DNA from: a virus
IMG/VR virus record: IMGVR_UViG_3300020203_000013
Coordinates: 1 to 64,000 of that record
DNA: 64,000 bases
Reading direction: 5' to 3' (one strand)
How positions within the stretch are numbered: position 1 is the stretch's first letter; each line of letters begins with the position of its first letter. Under the pieces are notes generated by a model. The model had not been told where the DNA came from, searched no databases, and saw only the letters and a program-made list of their open reading frames with translations. Of the stretch, positions 1-64,000 are shown piece after piece. The position numbers and the translations under genes were made by a program.

Positions 1-1
1 A

Positions 2-157
2 CGATCTATCTACTGGAGAGTATCCTGACGCACCAGTAACTACTCTCTTCTTTCCTGTTAAAGTATTAATTTGATAACAGTTAACTCCTTTTATGTGATG
101 AGTTCTCCAAAATAATACACTAAAAATTGATGCGAATATGTATTTAAAAAATTTCAT
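2..157 (-). CDS. Hypothetical protein, truncated by window start (MKFFKYIFASIFSVLFW...)
   Basis: ATG at 157 just after the rtcB stop; frame stays open to the window edge; not in the ORF track. Confidence 0.55.
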   Translation of the reverse strand, partial: MKFFKYIFASIFSVLFWRTHHIKGVNCYQINTLTGKKRVVTGASGYSPVDRS

Positions 158-160
158 TAT

Positions 161-1642
161 TTATTTTCCTTTAATTACTAACAGTGGTTTTAATTTAGCT
201 ACTTTTTTTGCTAGTCCAGCAATTTCTACAGAATTAATAACCTGATCAAAAGGCTTATAAGAAAAGCTGGACTCATCAATGGGATAATCTGTCCCCTGGA
301 ATATTATATCTGCATCATTCATGTCCTTGTTAACTTGCTCTTGGGAGAAGGATTTAGTGGCTGCGGTACGGGACATGATCCTCCCAGCTCCGTGATTAAT
401 GCTGTATGCAGTCTTGACTGCATTTTCTAATCCCACCATCACATAAGATCCATCTTTGGCATTTCCAGGTAATAGAATTGGGTGTCCAGTTTCATAAAAT
501 GGGGTATTCTTCAGGGAGAAGTGTTTGGCTGGATATGCCCTGGTTGCACCTTTCCTTAATACCCAAAGCTTTCTATTATCTATAATTTCTTGTCTACCTA
601 TGTTATGGCTAATGTGGTATATAAACTCACCCGTAACTCCAGGAATGACTTCCTTAATGGAGTCCAATAGTAGTTTGTTAACATATAGATGATTCATTAT
701 TGCAAAATTTGCGGCGAGTTGCATGTCTAGAATATAATCCTTAGCTTCTTGAGAATCTAAAGGAGCAAATACTAGTTCCTTATCTCCAGCTGGGTATTCT
801 TGATGCCAGGTTTTAAACCTCTCTTGTAGTCTATGAAAGTTATCGGTTGCTAAAGAGTTCCCAAAACCTCTAGAACCAAAATGGGAAAGTATTGCAGTCT
901 TGCCCTCTTTAAGTCCAAAAGCGTCGAATTCAGGCGAGTCACTTACTTTTTGAACTTCGGCCATTTCTACAAAATGATTTCCGCCACCGATTGAACCCAG
1001 CTGCCTTAATTTACTGTGTAAGGTATGTTTAAAGGTATTTTCTGATAACCAGTTATACCTGGACATAAGAAAGTCCCTCCTGTTCCCATGAGAAGAGTCC
1101 TCACACCTGTCTATCCATTCTGCTGGGATTCCTAAAGTCTTTAAGGTGAACTGATTAGCACCAGCTTGAATAGCACCTATAACGTGACTCCTAAACTCTT
1201 GATCTTCTATTAAACTTCTTGAAATAGGATTTTCTCCATCTAATCCTACTCTCTTTAATATCTCAGTAATAATCCGTCTTCTAAGCTTTTTATCTTTTAA
1301 CTCTGATGCTGGAACATCTAATTGTAACAAGGACATTGAGCAGTTAACATCAACCCCTGCTGGGGCTGGATAAATAGTCCCATCAGTAACCATTACACTT
1401 CCTACTGGAACCCCATATCCAACATGTGCATCTGGATTTAAGATTAACTCCTTCACTCCTGGGGCATTACGGGAGTTTAAAGCCTGCTGAATACACTGGT
1501 CTTCTAAACCACTCACAATGAACTCATTACCTATAATTGTGATAGGTTTACCAGCCTTACCGTGATCGAGATAAGAGATTCCAGGCTGAGAAGACGGTAT
1601 AATTTTATTTTTCATAAAAGTGCTATTTAGAGCATTAAACAT
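161..1642 (-). CDS. rtcB: RtcB-family RNA ligase (3'-phosphate/5'-OH); true start may be ATG at 1615
   Basis: Motifs PDAHxGYGxPVG, GVDVNC, GSIGGGNHFVE, HFGSRG, HN, RKGAT, SINHGAGR. Confidence 0.93.
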   Translation of the reverse strand: MFNALNSTFMKNKIIPSSQPGISYLDHGKAGKPITIIGNEFIVSGLEDQCIQQALNSRNAPGVKELILNPDAHVGYGVPVGSVMVTDGTIYPAPAGVDVNCSMSLLQLDVPASELKDKKLRRRIITEILKRVGLDGENPISRSLIEDQEFRSHVIGAIQAGANQFTLKTLGIPAEWIDRCEDSSHGNRRDFLMSRYNWLSENTFKHTLHSKLRQLGSIGGGNHFVEMAEVQKVSDSPEFDAFGLKEGKTAILSHFGSRGFGNSLATDNFHRLQERFKTWHQEYPAGDKELVFAPLDSQEAKDYILDMQLAANFAIMNHLYVNKLLLDSIKEVIPGVTGEFIYHISHNIGRQEIIDNRKLWVLRKGATRAYPAKHFSLKNTPFYETGHPILLPGNAKDGSYVMVGLENAVKTAYSINHGAGRIMSRTAATKSFSQEQVNKDMNDADIIFQGTDYPIDESSFSYKPFDQVINSVEIAGLAKKVAKLKPLLVIKGK

Positions 1643-1747
1643 CAGAAAGCTTACTCTACTATGCTAATTAGAACACTTATAGTAATACCTCCAAGCTAAC
1701 TTGGCCTGTTTTACTACAAATTTGCTTCCCCTCTAGCAGTAGTATCA

Positions 1748-1775
1748 GTATCGTCAATAAACCTATAAAACTTTA
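1748..1775 (-). promoter_or_regulatory. sigma28 (FliA)-like promoter upstream of rtcB
   Basis: Minus strand TAAAGTTT-N12-GACGATAC vs consensus TAAAGTTT-N11-GCCGATAA. Confidence 0.6.
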
Positions 1776-1778
1776 GGT

Positions 1779-1979
1779 TTATTTCTCATAGAAGTTTTCT
1801 TCAACCCAGCTTATAGAATACCAATCTACTAAATTGATGTCAAACTTTAATAGGTATTTTTGGATATTTAAGTCTATATGTATCAACTCTACTGGGGAGT
1901 CTTCTGGTAGTTCAAAGCTAGTGATACCACATAGATATCTTTTACCTTTTTTAGAGTGTAAAGTCTTAAGTGTTACCAT
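1779..1979 (-). CDS. Hypothetical protein
   Basis: 66-aa ORF tightly packed in operon. Confidence 0.55.
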   Translation of the reverse strand: MVTLKTLHSKKGKRYLCGITSFELPEDSPVELIHIDLNIQKYLLKFDINLVDWYSISWVEENFYEK

Positions 1980-2395
1980 AGGTTCTTCTTAATAGTACCT
2001 ATTTGCTCTTTAAGATCTTTTACTAGGTTATGCACCTTAAATGCTTTATTTGAAGCCGTGTCCCTCTCAGATTGTTTACCTGATACTCCCCATTGCCTGT
2101 CTCTAAGTCTGTCGCCTTCCCCTTTTAGATAAGAAGACACACTAGCCCTAATAGCTTGAGATAAAGGTAATTTACCTAGCAAGGGATCTATAACCGTTCT
2201 TAAGGTTTCTATGGAATCTTTCTGTTGAGCTAGTAGATCCTTATCCCTCTTCATACTTACTATTACTTTTTCATAAGCTATGTTAGTTTCTCTGCTTTTT
2301 TTATGGGCCTTCTTTAAGGAGTCCTTAGCGGCTAACAACTCCTGTCTCTTAACTGCCAGCTCCTCATGTAATTTTTTTCTGGTTAAGGTGCTCAT
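1973..2395 (-). CDS. Hypothetical coiled-coil protein
   Basis: 140 aa, helical K/E-rich, ATGA overlap with upstream gene. Confidence 0.65.
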   Translation of the reverse strand: MSTLTRKKLHEELAVKRQELLAAKDSLKKAHKKSRETNIAYEKVIVSMKRDKDLLAQQKDSIETLRTVIDPLLGKLPLSQAIRASVSSYLKGEGDRLRDRQWGVSGKQSERDTASNKAFKVHNLVKDLKEQIGTIKKNLW

Positions 2396-3294
2396 AGGAC
2401 TTTATCTATTATCTTTCTAACTTCTAGTAGAGCTTGTTTGTTTTTATCACCGCTAATATCCGTATTTAGTATATCAGATAGATCTCCAAAGTGCATTGCC
2501 AAACATTTCAATAATAGATTCTTTATTTCTTCTTCTCTAATCTCATAAGGAACTACTGTTGAATCTAGGTAGATTTGTTCTAACTGTTTCTCTTTAATAT
2601 TAAACCAATTTTTAATATCTTCGACTGTCCAATTTCCTGCTCTAATGTCTTTATACATCTCTTTATCCCTTTGAAGGTCTAAATTCCCTTCAGTGAGGAT
2701 CTGTTCAGCTTGGCATAGTAGTCTAACTGTATGATACGCAAATTTTGTGTCTAACCCTTTGGCCTTTATATCTTCTTTTCTTTTTGAGGATGTGGATTTC
2801 TTACCACTACTTAGGTTCGCCATCTGACTAAATGCGAACCCCTTACAGGTATGCCAGCACTTCTTGCTAAGAAATAGTTTTCTATTCTCCCTAATAATAG
2901 TACCTATAGAGGTTATATGAGTAATGCAGTTAGCTGGAACAAATAAGGCATCTAATATGTTGGGGTTTGCATTGGCGGCCAATCTGAAGAACTTGACTAT
3001 ATTGAATACGTTTATATCGTACTCTTTTTTATCTATCTGAATATTGTGCTTTTGATAAGAGTTAAAGGTTTTAAAGTCCTCATCAAAGCCATACATTACT
3101 CCACTGGTGTGAGGGAAAACTATAGTCTTATTTGGAATGCAAATTGCCTGTACGTCATGGTCGGCCTTATCTGGATCATTACATCCGTAAGCGGTAGATC
3201 CAGTAATGCACTCATAGTGAATATTATCCTCTATGAAGCTGGGTTGATCTATTAGGTGATCGTGCTTAATTAAACGGTTGACGATTCCTGACAT
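2392..3294 (-). CDS. Pol-beta-superfamily nucleotidyltransferase, RlaP/YcgL-like (RNA repair associated)
   Basis: GSxAYG...DHD catalytic motif, NPNILD, KxxYHxxRLL. Confidence 0.85.
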   Translation of the reverse strand: MSGIVNRLIKHDHLIDQPSFIEDNIHYECITGSTAYGCNDPDKADHDVQAICIPNKTIVFPHTSGVMYGFDEDFKTFNSYQKHNIQIDKKEYDINVFNIVKFFRLAANANPNILDALFVPANCITHITSIGTIIRENRKLFLSKKCWHTCKGFAFSQMANLSSGKKSTSSKRKEDIKAKGLDTKFAYHTVRLLCQAEQILTEGNLDLQRDKEMYKDIRAGNWTVEDIKNWFNIKEKQLEQIYLDSTVVPYEIREEEIKNLLLKCLAMHFGDLSDILNTDISGDKNKQALLEVRKIIDKVL

Positions 3295-3842
3295 TCTAAC
3301 TCCTTTTGTAGAACTTCTTTAAACTGAACCCAAATAGATTCATAAAAATTATTCAAGTCTCTATTAACGTTTGTATAGGTCTCAGGATAATCTCCGTTAT
3401 ATATGTAATCGAAGTTGGATAGATACATTACTTCTCTACAAAATGATTCAGTATTATTAAAACCCTCATCCACTAGGTTAGTAAATTCGTCCCAGAACTC
3501 TCTAGTCTTTTCTTTATTACCTCGTCCATCTCTTCTAAGTTTTAAAAGGTTCTCGTATATTCCTTTAACAGTTTTATCAAAATCAAATTCTCTTTCCAAG
3601 CCTTGACCAAGTTTACCTAAGAAGTAACTCTTATCTAGTGATAGAAGAAACTGTTTAAAGGTATCCGCTCCTATACTAGTCCAGATGTAGCCATAAGCTC
3701 CGTAGGAGGAATTAATTATAAGGCTTCCTCCACCTTCCCAGGGTTCCAGAACTATTCTTGCCCACTCACCCCTTATTTTTAAAGAGTATTGAGGAACATG
3801 CGAAAGCTTTGCTTCTAGTTTAGTATTCATTACTCCTCCCAC
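3270..3842 (-). CDS. Hypothetical phage protein
   Basis: 190-aa ORF (likely start MNTK at 3830, GGAG RBS). Confidence 0.7.
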   Translation of the reverse strand: MGGVMNTKLEAKLSHVPQYSLKIRGEWARIVLEPWEGGGSLIINSSYGAYGYIWTSIGADTFKQFLLSLDKSYFLGKLGQGLEREFDFDKTVKGIYENLLKLRRDGRGNKEKTREFWDEFTNLVDEGFNNTESFCREVMYLSNFDYIYNGDYPETYTNVNRDLNNFYESIWVQFKEVLQKELECQESSTV

Positions 3843-4057
3843 CCTATCTGCTTACTTAACCAAGGTTCCCACCCGCCCATGTCTTTGTGGAAGGTATCAA
3901 ATATAGTTTGCATTACAACAGATTGCTGTTCCCTTTCCTTTTCAAAATTAAGGTCGCTATATTTCAAGTCCGTTCCAGCACTAGGAAGGAATCTTAACCA
4001 CTTACCTAGCTGGACTTTATCTGCCTTTTTAACTTCTTCTAATGTTGGATATTTCAT
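3830..4057 (-). CDS. Hypothetical protein
   Basis: 75-aa ORF directly downstream of sigma28-like promoter. Confidence 0.65.
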   Translation of the reverse strand: MKYPTLEEVKKADKVQLGKWLRFLPSAGTDLKYSDLNFEKEREQQSVVMQTIFDTFHKDMGGWEPWLSKQIGWEE

Positions 4058-4101
4058 ATTAAGTATCTCATTCGGGTTAATTTGTAAACTTCATATTAAG
4101 T

Positions 4102-4129
4102 ATATCGGTCAGGTTAGTTGTAAACTTTA
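4102..4129 (-). promoter_or_regulatory. sigma28 (FliA)-like promoter
   Basis: Minus strand TAAAGTTT-N12-ACCGATAT in the 4058-4137 intergenic gap. Confidence 0.65.
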
Positions 4130-4137
4130 GATTAAAA

Positions 4138-5085
4138 TTACCAATCTACACCAAAAGATAAAAATCCAAACCCTCTTACAGGATCTTCTTGTTCTTTATA
4201 ATCTCTAGTTCTCATGTTATAGATAAATCTAAGTTCATAGTTGTTATATTGAGCCCCAAATCCGCTTTCCAGGCCTCCTATAAAGGGCTCCTTATCTACT
4301 GTGTGGGGAGATTCTGTAAAGATTCCGCCATCATAGTAAATGTTTCTAAGTCTCGCGGATACATAGGGAGTAGAGAATACAAATAGACTTAGTCTATCTC
4401 TTAATAGATTATTTAAAGTAGGTAGATTATAGCCCGCCCTGGCCCCATACGCAAGGGTTCCATCTGTTTGAATGTTGCCCAGTCTTGCCAGCTCAGTGCC
4501 TTGTAAAGCGAAGCCTAGAGACCCTCTGTTAAGTCTGAGATCCTCCCAGGTCTGTTCGTGATCTATATTAACTATAGGTTCCGTGGCTATCTGATTATCC
4601 CACCCATTAGGGCGCTCGTTGAGTCTTCCTATACTACTTAAAGCTCCGTGAACTCCTATTTGGGTTTGTGCTGCCAAGGATGGTCCTCCAGACGAGCCCA
4701 CTCTGATTGTGGTCGAGGTCTTACTCGTTGTAGTCATTATTAACTTCTTCAAGTTTAAAGTTAAGGTTCCAGCATAAGGATTTTCATTTTTTATAATTTC
4801 CTCGTCTTTAATGTTATCGGGAGTGTACATATCCTGTCTTAGGCCAATCAAGTACCTACTGCTTGTTTGGTTGGGATCTAAGTCAGTTGGGACTGGTATT
4901 AATTCAAATACCTTCTGCATTGCTGCTGGAAATTTTTCTGGAGAACCTGAGTAGTTTAATCCTGCACCGTTGGTAAAGTTACCATCGGTACCAGTAAATA
5001 CATCATTCTGAAGGTTAAAAGATACATTAGAGCACCCCTGAAGGAAGAAGCTAGTCAGAGCTATCGTTATTCTTATCCTTTTCAC
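4138..5085 (-). CDS. lpxR: Lipid A 3'-O-deacylase LpxR-family (DUF2219) outer-membrane beta-barrel
   Basis: Signal peptide; ND(x)..D..FTNG, QDMYTP, PYAG, GWDNQI motifs; C-terminal aromatic residue (VDW). Confidence 0.8.
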   Translation of the reverse strand: MKRIRITIALTSFFLQGCSNVSFNLQNDVFTGTDGNFTNGAGLNYSGSPEKFPAAMQKVFELIPVPTDLDPNQTSSRYLIGLRQDMYTPDNIKDEEIIKNENPYAGTLTLNLKKLIMTTTSKTSTTIRVGSSGGPSLAAQTQIGVHGALSSIGRLNERPNGWDNQIATEPIVNIDHEQTWEDLRLNRGSLGFALQGTELARLGNIQTDGTLAYGARAGYNLPTLNNLLRDRLSLFVFSTPYVSARLRNIYYDGGIFTESPHTVDKEPFIGGLESGFGAQYNNYELRFIYNMRTRDYKEQEDPVRGFGFLSFGVDW

Positions 5086-5323
5086 TTCTTTCTTGACTCT
5101 TTTTGGTTTTATCTTTTAAGGTGGTTTTTATATTAACGGTTAAATTATCTTCAAATGAAACTTTATCAAACTTTTTATTATAGAAGTTAGAGTAGTCTTT
5201 CCAAGATATAGATTCTAGAAAATCCTTTACTATCTGTTCTTTATCTACTACCTCAGGGTTATAAAAAAGAGCATACTCTAATTTTCCATCTATGTAAAAC
5301 TTTCTATGCTTACCTGTAATCAT
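5051..5323 (-). CDS. Hypothetical protein
   Basis: 90-aa ORF in operon. Confidence 0.55.
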   Translation of the reverse strand: MITGKHRKFYIDGKLEYALFYNPEVVDKEQIVKDFLESISWKDYSNFYNKKFDKVSFEDNLTVNIKTTLKDKTKKSQERSEKDKNNDSSD

Positions 5324-5324
5324 A

Positions 5325-5783
5325 TTACTTGGGCTCTACTAAATAGATGGTAAGATCTTTATTAGTTATTTTACTTAATCCTAGTATCATTTCGTCTTTA
5401 ACGTCTTCCCAGCTCAGTCCCCCTAGACCACAACCTAAGGCTGGAATAGCTATACTTTTTACAGAGTGACCATGATTTAGAAAAGGAACTAAATTTTTAA
5501 TACCCTGTTTTATCCAGATTAGTTTGGATGGATTTCTCCAATGATCCTTGGTCGCTAGGTGGTATATTATTTTTCCTGACTCTCTAGTCTCTAAAACAGT
5601 CCCTGGTTGCATGTATTTAAAATCACATTTTTCTTTATATGACTTATAAGAGTTAGGGAACTTTTTCTTAAACTCTAGAGCTAGTCCTTTACCCATAACT
5701 CCTACACAATTAACTGGGTTGACTAAAGCATCAGCATCTAATAAAAATATATTACTTTTTGTAGTCGTAATTATAAAGCCCAT
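5325..5783 (-). CDS. Macrodomain ADP-ribosyl hydrolase (Poa1p/DarG-like)
   Basis: NPVNCVGVMGKGLA, TKDHWR, IAIPALGCGLGGLSW. Confidence 0.9.
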   Translation of the reverse strand: MGFIITTTKSNIFLLDADALVNPVNCVGVMGKGLALEFKKKFPNSYKSYKEKCDFKYMQPGTVLETRESGKIIYHLATKDHWRNPSKLIWIKQGIKNLVPFLNHGHSVKSIAIPALGCGLGGLSWEDVKDEMILGLSKITNKDLTIYLVEPK

Positions 5784-5803
5784 GTTTTAAAGTACCCCTT
5801 AAT

Positions 5804-6142
5804 TTATGGACACACCTGATGGGACCCATCTACCATAGCTTGAGCCTCCATGCTTGCTAAGACTCTATTTAACTTTTTTGCACTAACTGATCCCGCTGGA
5901 ACTATCCTGTTTAGCATAGAGAACTTTTCTGGAAAAATACGTTTGCCCGCCTCGTAGGATACTGCATCATCTAGGGTGAATTTATACTTAGTATAATCTC
6001 CTCTAGAATGATCCTTTACTGTTTTTATATTGACCCAAAACTTATCACTGGTCCAAGGTTGCCACCCTTTAGCTTTAATAAGCTCTTCTTTAGTAGATTT
6101 AGACTGCTTGAGTATTAAGTTTAATAACTGATCTGTATACAT
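5804..6142 (-). CDS. Hypothetical protein
   Basis: 112-aa ORF. Confidence 0.6.
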   Translation of the reverse strand: MYTDQLLNLILKQSKSTKEELIKAKGWQPWTSDKFWVNIKTVKDHSRGDYTKYKFTLDDAVSYEAGKRIFPEKFSMLNRIVPAGSVSAKKLNRVLASMEAQAMVDGSHQVCP

Positions 6143-6143
6143 A

Positions 6144-6347
6144 CTAGTGAAAACAAAATATTAAGATTCCAATTATAACGGGTAATCCTATAGATATTGC
6201 AAAAACAATAAATCCATTTCTGTAGAACAGACGTGCATGTTCCTGGCAGTACAGCCAAGATTGCATATTCTCGGGCTGAGTTTCTGGGACTAGTTGAGTT
6301 ACTTTTTTGGTCCCTACTAGATTGCATCCTCTCTTTTCACAGGTCAT
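6144..6347 (-). CDS. Small membrane protein with Cys/His (CxxxxC...CxxH) motif
   Basis: C-terminal hydrophobic helix; ATGA overlap. Confidence 0.6.
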   Translation of the reverse strand: MTCEKRGCNLVGTKKVTQLVPETQPENMQSWLYCQEHARLFYRNGFIVFAISIGLPVIIGILIFCFH

Positions 6348-6724
6348 ATAAATCCTTTAAAAATGTTTCTTATTTGTTTAAAATTATTTAAAAACCCACT
6401 TGGAGTTGTCTGAGTTTTTACCAGATCCTCTGTGCTGGCTTTAAGCCTGTCTAAAGATTTTTCAAGTTCGGCTTGGAGTTTAAAAGGCTTTTCTTTCTGA
6501 AGTTTGGCCGTTTTCTCTGAAGGACTTCTAATTAAGTAATTATCTTTAAACCAAGCCTCAAAAGCTACTTCTTCTATTTCTGGATAGCACTCTGATTCGG
6601 GATCTTTGTCCTTATTATCCTCTAAGACCATGTCTATGTAATCATTAGTAATACCACACATAAAGGCATTATGTATTAATGACCTTTCTCTGTTAGTTAC
6701 AGCTGTTCTTTTAATTTTACTCAT
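6344..6724 (-). CDS. Hypothetical protein
   Basis: 126-aa ORF directly behind the best sigma28-like promoter. Confidence 0.65.
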   Translation of the reverse strand: MSKIKRTAVTNRERSLIHNAFMCGITNDYIDMVLEDNKDKDPESECYPEIEEVAFEAWFKDNYLIRSPSEKTAKLQKEKPFKLQAELEKSLDRLKASTEDLVKTQTTPSGFLNNFKQIRNIFKGFI

Positions 6725-6732
6725 ACAATACC

Positions 6733-6759
6733 TTATCGACTGATTAATTTAAAACTTTA
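6733..6759 (-). promoter_or_regulatory. Near-consensus sigma28 (FliA) promoter
   Basis: Minus strand TAAAGTTT-N11-GTCGATAA (one mismatch to TAAAGTTT-N11-GCCGATAA). Confidence 0.75.
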
Positions 6760-7401
6760 GATAAAATATGATGTTGCGGTTTTAGGATCAGCCACATGGT
6801 TCAAGAATTTATTTAATATAAAAGTCATTATAGGGTTCCTATATATTTTCCAAAGACGGTCAGATCTTTGCTTCCAGTTGGGTTTTCCATCTTTATATCT
6901 GTTCTTATGAAAGATACTAGTACTTATAAATGTATAAAATAATCCAGCACTTATGTACAACTTTAACCTATCAATAAAGGTCAAAGGAGTCAGTATGTAT
7001 GCCCTACTATAACAAAATATAACTTCTGGGTTTCTATGTACTTTAGAGTAATCTAAGACTTTACAGTTTTGTGGTATGTAAACAGTGTAAGGAAATTCAT
7101 AAATACTTTTATCTTCCAATGCCTTATTCAGTTCTTCTTCATCTTTACAGTTGTAGTAATTTAATACATCTTGTAAGTCTTGACCTTCTACTGAATCCCA
7201 ATAACCATCAGTGACTGAATTAAAGTAATGTACTTTTCCAGTAATTTTATTTCTACAGACTCCTGATAGAGGTCCGTCATAATACTTTAAATGCCAAAGT
7301 ATTTCTACATCTTTCCTATCAGTCTTTGGCAGTACTTTACCAGTTTCTTTTAGAATTGCTTCCTGTATTAACTCAAAGTCTTTTCTAAATAAAGGGTCCA
7401 T
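6757..7401 (-). CDS. Hypothetical protein
   Basis: 214 aa; YYDGPLSG motif near the N-terminus. Confidence 0.65.
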   Translation of the reverse strand: MDPLFRKDFELIQEAILKETGKVLPKTDRKDVEILWHLKYYDGPLSGVCRNKITGKVHYFNSVTDGYWDSVEGQDLQDVLNYYNCKDEEELNKALEDKSIYEFPYTVYIPQNCKVLDYSKVHRNPEVIFCYSRAYILTPLTFIDRLKLYISAGLFYTFISTSIFHKNRYKDGKPNWKQRSDRLWKIYRNPIMTFILNKFLNHVADPKTATSYFI

Positions 7402-7412
7402 AGGTTTTTAAT

Positions 7413-7625
7413 TTAACTTAATTTAACTATCTGAATTACTTTTTTATCTTTCAAGATAGCTACTTCATGTCCAGACTCTGAAGCAGTATTAAAGTGATCT
7501 AACAAGGCGATAGCTTTATTGACTACACTTACCTTATTTAGATTAAGTTTCTTGCCTAAGTTATTAGCTAAAGCTGTAACCTGGGGTGTAAGCTCTACCT
7601 TAAATGGATGTTCTTTTTTTGACAT
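7413..7625 (-). CDS. Ribbon-helix-helix (CopG-like) DNA-binding protein
   Basis: FKVEL beta strand followed by two helices (LANNLGKK, KVSVVNKAIALL). Confidence 0.6.
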   Translation of the reverse strand: MSKKEHPFKVELTPQVTALANNLGKKLNLNKVSVVNKAIALLDHFNTASESGHEVAILKDKKVIQIVKLS

Positions 7626-7626
7626 A

Positions 7627-8181
7627 TTATTTTAAATCCTTAGTAGATTCCATTAGCTGTTTAACATTTGCGGAGCAGAATCCATGTTGCCCTCTTTTAA
7701 TAAACTCTATAATTACTCCAGTAAACTTATTTGGTTTAGTGAATACCTGGTCTAATTCATCTTCTGGGCAGGTTAAGATGTCTTTAGTTGTAAATTCAGC
7801 CCACCCTTTAGTTTGCCATTCAACCATCTTAGCTCGTACATCTTCTACCTGGAAGGCACAATGGTGAAAGCCTCCTATTCCTCCTCTAGCCTGAACCCAG
7901 AGGTCTACGACTGACCCTGGTTCCCCTTCTGAGATAAAAATTTCAGGGGCCATATGATATTCATTTCCAGTTGGGAAACCATCTAGTACTTGCGGTAAGG
8001 CCCACTCAAAGGTTAAAGAGTTTACCTTTTCTGGAGGCTCCATAGCTGTACAGACGGCTTTAGTACCATCATCAAATACAACTTCAAACTCTTGTTGAAT
8101 TTTGTATCCAAAGGCTTCCATATAAAATTGAACTGCTTCTTGTCTATTAGGAACCCTAAGAGCTATATGGTCTAAACGCAT
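7627..8181 (-). CDS. VOC/glyoxalase-superfamily metalloenzyme resembling the catalytic C-terminal half of 4-hydroxyphenylpyruvate dioxygenase
   Basis: LDHIAL, GFHHCAFQVEDV, QVFTKP...IIEFIKR..GF...NV..LMES. Confidence 0.75.
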   Translation of the reverse strand: MRLDHIALRVPNRQEAVQFYMEAFGYKIQQEFEVVFDDGTKAVCTAMEPPEKVNSLTFEWALPQVLDGFPTGNEYHMAPEIFISEGEPGSVVDLWVQARGGIGGFHHCAFQVEDVRAKMVEWQTKGWAEFTTKDILTCPEDELDQVFTKPNKFTGVIIEFIKRGQHGFCSANVKQLMESTKDLK

Positions 8182-8444
8182 TAATGAACCTTTTTCTTCT
8201 TTTCATCTGATAAGACATCGGGAAAAGATTCCCTAAGTTTATCTTCCAGTTCTGGAAATATATCTTTTAAATAATCAAATGTGTCACTCTCTATTAAATT
8301 AGACAGCTCTCTTAACTTTGTTAGAATAGGTTTGGGCATTTCAGATGGTAGTTCTTTAGAACTTTTAAATAGAAAACTTTCTAGGTATATTCTAACAAAC
8401 TCAATAGTCTCTAAAATCTCTATTTCTTTTTCAGGTAAAGACAT
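8181..8444 (-). CDS. Hypothetical protein
   Basis: 87-aa ORF in operon. Confidence 0.55.
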   Translation of the reverse strand: MSLPEKEIEILETIEFVRIYLESFLFKSSKELPSEMPKPILTKLRELSNLIESDTFDYLKDIFPELEDKLRESFPDVLSDEKKKKVH

Positions 8445-8446
8445 GT

Positions 8447-8737
8447 TTATTCCTCTATGACTGCTAGTACATCCTCTTCGTGCATAATTAAAACCTTTTG
8501 AGTTCCATCATTAACTTCCGCGCCTGAGAATTTTGCAAACAGAATCTTGTCTCCTACTGACACCTTAACTGGTGCAATTTCTCCAGATTGTAATAACCTG
8601 CCCTCTCCAATAGCTAATACTAATCCTTTTTGTGGTTTTTCTTGAGCGTCTTTTACTAAAATGATTCCACCAGAAGACTTCTCGTCTGATTCATCTCTTT
8701 TAACTACAATTCTACCGTAAAGTGGTCTAAAACCCAT
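8447..8737 (-). CDS. groES: Co-chaperonin GroES
   Basis: RPLYGRIVV, SGGIIL, G.VLAIGEG, VSVGDKILF, EEDVLAVI; GGAG RBS. Confidence 0.96.
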   Translation of the reverse strand: MGFRPLYGRIVVKRDESDEKSSGGIILVKDAQEKPQKGLVLAIGEGRLLQSGEIAPVKVSVGDKILFAKFSGAEVNDGTQKVLIMHEEDVLAVIEE

Positions 8738-8759
8738 ATAAAATATCTCCTAAAAAATG

Positions 8760-8788
8760 ACTATACCAAATTAAATTAAAGATGTCTA
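8760..8788 (-). promoter_or_regulatory. sigma70-like promoter for the groES operon
   Basis: Minus strand TAGACA-N17-TATAGT with extended -10 TG. Confidence 0.55.
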
Positions 8789-8819
8789 ATCTGAAATAAT
8801 AACTTAAGTAGTCAATTAT

Positions 8820-9107
8820 TTAATTGGAGGGGCTAACTTGAGAATACGGCATGAGTAGCATTTGACCGCTATTGCCGGATATTAGTAGGGCTGGATTTTC
8901 TGGAGAGCCTAGTTGAGTAACAGTGACTCCACCTAGCTTTTTAGTAACGTTACGTTTATAAATGGCTTTGATAATTCCTTTAGAGCTAGTTGTCGGGCCC
9001 CAAGCTACATTCTGACCTACCTTAAACCCAGCGGCAATAATCTTAATGGTTGTCTGGGCTAATTCAATCTTATTATCTAATAGTTCTAGCAGGTTATCAA
9101 TATCCAT
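8820..9107 (-). CDS. DUF2945/HVA1 (hypervirulence-associated Tudor-like) protein
   Basis: FKVGQNVAW...G.I..I...V...L.G..V...GSPENPALLI pattern. Confidence 0.65.
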   Translation of the reverse strand: MDIDNLLELLDNKIELAQTTIKIIAAGFKVGQNVAWGPTTSSKGIIKAIYKRNVTKKLGGVTVTQLGSPENPALLISGNSGQMLLMPYSQVSPSN

Positions 9108-9129
9108 GTAAATTATATAGTATTCTAGT

Positions 9130-9157
9130 TAAAGTTTTCAAGGTACTGTGTCGATAA
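9130..9157 (+). promoter_or_regulatory. sigma28 (FliA)-like promoter for the plus-strand island
   Basis: TAAAGTTT-N12-GTCGATAA, 7 nt before ATG at 9165 (near-leaderless). Confidence 0.65.
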
Positions 9158-9164
9158 AAAGAAT

Positions 9165-9452
9165 ATGAAATGGAACGTTGATACACTGTTAAAGGGTTAT
9201 TTTCACAAGGCTACTGTTGAGTGGGGCCAACCTGCTCAAATGTTGGTTGCAGTAGAGGAGATGGCTGAACTAACTAAAGAAATTGTAAAGAATTTAAATC
9301 GGGGCAAAGAGAATGAGGAAGAGATAATAGAAGAACTTTCTGATGTTATTATAATGTGTTTACAGTTAACTGAAATATATGGTGGACAGAAGGTTGAAGA
9401 TATGATAAATAAAAAATTAGAAAGATTTAAAGCTAGGATAGATAATATATGA
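9165..9452 (+). CDS. MazG-like NTP pyrophosphohydrolase
   Basis: EEMAEL...EELSDV motif. Confidence 0.85.
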   Translation: MKWNVDTLLKGYFHKATVEWGQPAQMLVAVEEMAELTKEIVKNLNRGKENEEEIIEELSDVIIMCLQLTEIYGGQKVEDMINKKLERFKARIDNI

Positions 9453-9835
9453 AAAACTTAACACTACTGACTCTAATTTTGCTGCTTAATTTTGCTACCG
9501 CTAATGCCGACTGTATTTCTGGGGCCAAAAATAAAACTGAGTTTAAATTAAGGTTTAATACGGGAGATATTCTCCTAACTGGAGGAATAGGTGATGATAT
9601 CTATGTTACTACCTATTCGCTAATATCACCAAACTCATCTCTCTCCGTGGTGGAAGATTCTTTCTGTAGTTTTGATAATAACGCTATACGAGTGGATGGA
9701 AGACTTATCTCGATAACCTCTGTATTTTATTTTAATCTTTCCGCTAGCAATGCTCAAGGGAACTACATACGTTTACAGAGTAGTTATAACACCCTAGTCG
9801 AATCTTATAATCTAAGTCTAAAAAGAATTAAATAG
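9449..9835 (+). CDS. Secreted hypothetical protein
   Basis: Signal peptide ending ANA-D; two Cys; ATGA overlap. Confidence 0.65.
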   Translation: MKNLTLLTLILLLNFATANADCISGAKNKTEFKLRFNTGDILLTGGIGDDIYVTTYSLISPNSSLSVVEDSFCSFDNNAIRVDGRLISITSVFYFNLSASNAQGNYIRLQSSYNTLVESYNLSLKRIK

Positions 9836-9878
9836 GTCATAAAATTTTAATATCAAATGGAAATGGTAGAAAATCTAT

Positions 9879-10088
9879 ATGAAGAGTCTACTAAGACGTG
9901 CCTTTCATATCTCATTAATAAGTCTTGCAGGTACTTCTATAAATATAATCCTAATTAGTTTTTATACTAAGTTAGTTCCTGACTTACATTTACTTTTAGA
10001 TATACCTACCTTAATAGTTATAGTGTTAATATCTATAGAGATATCCGTTAAGTCAATAGATGTCATCTTTACTAAGAAGGATTTTTAA
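9879..10088 (+). CDS. Small two-helix membrane protein
   Basis: Two hydrophobic segments. Confidence 0.5.
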   Translation: MKSLLRRAFHISLISLAGTSINIILISFYTKLVPDLHLLLDIPTLIVIVLISIEISVKSIDVIFTKKDF

Positions 10089-10224
10089 TTATGGATCTTA
10101 AGGTGTCGGTAAAATAAAACCCTCAGTGTGTTGGATAAGACATATTTAACTGTTCAGGTAATAATTTTAGTATCTATTCTAGCTTAATAGAGTTATTATA
10201 TTTTTAGATAAAAGACTAATGTAA

Positions 10225-11769
10225 TTAACTGAAGTCGTAGAAAATACGATAAACAATTGAAGGATTAGATCCAGTTTCTAATGCATCTAGCCTAATAGCT
10301 AAGTGAATAAAATCCGTGGTCATTTCCCCAGGAGCTACCCCAACTGCAATAGAGTCTAGAGCCGTAGATACTTCTGGCATGTTGTCTTCTGTAGAAAAAA
10401 GATATGCAGGAGGTACGTCAGACGATAGGTCTGTACTGCCTACTACTGCTTTTCTCCACTCAGTCCCATCTGATGCAGGATTTCCTCTTCCAGAGAAGCC
10501 TACAGCGAATTTAGTTCCGTTTCCGCCAGCATAGTGGTTCTGCGCGGTGCCATTAGAGTTTAATCCAAATCGAGGGCTAGATAAAACCGTTGCTCCGCTG
10601 AGGAGATCAAACCAAACCGATTTAGTAGAGCTGTAGGTGGAAACAGTAACTGCCCCAAAATTTAAAACCGTTACTCCTATTGTAGTTGGAACTGGTCCAC
10701 CTGCAATAATTTCAAATCTATCTCTTCTAGTTAAGTTACCTGAGTTAGAGAATGCAATGGTTAGTCCTTTATTTCCAACTGCGGTTCCAGTTACCTGGGA
10801 AACAGTTGAAGCGGAAGATTTACCTTCTCTTAGGCTAGACCAATGGTATCTTGCTGTTCCAACAGCTGAAGATGTTACAGCACCTGAAGAAAATTGTATA
10901 GCTGAACATGTAATTCCAAATAAATCACTATTACCAAATGGGCTGTCTGTAAATCTAATTCGTAACCCTCTTGAGCCTACTGCATAGAAATAATCCGAAT
11001 ACAGTAATTGAACGGCTGCACCTGAGTTATCACCTGATGTAGATGTCCAAGTCATTGTAGGAACGTTTCCAGCTCCGTTATTCATTACTGAGCCTGCGGC
11101 TGTATTAATAGTAACTGTATAAGTTTCATCAAAGGCTTCATTCCATGATCCTGTTGAAGTGCCAGAACCTGTGTAAACGTTTCCGCCTGTCCCAGATACT
11201 ACACCTATTGGGTGAACTGTTCCTACAAGTACTGTATAAATATCTGTAAACTGTCCTTTATAGACTCCACTTAAAGATACTTGTCCAGTAAAAGATCCGT
11301 TATTAGCTGAAGCTAACCCGTTAACTGTATTTACAGTTAAAGATCCGCCTTGCGAAGCTGCCATTCCTAGTAAATGTAAACAATCGTTAGATCCATTATC
11401 TACAGCTACTGTAGAGGCTGTACCTAAAGTACTTGACCAAATTCTAAATTTATTATTTAAATATTCAACTCTACAGTTATCAAATTCTGTTTGAGGTAGT
11501 TGTTTTAGTTTCCATTCAATGTCTCTAGCAACTGCTCTAGCATCCATTGTGGACCCAGAGGTTAGAGTTATTTGCTGTAAAGCATTTCCATCTATAGCTA
11601 CTTGCATTTGATCAGCCGCGCCAGCGGTAATAGTAAACGTCCCTGAAGTAGCTGTCGAAGCTTCTACATATCCCCTAGATCCTGTACCACTAACTGTTTG
11701 ATTAGTGGCATGGGAATAGGTAGTATCTGTGTTAGGATCGAAATAGCACCAACGTGAAATGGACGGCAT
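10225..11769 (-). CDS. Virion structural protein (beta-rich, G/S/T-rich)
   Basis: Composition, GGAG RBS, two TACTAT motifs upstream, last gene of structural block. Confidence 0.65.
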   Translation of the reverse strand: MPSISRWCYFDPNTDTTYSHATNQTVSGTGSRGYVEASTATSGTFTITAGAADQMQVAIDGNALQQITLTSGSTMDARAVARDIEWKLKQLPQTEFDNCRVEYLNNKFRIWSSTLGTASTVAVDNGSNDCLHLLGMAASQGGSLTVNTVNGLASANNGSFTGQVSLSGVYKGQFTDIYTVLVGTVHPIGVVSGTGGNVYTGSGTSTGSWNEAFDETYTVTINTAAGSVMNNGAGNVPTMTWTSTSGDNSGAAVQLLYSDYFYAVGSRGLRIRFTDSPFGNSDLFGITCSAIQFSSGAVTSSAVGTARYHWSSLREGKSSASTVSQVTGTAVGNKGLTIAFSNSGNLTRRDRFEIIAGGPVPTTIGVTVLNFGAVTVSTYSSTKSVWFDLLSGATVLSSPRFGLNSNGTAQNHYAGGNGTKFAVGFSGRGNPASDGTEWRKAVVGSTDLSSDVPPAYLFSTEDNMPEVSTALDSIAVGVAPGEMTTDFIHLAIRLDALETGSNPSIVYRIFYDFS

Positions 11770-11854
11770 AATTTATAAAACTCCTCATGTATAAAATAGT
11801 ACAAGTCGTACCATAGTAATCTTTAGATCTATATTAGTTAAATAGTCCTAAATA

Positions 11855-13759
11855 CTAATTATTAGAGATATTAAATTTGTAAGGGTATATTAACTTATTA
11901 CCTGCAAAATCACTTACTTCTAAGACTAAATTCATAGTCTTACCATACTCATAAAATGGATTGTTTGAAGTAAGATTAGCTATTAGGTTGCCAGTTATGA
12001 TGTCTATACCTGTTATTTCAGCACTTAAGTTGTTTTTTGGCATAGAAACGGTTTTAAAGGAAGTTACCATCTTAGTGTCCTCTTGAGTATCCCCTACATC
12101 ACTTACCTTAATGGCTACTGTTATATCTGTGTCATAAGTTAGGTTATTATCAGGATCGTAACAATATTCAGCCCCCCACAGAAGTTCTGAGTAGAAATCC
12201 CTATAAACGGTATTTCCAGACACTAAGGTCTCTTGAACTACGTGAAACTGTAAATCTGCATCAGTTAGGTAGTTCGGGGTTAGCTGGAAAAATATATCAT
12301 ATTCAATTCCAGAAATTACAGGAACTATGGATACCCCTGATAAGGTTTGTCCATTTAAATTTATATAAGAACCTGAAGCACTAATACCCAGACCATTAAA
12401 GTTATAAAACTTTGTTTTAAAATTGTTAGACCCTGTAACAGTAGTATAGGACTGTAACAGATTTAAGTCGGTATAAACTGCATCTATTTCTATCTGTAGT
12501 CCTGATATAGATAGGTGACTATTAGTTAGTGTTAGGAAGCTAGAGCTATAAGTTAAGTAGTTAGGGGCTGGTACATATAAATCACTTGCTCCTACTTCTA
12601 TATTAATTACTTCCTGAGGGCCGAACAAGTTATCTGGATTAATTAAATAACTTCTTCCTCTTCCTCCACTTATGTTTGTAATAGATAATGCATAGTCATT
12701 ATTTATTAGAGCGCCAGCTGAAATTACAACCTCATCTTCAATAGTGATATTTACAGAATTATAATCTAGTCCAGTATGCTCATCTACTATGTCTATTTGA
12801 ATATTAGTATCAAATCCTACCTGAGTTTGTAAGTGAGTTGGAGTTATGAAAGAAATAAAAGGACTTTGGCTATCTGGTAGTCCTAAAATGGTCGCACCCA
12901 GATTGCCTTGGTCCCAAACTTTGTAGTTATAATTAAATAACGATAAGTTGCCTGATGGAGCTGTCGTATCTCTGGCTTGCCCTGAGACGGTTACAAAGCT
13001 TCCTAAATTGAAAGTTCCTGATGGAGTAAAAGTAAATTGATAAAAACTAGGACTAACTTGTGTAAAAGTTGTTAAACCAATCCCTGATGGGGATATTGCC
13101 AATCCTGAGTTTACTACTTGAATTCCATTTACATAAAAACTTACACTTGTATTGTTTATTGAAGTTAACTCTTGGTCTTTTAAATCAAAAGATATCCCAG
13201 CAAAAGGGTTATTATATGTAGATCCGCTACTAGGTATTATATTAAATAACCTTGGTCCACTTACGTCTTCTGCTACTGCACTTATCGTAGTAACAAACCC
13301 ACCAGTTGCTGTAGCTAAAAAAGTGCCAACCTCTGAGTGGTATTTAGAATACCCCAAAACATTTATATTATTAATAATGGAGTTAAAGTGCTGAGACCCT
13401 ATTAAGGATAATATAACTTTATTAGGATTTTCTGATGGATGTAAGTCTCCTACCACAGCCCTTAAAGATAAGTTTGCTATGGACTCTGTAAAGTCTTGTA
13501 CCTGTATATTTAATATCTTAGTAGGTTCATAAGAGGCTAGGGCTGATATGTTATACTTTAATGAGTTGCTGTCTACAATTACTGTAAAAAAACTATCAGG
13601 TGCTTCAAAAGATGCATAGGCAGATAAATTGTTAACTACAGCCTCTTCAATAGTTTGGAAGGTTCCGATTTGAGTTTTACCTCTAAATCTAGAATTAAAA
13701 GTTCCTATACCTGTAACTGAAGAGTAACTACTTAAACTTATAGAAGATGTAATAGGCAT
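11855..13759 (-). CDS. Virion protein with repeated Ig-like (SbsA/Big-like) domains
   Basis: Repeated D..P.I....P.......I...I.D...G.D..S.....G units. Confidence 0.6.
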   Translation of the reverse strand: MPITSSISLSSYSSVTGIGTFNSRFRGKTQIGTFQTIEEAVVNNLSAYASFEAPDSFFTVIVDSNSLKYNISALASYEPTKILNIQVQDFTESIANLSLRAVVGDLHPSENPNKVILSLIGSQHFNSIINNINVLGYSKYHSEVGTFLATATGGFVTTISAVAEDVSGPRLFNIIPSSGSTYNNPFAGISFDLKDQELTSINNTSVSFYVNGIQVVNSGLAISPSGIGLTTFTQVSPSFYQFTFTPSGTFNLGSFVTVSGQARDTTAPSGNLSLFNYNYKVWDQGNLGATILGLPDSQSPFISFITPTHLQTQVGFDTNIQIDIVDEHTGLDYNSVNITIEDEVVISAGALINNDYALSITNISGGRGRSYLINPDNLFGPQEVINIEVGASDLYVPAPNYLTYSSSFLTLTNSHLSISGLQIEIDAVYTDLNLLQSYTTVTGSNNFKTKFYNFNGLGISASGSYINLNGQTLSGVSIVPVISGIEYDIFFQLTPNYLTDADLQFHVVQETLVSGNTVYRDFYSELLWGAEYCYDPDNNLTYDTDITVAIKVSDVGDTQEDTKMVTSFKTVSMPKNNLSAEITGIDIITGNLIANLTSNNPFYEYGKTMNLVLEVSDFAGNKLIYPYKFNISNN

Positions 13760-13768
13760 TTCATTAGG

Positions 13769-16378
13769 TTAATCCGAAACTGTAACTTGTACTTGAATCG
13801 CACCCGCTGTATTGCCTACCGTTAGAGCAGTAGTTGCCACACCGCTTGCGTTAGTAGTTGCGGTTGGAGGGGCTACTACGGAGTCCCCTTGAATAACTTG
13901 AAAGTTAACTGATTTACCTGCTAGAACTTCTCCCCAAGAATTGATTACTTCTGCGGTAATGTTTCCAATCTCACCTGTTCCTGCCTGTAAGTTATAGTTA
14001 TCTATGTTTACAGAGGTAAATGCTGTAATGTTTGGGTCTAAGTTAAACTGTAATAACTCTGCATTAGATGAGATACTGTAAGTTAAACTTGGAGCCGTAG
14101 TCCAGCTTGTTCTAGGAGTTAGAGGTGTATTAATTAAGTTGCCTGAGATAACAGGACCAGCTAAGTTTAATACAGTATTATTAGGAATTGCGGTTACTAT
14201 GTATGTTCCAGCATTTGAAGCTGTCGAGACGGTGCATAGGTCTCCCTTTTTAACGTTTAAAGTGTTAAAGTTTTTAGTAACATCAGTAAAGCTTTGGGAT
14301 GCTGAGACTACAGCTCCAGCTGTTCCTGTAGTTTTAACGGAATTAAGTCCTGCATTTCCGTTCTTTCTTAAGTAAAATAAACTAGTCCCGTCATTTGCTA
14401 ATGTATAAAATTGATATGGAACTCCATCTGAGGTTTTAACTTCATTGTAGTCAGGGACCTCAAGGAACGCCTGTCTCGTCTGAACTGTTGGAGGGTTAGT
14501 ATCATTTAGAGTCTTCAATCTAATCTCTCCAAGAAAATCATCAAACTCGATATACCCTAAAAATCCTCCAGACTCTTCACTGAAGTGAAAACTTGATATT
14601 CCGAAAGATGGGACAATTCCCGCCGAGGTAGTAGTCACTCCACTTCCAGGAGGTGTGAGTACTCCTGTCAAGTTAGTTGATCCTGAGAAGGTGTAAATTT
14701 TATCAAATACTTTTAAATATACGTCATCTGCCCCATTCACTGCAAATTGAACTGCTCCAAATGGTATTTGATTATACGCAGTTACTCCATTAGAAGCTAA
14801 TACATCTAAACCAGATATAATGTTATTTGTAACTTGAGCTTGATTGTTTATTCTCTCTACAGTTAATACTGGGTAATTAGAATAAGAATGATCACCAGAT
14901 GTTTTATCAAAATTATCCGCCGTAATATTCATAGCACCAGTTGTGGTTGCAAATAACTGACTCTTAACTGGATTAGATGTTAGGGTCTCATCAAAAAGGG
15001 CGGAATTAGACGAGGTGTAAAAGTTGGAAGCAGACTTCTGTAAGTTTATTGTTCCACTAGCACTTGCTCTGGTATCTGTCTCATAATCTACTATAAAGTT
15101 AATATTGTTATTTATTGCTACGTTTTCTGTAGCTAGTATTTCAAAATTAATATGGGAGTTTAAATAAGTTGTGATATATCCAGTAGCTGTAATTGAAGGT
15201 TGAGATCCGTTTATTGATCCTACTACTGAGAACAGTTTGTTTGCTCCAGAGGCTCCCGTATAAGTTACGGTCCAGGTTTCAGCTCCAGATTGAACTGTAC
15301 GTAATGTTGCTCTTAATCTTCTTAGATCGAAACTACCACCCGTATTATTTGAATAAGATTTGACGGCGGCTTTGTAGAAGTTACTTCCCCCGCGAGAGGT
15401 TACTCCAACACCATATATAAGGTTCTGATTGACTTGATCTACTGCATGTAAACCAAAAAAAGAACTTGATCCAGTAAGTGTAACTGCATTAAAATCAACC
15501 TGCCATTGAAAACTTGAACCAGTATAATCGGCATTAGAGGTTAAAGACCCTACCCCTGAGGTAGTTGAAAAAACTAAATTATTATTAGATATAGATCTAA
15601 AGAATGAAGAGTCTATGAAGTCTTCTGTCCACCTAATAGAGTCAAAAGAACTAGATCCAGAGGGTGTAGAAAAATTATCATCTGGGTTAAATAAGTCTGA
15701 AGTTATATTTCTATACCTTACAGAGTAATAACGTCCATTAGCTGGATTGTAACACATATCGATAAGCTGAGCTTGTTCAGCTGTAAAACTAGACTTCTGA
15801 ACTCCATCGGTTCCGTAGTATACTACGTTACTTTTTGGGTATGAATCTCCAACTATAATCTCTGAAATAGTGTTATAGGCTTCTACTGGAGTAGCTAAAG
15901 AGATTCTAATCTCCTGTAAGGATGTGTTGGCAAAATTTAATGTATGCTCGTATTGAGCCGGACTCAGGTCGTTTCTAAAAGTCGTTACTCTACTTGTTAC
16001 AGTTATACTAGCAGAGTTAGTAGCTAAGGTAATAGCATTTAAAGAGGCTGAGATTATTTCTTGAGAGCTATAAAGCTTGACCTTATTTATTACAATAGGC
16101 CTTGAACATTTAATTCTATAAACGTAGGTTAAAGCATTAGTACTAGGAGAAGTATATAGACCATCTGTTAGATATCTTGCTACGTCATACTCCCTAGGAT
16201 TTAAAGTTGCTGGGTTGGTAACAAAGATTCTTGCAGCTTCCGTAACTTCAAAATACTGAAGTCTACATTTTAAAATATCAGTACCATTGTGGAACAGTCT
16301 GTCGATTCTATCATTATTGATAGTTTCAAAAGTGACACTAGTATTCGCTGGGGATAATTGATCTTGTTGTACTGGCAT
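13769..16378 (-). CDS. Tail/fibre-associated protein with C-terminal Big_1 (invasin-type Ig) domain
   Basis: C-terminal V.N.WG..L.GK.V.F...TTNASGVATT. Confidence 0.65.
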   Translation of the reverse strand: MPVQQDQLSPANTSVTFETINNDRIDRLFHNGTDILKCRLQYFEVTEAARIFVTNPATLNPREYDVARYLTDGLYTSPSTNALTYVYRIKCSRPIVINKVKLYSSQEIISASLNAITLATNSASITVTSRVTTFRNDLSPAQYEHTLNFANTSLQEIRISLATPVEAYNTISEIIVGDSYPKSNVVYYGTDGVQKSSFTAEQAQLIDMCYNPANGRYYSVRYRNITSDLFNPDDNFSTPSGSSSFDSIRWTEDFIDSSFFRSISNNNLVFSTTSGVGSLTSNADYTGSSFQWQVDFNAVTLTGSSSFFGLHAVDQVNQNLIYGVGVTSRGGSNFYKAAVKSYSNNTGGSFDLRRLRATLRTVQSGAETWTVTYTGASGANKLFSVVGSINGSQPSITATGYITTYLNSHINFEILATENVAINNNINFIVDYETDTRASASGTINLQKSASNFYTSSNSALFDETLTSNPVKSQLFATTTGAMNITADNFDKTSGDHSYSNYPVLTVERINNQAQVTNNIISGLDVLASNGVTAYNQIPFGAVQFAVNGADDVYLKVFDKIYTFSGSTNLTGVLTPPGSGVTTTSAGIVPSFGISSFHFSEESGGFLGYIEFDDFLGEIRLKTLNDTNPPTVQTRQAFLEVPDYNEVKTSDGVPYQFYTLANDGTSLFYLRKNGNAGLNSVKTTGTAGAVVSASQSFTDVTKNFNTLNVKKGDLCTVSTASNAGTYIVTAIPNNTVLNLAGPVISGNLINTPLTPRTSWTTAPSLTYSISSNAELLQFNLDPNITAFTSVNIDNYNLQAGTGEIGNITAEVINSWGEVLAGKSVNFQVIQGDSVVAPPTATTNASGVATTALTVGNTAGAIQVQVTVSD

Positions 16379-18754
16379 TTAAGTTTTTCTATAAACCTTT
16401 GGATTAATTACATACGTTACGTCTTTGCCATCAACATTAAACTCCAAAGAATCTAGGTTGATGCCGTCTTCAAGACCGAAAGCTTCAACACAAAAATTAG
16501 TATCCAATGGAACTAGTTTATCGCATGACTCTGGGTCTACATTAGTAAATAGTACTCCTGAAGAGTCTTTAATATTAAAATTCCATACTCCTAGGGTCTT
16601 ATTACCACTATCGTCAGATACTAGGATTGATGCCCCTATTTGGGACTTATAAAAGTAAGTGCTATCTGTTTGGTAGGAAACTTTGAACTTCTGGTTCCCT
16701 AGATCTTCAATTGTTGGTGCAATCAACTTACCTTCTATGAACATCTGGATTGAATTTAGGTCTACAGATGTCTCCAAGTCCTGGATAATAGCATATACCT
16801 CTGTCAGTGGCAAGTTGTCTACAGACTGATCTGGAGGGTAAAATTCTAGTATTATTGGCTTTTTAAGGTCTGGAACTATACCAAAGGTGTAATAAGTAGA
16901 GACTGTTCTAGGAATTAAAGCTGTATCGTCTATACTAATCTCCACTGTAACCGTGGACGCATAGGAAAAGTTTAATATTGGGTTATAAAATAACTCTAGT
17001 CCTGCCCCGAAGGAAGTGATTACAACTTGACTAGTTACGTTAATTCCATTGACTTTAAAAATCAAAGTTGAAGAGTTTAAAGGCGTAGACCCGAATCCAA
17101 TAATCCTGACTAGAATGTTAGTATTCACTGGGTTTTTAATGCTATACGGTAGAGGTAATGCAAAGATTAAAAAATCGTATTGAGTTACGATTGTAGTTTC
17201 TTCTATAGTCCCATCTTGTTGTATTAAAGTAGTTTGCGCTAGTAAGGGATCTTGCTGAACTAACACTACTGATTCCTCTAAGTACTGCTCTACAGTAGTT
17301 ATTTGGTTAGGTATCGTAGACTGCTCTATTGGAAAGGAGTTACTAGTCGCCCCCTGCTCTAGGTTAGTTAGACTTGATAGACTGTCCTGTACAACAAAAC
17401 AGGCTGTTGGGGAGGTCTGTCTTTGCTCTACTGTAGAGGAGCCTGGTGCTGAGGGTAACTGATCGACGGCTATGTTAGCCCTAAACAATGTTCCTAAGTC
17501 AATTGCGGTTACCGTGGGTTGTCTAAAAGTTGGTGTAATTCCTGAGTTATATCTAGTATTTCCATTTCCGCTAACATTTGTAGTAAAGGACGTAAGTCCA
17601 GGAGTAATAAAGCCAGAAGGATCATCGTCATTTACTGAAAAAGATCTACCAAAAATTGAAACATTGTATTGATCTCTTACATTTATAGTTAAATCTGCTG
17701 TAGCACTTATACCAAATAGAACGGATATATTCCTTTGTGCAGTTATACTACTTACTTTTGGAGTAATTAACTCCTGCTCAATATCTAGTTTATCACTAGT
17801 AGATGTTACATCAGAGTATATGAAACTTATGGTATCAAATTGGTGCTGTTTACTTTGTAGTTTATAAACATTACTAGCGTCTATTTCTATATCTTCTACT
17901 TTTATTATAGTTTGATTATCTACTTCTACATTATTTAGTATAGCAGAGTTTTGATAACCAGTGTTAGCCCCGAAAAGCTTATACCTTAATAGTTGAAAAT
18001 TTCTAACAAAGCATAGGTTACCTGAGTTAAATGTGGCGGCGGTAACATGTTTCCACTCAGTACTACTATAAGTCGAAACTATAGATCCATCATAAGAGTT
18101 TATCTGTATAAGACTTCCAGTTTCTGATGCTAAATGTTTATCATTAAAAAACCATAAGTTTCTGCGATATATTACCTTGTCGTTATTATTAAAATTAACC
18201 CCCAAAGGTGCGTTTAGAGTTATATTATTTCCAGCTATACCCGTTATTGTTCTTTCAATTATTTCCCCCGAACTTGCTGTAGAAGGGCCGATGTAGAGGG
18301 ACATTCCTAGTTCTAAAAACTGGGTTGAAGAAATCGGTATAATAGTGTCGGTAGCAATCTTTGAACTTGTTAAGTTAGTTACATACCTCTCTGCTGAAAA
18401 AGCTTGTCCACTGTAAGTAGTTAAACCTGCATTAAGTAGGATTATCTCATCTCCAGGACTTATTTGTTTGATTAAATTACTACCACTAAGTAACCATTTA
18501 GTAATACTTACTCCTAAAGTTCCCCCAGCCCCTAGCTTACTCAAGGCATAAAAATAGAATCCGTCATACTCTAAAGACTCTACTTGATTAAATATACCTA
18601 CATTTAAAGGGATAGTAGCTACTAAGGTACCTGCTAAAGTCTTTACGGTCATTACATCTGTTGAGCTGTCTATGGAGTAAGCCCGACCTGCTACAGGTCC
18701 AAAGGAAAAATTTGGAGAGGTTTGCTCAAGGGCTATGTTTGAAAAAGCGACCAT
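16379..18754 (-). CDS. Tail-associated protein: N-terminal part paralogous to 20294-21589, central [VIL]xQ repeats, C-terminal Ig-like domains
   Basis: Shared motifs IGPST and VRDQ; repeats visible in translation. Confidence 0.65.
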   Translation of the reverse strand: MVAFSNIALEQTSPNFSFGPVAGRAYSIDSSTDVMTVKTLAGTLVATIPLNVGIFNQVESLEYDGFYFYALSKLGAGGTLGVSITKWLLSGSNLIKQISPGDEIILLNAGLTTYSGQAFSAERYVTNLTSSKIATDTIIPISSTQFLELGMSLYIGPSTASSGEIIERTITGIAGNNITLNAPLGVNFNNNDKVIYRRNLWFFNDKHLASETGSLIQINSYDGSIVSTYSSTEWKHVTAATFNSGNLCFVRNFQLLRYKLFGANTGYQNSAILNNVEVDNQTIIKVEDIEIDASNVYKLQSKQHQFDTISFIYSDVTSTSDKLDIEQELITPKVSSITAQRNISVLFGISATADLTINVRDQYNVSIFGRSFSVNDDDPSGFITPGLTSFTTNVSGNGNTRYNSGITPTFRQPTVTAIDLGTLFRANIAVDQLPSAPGSSTVEQRQTSPTACFVVQDSLSSLTNLEQGATSNSFPIEQSTIPNQITTVEQYLEESVVLVQQDPLLAQTTLIQQDGTIEETTIVTQYDFLIFALPLPYSIKNPVNTNILVRIIGFGSTPLNSSTLIFKVNGINVTSQVVITSFGAGLELFYNPILNFSYASTVTVEISIDDTALIPRTVSTYYTFGIVPDLKKPIILEFYPPDQSVDNLPLTEVYAIIQDLETSVDLNSIQMFIEGKLIAPTIEDLGNQKFKVSYQTDSTYFYKSQIGASILVSDDSGNKTLGVWNFNIKDSSGVLFTNVDPESCDKLVPLDTNFCVEAFGLEDGINLDSLEFNVDGKDVTYVINPKVYRKT

Positions 18755-18814
18755 AATTTAATACTTTCTATGTACCATAGTACACCTAACCCTCTGTAAA
18801 AACTGAGATTTTTA

Positions 18815-20269
18815 CTAGAAAATATCTTTAGATTTCAAGTAGTTGATGGCTTTTTGAAGGAGTAATAAAGAAGAAAACTCGTCTTTAGCCTCCACATATA
18901 CTCTAAGTTCTGGAGCATTTCCTGATAATCTAAAGTGGATAATTGTATTATCTGGTAAGGTTAACCTAAGACCGTCTAATCGATTTTCTGACCCGCCATA
19001 CGTGTCCAATAACTCCGAACAACTAAGTAACTTATTGATTTTACTAGGGTTTATACCCCTCAACATTCCAGAAGCATTAACCGATCCCAAGTCGTACCAA
19101 GGCTTTTCTATTTTGGTGCTTTTAAGAAAGAATAGATAAGAGAGAATTGGTAATAAAGAGTCCCTAGTTAGAAGTGGTTTTAAGCTTCCCAGTGGGTATA
19201 TTAGCTCATCTCTATGTATGACCCCTCCGTTAGCTTCAAAGCCTACTGTGTTCTTATCTTGAGGCGCTGAGAGCATTTCTTGAATAACGTAAGGTGAGCC
19301 TATCTTAGTCCTTATCACCTCATATTGGGCTATTGAACTAGTCAGGCCATAGTTTTCCAGTTGAGAGTTAACTGTTATTGGGCAAACAGCTATCTTAGCT
19401 CCTGTAAAGATAAGAGATAGTCTTCCTAAGTAATCTCCAGGTAGTGGGTCTCCCTTACTTGTGAACACTAAGGGTCTATCAGCGTCTCCATCAGCAGATA
19501 TAACGCAGTCCACCTCGTTAAGGTTTAGCCAACCTCTAACAGTAGCAAGCGCTTCTTTATTTAAATCTTCTGTGTCTATTGCCATGAAGCTGTCCGATTT
19601 ACCGAAGGCTACTGGGGACGCGCCTAACTCCTTCAATATATCAAAAAATATATTAGCCCCAACACAGCTATGTTTGTATATTCCTACCCTCAATCCCGAT
19701 AAAAAGTCTTCCCCAAATACCCTAGTATACCTATTTCTATACTCAAGAAGGACTTTAGGGTCTTTTTTATTGGACTCTTGAACCTTTAATGTTCCTGACT
19801 TGTTAAACCCTGCCAGGTCTAAAGTAACTGCTTTATTTAAAATGCCCTGCTCATCTGATTTGTTTATTTCTCCATCTAGTTTAAAAAACTTAAGACCATT
19901 TCTATCTTCAGGAATATGACTACCTGTTACCATTATTCCTGGGCACCTGTGATTACTGCAATAGTAGCCTAATGCTGGGGTTGGACAGTCTCCTCCATTT
20001 ATAGGCGTAAGGTCTAGTTGTCTAATGCCGTGTAAAACTGCATTTAAAATTCTAGGACTAGATGCCCTAAGATCTTTTCCAACAACCACTCTTTTAAATT
20101 TAAATCCTGAGTCTTTTAAATACGTTAAAAAGGAAATAGTAAAGCTGGTAACTAAAAAATCATCAAAATCTTTTACTAAGCCCCTCAAACCACTGGTGCC
20201 AAACTTGATATCTTTATCTTTTAGAAGGGATTTTGGAACAGTCTTTAACCGCATAATTTGATTATACAA
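18815..20269 (-). CDS. manB: Phosphomannomutase / phosphoglucomutase
   Basis: FGTSGLRG, TGSHIP..RNGLK (catalytic Ser), DGDADR metal loop, GFEANGG, RLSGNAPELRVYVE. Confidence 0.93.
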   Translation of the reverse strand: MYNQIMRLKTVPKSLLKDKDIKFGTSGLRGLVKDFDDFLVTSFTISFLTYLKDSGFKFKRVVVGKDLRASSPRILNAVLHGIRQLDLTPINGGDCPTPALGYYCSNHRCPGIMVTGSHIPEDRNGLKFFKLDGEINKSDEQGILNKAVTLDLAGFNKSGTLKVQESNKKDPKVLLEYRNRYTRVFGEDFLSGLRVGIYKHSCVGANIFFDILKELGASPVAFGKSDSFMAIDTEDLNKEALATVRGWLNLNEVDCVISADGDADRPLVFTSKGDPLPGDYLGRLSLIFTGAKIAVCPITVNSQLENYGLTSSIAQYEVIRTKIGSPYVIQEMLSAPQDKNTVGFEANGGVIHRDELIYPLGSLKPLLTRDSLLPILSYLFFLKSTKIEKPWYDLGSVNASGMLRGINPSKINKLLSCSELLDTYGGSENRLDGLRLTLPDNTIIHFRLSGNAPELRVYVEAKDEFSSLLLLQKAINYLKSKDIF

Positions 20270-20293
20270 TAACTCTATCAGAAGAGCAAAGAT

Positions 20294-21589
20294 TTAAGTA
20301 CTGGAAACTATAGTAACAGTGTTTGGTATTGTTCCGGCTCGATAGGCTACCGTTGCGGTCCCTGAAGAAGATGTCGTTGCACTAGTCGGTAACATTACTC
20401 CCGCTGGAGCCCCAGTTGAATCCGTATCTGTAAAGGATACTAATCTACTTGCAACTGGTTGATCAAACTGATCTCGAACTGATGCCTGTATATTAGCAGT
20501 ACTCACCCCATCTGCCGATATTATTGCAGGGTTTGCAGTTAGAGAGATAGATGTTGGTATTCTCTGCATAGTAGCTAGTTGGTAGTTGTATTGAGGTGTC
20601 CAGTCTTCTGTAGTGAAAGTTACACCATTTCTAAAAGTACCCTTCTGCTGTAATCTAAAGATTGTATTACCTTCTATAGCTAAATCAAGGATAGGAATTA
20701 CTGTTGAAGTAATTTCTTGATTATTTTGGGCGGCACTTTGGATAGTTAATAAGAAGTTAGGATTGCCTACTTCTACCTCTAAAAATAAAATATTTGTTTG
20801 GTTTGCATAAGCTAAAAACTCTCTAGCCCCACCAGGGTAAAAATTATCTCTAATAAAAGTAGAAGCTAAAACACTTCTAAATTCATTTCCAGCTTTACGT
20901 GGAATAACTGTTGTAACAATCTCATTTAAGTTAAACGAATACAACTGCCCAGTACCACTTACTACATCAAGATCTGATGGTCTAAACTTATTAAACAGCC
21001 AACAATTTTTGGCAAAACTAACTTTATTACCAGTATTATAGGATTTAGTTAAATTGGTGGTTATTCCTGTAAGGCCTCCACCAGATACTGCTAGTACTGT
21101 TACCTCTTCCGCCTGCCCTTCAAATCCTGTAAAAGTAGATGGACCTATTTGTAAAACATCACCTGGTTGTAATCTAGAATTAGAATTTAATATTAAAGAG
21201 CTACTTCCACTATTAACGGTACCACTAACTGTTCTTGAATAGCTTTCAATAGAAAAAGAGTTAGAATCATACTTTTGTGATCCTATACCATTCAAAGTAT
21301 AAGTTCTTTTAAGTTTTAAAATAAAATCTTCTATTTTCCACTTTTTAACAAGTAGCTGACCATTGTTAGTATTGGCTGTAGTATTATTTTCTAGAGTATA
21401 AAAGAATGTTGTATCTGTTTGAAGACACTGAACTGGATTTACAATATCAGTATCTAGGGGCCAGGAGAAAGAGTTTGATCCGTCATCTGTGCGTCTAATT
21501 AAAGTATCAGTAGTGTTACTTAATGTGAAGAAATAACCAGAGTCCCGACAAAGATTTGGCACCCCAGTAAGTTTAAGATTGGTTGGCAA
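20294..21589 (-). CDS. Tail-associated protein with C-terminal Big_1 Ig domain
   Basis: ANP..ISADG.ST..I.A.VRDQF..PV....V.F...TSSSGTATV. Confidence 0.65.
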   Translation of the reverse strand: MPTNLKLTGVPNLCRDSGYFFTLSNTTDTLIRRTDDGSNSFSWPLDTDIVNPVQCLQTDTTFFYTLENNTTANTNNGQLLVKKWKIEDFILKLKRTYTLNGIGSQKYDSNSFSIESYSRTVSGTVNSGSSSLILNSNSRLQPGDVLQIGPSTFTGFEGQAEEVTVLAVSGGGLTGITTNLTKSYNTGNKVSFAKNCWLFNKFRPSDLDVVSGTGQLYSFNLNEIVTTVIPRKAGNEFRSVLASTFIRDNFYPGGAREFLAYANQTNILFLEVEVGNPNFLLTIQSAAQNNQEITSTVIPILDLAIEGNTIFRLQQKGTFRNGVTFTTEDWTPQYNYQLATMQRIPTSISLTANPAIISADGVSTANIQASVRDQFDQPVASRLVSFTDTDSTGAPAGVMLPTSATTSSSGTATVAYRAGTIPNTVTIVSST

Positions 21590-21651
21590 TTTATTAAGTT
21601 CCTATACGTTGTTCTTAATAGAACATAGTATATTTAGCCCATAGTTCAAAT

Positions 21652-21681
21652 AAAAAGACCCAGGACTAGTCCCAGGTCTTT
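21652..21681 (-). terminator. Intrinsic terminator after the Cys-rich gene
   Basis: GACCTGGGAC-TA-GTCCTGGGTC stem (G-U pairs) plus T5. Confidence 0.7.
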
Positions 21682-21702
21682 CTAAGTCATTTTACCCTAT
21701 TA

Positions 21703-23778
21703 TTACTTACAAACTTTACTTTTAGAGTGACACTTCTCTATATCATTATCTAACTTATTTTTCAATTTGTTAGTGGTATCGTTACCCTTTCCTTTCGTCT
21801 TGCAAGCAATCCTAGCTTTATGTTGTGCATCTGATGCGTACTCATACAAAGTCTTATTAAGTCTTTGCAGTAAGTCTAGCTTATCTGATATAAGTAGATT
21901 TACACACTCTCCCTCACACACTTGGACTTCTGTAGGAATTGAATTTACAATTTCTACGTAAGTGTTAAAGGTTTGAGTTGCCCCTTTAACTTGCCTCGTA
22001 ACTGTGTTTTTGGCTTTACGATTACAGCCTTGAAACTTTTTATAGTAACTAACTGTTTTAGTATTAAAGATTACTCTGGCTTGTTTAATAAGGTCCACCT
22101 TACTAATTCCAGTTGTAATCAGACCACAAACTTTACAGCTTGATCCATCGCCACCACACACTCCACAAGTATCGACTAGTGCTCCACCATTAGGTGTGCC
22201 AGCGCAGTCTAGACAGTTGTTAGTTCCATTACAGACTCCACATGAATCCGTAAAGCTTGAACCATTTGGGGTACCAGAGCAGTCCTTACATGAACTACTA
22301 TCACCGCCACAAACACCACACTTGTCTAATGTTAGACCTCCATTAGGATTACGAGCGCAATCCAAACAAGATGTCCCGTCACCGCCACAGACTCCACACT
22401 GGTCAACTGTGAGGCCACCGTTTGGCGTACCTTTACAGTCTAAACAGCTCTGTCCATTTCCACCGCAAATTCCGCATTGGTCAACTTGATGTCCACCATT
22501 AGGGATACCAGCGCAATCTAAACAAGTGTTATTTTGTCCTTTACAGACACCACACTGATCAATCTTTGCATCACCTTTTGGTCTTCCTGAACAATCTAAA
22601 CAAGACGTTCCGTCTCCTCCACAGATTCCGCAAACATCGTTCACGGATTTTCCTTTAATACTTCCATAGCAATCTTTACAGCTTTGATCTCTATCGGAAG
22701 ATGTTTTTGGAAGACAGACACCGCATTGGTCAAATGTATTTTGTCCGTTCGGTGTACCAGCACAGTCCTTACAGGTAGAGTTATCTCCACCGCATTTACC
22801 GCACTGATCTACTACCGCACTTCCAAGTGGAACTCCGGCACAGTCTTTTTTACAGACAGTAGCTGTACTTACTGGACTGTTATGCCAAGCCAATAACCTA
22901 CTTCCGCCATTAAATCCTGTGTTGTTATATCTAACTCCACCTTTAAAGCTAGTGATTACTGTTCCAGTAAACGCATCAACTTGAGTAGCGCATGGAGGGG
23001 TTTTAACGCATAGAGTTACAACATTTTCTTTTTCGACCGTTTTGGAATCATCTGGTATTAAAATTGCTGTAGTACTATCGAATAATACTTGTGACTCTAG
23101 GTCGTCAGGTACAGTAAACACCGAGTAAGATGCTAGTCCTACTCTCTGAGAACATAGGCCTGAGTTTGGAGTTAAAGTAAATGTTGTACAGCTTTTTCTA
23201 TCTGGTGCAACTGTTGATGGAACCACACTTCCCAACAATGTCACCACATTTTTTGGATTGATGGCTTTAGCAGTTACTGTTAAACCGTTTAACGTCCAAG
23301 CTAGTGTAGTCGCATTTGTAAAGTCTAGTTGTAGTGTGGTTTGACCTGAGGCACTTGAATCTGATCCAAATACCCAAGCTTCACTGGAATCTTTTGTATT
23401 AAACTTTGTTCCTTGTCCTCTTTGCTCTGGGAGCGGGGAGAATTGATTCTTACTACCAATTGCGATAGTATCTTCTCCACCTACAAAGCTGAAGCTAGCT
23501 TTTTGAGATCTGTTGGAGTTATCTGTAACGCAGTTAAGTATAGGGATGGCCGTTGGCTTTGGTGTCGGAGTAACCGTTGGCTTTGGTGTCGGAGTAACCG
23601 TTGGCTTTGGTGTCGGAGTAACCGTTGGCTTTGGTGTCGGAGTAACCGTTGGCTTTGGTGTCGGAGTAACCGTTGGCTTTGGTGTACAAGTTGGTTTAGG
23701 CTTGGTGGCAAAAGCTAGGCTAGTACAGCAACAGACTAAAGCTAAGCAACAAATAAAACAATTAATAATATTTCTCAT
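21703..23778 (-). CDS. Secreted protein with PT-rich linker and nine Cys-rich DCxGxPxG...DxCGVCGGxxxSC repeats
   Basis: Signal peptide; (TPKPTVTP)n; 9 repeats of about 26 aa counted in the translation. Confidence 0.8.
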   Translation of the reverse strand: MRNIINCFICCLALVCCCTSLAFATKPKPTCTPKPTVTPTPKPTVTPTPKPTVTPTPKPTVTPTPKPTVTPTPKPTAIPILNCVTDNSNRSQKASFSFVGGEDTIAIGSKNQFSPLPEQRGQGTKFNTKDSSEAWVFGSDSSASGQTTLQLDFTNATTLAWTLNGLTVTAKAINPKNVVTLLGSVVPSTVAPDRKSCTTFTLTPNSGLCSQRVGLASYSVFTVPDDLESQVLFDSTTAILIPDDSKTVEKENVVTLCVKTPPCATQVDAFTGTVITSFKGGVRYNNTGFNGGSRLLAWHNSPVSTATVCKKDCAGVPLGSAVVDQCGKCGGDNSTCKDCAGTPNGQNTFDQCGVCLPKTSSDRDQSCKDCYGSIKGKSVNDVCGICGGDGTSCLDCSGRPKGDAKIDQCGVCKGQNNTCLDCAGIPNGGHQVDQCGICGGNGQSCLDCKGTPNGGLTVDQCGVCGGDGTSCLDCARNPNGGLTLDKCGVCGGDSSSCKDCSGTPNGSSFTDSCGVCNGTNNCLDCAGTPNGGALVDTCGVCGGDGSSCKVCGLITTGISKVDLIKQARVIFNTKTVSYYKKFQGCNRKAKNTVTRQVKGATQTFNTYVEIVNSIPTEVQVCEGECVNLLISDKLDLLQRLNKTLYEYASDAQHKARIACKTKGKGNDTTNKLKNKLDNDIEKCHSKSKVCK
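23550..23685. repeat. Perfect 24-bp tandem repeat, about 5.7 copies (CCGTTGGCTTTGGTGTCGGAGTAA), encoding the PT linker
   Basis: Read directly from the sequence. Confidence 0.95.
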
Positions 23779-23833
23779 GTTATTCTAAAAAATTACAAAT
23801 TAATAAAGCACAGTAAAAATGACTGTAACAGTA

Positions 23834-23861
23834 TTATCGTCACAAATCAAAAAAACCTTTA
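23834..23861 (-). promoter_or_regulatory. sigma28 (FliA)-like promoter for the Cys-rich gene
   Basis: Minus strand TAAAGGTT-N12-GACGATAA. Confidence 0.6.
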
Positions 23862-23896
23862 GTATTATTATTCTAGTAATTAACTAGTTGATATTA

Positions 23897-24547
23897 TTAT
23901 AATGGTATGTAAATTGGGGTGTAGGGTATGCTTACTGAGGCGTTTCCATCTCGCCCATCTGACTTACTGGTCCCGCCACCTACTACTTGAACCTCTCCAA
24001 ACTCCATGGAATTTGCTCTCCCTATTCCTGGACTTCCAGCAGTAACTTCAACGGTTTGTCCGTTTACTGTAGGACTTGGTAAAAATACAACTCCAGTATC
24101 AGCTCCACCATCTGTAGTCGTCTGACCTTCGGCTACTCCTCTAATCATTCTAGTTTCTACTCCATCTCCGCCGCCTATAACCGTAGGTCTATTTATCAAA
24201 GAGTATGTCTCTAATCCCCATCCTTGAATCTCTTTTTGATAAGAATAGGATGTGATAAAGAACTCATCGGTTAGATCGACTACCCCGCCCGCACAATTGC
24301 TAGCGAAAATGCTGAGAACTAGAGGATCTGGCTCAACGCAATCTATAGATGCTTCTACGTTTTGGGGTGTTCCAGGGGCATACCTAGTTATACTTAAGCT
24401 GGCCTGTGTAATGAGGTTTTTATCGTAGGGTACTGGAGTTCCTAACTGGTAAAGTCTTTGGATTTGAGGGTTAAGGGTAAAATTTATAGATTGAATTCCA
24501 GCCCCAAAACCAGTGACAACAGTTCCCGCTGATATAATGAATGGCAT
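23897..24547 (-). CDS. Tail-tip / tube-fold structural protein
   Basis: IQSINFT..P.IQRLYQLG tube-like motif; TACTAT motif upstream. Confidence 0.5.
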   Translation of the reverse strand: MPFIISAGTVVTGFGAGIQSINFTLNPQIQRLYQLGTPVPYDKNLITQASLSITRYAPGTPQNVEASIDCVEPDPLVLSIFASNCAGGVVDLTDEFFITSYSYQKEIQGWGLETYSLINRPTVIGGGDGVETRMIRGVAEGQTTTDGGADTGVVFLPSPTVNGQTVEVTAGSPGIGRANSMEFGEVQVVGGGTSKSDGRDGNASVSIPYTPIYIPL

Positions 24548-24594
24548 CTTTTCCCTTTTAAGCTTTCGCTTCCTTACCCTTTAAAAATAGTATA

Positions 24595-24621
24595 AAGAAA
24601 AGGGGAGGTGTAACCTCCCCT
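24595..24621 (-). terminator. Intrinsic terminator after the fibre gene
   Basis: AGGGGAGGT-N3-ACCTCCCCT plus T-rich tail. Confidence 0.75.
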
Positions 24622-24629
24622 AAATACTA

Positions 24630-26264
24630 CTAGAATATAGACAATGCTACTCGTTTCCAGCTGTTAGTGCCTACACAGATATACACGTAGTCGTCTGACC
24701 ACCTTGCTTCTCCTGTAACACCTGATGCTGAAATTGTAGCAGGCTCAGATCCCGAAGCCAATACTATTGGATTTAGGAAGGTCTTATTTCCACTAATGCT
24801 TTGATCAACGTTCGCAGTTCTTACTACATCGGTCCCAGAAAGATCAAGTACTATTTGAGCTTCACCTGAGCCTGATATAACATCGAATCCAGCACCGAAG
24901 TCTAACTTAACTGCTCCAGAATAAACTAGAGAGTTATTTTCTTCTACTATTAAAAACCCTGAAGCTGATGAAACTTGGGAATCAACATAGAATTTATTAG
25001 CGGCGTGGCCTGAAGCTGTAGGGTCTGCATTTAGAACCAAGAAGCCAGTCATTGTGTCGCCAGCGACATCTACGAACTTAGCGTCTGCTGCTCCAGAGTA
25101 TGCAGAAAGTGCAGCGGTAGCTGTGGCAGCAGTTGCAGTATCCCCAGCATCGACATAGAATTTATTAGCAGCATGTCCAGAAAGAGTTGGAAGACCTGCT
25201 AGAATCAAATTTCCAGTCATAGTATCGCCAGCTCTTAAAACACGAGAACTAATATCAGTTTGAAGGTTACCAGAAACTGAGTTTAAATCGGATTGAAGAA
25301 TAACCGTCTCTAGTGAGCCTGATATTCCAGCTTCAAACCTATCGCTAGTTTCATTCCAAAGTAAAAGAGCATCAGTAGATGTTCCTCTTTCAATTTGAAG
25401 GCCAGAGTCCAAAGATGGAGCACCAGTTACTGTTGCATTTAAAGTGATGATATTATCTTCAACTAGAAGTTGTTCTGTATTTAAAGTTGTAGTTGTTCCG
25501 TTAACTGTTAAATCACCTTGAACAATAACATTATTATTGAAGGTTTTATTCCCAGAGATACTTTGATCTCCTGTTAGGAACACTACGCTTAGGAATTCAG
25601 ACTCATTTACTGCTACTTGAGCTTCACTAGCTCCAGATACAACGTTTAGTCCAAATCCAAAGTCTAATTGGCCTGGTCCACTGTAGACTGTAGAGTTATT
25701 CTCTTGTACTGAAATGTTTACTGAACCTACTTGTGAATCAACGTATGCCTTATTAGCGGCGTGGCCTGAAGCTGTAGGGTCTGCATTTAGAACCAAGAAG
25801 CCTGTCATTGTGTCGCCAGCGACATTAACGAATTGGCTTTCTGCAAATCCAGAATATACTGTTAGAGCTGAGGCTGCTTGTGCTGCACCAGAAGCTGCGG
25901 CAGAAACGTCTCCAGCATCAACATATTGCTTAGTGGATGCGTGGCCTGAAGCTGTAGGGTCTGCATTTAGAACCAAGAAGCCAGTCATTGTGTCGCCAGC
26001 GACATCTACGAACTTAGCATCTGCTACTCCAGAGTAGGTTGAAAGAGCTGAAGCTCCTGAAGCTACTGCGTTTGCGTCTCCTGCATTAATTGCAGATTGA
26101 AGAGCGCCTGATAGGACTGATTGATTACCTGAAACTGTAAATCCAGTTGCGGTGGCGCTAACTGAAACACCGTCAGCTCCAGAAATAGAAAGAACTTCTT
26201 CTTGGAAGTTACTTCCATCCCAACGAGAGATGAGCCTATTATTAGTTGTAAAAGTAAATGGCAT
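24630..26264 (-). CDS. Fibre-like virion protein with AGDTMTG..L...PT.SGHAANK.YVD repeats
   Basis: Four GDTMTG repeats typical of phage fibres; C-terminal GE.RW..DY.Y.C domain. Confidence 0.75.
   Translation of the reverse strand: MPFTFTTNNRLISRWDGSNFQEEVLSISGADGVSVSATATGFTVSGNQSVLSGALQSAINAGDANAVASGASALSTYSGVADAKFVDVAGDTMTGFLVLNADPTASGHASTKQYVDAGDVSAAASGAAQAASALTVYSGFAESQFVNVAGDTMTGFLVLNADPTASGHAANKAYVDSQVGSVNISVQENNSTVYSGPGQLDFGFGLNVVSGASEAQVAVNESEFLSVVFLTGDQSISGNKTFNNNVIVQGDLTVNGTTTTLNTEQLLVEDNIITLNATVTGAPSLDSGLQIERGTSTDALLLWNETSDRFEAGISGSLETVILQSDLNSVSGNLQTDISSRVLRAGDTMTGNLILAGLPTLSGHAANKFYVDAGDTATAATATAALSAYSGAADAKFVDVAGDTMTGFLVLNADPTASGHAANKFYVDSQVSSASGFLIVEENNSLVYSGAVKLDFGAGFDVISGSGEAQIVLDLSGTDVVRTANVDQSISGNKTFLNPIVLASGSEPATISASGVTGEARWSDDYVYICVGTNSWKRVALSIF
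24995..26030. repeat. Three near-identical 70-90 bp dispersed repeats within the fibre gene (about 24995-25085, 25751-25825, 25939-26030)
   Basis: GCGTGGCCTGAAGCTGTAGGGTCTGCATTTAGAACCAAGAAGCC.GTCATTGTGTCGCCAGCGACAT in three copies. Confidence 0.9.
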
Positions 26265-26355
26265 TAGTTATTACCTCGATATAAAATTTTTATATTAATA
26301 ACCAAAAGGCTATTACAGATTATAAATAGTATATAACTAGATAATATAATTGGTC

Positions 26356-26577
26356 TTATTGTAATTTATTTTGACAGGTTGGGCAGATTATAGATATGGT
26401 TTTAGTACCACAGTTATTACACTGGCGGGCTATATACCCAGCGGGGGCTCTATTAGATTTAGATGAAGTATTTGGTATAAAAACACTAGGTTGACCTTGA
26501 GTTTGGTTCTGTTGGTTTACCCTATCAATAATTTTCTGTTGATTTTTATCTGGAATTACCTTTCTACAGCATGTCAT
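26356..26577 (-). CDS. Small zinc-ribbon protein (probable start MTCCRK)
   Basis: CNNCG...CPTC; the ORF-track start at 26640 overlaps the neighbouring gene. Confidence 0.55.
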   Translation of the reverse strand: MTCCRKVIPDKNQQKIIDRVNQQNQTQGQPSVFIPNTSSKSNRAPAGYIARQCNNCGTKTISIICPTCQNKLQ

Positions 26578-26602
26578 AATATATAAAATATAGTCCTTTT
26601 GT

Positions 26603-26875
26603 CTAACATATTTCTCCTCTTGCTGTAATATTATGTTCAAAGTAGTCTGAACCTTCTAGTTTTCTAGGAACATCTGACTCTATAAATCCCCTAAAAACAT
26701 TACCACTTAGTTGGAAAGTATAACAGGAATTAGTTATAGGGTCAGTTTTTTTAGTTAAAACTGTTATTTGCAGTGTTGCCATGCCCTGATTGTCTAACGT
26801 AATGCTCATAGTAGATGTATCAGTTATAACATCTGGCACTCCTGAGCTTGTTCTGGATAGACAACCTATTGACAT
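26603..26875 (-). CDS. Hypothetical tail-region protein
   Basis: 90-aa ORF, start overlaps upstream stop. Confidence 0.6.
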   Translation of the reverse strand: MSIGCLSRTSSGVPDVITDTSTMSITLDNQGMATLQITVLTKKTDPITNSCYTFQLSGNVFRGFIESDVPRKLEGSDYFEHNITARGEIC

Positions 26876-27228
26876 TAAATATTAAAATCTCCTCTTAAGG
26901 ATCTGGAGGTGTCTATATTTACTGAACCTGGTTGACATTTAGGGTAGGTATTTGTCCTAATAAGGTCCTTAGTTAGGACAGAGTTAAAAACTAGCCGTCC
27001 ATTTACCTTTCCTGGAAGTGCTCTGTAGTTGGCCGAAAAGTAAAATCCGCCTCTCATGCACATGTCTTTAGACCCTACAACCTTGTCATCAGCAGAACAG
27101 CTTATAACTTCTTGAGTTTCAGTTCCAAAGGTAAAAACTACGTTTCCTTTAGAAGCATCTTCAGGTTTATCACATAAGATAGGTATAGCATTTCCTACTC
27201 TAACTTTATATGTAATTAATTTAACCAT
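26875..27228 (-). CDS. Hypothetical tail-region protein
   Basis: 117-aa ORF, AGGA RBS. Confidence 0.6.
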   Translation of the reverse strand: MVKLITYKVRVGNAIPILCDKPEDASKGNVVFTFGTETQEVISCSADDKVVGSKDMCMRGGFYFSANYRALPGKVNGRLVFNSVLTKDLIRTNTYPKCQPGSVNIDTSRSLRGDFNI

Positions 27229-27246
27229 GCTTTTATATAGTCCTTA

Positions 27247-27888
27247 CTACTGATCTATTGGAAAATCAAAACTATAAGTAATAGTTGCGGGAGAGGGGTA
27301 GTCTACACTAACATTTACAGAGTTTATAAATCCATTATTTAATACCTGACCCTGACCTAAGTCTACTCGCCACGCTGTTAAATCTGGTACAGTAATTGGA
27401 ACTGGAAAACCACTATAATTAAATATGGCTCCGATTTCTACACTCTCTTCTGTAGTAATAGATGTTCCGTTCTGTGATTGGCTTGAGGCGGCGCTTCCCA
27501 TAAAAAAAGTCTGACCAAGTGAAATTTTAGCTGGATTACCATTTACTGATGGACCTATTACACCATTAATTTGTGCTCTATGCACTTTAGTAGGTATAAA
27601 CCACCATTTATCGGTTGTAAAATCATACCTTTGAATGTTAGTTTGACCTGCTTGAGCCGATCCTTTACATCTACTATCTAACCACTTATCTTCTCCTGGG
27701 CCAAATGCATAGGAAACAAATTGCACGTTGACTACTCCAGGTCCTGAAATATATTGATTTGATCCGCCTCCGACAACACAGCTATCATCATCTACTGGTC
27801 TAACTGATGAGTTAGGAGAGACGGATACAGAAATTAATCCGACAGAGTTGTTACAGTTAAATGCCGAACATCGTATGCAAAATCCCAT
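27247..27888 (-). CDS. Tail-tip protein, possibly paralogous to 23897-24547
   Basis: Similar size and beta-strand pattern. Confidence 0.5.
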   Translation of the reverse strand: MGFCIRCSAFNCNNSVGLISVSVSPNSSVRPVDDDSCVVGGGSNQYISGPGVVNVQFVSYAFGPGEDKWLDSRCKGSAQAGQTNIQRYDFTTDKWWFIPTKVHRAQINGVIGPSVNGNPAKISLGQTFFMGSAASSQSQNGTSITTEESVEIGAIFNYSGFPVPITVPDLTAWRVDLGQGQVLNNGFINSVNVSVDYPSPATITYSFDFPIDQ

Positions 27889-27889
27889 A

Positions 27890-28591
27890 TTATTTTACTC
27901 CAAAAACACTATAGCTAGGGCCACCGGCATGTGGTCCTGATATATCTAATGAAGAGTGGTCATGTAATATGAATCCACTTCCTCCACCTCCGGCCCCTAG
28001 ACTTTGTCCCGCGTTATTTATAGGATCTGCTATTTTAGTCCAAGGGTGTAATGATCCTGTAGTATTTTCATTGCCGATACCAAATTGAGTATGCTCTCTA
28101 AAATTAATTGTATGAGTTAAGTACCCCACTTCAGATGCACTATTAAATATATTATGCCTACTAGGGGGATCATCAAATCCTGGACTAGTTCTTTTATGTA
28201 CTGAGGTTATAAAGGCCATTGGCCCAAGACCAGCTAATTTTTGTCTTCTAGTTATACTTCTATTCTCTAACTTATGTAATATGTCTTCTGCTTGTATTTT
28301 TACTAACACACTCCCTGCACACCTTAAGGATGGTGATATGGATAGCCTTTTTACTACTCCCACCCATACAGACTGATCATAAAGAAAAACTGCTATTGGG
28401 GCCCCCGCTGGTGCGCTAAATTCTCCATTAAAGATAAAGGATACGGAGCATGAGCTTACTAGTTGACCTCTTGTCCTACTTACACTTATCGATTTTAAAT
28501 CTGGTGTCCCAACTCTTATATCCCCTATTCTTATCAACCCAGAAGCAGGTACAGTTGTTAAACCACAAACATTAAAAGACGTTGTTGCCAT
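27890..28591 (-). CDS. Baseplate hub-like tail-tip protein
   Basis: SISVSR.RG...SCSVSF, W.G.V...I.AED pattern; C-terminal HDH. Confidence 0.5.
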   Translation of the reverse strand: MATTSFNVCGLTTVPASGLIRIGDIRVGTPDLKSISVSRTRGQLVSSCSVSFIFNGEFSAPAGAPIAVFLYDQSVWVGVVKRLSISPSLRCAGSVLVKIQAEDILHKLENRSITRRQKLAGLGPMAFITSVHKRTSPGFDDPPSRHNIFNSASEVGYLTHTINFREHTQFGIGNENTTGSLHPWTKIADPINNAGQSLGAGGGGSGFILHDHSSLDISGPHAGGPSYSVFGVK

Positions 28592-28593
28592 AT

Positions 28594-30630
28594 TTAGTCT
28601 AACTCCACTGGTACGTTCATTAACTTTACTTCTACTTTGTCACCTGGGTAAATAGTCTGTAGATCCCCGTTAATTGCTTCATATCTTCCCAGACCTGCAA
28701 CGTCCACGATGAAAGTTCCAGATGAATTGTCTCCCGCAACCACCCAAGCGTCTCTAGAAAAAGATTCAGATCTTTTTACGTACTGAGAGTCTCCATAACT
28801 GCCTACAGGGTAATAGAGTGGGCCTGTGGTTATATTCGTAGAAATCGATTCACCATCGTTGTAGGAGAATTCTATAGTTTGAATAACTCCTTCAGGTATC
28901 CTCATTCCAGGCAAAAGTTTATATCCCCCTGCTCTATAAGTCAATGTAGTTGTTTTTCCATTATCGCCATTTATTAGCGTAGATATTTTAGAGGCTAATT
29001 TTACGACCCCAGCTTCCCCTAAATAGGGAGCAGCTATATCCATTACGGTTCCTTGAAGCTCTTCAATGGGTGACTCCACCTTAGTTGGTATGCCTTCAGT
29101 ATCAGGTGGAGCTACTGGATATACTACTATTGTTCCTTCGCTACTGGCCCATCCTGTTGGAGCTGGAGGATCTGCAACTACGATAGGATCGTAGGTTACT
29201 CCTCCAGTCAATCTAGAGGCAATAAATGCTGCATCTCCGTGTGGAGATTTAACTGCTATAGATGCCTGTGAGACGGTATAGGCCAGATCTAAACTCCCTA
29301 TTTCCGTACCATTATTACCGCCAATACCTTCTACAATGGTTCCTCTGTTTCTATTCGTGTCTGCTCTCCCGTTTAACGTGTTAAATATTTGTCCTGGTGC
29401 GGGCGAATCGTTAGTACCTATAGAGGAAGTAACATAATCTTTTATATTTGCAATTCCACCATCCTTCCTTCTAAAGTAATTAATACTCTGTGCATCCAAA
29501 TTAGAAGAAAAGTTGCTAAATGCTTTTTCTGCATTTAAACTAGAGGCTCCCCTTCTTAACTGTAAAGAGGCATTGTTTCCTCCGGCAGAAGACAGAAACC
29601 AATTAGTTCCTCTACTAATGGTTATTAGACCACATTGATGATCTAACAGGCAGTAAAAATCATTATCGGTGAATTTATAATTAGACGATGCTGTTTCAGC
29701 TCCAACCCCTGATATGTCATCCATTAAGTTTGCAACGGTAAATGTAGGGGGGTCGGTCTGTGGAACCCCTGATACTGAAGTTCCTTTTGTAACAAAAACT
29801 CCAGTAAAGGACTGCCTTAAATCGGAACCTTTGACTAAATCTAATACGGCCGCTCCCGTAGCATTTAATGCAGATACATCCACTATACCTCCACCATCTG
29901 GAAAACTAGCTCCCAGGTTTAAAGTATAGACGGTATTAAAATCAGAGCTAAATGGTATATTAATAGACCTAGGAGTCGATTGCGATAAACTGATTGAAGC
30001 ATAAGAAGGTACATCTGCGAATCTAACTTTATATCCCACTAGATTTTCCCATTGAGATCTTCTAACTGCTGCCTTTAACGAGGCTTGAATAGCGGGTGAC
30101 TGTAGGGAGCTGCCAAACCCAGCCCAAGCCTCTTGACCAAAGTCCTTCGAGGCAAAGGTATTCCCCGTTATACATGAAGGTGGGCTTGGGTATACAGCTC
30201 CTCCCCCCATCACATTTATCGCACCTTTAGTATATCTATAAGGTAATGGATCTTTTCCTTTTACCAGTACGTGATCTATTTTATTAACAAAATTTGAAGT
30301 TTCTACTTTTAATAGGCACTGCTTTAATCCTAAATCCTTTATGTCTTTTCCTGCTATTACTTTAATTGCAAATCCAGCGTAATCTGTATATATTTCTGGA
30401 AACCCTTCTTCAGTCCCATCTGCTAATAGAGACAGCTTAAGCATAGCTATACTTTCCTGTGATTTAATATCGTACCCAGGCAGAGAAGATCCTCCTACAC
30501 TCTCTCTAAATGGAATATCATTTCTTCTTAGTATCAATTCAGCTATGCTGGTAAGTGGTGCTAAAGATGACCCTACAAAGTCACCATATTTATTATTCAA
30601 AAATCCTGTAAAATCACTTCCTCTTGCCAT
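28594..30630 (-). CDS. Tail-tip / hub protein
   Basis: Immediately after tape measure; C-terminal OB-like PGDKVEV. Confidence 0.55.
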   Translation of the reverse strand: MARGSDFTGFLNNKYGDFVGSSLAPLTSIAELILRRNDIPFRESVGGSSLPGYDIKSQESIAMLKLSLLADGTEEGFPEIYTDYAGFAIKVIAGKDIKDLGLKQCLLKVETSNFVNKIDHVLVKGKDPLPYRYTKGAINVMGGGAVYPSPPSCITGNTFASKDFGQEAWAGFGSSLQSPAIQASLKAAVRRSQWENLVGYKVRFADVPSYASISLSQSTPRSINIPFSSDFNTVYTLNLGASFPDGGGIVDVSALNATGAAVLDLVKGSDLRQSFTGVFVTKGTSVSGVPQTDPPTFTVANLMDDISGVGAETASSNYKFTDNDFYCLLDHQCGLITISRGTNWFLSSAGGNNASLQLRRGASSLNAEKAFSNFSSNLDAQSINYFRRKDGGIANIKDYVTSSIGTNDSPAPGQIFNTLNGRADTNRNRGTIVEGIGGNNGTEIGSLDLAYTVSQASIAVKSPHGDAAFIASRLTGGVTYDPIVVADPPAPTGWASSEGTIVVYPVAPPDTEGIPTKVESPIEELQGTVMDIAAPYLGEAGVVKLASKISTLINGDNGKTTTLTYRAGGYKLLPGMRIPEGVIQTIEFSYNDGESISTNITTGPLYYPVGSYGDSQYVKRSESFSRDAWVVAGDNSSGTFIVDVAGLGRYEAINGDLQTIYPGDKVEVKLMNVPVELD

Positions 30631-33600
30631 TACCGTTGATTACCCCACGCTTGAGTTGCTAAACCGTAGGCTGAGTTAGCTATTGCTTTAACTTCATTCA
30701 TTGTTGATTCAATAGATGGTATTCTAGTTTGTGATTGAGTACTTCTAGAGTCTGCACTAGTTGCTAATTCATGGGCTTGATTTACTTTTGCAGATAGGTT
30801 ATTAAGGTCAGCGGAAATTATATCTAGCTTAGATTGTGCGTCATTTTGATTTCCACTTTCTATGCTGGACTTTAACTCTTCATACTTTGCTTGTACGTCC
30901 AGTAGACCCTGATCTAAACTACTTTGAATGTCTTCTAGTTTTTTATCATTGGCCGCCTCTAATTCACTTACTCTGCTTGTAAGCATAGTCATTAAGGTTT
31001 GTTGGTCTACCGTATCGCCTCCAACCGATTTTGATTGACTAGACATTGCGCTTACTAGTGTTGAGAACGCTGATGAAAGACCCGCCACACCTTCTGACAG
31101 TGCCGATGAAATACTACTTCCTACGATTGCTGCTCCAGTTGCAAAGTCCGCTAAGAAGGAGGTGTCTACTTTTATTGGAGCTACTGATTCTTTGGCTGAA
31201 GATACTGATTCCTTTATATCTTGTTTTGTATTGGTACTGTTGCCCGTACTAACTCCTTCTTTAGATATTAAGGTATCTCCTTTCATTACACGAGAGAATA
31301 GGCTAGTATCTGGGTTTTTAGTTATTGTAGTTTCTGGATTCTTAAATACGGACGACTCTTGAGAAGTAGGTAAAGCTTGTGAGAACATTTTGTCTTTATA
31401 AAACTCCTTATCTATTCCAGTCCTTGCTCTTTTTTCATCAGCAGCCGAAGCACTATAAGTATTAGTGAAATCGTCCCTGATTATCCCATTTCCCATGCTG
31501 GTTATTGATCCAGCTAAATTATCATTACTAATGACTCCTGTCAGATCATTTCTAGTTCTCCCATTTCCTAAGCTAGTTATTGAGTTATCTATATTGGGAG
31601 TAATAATCTCTTTGCGTGTATCTGAATTGTAGAGTTTTCCATTAGCACTTATAATAGACTCTGGTTGAGTAGGGAGAGTAGGTTGAGTAGTTCTTGACTC
31701 TCTCTTAGCCTTTTCTATTCTTAGTGTTTGCTCTTGCGTTGCTGATGATTTAGATAAAGATTCAGCAGAGGATAAGTCTGTTATTATAGGACTACCACTG
31801 ACCCCTGAGAGAGGGAGAATGGATCTTGTACCTCGTCCTGGAGAAGGACTCAGCAGTCCTCGAACGGCTTCGGTTGCTGACTGTCCTTGATTTCTTGCAT
31901 CAACTGTTTGAGCCTTTAGTGCGTCTATAGGTGGCGTTGTACCGGCTTGTGAGAGTAGGGGAGTTACTTTACTTAGATCAGAGACACCAGCAGTTTTACC
32001 TCCCGTATTTGCTGCTATCTGTGCTAGGTATGTATTACTTTGACCAACTGCTTGCACTACTGATTGCTGTGCGTCAGTTGCTTTAGCGGCTTCGGGAGAT
32101 ATTGCTCCTGACTGTAACAACTGCTTCTTCTGATCTTCAGTTGAGTTTTTAAATATATTACTTTGAACATCTTGAGGTAATAAGGAGTTAATTCTATTTC
32201 CTAGGTTTTTTAGTATGTCGAAGGGCTGAAGATTAACTCCACCTCTAGGATTAGTAAATGCTTTTTCTGGCTCTTTGGATAGTCCAATTAATTGATCTTG
32301 TATTCCTTTTAATCCGCTTTTAGCTTTGGGTGTAAGTTCTTTATTTGCTAAAACTTCATCAATTGACCCAATAAATTGAGTAGCGACTTGTTGACGTTCT
32401 TGAAGGACCTGCCTTTGTCTGCCCAGCTCTTGTGCTTTCCTAGCATCCTTCTCTTTTCTATCTACCTGAATTCGTGCATCAGTGGCTTCATCTCTTGTCA
32501 GAGGGGTAAATAAATTCGAAGACTGTCCATTAGAATCTGTAATTTTATCTCCTCTAGACCTTCTGTTTATTATGTCTCTTTCTATTTCAAACTGATTCTT
32601 GTTAGAGAAGTTAATAGCGGTTTTTCTACCAGAACCTCCGGCACCTTGAGACTGAGTAAATAACTCTGGTCCACCTCCTGGACCTACAACTCCAAGAGGT
32701 CCTTGCCCAAGTGCTCTATTTAAATTATCAAATCCTTTAAATTTCTCTATTAAGGTTAGAGACCTGGCAGCACCTTCGGCTGCTGTTCTGAGTTGCATTA
32801 AAGTATTAGCAGTTACTAAGTCAGTTTCCGCACCCTTATTAAAGCTTTTAAGCGGAGAAGCTGATGAAGTTAATCTCTCTCTTAAAGAGTTAAAAGCTTG
32901 CTGTACTACTGCTGTTAAGTTTCCTACCACTTGATCTCTATTCTGTGAAGTACCCTCGGGGTCGAGCTGAATTAAACTACCTAATGTAGTTTTTAGGTCA
33001 TCAGGGTTAGCTCCAGTAGTAGAGGATAAAATCTTTGAAAATTCTTCGGCGTTTATGGGAGCTAGGGCTTCAGTTCTAGAGGAATTTAAAAACCCTAACA
33101 ATTTTTCTTGTTGGGTGTCTACCTGGTTAGCTTGTTCCCCTAAAGAGCTTAGCCTGAACTGAGACTCCTGTAATCCTTTTGAAGTATTAGGTAGTGCCAA
33201 TTTAGATAAGTCTAATGAACTTAGTTCATCTCTTTGTGCCGGTAAACTAAATTGTGGAATCGCTGCTCCAAACTCTTTTGCTAATCTTCCTGTTTGAACT
33301 GGAGAAAACTCTTTTGCGTTTTTTTGTTCAATCTTAAAATTAGATAACTTCTCTACTGAAGCATCAAAGGACTTAAATACTCTACCTAAAGATTCTACAG
33401 CTTTTCCTAACACAGCTCCGCTTTCTATTTGAAGTTTTGCTTCATTAATCTGACCAACAGTAGAAGTAGTTTTTAGTCCTTGTTCATCAGTCTTAGTACC
33501 CGCATTTATGTCGTTTTGAGTTATCTGTAATCTAGAAAATATATCTTGTAGGTTAGTGTTAAATGTTCCCTGTCCAGATTGATCAAATCCTGAAAAAGTC

Positions 33601-36600
33601 CCTGCGGTTAGATCTGAAAAATCTTGTAAGTTATTAGGTCCAGAAGAGAAGGATTGAAAGTCTGAGGAAAGAGTTTTTCCTGCCCCAAACCCAGCACTAG
33701 TTAATCTAGGATCAAAGTCTATTAAGGATTGTTTTGATGTAGGGGGTTTAAATAGGTTAAAGTTTGTTGCTGTTCGAAGTAGGGTACTTAAAGACTGTGT
33801 AGCTGATTCAGTTACTGTCGTAGTCCCAGAATTCCTTATTTCTGAACCTTGAGTTAGCGACTTAACAAATTTCTTTCCTGACTCTTCAAATACTTTACCT
33901 ACTCCTTGTTTTCCTTGGTCATCTGTAAAGTTTACTACATCTCCTGGTTTTGCCAGTGTCCGTATGAGGTTAATAGACTCGGCTTTTGTTAATGCGTTGG
34001 CGTAATCACTAGAGGTGCTTGTGCCTCTATTTAAGCTGGTTTTTGCGAGATCTGGATTGTCTGTTTGATCAGAAAGACTTTTAAATAAGTTTTCTTTTAT
34101 CAGTCTTACTACATCATTTGGTCCTTCTTTTGCTTTTTGCATCTCCCTGTAAACGCCGAGCCCCCCGCCCCCTAGCTCTCCAAAAAGGCTTCCGGTAGTA
34201 GGGATTTCAACTGCATTGGCACCTTTGCTTTTTACTAAAAGAGATTTAAGTGCATCCGAAGATGCAGAAGGTAATTTCTTAACAACGTCAGTTAGTAGGG
34301 CTTCTCCACCTGGTTGATTTAGAACTTCAAGAGCTTTATTACTATCTCCAGATAAAAAATCGTTAATAATTTTACTTTGATTATTTTGTAATTCTCTAGA
34401 CTGTGCCTCACCCAGTTTTTCGTTTCCTGATCTTCCTGTTAATAACATTGCTAAGTCTGATTGTGGGGTGTTTGTTTCTTGTGCAAGTCTTTCTGGTAAT
34501 GAATCTAATCCTGCCGCCAAGTCGGTAGCCACCTTTTCTCTAGTCTCTTGCTTCTTCATAGCTTTATTTAAATTTTTGGAAGCGGATTCACTATCCTGAG
34601 TATCAGCTAAGGTTCCTGTGTCATCTGCGAAGAGTATCTTATTATCTCTAGTAATAATGCCCCCAACTTTTTTAACCTCTTTCTCGTTAGATATTAGTAA
34701 AGACCTTTGTGATTTTTGAAGTTCTAAAATTCTTTTTTCTGCCTCGGGCGCTGTTACCTCTAAACTACCCTCAGAGACCGCCGTTAGTTGGCTAGAAAGG
34801 GGTCCTACAGATCTAGCTTGATTAGCAAATCCCCTGTTATTTTTAATATTTTCTTGAATAGCTTCTAATTTAGATACAGACTCTAAAGTTTCTTTAGCAT
34901 TTGAGTTTTGGTCTGTAACTCCAGTCCTATCTAAACGATCTTTTGAGCTTTCAAATTGTCTTCTAATTGCTTGTTCCAGAGCGGCTGCGATTGCTGTACT
35001 AATAACAAATCCTATAGGAGTTGCTAGTGCCCCTAAACCCATTCCAAGTCCTCTGATTCCGGCTCCTACCATTCCTATTGCTCCAGATTTTAGAGCTTGA
35101 CTGCCCATTACACCAGCAGCGGTTGGGGCTGCTGTGGCGACTTTTGGTATAAAACCAGATAGAGCCCCTCCCAAGCTTTTTACGGCAGTGGTTACTGAAG
35201 CTCCTGTTAGAAGTCCTACTGCGGTTTTTCCTAGTCCATTAGATACTATTGACGATAGAATTCCTTTAGATAGTGCTGCTCCTATAGCAGCTCCCCCTAG
35301 AGTTGATACTAAATTTCCCCCACCTAGCGTTCCCCCTACTACTCCACCCGCTGTTGATGCTACGACTGCCGCCAATATTCCGGCGGGCTTACTGAATTTA
35401 GTTATTAAAGTAGCTAGGGGTCCTAAGGCAGAACTAGCCGTTGCCATGCCTGTAGCACCTCTAACTGCTCCAAGTCCAGCGCCTACTGCTGTGGCTCCTG
35501 TTGCGACCCCCGCTGCGGTTGCGACTCCTGAGCCTAGTAGTTTTTTTCCTACAAATCCAGCAGTCCCTATTGCCGCTCCAGCAGATACAATGGAACCTAA
35601 AGATCCACTCTGTCCGCCACCTAGGATAGATATCTTTGACATACTCTCTAAAACATGAAGTGACTTTTCTAAAATTTTTAGAAGAGTCATTGCAGGTTGA
35701 ACTAGATTTCCACCACTAGATAAGGCAAAACCTTCAAAGGCAGCTCCTGTTTTTTCAAACTGTTTTTGCAGAGATTGCATTACTATTTGGTTTCTTTTAA
35801 ATGACTCTCCACCTGCCCCCTTTCCAATGTTAATAATCTGTTCTCCTTCTCCTTGAGAAAGGCCAGTTAAAAGCGCAGTAGTTCTAGAGCTAAACCTGGT
35901 GTCTCCAATTTCTCCAGATATTTTAGCTTGTTTTCTTCTAGAAAGCGATGGAAAGGATTTTGAAATATCTCGTAACACGGAGTAAGGATCTCTAAGATCC
36001 CCTGTTTCATCTGTAAATTTTAAATCTGGTAAGATCTCCTTTAGAGACTTCTGAGTAGTGGAAGATTGCAGGTTTTTAATTACAAACCTTAGTGCTGTCC
36101 CAATTTCTCCAGACTCTGATCTAGTCCTTTCTTTTATGATAGTAGTTAAAGCGTTTAACTCGTCAACTCCTATACCAGCAGACTGAGCTTGCGGTCCTAC
36201 TCTCTTAAATACGTCTGCTAAGTCTCCCTCCGAAACTGCTCTTGCACCTTCAACAGCTAAAAACTTATCTACTAGTTTAAGTCCGTCTGCTCCAACCTCA
36301 GCTTTACCAAAGGTTTTAATACCTGCGGTTATTAATTCTGACAGTCCTTCCGTCCCGAAACTAGATACATTAGATGCTAAAGCTACAGCCTTACCATACT
36401 TAATTACCTCATTGGTAGGTAAACCTTGTTGGGCGAAAACTTTAAATCCTTTTAATACTCCGGTAGTAGACTTACCAAACTCTTGGGCCGTAGATACGGC
36501 AGCAGACTTTAAGTTATTTAAATTCTTTTGAGAAGTATTTAATACCTTATTCATCTGTTGCATTTCGTTTTGAACTTCTGTAACAGTATTTACACCTTTT

Positions 36601-37067
36601 GAAAATCCACTAAATAGAGTATTTACTGCTGTGGCTGCTATTCTGTATTCAGCTACTGAAGCTAATCTACCTGCAAAATCTTGACGATCTCCTCTAGCAT
36701 TAGACCCAAAGGTGCCTGCGGGAGGACCAGACTTACCTCCGCCTGGCGGTGATGAAGCTGGTGGTTGGTTGCCTGACCCTCCGCCTGGAGGTTGATTATT
36801 ATTATTATTATTATTATTTTTCCGAGTATTCTTACCCATTGATGCGATCTCTGACTTTAGACTTAACATCGCATCAGCGAGTCTATCACTAATCGTGTTT
36901 GCTTGAGTTGAGGATGAGGCAGTTCCAGGCCCTTTGGAGGCAGGTCCTGTCCCCGTAGATTTACCGACTTGTGCTTCTAGATTAGAAAGAAAGGCACTAA
37001 CGTCAGAGGCAGCCTGAGTAGTATCAATTTGTATTAATATAGGAATTTTTATACCAGTAAACGCCAT
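30630..37067 (-). CDS. Tail tape measure protein (TP901-type core)
   Basis: 2145 aa, helical A/G/S-rich; A...A.EFG.S...V..G...F.QQG core; follows tail chaperones. Confidence 0.9.
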   Translation of the reverse strand: MAFTGIKIPILIQIDTTQAASDVSAFLSNLEAQVGKSTGTGPASKGPGTASSSTQANTISDRLADAMLSLKSEIASMGKNTRKNNNNNNNNQPPGGGSGNQPPASSPPGGGKSGPPAGTFGSNARGDRQDFAGRLASVAEYRIAATAVNTLFSGFSKGVNTVTEVQNEMQQMNKVLNTSQKNLNNLKSAAVSTAQEFGKSTTGVLKGFKVFAQQGLPTNEVIKYGKAVALASNVSSFGTEGLSELITAGIKTFGKAEVGADGLKLVDKFLAVEGARAVSEGDLADVFKRVGPQAQSAGIGVDELNALTTIIKERTRSESGEIGTALRFVIKNLQSSTTQKSLKEILPDLKFTDETGDLRDPYSVLRDISKSFPSLSRRKQAKISGEIGDTRFSSRTTALLTGLSQGEGEQIINIGKGAGGESFKRNQIVMQSLQKQFEKTGAAFEGFALSSGGNLVQPAMTLLKILEKSLHVLESMSKISILGGGQSGSLGSIVSAGAAIGTAGFVGKKLLGSGVATAAGVATGATAVGAGLGAVRGATGMATASSALGPLATLITKFSKPAGILAAVVASTAGGVVGGTLGGGNLVSTLGGAAIGAALSKGILSSIVSNGLGKTAVGLLTGASVTTAVKSLGGALSGFIPKVATAAPTAAGVMGSQALKSGAIGMVGAGIRGLGMGLGALATPIGFVISTAIAAALEQAIRRQFESSKDRLDRTGVTDQNSNAKETLESVSKLEAIQENIKNNRGFANQARSVGPLSSQLTAVSEGSLEVTAPEAEKRILELQKSQRSLLISNEKEVKKVGGIITRDNKILFADDTGTLADTQDSESASKNLNKAMKKQETREKVATDLAAGLDSLPERLAQETNTPQSDLAMLLTGRSGNEKLGEAQSRELQNNQSKIINDFLSGDSNKALEVLNQPGGEALLTDVVKKLPSASSDALKSLLVKSKGANAVEIPTTGSLFGELGGGGLGVYREMQKAKEGPNDVVRLIKENLFKSLSDQTDNPDLAKTSLNRGTSTSSDYANALTKAESINLIRTLAKPGDVVNFTDDQGKQGVGKVFEESGKKFVKSLTQGSEIRNSGTTTVTESATQSLSTLLRTATNFNLFKPPTSKQSLIDFDPRLTSAGFGAGKTLSSDFQSFSSGPNNLQDFSDLTAGTFSGFDQSGQGTFNTNLQDIFSRLQITQNDINAGTKTDEQGLKTTSTVGQINEAKLQIESGAVLGKAVESLGRVFKSFDASVEKLSNFKIEQKNAKEFSPVQTGRLAKEFGAAIPQFSLPAQRDELSSLDLSKLALPNTSKGLQESQFRLSSLGEQANQVDTQQEKLLGFLNSSRTEALAPINAEEFSKILSSTTGANPDDLKTTLGSLIQLDPEGTSQNRDQVVGNLTAVVQQAFNSLRERLTSSASPLKSFNKGAETDLVTANTLMQLRTAAEGAARSLTLIEKFKGFDNLNRALGQGPLGVVGPGGGPELFTQSQGAGGSGRKTAINFSNKNQFEIERDIINRRSRGDKITDSNGQSSNLFTPLTRDEATDARIQVDRKEKDARKAQELGRQRQVLQERQQVATQFIGSIDEVLANKELTPKAKSGLKGIQDQLIGLSKEPEKAFTNPRGGVNLQPFDILKNLGNRINSLLPQDVQSNIFKNSTEDQKKQLLQSGAISPEAAKATDAQQSVVQAVGQSNTYLAQIAANTGGKTAGVSDLSKVTPLLSQAGTTPPIDALKAQTVDARNQGQSATEAVRGLLSPSPGRGTRSILPLSGVSGSPIITDLSSAESLSKSSATQEQTLRIEKAKRESRTTQPTLPTQPESIISANGKLYNSDTRKEIITPNIDNSITSLGNGRTRNDLTGVISNDNLAGSITSMGNGIIRDDFTNTYSASAADEKRARTGIDKEFYKDKMFSQALPTSQESSVFKNPETTITKNPDTSLFSRVMKGDTLISKEGVSTGNSTNTKQDIKESVSSAKESVAPIKVDTSFLADFATGAAIVGSSISSALSEGVAGLSSAFSTLVSAMSSQSKSVGGDTVDQQTLMTMLTSRVSELEAANDKKLEDIQSSLDQGLLDVQAKYEELKSSIESGNQNDAQSKLDIISADLNNLSAKVNQAHELATSADSRSTQSQTRIPSIESTMNEVKAIANSAYGLATQAWGNQR
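36794..36817. repeat. (ATT)n microsatellite encoding poly-Asn in the tape measure N-terminus
   Basis: attattattattattattatt. Confidence 0.8.
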
Positions 37068-38131
37068 TACTTACTATTAACCTTTGCTAACTTTCTTTTG
37101 GCCTCTTTAATTTGTTCGCCTTCGTTAATTCCTGTGGTTTCATTTCCCCCACTCATCTCTTTTGGATCGCTATACATACCTTGTTTATGGAAGCTAACAA
37201 AATTTCCTGACTCAGGGGTTACTACTGAGTGGTTATGTTGTAAAGCCTTACTGTCCTTAGTTTTAGATTTTTGTCTTTCTAGTTCAATTTCAGCTTTTGT
37301 CTTCCTATTGTACTCCTCAAGGTAATTATCCAGAGCATCGTCATCTTCCAATATATCTTCGCTGGGGCGATCCCTAGGCGATAGTTGATATATATCGTAA
37401 TAGTAATTAGACCAGGATAGTAATCTTAACTGGTCAGATGATAAGTCTTCAGTTTTGCTACTAAAAAGGTCTAGATTAGCTCTCTCACTATTTATATAGT
37501 AATTTCTCCATATAGGGTGTCGAGCAATTTTTCTTAGTACTTTATTGTCAAAACCAAAGTAAAACCTTAAATACTCATTAAGTAGCTCTTCGGCTAAGGG
37601 TAAAGACTGTATATTAGTTAGAAGATCTTTTCTATTCTTCCAAATAATCTGTCCATCCAAGGTTAAACACCTTTTAGATACCATTTCATAATACTTATCT
37701 TCTCTGGCTTGATACTCTGCTGTAATAGACTTTACTATTGATTTTTTTGACACTATAAGGTCTCTTTCCAGGCTCACGTCAGATAGTTTTTTACAATCTT
37801 CCAAGTACTGAATAGACCCCTTGATTCTTTTCTTCATCAAGAATTTGTAAGCTTTTATTTTTGACTCTACTTGTTCTAGTTGGTCTTGATCTTCTGTAGA
37901 AAAAAACTCCGCTCTTATATCTTCAGTTAAATCTTCTTCTGAAGTAAACCCTTCTTTTTTATAAACTAATGCTAGTTGTTTTTCTAGACAATCTAGTTGT
38001 AGTCTTTCTAACGCTATTGGGTATTTAAATAGGTAGTAAGTTTGATTCGTGTCTAGAAAAAATACCCTCTGAGCTGAGAGTATTTCTAATATATAGGTGT
38101 TGACTGCGTTATCATCTAACGTCTCTAACAT
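37067..38131 (-). CDS. Tail assembly chaperone (long paralog)
   Basis: Directly upstream of tape measure; shares TAE..A.EDK and G..IWK motifs with 38144-38872. Confidence 0.6.
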   Translation of the reverse strand: MLETLDDNAVNTYILEILSAQRVFFLDTNQTYYLFKYPIALERLQLDCLEKQLALVYKKEGFTSEEDLTEDIRAEFFSTEDQDQLEQVESKIKAYKFLMKKRIKGSIQYLEDCKKLSDVSLERDLIVSKKSIVKSITAEYQAREDKYYEMVSKRCLTLDGQIIWKNRKDLLTNIQSLPLAEELLNEYLRFYFGFDNKVLRKIARHPIWRNYYINSERANLDLFSSKTEDLSSDQLRLLSWSNYYYDIYQLSPRDRPSEDILEDDDALDNYLEEYNRKTKAEIELERQKSKTKDSKALQHNHSVVTPESGNFVSFHKQGMYSDPKEMSGGNETTGINEGEQIKEAKRKLAKVNSK

Positions 38132-38143
38132 TTTTAAAAGAAA

Positions 38144-38872
38144 CTACTTGCTACCGGCTTTCTTTGGCTTGGGCTTTTTAGCCCTGGTAACATCCTTTTT
38201 AGTTTTCTTTACCTCTTTAACTATCGGAAGTGTTGACTTATCCCTCTCAAGCCTTAGGTTTTGGGCTTTTATTATAAGAGCCTCAGATGCGGGATCAACT
38301 GGTGTTGCATCTGGAGATAGTCCGTAAGTCCAACAAATAACTTGATACTTACACAGCTCTAGCAGTTCAAAGTTATTATCATTTAAAAAATCTTCTGTGG
38401 ACTTCCAAAGTTTATTACCAAATTCATCTACTATAAGCTCTGAAGTTAAAAAATTAATCTTATCTTCTTCGGCTATTTGGTCTGCTGTATTAGCAAATAC
38501 GTTATTCATAGATAAATCTTCTTGAATAACTCTTTGTTTATAAATAGTTAATAAGTTGGCATAGGTTTCTAGCTCTTCTGGGCTGTTAGTTAGTTCGGAT
38601 TGATCTTTAGCTAGATTATATTGATTAAGTAACTCGGTTCGTTTAATAATATAATCTTCAATTACATTTATTTCACCAGACTTAAGTACTAGTTCTAACT
38701 TCTTCTTAGTATATATTCCACGTTTAATAGCTTCAGTGAAGCTTTTAGTATTTTCCATTTTTGCTTCCCTAATTACTTTAGGGGAGGGCTTAACCATCTT
38801 TAAAACTTTATCATTGAATTTGAATTCAAATACTACATTTAAAACTGATGTTGACTGTGTTGTGTTTTCCAT
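38144..38872 (-). CDS. Tail assembly chaperone (short paralog)
   Basis: Position; TADQIAEEDK, GNKLWK. Confidence 0.6.
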   Translation of the reverse strand: MENTTQSTSVLNVVFEFKFNDKVLKMVKPSPKVIREAKMENTKSFTEAIKRGIYTKKKLELVLKSGEINVIEDYIIKRTELLNQYNLAKDQSELTNSPEELETYANLLTIYKQRVIQEDLSMNNVFANTADQIAEEDKINFLTSELIVDEFGNKLWKSTEDFLNDNNFELLELCKYQVICWTYGLSPDATPVDPASEALIIKAQNLRLERDKSTLPIVKEVKKTKKDVTRAKKPKPKKAGSK

Positions 38873-38874
38873 AA

Positions 38875-39198
38875 TTACTTACCTGTTCCTAGTTTTCCAT
38901 CTTCCCTGCGAGATGCTATTTCTGGGGCTGCCAGTTTTGTGGTAGCGAGGCGGGGAGATGGCTTTATCTGTACAACGTCTTCTCGAATAACAGAAGGTTC
39001 ATACTTTAAATTGTAGTTGGTTTCTAGCTCAGACTCAATATCCCTGAGGAGGTCATTAGTGGACCCTAAAATCTTTGACCGAAACTGTATATAGTTATCT
39101 TGAGGTACTACAACCTCTGACAGGTCTAATACTCTTTTTTGAAGTGACTTTATTTGTTTTTCAACGAAGTCTAAAAACTTTTCCTTGTGCTTATCCAT
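38875..39198 (-). CDS. Hypothetical late protein
   Basis: 107 aa; TACTAT motif upstream. Confidence 0.6.
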   Translation of the reverse strand: MDKHKEKFLDFVEKQIKSLQKRVLDLSEVVVPQDNYIQFRSKILGSTNDLLRDIESELETNYNLKYEPSVIREDVVQIKPSPRLATTKLAAPEIASRREDGKLGTGK

Positions 39199-39270
39199 AA
39201 CCTTTACCTTTTACTCTATAGCTAACGCCCTAGAATCCTTACTTAAAAAATAGTACATTACGTATTTATA

Positions 39271-41010
39271 CTAGATAGTAAGAGAGAACTTTATTTTTCC
39301 ACAATCCCATATTCTTCTATACCTGGTGTAGTTAAATACTAACTCAGATTCAGTCAAACTAGAATCATATTTATCCCCTAATAATACCTTAAGTCTCTTC
39401 TTTTGGAAAGCCCTTCTGTGAAATAATTTCTTCCCTAAGACATAATAATATCTGGGATCTACTAAGGATTCCTGGGTAAACCCTAAAGTCTTATATAGAT
39501 TACCACTAGAATACCTTAAATCTGCAAATGAAACTATTTTTACTGGTTTATAGTTGTTTTTGAAATAAGAAAGGAGTTTGCCCGCGCCCCCTTGAACCCT
39601 ATAACTACTTAGACTGCAAAACCTAACTAACTCCCAATTGCCATTTTTAGTATCTGAAAAGCTCATTACAGAGACTAACTCCTCTTTAAAATAGAGTCCT
39701 AAGTGGGTAGTGGCCTTACAATACCCCTGAAGGTGGTTTAAATTATAGAAATTTCTAGTGCAGGTTGAATCTCTTATTTCCAGTACTTGGCACTTTCTAG
39801 CATATATCGAAGGCAGGCTATTAGATACTTTATTTTTAAGTATATTCATCCAGATAGTCTTCTTACTGGAATCTAAAATCTCTGATTCAAGGACTGTTAA
39901 CAGCTCAATTCCCTTTTCTCTACAAAGTTTGGTTTTTTTAGAGGACGCTCTTTTTTCGTCAAGAGTTTCCTGCCTGTTAAATGAGTGCCAGTACAGGCCA
40001 TTGATCTCTATTGCTAGGTTTTTCTCTGGAATAAATAAGTCCAGTTCTCCGTCTATAATGTCCCTGGTGTTTGTTTCTATATTTGTAATTCCGAGAGATT
40101 TTAAATAAGTTTCAAATTCTAACTCATAAGAGGACCTAAAAAAGTACTCTACTTTTAATCCAAAGTCAGAGAAGTCTCTTATAACTTTAGTAGCAGATAC
40201 CCCTAATATACCTGCTATAGAGGTCAAATCCCTCTTTAGGGTATTATGCATTATAAACAACCACTTCTTATACTTTGACTTATTTTCAAGAAACTTAAGA
40301 ATCTTAAGGTCTATATGTTTTTGTTTAAAGTTTTTAACTCCATAGTTACTTATTGATGTTTTCTTTGATTGCTCTTTAAACTTATCAGATAAGACGTAGT
40401 AATTTACTCCATATTTAAGATTAGTAGTACTCTTCTTTTTACTCTCGTACTGTTCCTTTTTAACAGGATCTTGCATGGTTTCTTTAAAGGAGTTTGCTGC
40501 TTTCTTTTTTAGTTCTTCACTCTTTAAAGGACTTTCTACTCCATGGTTGCGTATCATAGAGGACTTAAACTTTTCCTTAATTCTTAAACTTCTTAGTGCA
40601 GATTTAACTCCATGATTTGAATATAAAGTATCTAAAGATTTGCTATAAAACTCTGGTACTTGCAAGGCATGTTCTGTATGATACCTCTCTAACATGGTTA
40701 ACTTCATTCTTGACATGTTAGCTTTTCTAGACTCGGTGCAGTTGTTGCTACAGAATTCATTATATACGCCTGCTCTCCAGTAATTTACTAACTTTCCACA
40801 TTTACATATCGGTGCGCTGAGCTGGTCATTAAGGATGCAATATACCCTTTCAGATATACTAGAGGTAGAGGATAAAAAACTAGTCTTTTCAAGTAGTTCT
40901 GAGTATAACTTAGGTTCATTGGCTTGGAGATAGGATTTTACGCATCGTGAACGATACAACGTACCATCCTCTCTGACCATCTTAGCCTTTAATTCTTCTT
41001 TAAAACTCAT
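39271..41010 (-). mobile_element. Free-standing Hef-like homing endonuclease gene (Zn finger, [KH]YGV repeats, PD-(D/E)xK/Vsr-like nuclease, GNAT-like C-terminus)
   Basis: CKCG...FCSNNC; NHGV/KYGV/NYGV repeats; ELDLFIPEKNLAIEINGLYWH; HLQG, ELVRF, GGAGKLL, SFADLRYS, IWDCG. Confidence 0.8.
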
Positions 41011-41029
41011 ATGTTACGTAGATGATAGC

Positions 41030-41066
41030 AAAAAAAAAGAGCCAGGTCTACACCTAGCTCTTTTTT
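41030..41066 (-). terminator. Intrinsic (bidirectional-looking) terminator after the major tail gene
   Basis: GAGCTAGGT-GTAG-ACCTGGCTC plus T9. Confidence 0.8.
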
Positions 41067-41084
41067 CAGTCATGCGATTAGAAA

Positions 41085-43400
41085 TTACTCGCCTTGTGAT
41101 TCAATAGTTTTAGTTACTAAATCTACTTCCGCAAATCCTCTAATTACTGTTACTTCGTTAGTTCCCCTGAAAGCAAATGTCTGAGTAGCGTTTCCTTCTA
41201 GAGGTGTATTTGTATTTTCTTCAGTAATTCTGAGATTATTACAAACAACAGTCTTTATTGGGTACTCTCTTAAAGAACCATCAGTAACGTCATATATACG
41301 TTTAATTCCGTTAACATAGTATTCATCACCAAACATATCTGGAGATAGAACTTTTCTGTCTAGCCCCGAACCACCAGCTTCCTGGTCAGTTTGTTGGTAA
41401 ATCATAACTACTGCTGTAAGATTACTCTTAGCAAATAAGTCAACAATAGCAATGTCTGTTAATGTTCCAGACTTGTATTTATTAAGCTTTCCTGCAAAAG
41501 TGGCATACTGCTCTAAGTCACTTGCTGTAGCGTCCAAACTTACTGTAAACTTGATAGGCAAAGTCAAAGGTCTAGCGTAGTTGTTTAATCTACCTAGCTC
41601 TTTTAAAGGCTCTCTAGTTAGGCTTGAAGTAATAGTAGCTGTTTGAAGTCTTAATGCAGCCTCATAATCCCCAATTAGGATTGTTGAGTTTACAGTAGGA
41701 GATGTATTTACTAATACCGCACTTCCGTCATCAATTGCTCCAGAAGCCGTAGTAGACAGATCGATTCTTCGACTAACTTCAGAGACTCCAGATATTGTAG
41801 TATTGAATGCGTTTCCTGATACCAATACTGTAATTGCTGATCCTACGTAGTCAGCGTCAACTCCGCACAAGCTATTAACAAATGCTCCTGATGCTGTAGA
41901 AACTGCTGAACTAGATTCCCCTAGTCTTAGGTTCGGCCAAACCGAGCCTCCTAAGGTGATACTTCCATTATTAAAGTTACCTGAAAGACTATTGCTTGCG
42001 CCGATAATCTCTCTAGATGGTCCATTTTTACCTGGGCCGTCTACAACTCTAACTTTTAATCCTACGAATCTACCTAGATCTACTTTACTTTCAACGGTAT
42101 TGTTAAAAGTAATACTTGCTCCACTGATTGCAGCGCCAGTTAGTACAGACTTAAGGAGTAAATCTGGATCTACTAAGTAGACTTCAATTTGTCCTTGTCT
42201 TACTGAACCGACATCTTCTACGTCATCAGATGAGATTGGGGCAAAATATTTAGCTGAGACATAGCTAGAGTCTGCACCGCCTGGTCTCCCTGCTTCTCCA
42301 ACTTCAACGGCATAACCGTTGGCAGCATAGAAAGCAAAAACTTTATCGCTGTTTTGAAAACTAGATCTTCCTGCTGGAAGAACGTTAGATAAAGCTGAGT
42401 TTGTACCATTTGAGTAAAAGGCTAAGGTATTTACACTAGAATCGTACAAAAAGTATTCAGTTACGTTTGTTGGAATACAATCATTTAAATCAAATACAGG
42501 AATGGCTTTACTTTCTCCAATGGCTAATCCACCAGTGGCAGAAAAGGTAAGGAGAACTGAAGGTCTACCTGCTAGATCTTTCTTTAAAAATCCTAAAGTT
42601 TTATTGTCTAACTTAGGTACAGCCAAAGGAGATGCAAGAGACATCTTTAAAAATGTTTTTGCTCCTAAAGTAGCTGCTAGTATTTCTCCAGCTGCTGAGT
42701 TAGCTCCAACTCTCCACTCTTCCCACGAAAGGAATCTTGCAGAGTTAAGTAACCACTGTTTTTGCTCGGACTCAGCTGCATAGTCTTCGTTAGCCATGTC
42801 TGAGGTAGAGTAAGTTAGTGTAAGGTTGTTAACAAATACGTCTTTTAGAAGTTTAGTGAATTCAATACTATCATTGGCAGAACCTAAAGAACATTCAGAT
42901 TGAATAGGACTCCAGATATCTACACCTTTAGAGATTCCGCACTCTCTACCAAAATCTGGTAGTGCTACTCCGTGAAGGTATGCTAAGGCAGTTCCACCAG
43001 GAGAGTCTTTAATGACGATGTTTGCTTTACCTGTGCCAGATGCAGCAGGTAATCCAGAAAAAGCGGTGGCATTTAAGTCACCCTCACTGGTATCTCCAAA
43101 TCCACCAACAGTACCATTAAAGGTAACTCCATCAGATTGTCTGATGTTGTGATTAAGATTTTGAGTTGGCACTTTTGCTAAAGTCGCCATTGTATAAATT
43201 GATCCGTAATCGTGCCCTTCCAAAGTTATTGCAACTTCTGGAGAGTCATCAACGATGTCTGTTAGATTGAGGTCTCCTAACTGAAACACGTCCTCAGTAT
43301 TAAAGGTTGTTGAACTTCCAAGAGTTCTAATTCTGTAAAGAATTCTACCTTCTGCTTGTACGGACTGAGAAGCATAAATAATCCTAGTTCTTCTTGCCAT
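41085..43400 (-). CDS. Major tail (tube) protein with duplicated tube domain and inserted domains
   Basis: RIRTLG.......EDVFQLG...P.V.ITL and RLQTAT.....REPLKELG...P..F.VSL; strong RBS and terminator. Confidence 0.65.
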   Translation of the reverse strand: MARRTRIIYASQSVQAEGRILYRIRTLGSSTTFNTEDVFQLGDLNLTDIVDDSPEVAITLEGHDYGSIYTMATLAKVPTQNLNHNIRQSDGVTFNGTVGGFGDTSEGDLNATAFSGLPAASGTGKANIVIKDSPGGTALAYLHGVALPDFGRECGISKGVDIWSPIQSECSLGSANDSIEFTKLLKDVFVNNLTLTYSTSDMANEDYAAESEQKQWLLNSARFLSWEEWRVGANSAAGEILAATLGAKTFLKMSLASPLAVPKLDNKTLGFLKKDLAGRPSVLLTFSATGGLAIGESKAIPVFDLNDCIPTNVTEYFLYDSSVNTLAFYSNGTNSALSNVLPAGRSSFQNSDKVFAFYAANGYAVEVGEAGRPGGADSSYVSAKYFAPISSDDVEDVGSVRQGQIEVYLVDPDLLLKSVLTGAAISGASITFNNTVESKVDLGRFVGLKVRVVDGPGKNGPSREIIGASNSLSGNFNNGSITLGGSVWPNLRLGESSSAVSTASGAFVNSLCGVDADYVGSAITVLVSGNAFNTTISGVSEVSRRIDLSTTASGAIDDGSAVLVNTSPTVNSTILIGDYEAALRLQTATITSSLTREPLKELGRLNNYARPLTLPIKFTVSLDATASDLEQYATFAGKLNKYKSGTLTDIAIVDLFAKSNLTAVVMIYQQTDQEAGGSGLDRKVLSPDMFGDEYYVNGIKRIYDVTDGSLREYPIKTVVCNNLRITEENTNTPLEGNATQTFAFRGTNEVTVIRGFAEVDLVTKTIESQGE

Positions 43401-43430
43401 TTTGTATAAATGTACTCCTTAGCCTAAAAT

Positions 43431-44477
43431 TTACGATGTCTGTCCCTTCACTATTAATGAATCCAGACCTCCTGGAGCTGCATCTAACCCATTAAATTTA
43501 CCTACCAACTTGGGATCTCTATCTGTTTTAGAGCAAGTAGTTAAGCGAATTTTTCCCATGTGTCTCATTGAGTCAGACATATTTCCACGAGGACTAGTAT
43601 CGAACAAGACCTCTACTTTAATAAAGTACAATAAATTCCCATTACCAGGATTTAAAGTCAGGTAACTTCTATATGTTTTTCCATTAAAGTGAATGTCTTT
43701 TATAAAATCTTCATTGATTACCCCGTGTTGTTTTAGGGGTTGTCCAGATCTGTTAAAGTCTATGACTGGGGAGTGCTTGTTAAACAATCCAGACTCTATA
43801 ACATCCAATAGGCTTCTCCTATTGGCTAAACTGGTAGCAAATACGTCTATACAGTAGCTACGTTCAAATTTCACCCCTGGTCCAATTTGAAACCCGTGAA
43901 GTCCCTGTTTTTCAGGATATACTGCCACTATAGGGATGTTGGGGGTATTTTCTTGAGAAGGCCATCCGTCCAGGACAGCTACCATGTGAAATGAAAAATC
44001 TATACTGGTTGGGGTCAAAGTTGCCGCGATTCCTGATGGAGTCGTTGGGGCTGGATATCTTACCCTACCCTTTTCATAGTCTATTTGATACCAGGACCTG
44101 TCCATCTCAGAACCTGACTGGTCATAGACCTTTATAGAAGTCAGCTCCCTTTCTGTAGGTATTGAGTAAGAGCTTTGGTCAAAAGGGGTCCCGTAGGTGG
44201 AGACATAAGCACTAGTAGTTACTTCATAAATATCACAAGAATTAATTGGGGACCTTTCAAAACTATTTAGACCTCTACCTTTGGTCTTATATAAAGAACC
44301 AAAGGGATTGCTGGGATCTATTACTTTATAATCTGTTCGTTGAATTCCATTATAAAGTTGGGAATCATAGACTAAAGGTACATTCTGTACTTCTTGACTA
44401 AATTCTGGAGCTAGTATAGCTTCTTTTATATAGGAAATTAGTGATAGATGTTCTAGTTCTGTTCTGCTTAAGGACAT
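43431..44477 (-). CDS. Putative tail terminator / completion protein
   Basis: Position; V.DGWP...P.VAV, IDVFA...RR motif. Confidence 0.5.
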   Translation of the reverse strand: MSLSRTELEHLSLISYIKEAILAPEFSQEVQNVPLVYDSQLYNGIQRTDYKVIDPSNPFGSLYKTKGRGLNSFERSPINSCDIYEVTTSAYVSTYGTPFDQSSYSIPTERELTSIKVYDQSGSEMDRSWYQIDYEKGRVRYPAPTTPSGIAATLTPTSIDFSFHMVAVLDGWPSQENTPNIPIVAVYPEKQGLHGFQIGPGVKFERSYCIDVFATSLANRRSLLDVIESGLFNKHSPVIDFNRSGQPLKQHGVINEDFIKDIHFNGKTYRSYLTLNPGNGNLLYFIKVEVLFDTSPRGNMSDSMRHMGKIRLTTCSKTDRDPKLVGKFNGLDAAPGGLDSLIVKGQTS

Positions 44478-44483
44478 TTACCT

Positions 44484-44843
44484 TTATAAAACAACTAACT
44501 TTATAACGACTACTGCAATTCCTGCTGCTGTCGTATACAGTGTAATTCTTCTCCACTTAGCTGCTGATGCTTTATATATTAAAACATCTTGCTTAGCTGA
44601 GATTAACTGATCAGTTAAACCCTTAGCTTGATTATCTCTTTCATCCAGTTTGGAGTATAAATCCTTAACCAGTAGTTCACAAGAACTTAAGGTAGATAAA
44701 TCCCTTTCGGAAGCATCAAGTAAAGTAATTACATCTATTGAGTCTGAGTCTTTAATACAGACCTCTGCGTTAGCTATTCCTACTCCTATTTGATTTATCA
44801 AAAACAATACTAATATACTGTAAATAAAGTACTTTTTGGCCAT
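44484..44843 (-). CDS. Exported coiled-coil protein with C-terminal TM helix (spanin-like candidate)
   Basis: Signal peptide, coiled coil, C-terminal hydrophobic helix. Confidence 0.45.
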   Translation of the reverse strand: MAKKYFIYSILVLFLINQIGVGIANAEVCIKDSDSIDVITLLDASERDLSTLSSCELLVKDLYSKLDERDNQAKGLTDQLISAKQDVLIYKASAAKWRRITLYTTAAGIAVVVIKLVVL

Positions 44844-44844
44844 A

Positions 44845-45294
44845 TTAGTCTTTAATTCCTCGTTTAGCTTTTATACGTTTAACGTCTTCCAACATTTTAT
44901 CCTTTAATTCTTTAGATGTCAGTTTAGATAGGGACTTTCTAAGAACACTATTAGCTAGTGCATCTAACTTCTTTTTACCATTTAAAGTATTAATTCTAGA
45001 TAATAATAGTTCATTATCTTTCTTATTTTGATCTAAGGCCTGTTGTAGTATTTGAATTTGTCCCGCCAAAGCCTGAGCTTCTAGCTCTTTTTGATTCATA
45101 TAAAGACTTAAGGAGTATAACCCTAAGGTTATTACTACAGTTAAAGCTATCCAGTTAGTTAGAGCCCACTTAATCAATACCCCAAAGAAGGTAGAATTTT
45201 CTATATTAATAATTGCTGACTGTCTTCTAGTTTCAACAAAGTTGGAAATCTTTGACGATGGTTTTATGTTACTTGGTGTCTTTTTGGTGGCCAT
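44845..45294 (-). CDS. Inner-membrane spanin-like protein
   Basis: Single TM helix followed by long coiled coil. Confidence 0.45.
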   Translation of the reverse strand: MATKKTPSNIKPSSKISNFVETRRQSAIINIENSTFFGVLIKWALTNWIALTVVITLGLYSLSLYMNQKELEAQALAGQIQILQQALDQNKKDNELLLSRINTLNGKKKLDALANSVLRKSLSKLTSKELKDKMLEDVKRIKAKRGIKD

Positions 45295-45296
45295 TT

Positions 45297-45710
45297 TTAT
45301 TTACCCTGCTTTGGTAGAAATTTCTTTAAGTCTGCATTGGAAGTACCAGTATCCAACTTCTTAATTACTTCTGAAGTGGATTTTCCGTCTGTATAATAAC
45401 TGACACCTTTAATAGCTAAGATTCCTGTAATTACTGCTGTAGAAAATAGTAGCACATGGGACAAAGCTGAGTCGTAAAGAACAGTCTCGGTGTGGGTAAT
45501 AATTGTCGCTAGGCCCTCTTTGGTCAGGTACCCTAGTTTATATAAGGCAGTTGATCTCTCTATTACTTCTAATAGGATCACTTTTAAACTTAGCCAAGCT
45601 CCGATCAGTAAAAATATAAAGGTCCAAAAGGCCAAGAACTTAAAGGATATTAATTGCCATTTAAGTTTACCTAACCAGTTAGTCCAATCTTCCTTATCTA
45701 GTAGAGACAC
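45297..45710 (-). CDS. Holin-like two-TM membrane protein
   Basis: Two hydrophobic helices, charged C-terminus. Confidence 0.45.
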   Translation of the reverse strand: MSLLDKEDWTNWLGKLKWQLISFKFLAFWTFIFLLIGAWLSLKVILLEVIERSTALYKLGYLTKEGLATIITHTETVLYDSALSHVLLFSTAVITGILAIKGVSYYTDGKSTSEVIKKLDTGTSNADLKKFLPKQGK

Positions 45711-46693
45711 TAATACTTAGAAACGTCACGAATCCGCTTCTCTAACTCCTCTACAGTGTGTTGGTTTCCATTATCTGAATGGAAAACTCTGGCCATCTTA
45801 AGAACTGATTTGTCTCCACACATTCCTATCAACCTAGACAACTCTTTATGATCTTTTTCATTTATTAAATCTTGAATGAATACTTCTCTTTTAACTGAAG
45901 CAGATGTCTGAGTCTGTGTGTACTTATTAACCTTTGTAGGGTCGTAGTTAACTCCAGCCGCGCTGGGGGCTTTGGATTTTTCGTCAGATCCAGAGACTAC
46001 TTGAGATCCTTCCCTTGTAAGTTCGGGCGTTAGAACGTGGTGTCTTTTACTTAGATTTGCAGATTCGGCATTTCTTAAAGCTTGCTCTTCCTTAGAATTA
46101 ACAATCCTAGTAACAGGTTCTCCATGTTCTGAGAGCATAATCACTCCAGCTTTTTTAGTACTTTTTGATGCCTCTCTGCCTCTTTGTAGATCATCACCGC
46201 TGGTGACTTTAGCTGAGTCTAACTTGTTAGTTTCAACTAACTGTCTAATAGGATCTTTAGTTTGAATTGAATTATCAGGGTCTCTTTCTATAGACCCTAC
46301 TGCATCTGGATGTCTCATTTTTCGAAGATTTTCTGTGGCATTTTTAGCAGATGTTGCTTTTTTCAAAGATCCTGACTCTAAAGTTATAAGCTTTTTGCCT
46401 TTTACCTTAGGTTTAACAATTCCACCTTCATTCTCCTCAGTATCTTTTCCAGCCACGTCCTCATCATCTGCGATAGTCGAATTAGAATTTTCAACTAGAA
46501 AATCTTTGTCTGAAATAAAGTCAGATAGCCAAGTATTAAAGTCTGATCTGCTGATTCCCTTTTTTACAGAAGCTGTGACATGTTCGAATATAGACTCCAG
46601 AGACCTTGCTTGGCCCGATGCCCATTCTAGTTTTAATGACACCATAGGGAGGTTGCCAATAAATCTTAAATTCGATGTTGTACTTGTATGCAT
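45710..46693 (-). CDS. Hypothetical protein
   Basis: 327-aa charged ORF in late operon. Confidence 0.65.
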   Translation of the reverse strand: MHTSTTSNLRFIGNLPMVSLKLEWASGQARSLESIFEHVTASVKKGISRSDFNTWLSDFISDKDFLVENSNSTIADDEDVAGKDTEENEGGIVKPKVKGKKLITLESGSLKKATSAKNATENLRKMRHPDAVGSIERDPDNSIQTKDPIRQLVETNKLDSAKVTSGDDLQRGREASKSTKKAGVIMLSEHGEPVTRIVNSKEEQALRNAESANLSKRHHVLTPELTREGSQVVSGSDEKSKAPSAAGVNYDPTKVNKYTQTQTSASVKREVFIQDLINEKDHKELSRLIGMCGDKSVLKMARVFHSDNGNQHTVEELEKRIRDVSKY

Positions 46694-46711
46694 AAACTAT
46701 ATTACCTTATA

Positions 46712-47095
46712 TTAATCTTCTCTAGATGTCCTATTATAATCAATTTTCTTCTTTAAATCAATATTATCAATTATAAAATGTAGAATATTACTAATCCTCT
46801 GACTTACTAGTATTATTACGAATAAGTTCAATGGGTTATAATTAACTAACTGAGGTAGCTCATCAAAGTACCAAAAAATTACGGACCAAATTAAAGAAAC
46901 CCAGAAGCTCTTACAGTATCCACAGAATAATAAATAAGTTAAGTAATCGTTTAATTTCGTAAACCTTGTAGTTATATTTAATATAAAAGTTATAACTGGT
47001 TGAAATATAACACTTTTAGTTACTGAAACACTTATCTCTACTAAAAAAGATAGAAGGAGTAAACTACTTACTATTTGCATATCGGGCTTGAACAT
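46712..47095 (-). CDS. Membrane protein, DUF1360-like
   Basis: Several TM helices with LLFCGYCKSFW motif. Confidence 0.55.
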   Translation of the reverse strand: MFKPDMQIVSSLLLLSFLVEISVSVTKSVIFQPVITFILNITTRFTKLNDYLTYLLFCGYCKSFWVSLIWSVIFWYFDELPQLVNYNPLNLFVIILVSQRISNILHFIIDNIDLKKKIDYNRTSRED

Positions 47096-47831
47096 ACTTT
47101 ACTGCGTTTTCTACTGCGGGTTGTATTACCATGGATTGAATTTCTTCCTCACTTAATACTCCCGCAAACCAGTTTTTTCCTGCCTTACCTGACTGTGGGT
47201 GCTTCAACTGCTCTAAGGAGTAGGAATATCCTGCTGACTTTAACCTAGAGTTTATACTCAACTTTTCTTCTCCAGATGTAATGGTCCATAAATGTCCATC
47301 TCCAAATCTCCCTAGCTGTCCTGGAGAACGACCTTTTATTGCTTCATAAGCATCTAAACTAATCCAATATAGATCGTTTCCAAAAGAACCGACTAAGAAG
47401 TAAACTAACCACTGTATTGGAGCCGTTCCAGTTACATCCCCTTCTTTTCCAAAACCGCAAAATCCATCCGATAACAGGACTAATTCTAACTCTGAGTCTG
47501 GAGACACGCTAGTAGCGGCTAGGGCAAAGTTATTCCTAATTTCCGTCTCTATAGAACTTATATACCCTCCTTGTAAGAAGGACGTTGGATCTTGTGAGGC
47601 TACAACACTGGAGCTAAAGTACTCCGCTTGTATTTCTGCAAAGACCTGTAGAGTTTTTGATATAAAATAGTTTTGGACAGATGAAGTTAATAACTGCTTC
47701 TTTAACTCAGCGATGTAGGTAGTTTTAAGAGTTTTTTCTATGTCTTTGATGAGGGTATTTATTTGGCCGCCAATCGCTGCCTCTGCTTTTGTAGCATTTG
47801 CTTTTAATTTAACTTTAATTCCACTTACCAT
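47064..47831 (-). CDS. Putative neck / head-completion protein
   Basis: Position between head closure and tail genes. Confidence 0.45.
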   Translation of the reverse strand: MVSGIKVKLKANATKAEAAIGGQINTLIKDIEKTLKTTYIAELKKQLLTSSVQNYFISKTLQVFAEIQAEYFSSSVVASQDPTSFLQGGYISSIETEIRNNFALAATSVSPDSELELVLLSDGFCGFGKEGDVTGTAPIQWLVYFLVGSFGNDLYWISLDAYEAIKGRSPGQLGRFGDGHLWTITSGEEKLSINSRLKSAGYSYSLEQLKHPQSGKAGKNWFAGVLSEEEIQSMVIQPAVENAVKYVQARYANSK

Positions 47832-48568
47832 ATGTCGTCACCAGAAGTTATTGGTGGAACTGTCGGTGTAACCACTGAGGCTTGATTAGAAACTTGCCCC
47901 TGCTCCGCCACATTTATTCTTGGATCTGCATCATAGCCCGTATCAACGCTTGAGTCAACCTGGGTTGTAGATAGGTATAACTGAGTAATATGTTTACTAC
48001 CAAGGCCTTTTAGGTATGCAGGCACTTCGACTTTATAAGTTACTCCGTCAATTATGAATGACTTAGCATCTCTACAGATGGGGTAGTGCTTTTCATAAGT
48101 TTTAAGTCTGGTTATTTGCATTCCATCTCTTCCAGCAGGCAAGTCTTCGAATCCAGGACTGTCCACTCCCCTAGATAATTTGTTTTCAGTAACTACGGCT
48201 TTTATGCATATGCTATTTGGGGACGTTAGTACTCCCGCGCCCGCACATACTGGACAAACGGCGGTGTTTAATACTCTAGGATTGGGAATGCTAGGATTAT
48301 ACTGTACACCACTGGCCGTTACTACGTTAAATGGTTGGGGATAAACGGTTGAAGCAAATCCAGTTGTAGGAAATATAGTTACTGGTCTTAAAAAGTTACT
48401 ATCCCAGTTATTAGTTGAAGAATTCTGAATGTTATCAAATAAACAGTTTGGGCATTTAACAGAGTAAGGCTCTAAGTTAACCTGAATCTTTCGACCCATT
48501 TTATCTATGTACTCATTAAATCCTACCTTAAATTCCTTTTTAAGGGAGGTAGGTATATTTAAAGACAT
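47825..48568 (-). CDS. Putative head-closure protein with Zn-binding CPNC...CPVC.G.G
   Basis: Motifs and position. Confidence 0.5.
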   Translation of the reverse strand: MSLNIPTSLKKEFKVGFNEYIDKMGRKIQVNLEPYSVKCPNCLFDNIQNSSTNNWDSNFLRPVTIFPTTGFASTVYPQPFNVVTASGVQYNPSIPNPRVLNTAVCPVCAGAGVLTSPNSICIKAVVTENKLSRGVDSPGFEDLPAGRDGMQITRLKTYEKHYPICRDAKSFIIDGVTYKVEVPAYLKGLGSKHITQLYLSTTQVDSSVDTGYDADPRINVAEQGQVSNQASVVTPTVPPITSGDDIW

Positions 48569-48570
48569 AA

Positions 48571-49200
48571 TTATTCTACCTTGTATACAGGTAGTGACAT
48601 AATTTTACACTTCAATCTGACTTCAATAGATTCTTTAAGCTGTCCACTTATTAACTTCATTAAATCAAGTAAAGTATTTGGTCTCCTAGACGCATCGAAT
48701 TTAGAATCTGAATCCTCTAGACTAACTGCTGCATTTATATAGTTTTGTAATTTTTTGCTCATCAAAATGTAGGCAGTAGCTAATAGTAGTAACTCGGGGC
48801 CTAAATCAGTAAAAGTTAAACTGCACTGAGATGTTAAGTAAGTTAATGCAGAAGAGTCGTAGGTGTCTAGTATCTCTAAATCAGAGTTATCAAAGTGATC
48901 ATAGATGATTACTAAGCTGGAGTTGAGTCCAATAGTTCCAGGTTGGAATCTTATGTACTTATACCCCATTACTTGTGCTCCAGGAGATCCACTAATCTCT
49001 ACCCCATCGACATATATTTCTTTAGGATAGCCTTTTGGCTCTTGGAGAGCGTATATAGTCCCACTGGCTGTTAAATTTCCACAGGCAGTTGCATTATCAA
49101 ACGAGTCTATAAATATCTCTTTAGTATCAGATATTAACTGTCTTATACGGAATATTATTTCTTGTTCCTGAACCTGAAAGATTGCTTCTGGTATATACAT
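48571..49200 (-). CDS. Putative head-tail adaptor
   Basis: RIRQLISD...SD.EI pattern; position after capsid. Confidence 0.5.
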   Translation of the reverse strand: MYIPEAIFQVQEQEIIFRIRQLISDTKEIFIDSFDNATACGNLTASGTIYALQEPKGYPKEIYVDGVEISGSPGAQVMGYKYIRFQPGTIGLNSSLVIIYDHFDNSDLEILDTYDSSALTYLTSQCSLTFTDLGPELLLLATAYILMSKKLQNYINAAVSLEDSDSKFDASRRPNTLLDLMKLISGQLKESIEVRLKCKIMSLPVYKVE

Positions 49201-49207
49201 ATATATA

Positions 49208-49645
49208 TTAAAGACCCAATACTCCTTTAAAATCTGTTGCTATTGCACCTGCGCCTGCTAAAGCTCCCGTAAGTACTAGAGCTATTACTTTTATTATAAA
49301 CATCACGTTATTATCTACTTTTGAATTAAAGCTATTTAGTTGTGCTTGCATCTCTGTTTGTTTCTCTGCTGATTCGTCTTTTGCATCTCTAAAATCTGTT
49401 TTGAAGTCTTCAAGATTTTCTTGAACAAATTTAATACTGTATTTGAGTCCGTCTAGCTGATCTTGCATTCTTGCCCTGTCATATTTTGACTCTAACACAC
49501 TCTCTCTGGCTTGGTCATTTCTATTACTAGATTCTGTTAGAAGCTGGTGAGTGAGGGATCTCTGCTCAGTTACTATATCCGAAAGATGAATAATCTGTTC
49601 TTCTACTCTAGCTAATGATACTTTAAGATCGTCAGATTCGGCCAT
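49208..49645 (-). CDS. Coiled-coil protein with C-terminal TM helix (XhlA/holin-like)
   Basis: LARVEEQI coiled coil; hydrophobic C-terminus. Confidence 0.5.
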   Translation of the reverse strand: MAESDDLKVSLARVEEQIIHLSDIVTEQRSLTHQLLTESSNRNDQARESVLESKYDRARMQDQLDGLKYSIKFVQENLEDFKTDFRDAKDESAEKQTEMQAQLNSFNSKVDNNVMFIIKVIALVLTGALAGAGAIATDFKGVLGL

Positions 49646-49682
49646 TTACAAATACCTACCTATGCCTTTTAGTTTAAACTAT

Positions 49683-50381
49683 TTAAAAGTAGTTTAAATT
49701 TGTTCTGGCCCATCCTTGAGCTGTTTTTATATATAAAAAACTGTCATCCCATCTAAACTCTCCGATAGTACCAACTGCCCCTGAAGTAGCAGGAGGTAAT
49801 CCTGGTGGTAAAACTACTGAACCACTTACGGTAAGTCTATTTTGTATAGAAACATTAACTCCATCTGACCGAAGTCCAGTATTTGGAGCATAACTTGTTC
49901 CGTTATAGTAGACGGTATCTGTAAAAATACCAGACCCAGTTATACTTCCGGTTATTCCTGAGATAGTAGATAGAAACTCATTTACAGAATCAACAGCATC
50001 TGCTATAGACCCGCTAGGGTTAATAGTGGCTGCACCATCGACATAACTTCCATCCGTAGGGAGTCCTATAATTCCAGCCCCGCCTAAACCACCTGTGATT
50101 GTTGCGGACCCTGAAGGTGCATATACTAACCACCTGTTATTTGCAGGATCACTGACCTCTAAACACAGAGTATCCTTATTTAAGATTACTATTCCAGGGG
50201 GAACATCTATTAGATTGGGTTTATCTAGTTCAGGAAACTCTTGAATTAAACCAATAGACTCTTTAGATGTTCCAGTTTGAGCATAAGCGAATCCTCGATC
50301 TGAAAATTTAACGTCTGAGGTTTGTTTTACTGAAGATTTTCTTTTTTTTCTAGTAGTATTGTTAGGACTTTGTTCTGACAT
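49683..50381 (-). CDS. Virion (head fibre/decoration-like) protein
   Basis: C-terminal GEFRWDDSFLYIK domain shared with 24630-26264. Confidence 0.55.
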   Translation of the reverse strand: MSEQSPNNTTRKKRKSSVKQTSDVKFSDRGFAYAQTGTSKESIGLIQEFPELDKPNLIDVPPGIVILNKDTLCLEVSDPANNRWLVYAPSGSATITGGLGGAGIIGLPTDGSYVDGAATINPSGSIADAVDSVNEFLSTISGITGSITGSGIFTDTVYYNGTSYAPNTGLRSDGVNVSIQNRLTVSGSVVLPPGLPPATSGAVGTIGEFRWDDSFLYIKTAQGWARTNLNYF

Positions 50382-50461
50382 TAATCTAAGGCCTTTTCGT
50401 TGTTTAATAGTTCATAGTATCTATAGTATATTCAGTCTTTTTTGATTACCCAAAGTCTAAT

Positions 50462-50488
50462 AAAAAAGCCCCGACAAGCGGGGCTTTT
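50462..50488 (-). terminator. Intrinsic terminator after the major capsid gene
   Basis: AAGCCCCG-N5-CGGGGCTT plus T tract. Confidence 0.85.
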
Positions 50489-50513
50489 AAATAACTTAGT
50501 AAACTAAATTATA

Positions 50514-51593
50514 TTATAGTGAGCGGTCGATAATACCCATAACGATCATTCGTGTATCAAGTACTGCCATTCCAATTTCTTCCCAACCATAGAAACCTTG
50601 TTTCTGTGATCTGTGAAGAGCTGGATCTTCAAACAATTCTAAGTCAGCTCTAATAGGCATAACAAGTGAGTCATTAGCTGTTAGATCAAAACCATAGATT
50701 TGTGTTTCTCCTGCTGTAGTTACAAACCCGTCTGAATTTACTACGTTAGCATTACTAGGTGTATAGTCGTTGAACGATCCACCTGTTCCTACTTTGAATA
50801 GACCGAACTGAGATGAGTTCGAGTTGATGTTGTACTTTCCAGCTGCACCTAGATTGTGCAATGGATGAAGTTTAACACCATAGATTTCAGAAGTTCCACC
50901 ACTTACATAGATTTCTCTACGTGTGACGTTATCTACTTGGGATTCTCCCCACTCTCTTACATCAGCTAGATCTTCTGGTGATAAATAAACATCAGTCAGA
51001 GTTCTTCGTTGACGTTCCATCTTAACAATCATTTGATTAAGGAGTTCTTTACTGAAAAATCCAGCAGAAGGACCACCATTAATTTCTACGATTGGAGCTG
51101 GACGTGGGCCCAAAAGGGCTTTACCCGCAAATGCAGAAGTAGCCGCTGGAGCCAAAAGTCTCCAAGCTGATTCTTCTTCATAGTCAATGATCGCACGAGC
51201 AGCGTTTCTCATAGCTCTCTGTGCAATATCGATTCTTCCGTCTCTTGCATACTGCAAAGACCAGTCAAATGCTGTTCCGATTTTAAATGTCGGTACAAAC
51301 ACTTCTTCACCTGGAGCTTCGATGTAGTTCTGAGGAACTTGACCTAGCTTAGGTAGAATAAATACTGGAGCTTCAAAGTCATCTGCAATTGGATAAGAAG
51401 CTTGAGCACCAGGCTCAAGGTTCTGAGTTGCAAACAACTGTCTTGCAACAGATTGATCACGTACTTTCTGTAGGATAGGTACAGTGATTGCTTGTGCAAC
51501 CGCTTTTTGTACTTCGGGTGACTGAACGGCACCTTCGGAAGCAGTTGCTTTTAGGAGTTCTTTTAACTCTTCTTTAATAACTATTTCATTCAT
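50514..51593 (-). CDS. Major capsid protein (HK97 fold), 359 aa; start corrected from 51692
   Basis: GGAGG RBS at about 51606-51610 before ATG 51593; position after scaffold and decoration genes; G.YGWEEIG C-terminal motif; strong terminator. Confidence 0.85.
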   Translation of the reverse strand: MNEIVIKEELKELLKATASEGAVQSPEVQKAVAQAITVPILQKVRDQSVARQLFATQNLEPGAQASYPIADDFEAPVFILPKLGQVPQNYIEAPGEEVFVPTFKIGTAFDWSLQYARDGRIDIAQRAMRNAARAIIDYEEESAWRLLAPAATSAFAGKALLGPRPAPIVEINGGPSAGFFSKELLNQMIVKMERQRRTLTDVYLSPEDLADVREWGESQVDNVTRREIYVSGGTSEIYGVKLHPLHNLGAAGKYNINSNSSQFGLFKVGTGGSFNDYTPSNANVVNSDGFVTTAGETQIYGFDLTANDSLVMPIRADLELFEDPALHRSQKQGFYGWEEIGMAVLDTRMIVMGIIDRSL

Positions 51594-51613
51594 ATTAATA
51601 TATCGCCTCCGTA

Positions 51614-52099
51614 TTATAGTGCCAACTTGATAACTAGATTCTCGCCTGCTGCTGCTTGTGCCGCACTCAAAGAATTTTGAGCAATGGCGCAAACTTTAGG
51701 TACTCCACCTTCAAGAGCGCCTGAAGCAGATACGTTAGTAAGTCTGCCTTGAGTTGCACTTGCATAAAGTGGGGCACCGGCTGCTAGCGAACCTGATACC
51801 AAATAGTGTGTTGTTTCAAAAATTCCACCGGATTGGAAACATAAAACTGGGTCACCTACGTGAGCGTCAGAGTTTCCGATCTCTCCTGGAAATTGAAAGT
51901 TTTGTGGAAGACCTGCGGCTTGTGCCTTAACTCTCTGAGCAAGTAGAGCATAAGGTGCTCCACCTGAGATGCTAGTAATAGCAGCTAATTTATTTTCTCC
52001 TGAAAGTCTTACGATAGCACCTGCCTCGGCAGTTCCACTGTTCTCGTCATGACGACAGAGAGCATTTTCTTGTACGATGTGTCTTGGGGTTAAAGCCAT
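51614..52099 (-). CDS. Capsid decoration / cement protein
   Basis: Small G/A-rich beta-tulip-like protein directly upstream of MCP. Confidence 0.65.
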   Translation of the reverse strand: MALTPRHIVQENALCRHDENSGTAEAGAIVRLSGENKLAAITSISGGAPYALLAQRVKAQAAGLPQNFQFPGEIGNSDAHVGDPVLCFQSGGIFETTHYLVSGSLAAGAPLYASATQGRLTNVSASGALEGGVPKVCAIAQNSLSAAQAAAGENLVIKLAL

Positions 52100-52105
52100 A
52101 GCTTA

Positions 52106-52846
52106 TTATAACCATCCTTTATTTTTGCTATCTTGTTTTAATTCGGCAGACATAATCTTTTTAAAACCCTCGGTCATGCGTAGAACGTCTGACTTTGAGT
52201 TTACGGTAGATGCTGCCTCTTTAGAAGACATTTCTGTCTTCTCTTCTGTCTCAGCAGCCGCTGGTTTAGCTAAACTTTCTAGTACTTTTGATACTAGATT
52301 ATCTTCGCTAACAGATATACTCTCTGATGCTACAACTTCTTCTGCCTTAACTGCATCTGTAGCTTCTACGTTCTCTTGAACTACTTCTACTGGTTTAGTA
52401 AAAGAATTGACTGTTTGAATTTTTACATCAAGTAAATCTTCTAAGTAGGAAGTAAAATCTTCCTCAGTCATAGCTCTTACCTTTTCAGCTTGTTTAATTC
52501 GAGAACTTTCTTCTGTCTTAAGAAGGCCTTCGCCCTCTAGTTTAGAAATTCTTTCTCTCAGCATTGCTTCTTCTTTCATCTGATTAATCTCAGATTGTGC
52601 TAACTCACGTGCTTTTTCGGCATCTGCAAGTTTGGTGTTCAAAGACTCATTCTCTGAACGAAGTGCTGCTAGTTCCTCTTGAAAGGCTTTTTCCTGCTCA
52701 AGTGCTACAGTATGTAGATCTTCAACTTCAGCAGCGCGATCTAGGATTGCGGCCTTTAGTTGTTCAACTTGTGCTGCGGTTTCACTAAGGTTATCCTTAG
52801 TCATGCCCTCAGGGGTAATCTTATCTTCGTTATTAGTTTCACTCAT
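52106..52846 (-). CDS. Capsid scaffolding protein
   Basis: Acidic coiled coil between protease and MCP; GGAGG RBS. Confidence 0.7.
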   Translation of the reverse strand: MSETNNEDKITPEGMTKDNLSETAAQVEQLKAAILDRAAEVEDLHTVALEQEKAFQEELAALRSENESLNTKLADAEKARELAQSEINQMKEEAMLRERISKLEGEGLLKTEESSRIKQAEKVRAMTEEDFTSYLEDLLDVKIQTVNSFTKPVEVVQENVEATDAVKAEEVVASESISVSEDNLVSKVLESLAKPAAAETEEKTEMSSKEAASTVNSKSDVLRMTEGFKKIMSAELKQDSKNKGWL

Positions 52847-52883
52847 TAAAAGAAACCTCCTAGTCGTCTATCGCAAAAAGTAT

Positions 52884-53207
52884 TTATAAATACTGACCGT
52901 ATTTAGTCTTAAATCCCATAGTACATATTTTAAATTTATCAGCATGGGATAGTATTTTATAGAATGCTTCCTTTTTTTCGTCTTCTGAGCAGGAGGCAAC
53001 ATTTCCAAAATGGTTTAATGCTGATAGAATCTGTCTGTCACTTTCTAGAGGTAGTTTCCTCAGTCTGGCAAAGGCATAGGTTTGATTTGGGCTTAAGTTC
53101 TTACTTTTATTGGGCTTATTAGGTTTATTAGATTTAAAGCCTGTTAGCTTACTCTGCATTACTTGGTCTTGTAATTCAATAGGAAATAGGTCAAAAAGTT
53201 TGGTCAT
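52884..53207 (-). CDS. DUF6582-like small domain protein
   Basis: YAFARLRKLPL.S...I.SAL.HF...I...A.KF.I. Confidence 0.55.
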   Translation of the reverse strand: MTKLFDLFPIELQDQVMQSKLTGFKSNKPNKPNKSKNLSPNQTYAFARLRKLPLESDRQILSALNHFGNVASCSEDEKKEAFYKILSHADKFKICTMGFKTKYGQYL

Positions 53208-53219
53208 TTTTAGGAATCT

Positions 53220-55328
53220 TTAATTGGAGGGTCTAGCTTTAGTCCTGAACGAGCTGGTATCGATATGGAATTTACCTGCTGCCCTGAGAATGCTTGCTAT
53301 CAAGTGGGCCTTCTCGTGATCTGTAATTTCGGATTTTAGAAAAGAGTATCTACTCATTGCAGCTAATACTTGTTCTTTGCTGTTTAAAGGGAACTGCTTT
53401 AACCTAGGTATTCCGTAATCTTCGGAAAACTCTAATCCAGGTTTAATGGAGAATCCTAAAGACTTTCCTTGCTTTTCGAAGTCCTCTGTGGAGACTCCTA
53501 GGCTATCAGATGCCAGTAAGATGTTCTTGTAGAGTTCCTTTTGTTCTTTAATTTTTAGAGTCTTAGTAGCTCCAACAAACATCTGCATAGTAGAAGCTAC
53601 TGACTCTTTAGAGTGGATTGGAAATTTTCTAGATTCTGGTAATCCAAAGTCTTTATTTGATAGAGATTTCCTAGCTTCAAAGCTAATTGAAGCTACTTGT
53701 ATAGGAAACTGTTTAGCAGGATCAGTAATAACTAATCCTTTTTTAGATTTAAATAATACACCTTGAGGTATAAACTCACTATCTGTGATTAAAACTCCTG
53801 GAGTATTTAAATCATCCTTAATCTTATTAGCTGCTGGACCTTGTTTTATTTTAGAAGGTAAGGGTTGAGAATCAACGCTTGGCTTGTTGTTTAATATTTG
53901 TTGTTCTGTGTCAGTACTTGGTAACTCATCTGAGCTTAATAGTTCTGTATCTCTTAAGTCTACTCTAGGGTTATAAGGTGCCGGACGAATTGCATTTCCA
54001 TGAAGATTATCATCTTTAACTAGTCTGGAGTATTTATTCCTTAAACATGAGGAGTCATGTGCATCAGCGCCCAAAACTGGGCAAGACTTGTTAAATAGTT
54101 TACACCAATGTGTAGCAACTATCCTTCCAGGATTTGGATTATTAGGGTACTGTGTTACATATTTTTCAAAGCTTATACATATTCCAGCTGACTGCTCTGC
54201 TGGTCCGTATTTAGCGGCTAGGAATGATTTTTCTTTATTAGCTAATCCAAAAGAGTGAACCTCTAATACATCGCCTTTATCGTCTGTTGAGTAGAGCACA
54301 GCATCACTAGATTGGTTAATTGGAGTAATTGATTTAGGTGTGAAAATGCTATTCGCTGCTACAATTAGGAACTTAGAACTCTTATTTTGTGCGGAGAGTT
54401 TTATTGCTTCCTTGGAGACCGTGTTATAGTTAGAGTCAAAAACACCATCTACTAACTTCGATTCTCCTGACTCGGAAACTTCTAGTAGGTAATAACCTGC
54501 TGCTTCAATCTGAACTACTTCATTTTTAATTGGGTTTGGAATTTGAGTAAAGCCTTCTGGATTCTCTGTTACACTGGCAGTTGCTTGGTCTAACGATTCC
54601 ATTGTTTTTTCTAGATTCATGGAAGCAGCTTCGACAATGATTGATCTTTCGTTAGCTGGATTTTTTACAATCCCTACGCCACAGAATCTAATATCTTTTA
54701 ATACTCTTGACACTTGGCTTGTTCCTATGGATTTTCCCGATAGAACTAAGCTTAAGTCTGTTTCCTCAGCTTTGCTAAGTTTTACTAATTTTTTAGCTAC
54801 CAGTTGTTTTGGAATTACTACACTTCCTATTTTAAGATCATAGTCCTCATAGTAGCACTCCATTGAAACTTTCCATTCGCCTTTTTCAATTTCGGCGGCT
54901 AGGTCTGGAAATCGGTCTTTATAAATAACAGACACAATTCCTATGTCCATACTCATATCGTCTAGTGTTTTTGCTACTTCTGAGGCATTTTCAGAATTCG
55001 ATAGCTCTTTATATAAATCTTCATCGTCTATGACATTACCTGACCAGTCCATATACATGGCTGAAGCTATGTGTCCGATAATTTCTTGTTCTTTATGTTC
55101 TAGGTTAACAGCTTTTTGAGATATACTATCTCTAGCTTTAATTAACTCTGACCCTATAAACGTGGCCCCGTTTTTATTAGTCCCTGTTGATACTAAAATA
55201 GCAGACATGAATAAAAGATCTGCTTGATCATTTTCCGGTAGGGATAGTTTACTAGCCATTGCCTTGGCTTGTGCAGGCTTAAGCCTTCTTAGAACTAATG
55301 GGGCTTCTAGTAATATCTTATGTTTCAT
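53220..55328 (-). CDS. Prohead (maturation) protease with C-terminal tandem DUF6582-like domains
   Basis: N.NG..F, NLEH, IIGH, W.VSMECY, F.G.GIV.NPA; two C-terminal [FY]G.P..[KQ]FP..SKE.V repeats. Confidence 0.75.
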   Translation of the reverse strand: MKHKILLEAPLVLRRLKPAQAKAMASKLSLPENDQADLLFMSAILVSTGTNKNGATFIGSELIKARDSISQKAVNLEHKEQEIIGHIASAMYMDWSGNVIDDEDLYKELSNSENASEVAKTLDDMSMDIGIVSVIYKDRFPDLAAEIEKGEWKVSMECYYEDYDLKIGSVVIPKQLVAKKLVKLSKAEETDLSLVLSGKSIGTSQVSRVLKDIRFCGVGIVKNPANERSIIVEAASMNLEKTMESLDQATASVTENPEGFTQIPNPIKNEVVQIEAAGYYLLEVSESGESKLVDGVFDSNYNTVSKEAIKLSAQNKSSKFLIVAANSIFTPKSITPINQSSDAVLYSTDDKGDVLEVHSFGLANKEKSFLAAKYGPAEQSAGICISFEKYVTQYPNNPNPGRIVATHWCKLFNKSCPVLGADAHDSSCLRNKYSRLVKDDNLHGNAIRPAPYNPRVDLRDTELLSSDELPSTDTEQQILNNKPSVDSQPLPSKIKQGPAANKIKDDLNTPGVLITDSEFIPQGVLFKSKKGLVITDPAKQFPIQVASISFEARKSLSNKDFGLPESRKFPIHSKESVASTMQMFVGATKTLKIKEQKELYKNILLASDSLGVSTEDFEKQGKSLGFSIKPGLEFSEDYGIPRLKQFPLNSKEQVLAAMSRYSFLKSEITDHEKAHLIASILRAAGKFHIDTSSFRTKARPSN

Positions 55329-55603
55329 TATTTACTTGCTTTAGCTTTATCTATACTAGCAAATACTTGAACTTTTATATCTTCTATAACTTGATACATT
55401 TTATCTAAGTCCCTGTATGCTTGGGCTATTTCATTATTTATACTCATTTGGTGCTCTAAAAGCATATTAATTGAATCACTTCCGAGTGGTGGCAAATATA
55501 CTCGATCCATATCATTGGCGAGCGCAGCGGCAACGGAGTTAAATATTACATGCATTGCCTGCAACTGTTGGTTTAATTTATAGATTTCATCACTCAGAGC
55601 CAT
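55328..55603 (-). CDS. Hypothetical protein
   Basis: 91-aa helical ORF. Confidence 0.6.
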   Translation of the reverse strand: MALSDEIYKLNQQLQAMHVIFNSVAAALANDMDRVYLPPLGSDSINMLLEHQMSINNEIAQAYRDLDKMYQVIEDIKVQVFASIDKAKASK

Positions 55604-55625
55604 ATAACTTAAATAAAGTACAATA

Positions 55626-57743
55626 CTAATCTAAAATCTCATCTAAAGTCGATTTAGAGATATCTACTTCTGTTCCTTCTTCTATTGTACTTTTGTCTGC
55701 TTTTATAGACAATCTTTCTTTTAATTCTGTTAGGGAGACTGGATCTAGAGATCTTAAGATGTCAATTAACTCGTCTACTCCAAGGCTAGCCTTACTAGGC
55801 GCTTTAACTTTAGTGGTGTCCTTCACTACCTTGACTGAATCTATTGGTTTTTGGGCTAGAGGGGGTTGTCCTACCGGCCTTCCAGAGTCTCCCGAAGGAG
55901 ATGTTGCTACTTGATTGTAAGGGCTTCCTGCTCTTAAAACGTCTTCTTGGATGAGAGGAAGTTCTTCTCTTAATCTTTGCAACTCTGTATCATAATCGAA
56001 GTCCATCTCTCTCATGTACGATTGCACCGATATTGCCTTTCTATCTAGCATCTGCATAAAGGAGGCACGAGTAACTGCGTCACTGTCTGTACTAATCACT
56101 GATTCTTTCCATCTTACGACTGGATAAGAGTTAAATCCTGCCAGCTTAGCAAGCTCTCTGTACTGACTGTAAACCCAATCTTCTACTTTAATTCTTGCTG
56201 CTGTTATTTCACTCTTTAAGCTTTTAGTAACTAATACCCCGCCATCTCCAGATAAACCCTTGCCGTCAATTAAGACCCTAGAAAACCCTAGAGAGTTTGT
56301 AATTTCATCATCTACTGGCTCGTACTTAGCTTTACCTAGTATTTCTCCAACATCTCCAGCTGAAGTTATCTTTTCAATCTTAAGAGTGTCGTTCCAAACT
56401 ACTGTAAACGCTTTTTGAGGGGTGTTAAAAGCTTCAGCTAAATCTGCTAATACCTTTTCATCCTGAATAGGTCTCTCCGCGTCTCCGACAGTTACTTTTA
56501 AAATATAATTGGTAATGCCATCAATAGTGGCATAATCTGCTTTCTTAAGCTCATCCCTATAATCAAAAGCGTCAAACGCTCTTGAAGCTCTGGGCTTGGC
56601 ATATACATCAGAGTCTCTCTTCCTCAAAAAGATTACAGAAACTTCTTCGTCTTTAAAGGTGTACTCTTGGTTGCTCTGAGCTGCTGTTTTCATTCCAGAC
56701 GGTATATTAGTTAAAGAATCTTTTACTGACTTAGATACTTTACTAGGATCTGATTTAATCTTCTCTAATATCTTTTTAAGAGGTAGGAGGCCTTTTTTAG
56801 TTATGGTAAGGCTTGTTCCACCAAAAAATCCTGAGGAATCTAACCTAATCTCTTCAGGAGGCAGTAGCGTATAGGCTATAGGATAGCCACCTGCTGCGGC
56901 AGTTTCAGAGGTAAGAGACTTATATTTGGTAGAAAATTTACTATAGTCTAGGTCTTTCCCTAATTCGGCCCTAATTCTCTCTTTAATTAGATGGGCTAAT
57001 TGAGCTTTTTTACCCGCCTTAGTATTTGAGGGGGCTCTTCCTGGTATGGATGATATTCCATCTGGATGGGCCTCATATGGGCCTTTAGCGTTTAAGATAT
57101 AACAAACGGAGTATTTAAATAGATCATTAAAAATTTTACTAACTACTCCAGTAAATCCAGTATCACGAGTCCAAGCATCATAAAACTCTTTAACTTCCTG
57201 ATCATTGATTTCATTATAAAACCCTGTAGCTGAGAAGTTAGATAGAACATCTATTTGAGTTCCATATATTCCTGTCCTGTAATACTCTTCATTAGATCTA
57301 GTATATAATTTTAAGGCTGCAAGTTCATCTGAAGGCTTTCCTCTTAAATCTAAATAAGAACTATCTAGTGCATCTCTATACTGAGTGTTTAGTTTGGCTG
57401 TTTCAATTCCTTTAGTACTAGTCTCCACTCTAGCTTTTTCTCTAAGAGCTTCTAGTTTTTCATTTAAATTAAAAAGTTCTTTTTCAGCCTGTAGCTTACC
57501 CATCAAGGTATTGGAGTTATTAATAGGTTTAATTCTGGAGCGGAAAGTTTCTTTCTGATCTGTGGGAAAGAAGAGCGCGTCGATAGTTTCTTCACTCGTT
57601 TGAACGGTTAGCTCATACTTTCCATCTTTCGTCTTAGTAGCCTCAAGGAATTTGGCGTTACCTTTGGTAATCCGACTGTTTAGCTGATCTACTAGCTCTG
57701 GGGCTGGTCCTGCGGGCTTATTAATATCTTTTCTTCTTGCCAT
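55626..57743 (-). CDS. Portal protein
   Basis: Position after TerL; size; C-terminal GRP motif. Confidence 0.75.
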   Translation of the reverse strand: MARRKDINKPAGPAPELVDQLNSRITKGNAKFLEATKTKDGKYELTVQTSEETIDALFFPTDQKETFRSRIKPINNSNTLMGKLQAEKELFNLNEKLEALREKARVETSTKGIETAKLNTQYRDALDSSYLDLRGKPSDELAALKLYTRSNEEYYRTGIYGTQIDVLSNFSATGFYNEINDQEVKEFYDAWTRDTGFTGVVSKIFNDLFKYSVCYILNAKGPYEAHPDGISSIPGRAPSNTKAGKKAQLAHLIKERIRAELGKDLDYSKFSTKYKSLTSETAAAGGYPIAYTLLPPEEIRLDSSGFFGGTSLTITKKGLLPLKKILEKIKSDPSKVSKSVKDSLTNIPSGMKTAAQSNQEYTFKDEEVSVIFLRKRDSDVYAKPRASRAFDAFDYRDELKKADYATIDGITNYILKVTVGDAERPIQDEKVLADLAEAFNTPQKAFTVVWNDTLKIEKITSAGDVGEILGKAKYEPVDDEITNSLGFSRVLIDGKGLSGDGGVLVTKSLKSEITAARIKVEDWVYSQYRELAKLAGFNSYPVVRWKESVISTDSDAVTRASFMQMLDRKAISVQSYMREMDFDYDTELQRLREELPLIQEDVLRAGSPYNQVATSPSGDSGRPVGQPPLAQKPIDSVKVVKDTTKVKAPSKASLGVDELIDILRSLDPVSLTELKERLSIKADKSTIEEGTEVDISKSTLDEILD

Positions 57744-59544
57744 TGCTTAGAATTAGTCCTCCCCCTCTTATAGTAATAACATTTTTACTAGAATCCCCAT
57801 TCATTGTATCAACACCTGCCGATCTAGTCAAGGTCGGGTCTATTGAGACTACTTGATTCCTTTGTGTTGGGCTAATCTCTTGTATTACGCCTCTCTCTAC
57901 TGCGGGAGTTACCTCCCTGTGTTTCCATTGAAGGTCATAAACACACTTACAGGCTAGAATGAAAGAGGTATATAAATCCTTCTTTTTAGGTTTTCCTGAG
58001 TTAGTTGACCCTTTAGGTAGATCATAGTGCAGTTTACCTGTTGTTGTTTGAGTAACTACTATAGAAGATATTTGGTTTATAAGCTCTTGAACTAGATCGA
58101 CTTCTTTACTCTGTCCTTTAAGATTAGCTTTTCTATGGCCATCAATTGGATTAGATGCAGATGGTATCTTTATGGCTCTCTGCTCTAGTAAGGTTTTAGT
58201 GTTGTTATTAGCATCTTCAATAAATACTGGGTTAAAGTTACATAGGGTTAATATCCTAGATCCTCTTAAGTTAGGAGCTGAGTCTGAGGTTATTACTGTT
58301 TCAGTTACTGAATATCCAACTGTAGAGGGATCTGCTAGATGATCTCTGATAGTTTGGCCTCCGCCGAATTCATCCATATAAATTGCTACTGGATTAAATC
58401 TCCTTATTAAATCGAAGATGTGTTTCGATTGGTCTTGAAAACGGGTCTGCTCAAGTTCTGATATAAAAACTAGTTTACTTGGATACCCTAACTCAACTAC
58501 TGTAACAGCTGTGGAGTCTCTTTCTCTTGCTACGTCAATTCCAAAAACGTATTTCTTACCTTTATCTGTATCGGGATCTCTACCCATCTTAGGGATTACT
58601 TTATCGTCTCTACAGGACTCCAATAAGCTCATCGGAAAAGCTCCATCAGAGTCTGATATCCATTCCGCCATCCACTCTGTCAAGAACATGTGGCGAGGTG
58701 CATTTATCTGAGCGTCTGTAACAGTATCTACGTCATAAAACCCATCTGGTAGCTCTAAGTAAGGAGTGAATCTTAGGTTATAGTGCTTAGACCCCTTCTT
58801 TATTTGGTCATAGAAGTTTAAAATTTCTTGCCACCAATAGTTGAATTGATAATATCCAGATGTAATTCCAATATATCCGTTATCACTTAGGATAAGATCT
58901 TCTGGTATTATTCCACCATATTGTTCTTTTAATTTCTCAAGTTGTTTAACCTTTTGCATTGGATTAACAGCTGTACTCATCATAGGCTGAATTGAGGACC
59001 TGAATATTATTTCAGGCATATGTGGGATTTCATCTAATATGACTTTTCTAAAACGCTCCCCTCTTATTTTTCCTCCATCAGATCCTACTGGCAAGGCTTT
59101 AATTTCACTGGGGGCTAACCCTCTACCTGTAGATTTAAAAATACATAAACATTGATCATTCTGTTGAGTCGGATCTTTGTCTACTGCCTCTTGAAGCAGA
59201 GGACTCTCTGCATGTAATCTAGTAAATTCTTTAAAGATAAGTTTAGATTGACGAAATGCTGGAGCAAAGATTCCTATCTTAGTTCCTGGATATAAAGTAG
59301 CCTGTAAAGAGGCATAGACTGCGGCCAAAAAAGACTTACCCATACCTCTGGAAGCGGTATTTAATGAGAATTTAGAATACCACCATTCCGTAAGAACTAT
59401 CTCTTGAATAGGTGCTAAAGTTAATGGTTCACCATCTCTTTTAAGTAAATGATTAGCAGCAATAACTGGATTCTTTCTCCAGTAATCTACTATACTACTA
59501 GAGTATTTTTCATCTAGTTGTTTATTTATTTTTATTAGAACCAA
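57721..59544 (-). CDS. terL: Terminase large subunit
   Basis: Walker A ASRGMGKS, IRGER, Walker B VILDE, RNase H-like GIDVAR..DST and KDLY. Confidence 0.92.
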   Translation of the reverse strand: MVLIKINKQLDEKYSSSIVDYWRKNPVIAANHLLKRDGEPLTLAPIQEIVLTEWWYSKFSLNTASRGMGKSFLAAVYASLQATLYPGTKIGIFAPAFRQSKLIFKEFTRLHAESPLLQEAVDKDPTQQNDQCLCIFKSTGRGLAPSEIKALPVGSDGGKIRGERFRKVILDEIPHMPEIIFRSSIQPMMSTAVNPMQKVKQLEKLKEQYGGIIPEDLILSDNGYIGITSGYYQFNYWWQEILNFYDQIKKGSKHYNLRFTPYLELPDGFYDVDTVTDAQINAPRHMFLTEWMAEWISDSDGAFPMSLLESCRDDKVIPKMGRDPDTDKGKKYVFGIDVARERDSTAVTVVELGYPSKLVFISELEQTRFQDQSKHIFDLIRRFNPVAIYMDEFGGGQTIRDHLADPSTVGYSVTETVITSDSAPNLRGSRILTLCNFNPVFIEDANNNTKTLLEQRAIKIPSASNPIDGHRKANLKGQSKEVDLVQELINQISSIVVTQTTTGKLHYDLPKGSTNSGKPKKKDLYTSFILACKCVYDLQWKHREVTPAVERGVIQEISPTQRNQVVSIDPTLTRSAGVDTMNGDSSKNVITIRGGGLILSNGKKKRY

Positions 59545-59549
59545 GTAAT

Positions 59550-60203
59550 TTAATCTTCTTCTTTTATAAGGTTTATAGTAGAGCCTATGTGATCTTCCAT
59601 GTAATCAGCAGTATTCGTAAAATGTTTTTTATTCTGTGTAATTAATAGTTGTTTTTCTCCAGCTTCTATCTCAAATGATTTTTTATCTTCAACATACTTA
59701 CCAATTAATTCCATTAAAGTTCCAACATTACTTTCTTTTCTTTTTTTACCCCTGTCAATGAATCTAGAACCTAGGTTAGTTTTTCTTTGTTCTAGTCCTT
59801 TATTTAATTTCTCCAGCTGTAAGACCATTGTAGAGTCCATGACTCCATCAGCTTGAGCAAAAGATTCGTACATCTTATCGCAGTAAATTCTATCCCTATA
59901 GTATAGGGTAATTTCTTCTAAATCACTTTCAGACACTGAGTCGGACCCTAAGTCCTTTATCATAGCATCACATAAGTTTATATACCTATCTAAGTCGCTA
60001 GTTGGTATGGTGTGCTTGGGAACATAGTTAAATATGTCGTCTTTTGTATACTTACCATTTTTTAAAGTCTGATCTACTTTGCGCCAGCCTTTTTTCTTTC
60101 CACCTATCCTAGCTTGTTTAGGTTTATCTAATGGGTTTGTAATTGCAGGAGATCCGGCAACTCTACTATCTTCTGGCTCTAAATCGTTGTTTTTATTTGA
60201 CAT
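59550..60203 (-). CDS. Putative terminase small subunit
   Basis: Helical 217-aa ORF immediately upstream of terL. Confidence 0.45.
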   Translation of the reverse strand: MSNKNNDLEPEDSRVAGSPAITNPLDKPKQARIGGKKKGWRKVDQTLKNGKYTKDDIFNYVPKHTIPTSDLDRYINLCDAMIKDLGSDSVSESDLEEITLYYRDRIYCDKMYESFAQADGVMDSTMVLQLEKLNKGLEQRKTNLGSRFIDRGKKRKESNVGTLMELIGKYVEDKKSFEIEAGEKQLLITQNKKHFTNTADYMEDHIGSTINLIKEED

Positions 60204-60206
60204 CTA

Positions 60207-60548
60207 TTAACCAAACTTTTTAACAGTGAATTCTTCTGTTAGTCTATCTACTGTTACAAAATATCCTGTTTTACAATTACTGCACTGTATAGAAGCAGTA
60301 TTCCTATTAACGGGCATTGAATTACTACAGCCCTCGGCCTCACAAAGAAATCCTCCAATACTTAAACCACTAGATATTTTGGACTTTCTAGGATCTGTAA
60401 AATCTATTTTATGGTACATAGCCCCTGTCTTAGGGTCTCGGGTTCCAACTTTTTTATCATACTCTTTGTTCTGTTTCTCGACGCGAGCTTGATATTTTGC
60501 TGGACCTAGGTCCTGCTTTAGGACACTTTCTGGTACTCTCTTAATCAT
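60207..60548 (-). CDS. Zinc-ribbon protein
   Basis: CEAEGC...CSNC. Confidence 0.6.
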   Translation of the reverse strand: MIKRVPESVLKQDLGPAKYQARVEKQNKEYDKKVGTRDPKTGAMYHKIDFTDPRKSKISSGLSIGGFLCEAEGCSNSMPVNRNTASIQCSNCKTGYFVTVDRLTEEFTVKKFG

Positions 60549-60609
60549 AAGTTATAGCCTCTCACTATGGGTTATATAGTATTATAGAGGTTAGACGTGT
60601 AATTGTCTA

Positions 60610-61242
60610 TTAATTGTGCTCAGATTGGGTGAGCTTTTTTGAACCACTCTCTAGGGCCCCATTAGATGGGGTATATTTAGCACTTTCACAACGGCCCCAG
60701 ATTACATTATCATGGCGGCCATTGCCGTCACCAGTTTTTAGATCTAGAAAATAATGCCCTAGTTCGTGCCTAAGTATTTCACTTTGATCGTAGTTTTCCA
60801 CAATAAACATGGTTTTAATCTGATCTTCATAGAATCCTAAAACTCTATCTAGGTTTAAGAAGGTAGGACTTATATAACTAAAAGACTTATCTTCTGACTC
60901 CATGACATCTGCGGAGCTTGTCTTGATGACGTAGCATTCTGGAATTGGTGGGTCGATTAACTTATCTTCTGGAAATCCCACTTGATTGAAACAGGACAAG
61001 GCAGTTAAGTACTCAGTTTTAAAGTCAAATACATCCTGACACCTAACTAGGTCTGATTTTTTAGTAAAAGGGATTAAATAATGAGCCTCATAGTCTCTAA
61101 AAATAACCTTTATAGCTTTGTAGAAATCTCTTTTAGTTAGGGTTGAGGTGTGTAGGTTACTTGTTATTGATGTAGGACTGAATTTAGATGGACCTGAAAA
61201 GGACAAAACTAAAGTAACATATAAAAGAGAAAAAAACCTCAT
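60610..61242 (-). CDS. Exported zincin-type metallopeptidase-like protein
   Basis: N-terminal signal; ILRHELGH (HExxH) and a downstream His. Confidence 0.55.
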   Translation of the reverse strand: MRFFSLLYVTLVLSFSGPSKFSPTSITSNLHTSTLTKRDFYKAIKVIFRDYEAHYLIPFTKKSDLVRCQDVFDFKTEYLTALSCFNQVGFPEDKLIDPPIPECYVIKTSSADVMESEDKSFSYISPTFLNLDRVLGFYEDQIKTMFIVENYDQSEILRHELGHYFLDLKTGDGNGRHDNVIWGRCESAKYTPSNGALESGSKKLTQSEHN

Positions 61243-61286
61243 AATATTACAAAGTACTGTAATTAATGAAGTTTGTAGTATTTTTA

Positions 61287-61520
61287 CTATGCTCTAGACG
61301 AGCCGACTCGTTTTTGTCTTGCATTTTCGGTCGTTGGATAGTCACCTGGGCTAACTATTCTATAATCTACAGCCCCCGAATAAGCTGCCAGAGATGAGAG
61401 ATTAATATTTTGACCGTCAATTACTATAACCCCAGATACTGCTAGAGGTGGAGGTAAGATTCCTCCGTATTCACTGGAGTTTACTCCAGAACTTACTAAA
61501 AAATGGAACGCTGCTGTCAT
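61287..61520 (-). CDS. Small SG-rich putative virion protein
   Basis: GAGG RBS, TACTAT motif upstream. Confidence 0.55.
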   Translation of the reverse strand: MTAAFHFLVSSGVNSSEYGGILPPPLAVSGVIVIDGQNINLSSLAAYSGAVDYRIVSPGDYPTTENARQKRVGSSRA

Positions 61521-61575
61521 GTATTATACCTCTAACTTTTAACTGTTTTCCTTAATATAAATAGTATATTAACTA

Positions 61576-62190
61576 TTACTTAAATTTTCTCTTCCTTATA
61601 GCCCCGTTTGGAAACCTAACTTTAGGTTCAGTTGGGTTATCAAACTCTGGCTTAATGAGCCACTCAAATCTACCTACATTTGGGTTATAAGAGTAGATAT
61701 AATCGTTCTTAGGTCTCTGACTCTCAGTTCTAGTGTTATTGGCTATTATAAACTCGGACGATGGGGAGTTGGATACATCCTCAAAGTCGGTAATAGTGTT
61801 AGGGTTATCAGAGGGTGGACCCTGAGTGAAGGGGACAAAATCTATAGGAAAAATACCACTCTCCGTAGCGTAAAACCCTTGAGGCACATTACTAATATTT
61901 GGAGCATTATTAACATAGCGGTACTTAGCGTCCATTATCGTTAGGGGTCTTCTCGTAGATAGGTTAGCGTAATCTACCCCGTCTCCAGGTAGATCTCCCC
62001 TATAAGACCTAGCGTAGTCTTCGGATCTATAATCTAAGTTAACCGCTTTGCGATCATCAATTAAAGGGAATTTAACCTTAATTCTTTCGTATTTAGAAAA
62101 TTTTACATCCTCGTGCCAAGCCTCTGCCCACGAGGAGTCGGTGGAAGAATACTCTGGTCCATCCTCAAAATTTCTTTTAGCCACTATCAT
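61576..62190 (-). CDS. Hypothetical late protein
   Basis: 204 aa; GAGG RBS; TACTAT motif upstream. Confidence 0.6.
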   Translation of the reverse strand: MIVAKRNFEDGPEYSSTDSSWAEAWHEDVKFSKYERIKVKFPLIDDRKAVNLDYRSEDYARSYRGDLPGDGVDYANLSTRRPLTIMDAKYRYVNNAPNISNVPQGFYATESGIFPIDFVPFTQGPPSDNPNTITDFEDVSNSPSSEFIIANNTRTESQRPKNDYIYSYNPNVGRFEWLIKPEFDNPTEPKVRFPNGAIRKRKFK

Positions 62191-62230
62191 ACCTCTAATG
62201 TGTTGTATACATTAGAGAAATAGTACTAAG

Positions 62231-62908
62231 TTAGGTGTGCAAGGTAGCAAGTAAGGATGTTACTTTGTCTCCGAAGCTCACTAAAGTGGAATTATTATCT
62301 AGGGTATAATGCCACTTAGAGAATGTATTCAAATCATTTTCACTAATATCATTAGCACCAGATCTGGCTATTACATCTCTTTTAATATTAATTAATTTTA
62401 AATCTATATCTGGTCTTGTTTCTGACCAGCGTAATGCAACGTCTGCTTCATTTCTAAATCTAAAATCTGTTATAACAATTTTGGTATGTCCTTGGGAAAT
62501 CAACTCTGGAACTTTGGTATTAAATATGTAGGATGCCCATATGTCTGGAAATAGTTTTCTTTGATCTTGTCCAAAAATCTGAAGAACCCTGCGGGGAGTT
62601 AAAAACTTCTTATAGTCTGGGTTGGGAATCTCAATGGGCGGGCCAACTCCCCTAACCCCTACCCCTAAGTGACCAAAAACTGTTATTGTCTTGGGGTCTA
62701 CTAGATTCAGGTAACGAGTATCCTCCACGTCCTTATAATCCCCATGCATCTGCTCATGTGAAAAGTTATACAAGTCTGCTACAGTATCTTTAAGGCAGTC
62801 AGCAAATGCTAATCTTTTATAGTCTAAGTCTTTTGCGAAAGAAAAGAATGTATCTTTTCCTGTTAAAGACCTGTACCCTAGCATAATTACTGTAGTCTTA
62901 TTACTCAT
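62231..62908 (-). CDS. Deoxynucleoside monophosphate kinase (T4 gp1-like)
   Basis: G...TGKDT, FAD.LK, PRRVLQ.FG, ITDFRF.NE, SE..L. Confidence 0.88.
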   Translation of the reverse strand: MSNKTTVIMLGYRSLTGKDTFFSFAKDLDYKRLAFADCLKDTVADLYNFSHEQMHGDYKDVEDTRYLNLVDPKTITVFGHLGVGVRGVGPPIEIPNPDYKKFLTPRRVLQIFGQDQRKLFPDIWASYIFNTKVPELISQGHTKIVITDFRFRNEADVALRWSETRPDIDLKLINIKRDVIARSGANDISENDLNTFSKWHYTLDNNSTLVSFGDKVTSLLATLHT

Positions 62909-62909
62909 A

Positions 62910-63140
62910 TTATTTTTGTACCTTTCTTATAGCCTCGGTTAGGCTTTTTAACTCTCGTTTAATTTTTCTAGTGTGATCAATTATAGCATTTTTTAATCCT
63001 GCATGTCTATCTTCTTTAATAATTTTTATTGAAATAATACAAAGTTTTTTATCCTTGGATTCATTGGGATTTGTAGTGATTACAGGATGAACTAAGTCTT
63101 CATTCCAATAGCCTACAAATTTTATATCTTCTTCGTCCAT
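62910..63140 (-). CDS. Hypothetical protein
   Basis: 76-aa ORF with GGAG RBS. Confidence 0.55.
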   Translation of the reverse strand: MDEEDIKFVGYWNEDLVHPVITTNPNESKDKKLCIISIKIIKEDRHAGLKNAIIDHTRKIKRELKSLTEAIRKVQK

Positions 63141-63551
63141 TTAAGCTCCAGTAAAGACTTTTTCGTATTTAAGTATTTTATCCTGTACTTCCTCTATTAG
63201 TTTTTTAGTGGTAACTAGCCTAACTACTTGATCCGTAGTGGTTAGAGATATTAAAGTGAATAATACTTTTTGAATGATAGTAGCCCTAAAGTCTTTAAAG
63301 AATAGTAAATTTTCTGGGCTTTGCCCACTTACTAAACTACTTATTACATCTAACTCTCTAAATACAGATTCAATAGTAGCTTGAACAGTGCTAGATAAGG
63401 CTTCAATATACTTTAACTCTTCCTTAGAGGGTGAAGTATTTGATTTAATTGATAAAAGTAGTTGAAGGTAATTAGATAAGTTACTTATATGATAAGATAA
63501 GTGATGAAGGGCTAGTAACATCCTCCTATTATACACAAAATAAAACCCCAC
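63141..63551 (-). CDS. Hypothetical protein (likely start MLLAL near 63521)
   Basis: Helical ORF; the annotated start lies inside the terminator. Confidence 0.5.
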   Translation of the reverse strand: MGFYFVYNRRMLLALHHLSYHISNLSNYLQLLLSIKSNTSPSKEELKYIEALSSTVQATIESVFRELDVISSLVSGQSPENLLFFKDFRATIIQKVLFTLISLTTTDQVVRLVTTKKLIEEVQDKILKYEKVFTGA

Positions 63552-63566
63552 ATCAAGTGGGGCTTT
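63538..63566 (-). terminator. Intrinsic terminator
   Basis: GCCCCAC-N5-GTGGGGT stem plus T tract. Confidence 0.7.
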
Positions 63567-63594
63567 ATTATACAGATCCTAACTAACTTAAGTT

Positions 63595-63924
63595 CTACTT
63601 AGCGATAGTTGATGGACTGGTTCTAACCGAACTCGTTGGAGCTGGGAAAGGGTTACTCATTGGGGCAGTTGTTTGGGCTGTCTTTTGAATCATTCCACGT
63701 CCTGAAACGTTTCCTGAACGACCTTTACCTGTAACTGGACCAGCAAGATTTGGCTTTGCGCCCATTGCGCCCATTGCGCCGTCTGGGTTACCAAACATAC
63801 CGAAATCTTGAGCTTGTAAAAGCGCAGTACCTGGCGCTGTAGCCAAGTTTTCGATTCCGAGTTGGTTATCTGATCCGTCTAATTCTACGACTGAACCTGA
63901 TTTATGTGGTTTTGCAACAAACAT
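63595..63924 (-). CDS. Low-complexity G/A/P-rich protein, own RBS and terminator
   Basis: AGGAG RBS, TATAAT upstream, terminator downstream. Confidence 0.65.
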   Translation of the reverse strand: MFVAKPHKSGSVVELDGSDNQLGIENLATAPGTALLQAQDFGMFGNPDGAMGAMGAKPNLAGPVTGKGRSGNVSGRGMIQKTAQTTAPMSNPFPAPTSSVRTSPSTIAK

Positions 63925-64000
63925 ATTTATATATCTCCTGTTAACTTTATATTATACTTCACCTTAAGGTATCACGGATAGATAATTAGCCTATCCACCT

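Follow-up and report, generated by a model that had tools for sequence, protein, structure and literature searches.

Probable sigma-28-like promoter sites precede non-structural genes in an uncultured jumbo phage and its relatives

The DNA considered here, a 64-kb stretch that we call the window, is the first part of a 102-kb contig. The contig is a fragment, about 36% complete, of the genome of a jumbo phage, an uncultured giant phage of microbial mats, and the stretch was found in metagenomic DNA sequenced from microbial mats and fresh water. A close cultured relative was sought by megablast of the window, which returned no match, and the identity of TerL to cultured phages is at most 28%. 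No tRNAs were found in the window, nor was the beta-subunit domain of a phage RNA polymerase (PF00562) found. Five sites in the window carry a two-part motif, TAAAG followed by CGATA, and each stands before a gene or operon on its own strand:

1748-1775, minus strand: site P1, sigma-28-type, cTAAAGTTT-N12-GACGATAc (TAAAGTTT..GACGATA), with a 106-nt leader to rtcB
161-1642, minus strand: unit after P1, the rtcB RNA ligase gene (Pfam RtcB, 3e-102)
4102-4129, minus strand: site P2, sigma-28-type, cTAAAGTTT-N12-ACCGATAt (TAAAGTTT..ACCGATA), 45 nt 5' of the 75-aa ORF that heads the RlaP operon
1779-4057, minus strand: operon after P2, with ORFs 3830-4057 and 3270-3842, RlaP at 2392-3294, and ORFs 1973-2395 and 1779-1979
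6733-6759, minus strand: site P3, sigma-28-type, cTAAAGTTT-N11-GTCGATAa (TAAAGTTT..GTCGATA), whose spacer is one base shorter and thus canonical
4138-6724, minus strand: operon after P3, with a macrodomain gene at 5325-5783 and an LpxR lipid A deacylase gene at 4138-5085
9130-9157, plus strand: site P4, sigma-28-type, TAAAGTTT-N12-GTCGATAa, upstream of MazG
9165-10088, plus strand: unit after P4, with a MazG-like gene at 9165-9452 and ORFs 9449-9835 and 9879-10088
23834-23861, minus strand: site P5, sigma-28-type, cTAAAGGTT-N12-GACGATAa (TAAAGGTT..GACGATA), 56 nt 5' of a 691-aa gene
21703-23778, minus strand: unit after P5, the 691-aa gene, with no assigned function

All five had been picked out in a first-pass annotation, and their coordinates and strands were confirmed, as were by Pfam the gene names that it had proposed (RtcB, RlaP, Macro, LpxR and MazG). 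The MazG unit is the sole plus-strand unit in its part of the window. The 691-aa gene has a partial homologue in G002, a relative of 260 kb (95% complete), where it lies within a motif-rich non-structural region.

The motif is far more frequent than expected. In the window, TAAAG-N16-18-CGATA has six matches against 0.47 expected, and when the motif was compared with shuffled sequence, as the first-pass annotation had proposed, none of 100 dinucleotide-preserving shuffles of the window reached six. The sixth match (39805, N18) lies inside a gene and looks like chance. Of the 10 matches in the 102-kb contig, 8 are followed within 150 nt by a start codon on the same strand, against an expectation of 10% (binomial p = 5e-7). 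Matches to a sigma-70-like pattern in positions 1-12000 of the window stand at chance level (42 vs 38.9 expected). The five sites very probably form a real promoter class.

The sites resemble the promoters read by sigma-28, the flagellar sigma factor FliA. The E. coli consensus is TAAAGTTT-n11-GCCGATAA (PMC2859248), and the fliC promoter of P. aeruginosa has TCTAAAG at -36 to -30 and GCCGATAA at -15 to -8 (PMC12784957). The -35 element TAAAG(TTT) appears in the window as TAAAGTTT at four sites and as TAAAGGTT at one, and the CGATA core of the -10 element GCCGATAA is present at all of them. One of the two bases of the extended -10 GC is enough for sigma-28 (PMC12784957); the two bases before CGATA in the window are GA, CC, GT, GT and GA, and G or C is kept in the extended -10 at every contig site. 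G002 gives the consensus C-TAAAG-TT, with C in 88% of sites; at the extended -10, 63% of its sites keep the G and 82% the C. With bacterial sigma-28 promoters (FliA, SigD, WhiG) the phage sites share (C)TAAAG(TTT), CGATA(A) and a G/C extended -10, and the start that they imply, 8 nt on, would be the same too. The genes that follow differ: in bacteria they are flagellar or chemotaxis genes, in the phage genes for RNA repair, a macrodomain protein, LpxR and MazG and small genes without known function.

The spacing is where the likeness is less complete. The N17 arrangement is found at 4 of the 5 window sites and 8 of the 9 contig sites, and among the spacing-resolved sites of G002 it occurs 49 times and the canonical n11 (TAAAG-N16-CGATA) not once. 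Canonical sigma-28 spacing is found at one window site and at most sites in four other phages, G005, G009, G012 and G014. A spacer one base longer than in canonical sigma-28 promoters is also found at hctB of Chlamydia pneumoniae, a proven sigma-28 promoter (PMC3333780). Because hctB has the same extra base, N17 lowers but does not exclude membership of the sigma-28 class. The first-pass annotation had taken its dominant 12-nt spacer as a possible sign of a variant sigma; the spacer is real and dominant, but with hctB alike it does not by itself show a variant sigma.

In the sigma-28 holoenzyme, transcription starts 8 nt past CGATA (PMC12784957). An ATG lies exactly at this distance in 16 of 99 pooled sites, against 3 sites with an ATG at offset 7 and 2 with one at offset 9. 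In 14 of the 16 cases the ATG begins an ORF of 60-234 aa. The MazG gene after P4 is one such case, with its ATG exactly 8 nt past CGATA and so at the predicted +1; at P3 the distance to the ATG (gene 6344-6724) is 9 nt. Sites whose ATG coincides with the predicted +1, that of MazG included, would give leaderless mRNAs.

The same class of sites recurs in relatives. In G002 there are 51 motif sites against 3 for a control pattern. Of the 51, 43 stand immediately before a gene in the sense orientation (p = 4e-33), and a de novo comparison of upstream 6-mers gives CCGATA, GCCGAT and CTAAAG as the most enriched. G005 has 38 sites against 3 for the control, and three more contigs that bear a sigma gene have one or two per 10 kb. 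The motif is retained at an orthologous AAA-ATPase gene in G000 (71800) and G002 (209729). The evidence supports a promoter class of sigma-28 type, conserved in related phages, for non-structural genes (accessory, putatively early or middle).

Beyond these relatives, complete genomes of other phages contain clusters of the motif at canonical spacing, with 18 sites in G009, 5 in G012 and 4 in G014; six-frame HMM searches detected no sigma-70-family protein in these three, which is not proof of absence. For G014 and G012, rIIA-like and DNA searches found no close cultured phage. Pattern scans of IMG/VR gave clusters in many other uncultured phages among the matches listed, and these serve as examples, not as a census. 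The spacing of G006 and G007, which came from a scan that selected for N17, was left out of the evidence. T4 and the cultured flagellotropic phages Chi, 7-7-1 and phiCbK have the motif at control level, and therefore the pattern is not generic to phage DNA.

As the first-pass annotation had noted, the motif is not upstream of core structural genes. These carry a different motif, TACTAT, a single element with no -35 that retains T-12, A-11 and T-7 of the group-1 -10 element. Its enrichment is limited to phages of the clade that encodes the sigma factor described next, and no gp55-like late sigma was found in the phages examined.

The first-pass annotation had offered two readers for the sites, FliA of the host or a FliA-like sigma encoded elsewhere in the phage. 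A search of the 102-kb contig (Pfam r2/r4; tblastn with the sigma of relatives) found no sigma factor. G002, G004 and G005 do encode a divergent sigma-70-family factor, the A1 sigma, outside the part syntenic with the contig of the window, which leaves room for such a gene in the missing region. The FliA-like part of the proposal fared worse. The A1 family, with at least 41 members known from metagenomes only, comprises proteins of 323-470 aa with domains sigma2-sigma3-sigma4; tblastn gave no match in cultured phages. The promoter-reading domains 2 and 4 are recognised by Pfam r2 and r4 (weakly) and by TIGR02937 in 41 of 41 members, and a fold model (pLDDT 85.5) matches sigma factors over its full length. 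By hhalign the probability is 95% for RpoD, 87% for RpoS and 57% for FliA. The FliA/WhiG model TIGR02479 matches only 12 of the 41 (best E-value 5e-6); with 19.1 bits, the first member of the family, P0001, stays far below the cut-off of 189.6, and no FliA chains are among the top 60 PDB profile matches. By these comparisons, the A1 sigma is RpoD-like rather than FliA-like. In the phages examined, no FlgM or FliA/WhiG protein was found.

What the DNA displays directly is the motif itself, where and on which strand it stands, that relatives conserve it, that structural genes do not carry it and, in a subset, the fixed 8-nt distance to ATG; the factor that reads the motif is inferred. In the account that we prefer, tentatively and with not quite an even chance of being right, the sites are sigma-28-type promoters within a three-class programme and are read by the host sigma-28 holoenzyme. 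Each site would combine C-TAAAG-TT(T) as its -35 element with (G/N)(C/N)CGATA(A) as its -10 element, with the start expected 8 nt past CGATA. A jumbo-phage lineage without an RNA polymerase of its own would run three promoter classes: a few sigma-70-like promoters; the sigma-28-like class in front of RtcB, RlaP, macrodomain/LpxR, MazG, small genes and an AAA ATPase; and the TACTAT class in front of virion genes. Reading by the host holoenzyme would turn the second class on at once in motile cells with free FliA, and the RpoD-like sigma of the relatives would then serve the TACTAT late promoters. Use of host FliA is favoured because complete genomes of phages in which no sigma was detected have clusters of this motif as well. 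A different reader in this clade is hinted at by the N17 spacing here, when the sigma-less phages have canonical spacing. It also counts against this account that using FliA for about 50 promoters would bind infection to host motility, a dependence for which a literature search gave no precedent, and that the motif is lacking in the flagellotropic phages Chi, 7-7-1 and phiCbK.

A phage-encoded A1-type sigma, its gene lying in the missing two thirds or so of the genome, is a possible reader, though we rather doubt it. Host sigma-70 would transcribe the sigma gene, the phage sigma with host core would read TAAAG/CGATA as a middle class, and a further factor would read TACTAT, a cascade like that of SPO1 gp28. 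Several observations fit. Each of the five contigs that encode the sigma and reach 10 kb or more carries the motif, including G002 and G005 with 51 and 38 sites, and N17 is strict in G002 and dominant in G000, in the clade that has the A1 sigma. The contig is syntenic with G002 only at 149-236 kb, and the G002 sigma gene is at 78 kb. Sigma-70-like hexamers, not the TAAAG/CGATA motif, precede the A1 sigma gene, and sigma factors are known from other jumbo phages that have no RNA polymerase (PMC7824862). A full-length sigma fold could read a two-part promoter, and TACTAT has no -35; the nearly invariant region 2.3-3.0 would also suit reading of a conserved extended -10 such as GCCGATA. Against this, a sigma that is not FliA-like would have to converge on the -35, the -10, the extended -10 rule and the start distance, and the presumed base-contact positions of region 4.2 vary although TAAAG is constant. 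The motif also clusters in genomes without an A1 sigma (in G010 and G013 as well as in the complete genomes), TACTAT would be left without a reader, and the 102-kb contig has no homologue. Weak sigma-like ORFs in G009, G013 and G010 were looked at and are not members of the A1 family.

That some other phage factor reads the motif, either a sigma-28-like sigma that has diverged very far or a protein that redirects a host sigma, we think unlikely. Family models often miss phage sigma and appropriation factors because these have diverged too much (T4 gp55, MotA/AsiA and SPO1 gp34 are examples), most proteins of the motif-carrying phages have no family match, and one such factor could be common to many motif-carrying lineages. 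Spacer sequences conserved within lineages, TTTTCTGAGAT in G005 and TAGATT.CAAA.CT in G009, could mean additional contacts; duplication of promoter-gene cassettes would explain them equally well. No candidate was found, and this explanation needs one unknown more than reading by host sigma-28 or by an A1 sigma. It is very improbable that the sites are not promoters at all, arising by chance in AT-rich intergenic DNA (an origin rejected on the statistics and controls) or being a repeat for protein binding or packaging, given the strong excess over shuffled sequence and a reversed-pattern control, the strict sense orientation 8-60 nt before start codons, the sharp spacer length, the persistence of the motif across phages with diverged flanking DNA, the ATG spike at the predicted +1, and the control-level counts in T4, Chi, 7-7-1 and phiCbK.

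Separate promoter words for non-structural and structural genes are familiar from SPO1 (gp28 middle, gp33/34 late) and T4 (early, middle, late), which likewise have no phage RNA polymerase; the sigma gene of the relatives apparently stands under a sigma-70-like promoter. Unlike in those phages, the non-structural class here has no word specific to the phage but copies the consensus of a host alternative sigma; searches recognised no factor like gp55, gp28 or MotA, and the sigma family has no cultured-phage homologue. The 'group 2' jumbo phages also have no RNA polymerase and a fairly complete RpoD-like sigma, thought to recruit the host core enzyme (Iyer et al. 2021, PMC7824862). That study names no promoters, whereas here there are two candidate promoter classes and a delineated sigma family. 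Among Bacillus phages, sigma factors reportedly mimic host sporulation sigmas (Schwartz et al. 2022), so that there too a phage sigma may read the promoters of an alternative sigma of its host; those are said to be clear SigF/SigG homologues, whereas the sigma of the relatives here is no recognisable FliA homologue.

A literature search found no published precedent for a phage gene class on the host flagellar sigma. Temporal promoter classes of phages are well known, and a class with the sigma-28 consensus is undescribed as far as the literature was searched. With a phage-made sigma as the alternative, this may perhaps be the first case of phages using the host flagellar sigma for a gene class. 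We also entertain, while inclining somewhat against it, the broader idea that a class of uncultured phages, this jumbo phage among them, wires its pre-structural genes to that sigma and that in this clade an RpoD-like sigma, acquired later, is used for the TACTAT late genes alone. The course of infection would then reflect whether the cell is motile, with FlgM exported and FliA free, and the flagellar regulon would face competition for sigma-28 from dozens of phage promoters. Coupling of phage expression to motility, if host FliA reads the sites, would matter for host range, for the ecology of phages and flagella and for the competition for alternative sigma factors. If instead a phage sigma reads them, an RpoD-like sigma would have converged on FliA specificity, a case useful for the study of how sigma specificity evolves.

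As for the host, searches of GTDB genomes with the major capsid and sigma alignments gave 0 matches, and LpxR look-alikes point weakly to Pseudomonadota and to nothing narrower; the link to Bdellovibrio and a predator attack phase drawn in the first-pass annotation finds no support. The motif itself predicts leaderless mRNAs and offers a simple marker of transcription units in many uncultured jumbo phages.

The first-pass annotation had described five copies of a sigma-28-like motif, before rtcB, the RlaP operon, the macrodomain/LpxR operon, MazG and a Cys-rich gene (691 aa). All five were found as described, and Pfam upholds the identities given there to the accessory genes (RtcB, RlaP, Macro, LpxR and MazG). 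The motif, TAAAG-N16-18-CGATA, in which N16 is the canonical spacing of sigma-28 (FliA) promoters and N17 is one base longer, has six matches in the window where 0.47 would be expected, a count reached by none of 100 shuffled controls. The remainder of the contig adds four, and for eight of the ten a start codon on the same strand follows within 150 nt (10% expected; p = 5e-7). Spacer length is sharp, with eight copies at N17 and one each at N16 and N18, the last of these intragenic. Sigma-70-like matches are at chance level in window 1-12000.

The plus-strand sigma-28-like promoter of MazG sits inside a 57-bp divergent control region (window 9107-9165), where it is overlapped by minus-strand TTGAAA-N18-TATAAT (11/12) and TACTAT elements before the gene at 8820-9107. 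The rtcB leader that follows its promoter is unusually long, at 106 nt (window 1643-1748); a TACTAT in it, 36 nt ahead of the ATG, could be a second promoter, or the leader could be regulatory.

The window covers the opening 64 kb of a linear IMG/VR viral contig of 102,268 bp (G000; about 37% G+C, CheckV completeness 36%) that encodes terminase, portal and major capsid genes and has a long minus-strand run of virion genes. The window stretch is present in DNA runs of microbial mat and freshwater metagenomes, and no close cultured phage was found by megablast of the window or by TerL comparison. Relatives in IMG/VR were picked by terminase identity:

Relatives of the contig
G001: 51 kb, terminase 60% identical
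G002: 259,994 bp, 95% complete, terminase 47% identical
G003: 72 kb, a relative by terminase
G004: 140 kb, a second copy of the G002 phage

In G002 the motif is matched 51 times, against three for a reversed-pattern control, and 43 of these matches are directly upstream of genes in the sense orientation (p = 4e-33). They are concentrated at 5-65 kb and 237-260 kb; nearly all small genes there have a copy of their own in front. Unbiased enrichment of G002 upstream regions ranks CCGATA, GCCGAT and CTAAAG as top 6-mers, and the consensus runs from an A-rich tract through C-TAAAG-TT and a T-rich spacer to G-C-CGATA, with a purine-rich ribosome-binding site about 10 nt further on. A second phage, G005 (153 kb), has 38 matches against three in the control. 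An AAA-ATPase gene of the window's contig (71800) and its G002 orthologue (209729) have both retained the motif despite diverged flanking DNA. Phage DNA does not carry the pattern as a rule: in T4 and the flagellotropic phages Chi, 7-7-1 and phiCbK the counts do not rise above the control. From its sequence and placement, the sigma-28-like motif is a conserved class of predicted promoters.

The position of start codons bears on where transcription would begin. In Pseudomonas aeruginosa fliC, TCTAAAG occupies -36 to -30 and GCCGATAA -15 to -8 (PMC12784957), a geometry that places +1 8 nt after CGATA. Among 99 sites in four phages, 16 have an ATG at offset 8 from CGATA, compared with three at offset 7 and two at offset 9, and 14 of the 16 begin ORFs of 60-234 aa. 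The contig contributes MazG (9165; window 9157-9167) and a 138-aa gene ending at 92813 (contig 92813-92822); the start codon of the gene at 6724 (window 6724-6733) is 9 nt after CGATA. As internal evidence, the spike at offset 8 implies a predicted start at this position and putative leaderless mRNAs. A recurrent CGATA-N6-ATGT(A/G)A (G002 13058, 21396, 57062 and 249455; G005 1119 and 2458) looks like a conserved start-site region producing one-codon mini-ORFs.

The core structural genes had been said to be without the motif, and they do carry a different element, TACTAT. This is the top upstream 6-mer of the contig (16 of 49 regions, 2.5 expected) and, often as A/G-TACTAT-A/T/G, it precedes most virion transcription units by 20-80 nt in window 10225-63924, for example at 11796, 18777, 21625, 24587, 26326, 39250, 50423, 60576, 61561 and 62220. 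These sites have a single -10-like element and no conserved -35 element, and we regard TACTAT as a candidate late promoter. Genes of G000, G001, G002 and G005 have an excess of it in their upstream regions, which unrelated motif-bearing phages do not show, G012 and G014 among them. The upstream regions of G000, G002 and G005 genes are enriched 2-3 fold in sigma-70-like promoters; the RNA polymerase beta-subunit domain PF00562 was not found in G000 or G002.

G002 encodes a 323-aa sigma-70-family protein at 78.3-79.3 kb (78288-79259; L007:652-1623), with weak Pfam matches to regions 2 and 4 and TIGR02937 at 1.6e-9. Its family (A1) comprises at least 41 homologues, from metagenomes only, at 43-68% identity and 323-470 aa. 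Contigs of 100-255 kb carry several of these, and tblastn found none in cultured phages. Three other contigs encoding this family have one or two motif sites per 10 kb. The proteins share a near-invariant Y.F.Q.CLYKIR..YQYCLRNA.QIKTPYYIQRG.MH and have Tyr-Lys in place of the Trp-Trp of sigma-70 region 2.3. An AlphaFold model of the G002 protein (pLDDT 85.5) can be aligned along its entire length with SigA, sigma-S, sigma-32 and sigma-28 chains. A profile search against solved structures gave RpoD at 1.9e-8, with FliA not in the top 60, and hhalign gave RpoD 95%, RpoS 87% and FliA 57%; TIGR02479 (FliA/WhiG) matches just 12 of the 41 members, the G002 protein falling far below its cut-off. By these comparisons the A1 sigma is nearer RpoD than FliA. 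It possibly targets TACTAT. Upstream of its gene in G002 and G005 are sigma-70-like hexamers, not the sigma-28-like motif. No homologue was found in the 102-kb contig, as expected from synteny: contig 10-88 kb is collinear with G002 149-236 kb, so the counterpart of G002 1-149 kb is absent. Searches of the phages examined for a T4 gp55-like sigma, FlgM or a FliA/WhiG protein found none.

The motif extends to phages of other kinds. An IMG/VR scan with the canonically spaced pattern returned, among the matches listed, many contigs with multiple matches, the sites lying 20-50 nt upstream of a ribosome-binding site and ATG:

Contigs with canonically spaced sites
G009: 169 kb, complete, 18 sites (control 1)
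G010: 243 kb, complete, 14 sites (control 2)
G011: 35 kb, 11 sites (control 0)
G012: 87 kb, terminal repeats, 5 sites, all in the first 10 kb (control 2)
G013: 236 kb, complete, 7 sites (control 1)
G014: 118 kb, terminal repeats, 4 sites (control 2)

No sigma-70-family protein was detected in G009, G012 or G014, and G010 and G013 have an ECF-type sigma and none of the A1 family. Judging from such clusters, the sigma-28-like class occurs whether or not the A1 sigma is present. TACTAT follows the A1 clade, but this association is weak because the clade is a single lineage. In G007, G012 and G017 (L160, L302 and L244) TTGAC(A) lies inside the spacer of the sigma-28-like motif, and G012 has TAGTAT or TATAAT after CGATAAG; sigma-70-type and sigma-28-type promoters may be superimposed in these three.

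As to which factor reads the motif, we tentatively favour host sigma-28, at a little under an even chance. The -35 word, the -10 core, the either-base rule for the extended -10 and the start distance all match, and complete sigma-less phages carry the motif. Moreover, the A1 sigma is RpoD-like, TACTAT retains T-12, A-11 and T-7 of the group-1 -10 element, and recognition-helix positions 299, 300 and 302 of A1 vary while TAAAG is constant. That the A1 sigma itself is the reader seems rather unlikely, though it has several points on its side. N17 is strict in G002 and dominant in the window's contig while sigma-less phages use N16, an argument softened by Chlamydia hctB, whose sigma-28 promoter likewise has a spacer one base longer (PMC3333780). 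The A1 sigma has both domains needed to read a two-part motif such as this one, and its region 2.3-3.0 is nearly invariant. If some 50 promoters relied on FliA, infection would moreover be bound to host motility. Another phage factor is less probable still. That the sites are not promoters at all is very improbable.

In full-text literature searches (consensus words; FliA/sigma-28; jumbo-phage sigmas) we found no phage for which sigma-28-type promoters have been described. RpoD-like sigmas in jumbo phages without RNA polymerase were described by Iyer et al. (PMC7824862), with their promoters unnamed there. We file the sigma-28-like class among the temporal promoter classes of large phages; reading by host FliA, if true, would make the finding considerably more novel.

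The large terminase ORF is 838 aa in G002 (L002; G002 194856-197372) versus 607 aa in window 57721-59544, and terminase matches extend over 2.4-2.5 kb in loci L001 and L002, which likely reflects an insertion, for example of an intein or a homing element. Two pairs of adjacent ORFs (window 26603-27228 and 52884-55328) each correspond to one longer G002 protein (204 and 725 aa) and may be split genes, frameshifts or cases of programmed frameshifting. Finally, a phosphoglucomutase/phosphomannomutase gene with all four Pfam domains (window 18815-20269) lies amid virion genes with Ig-like domains.
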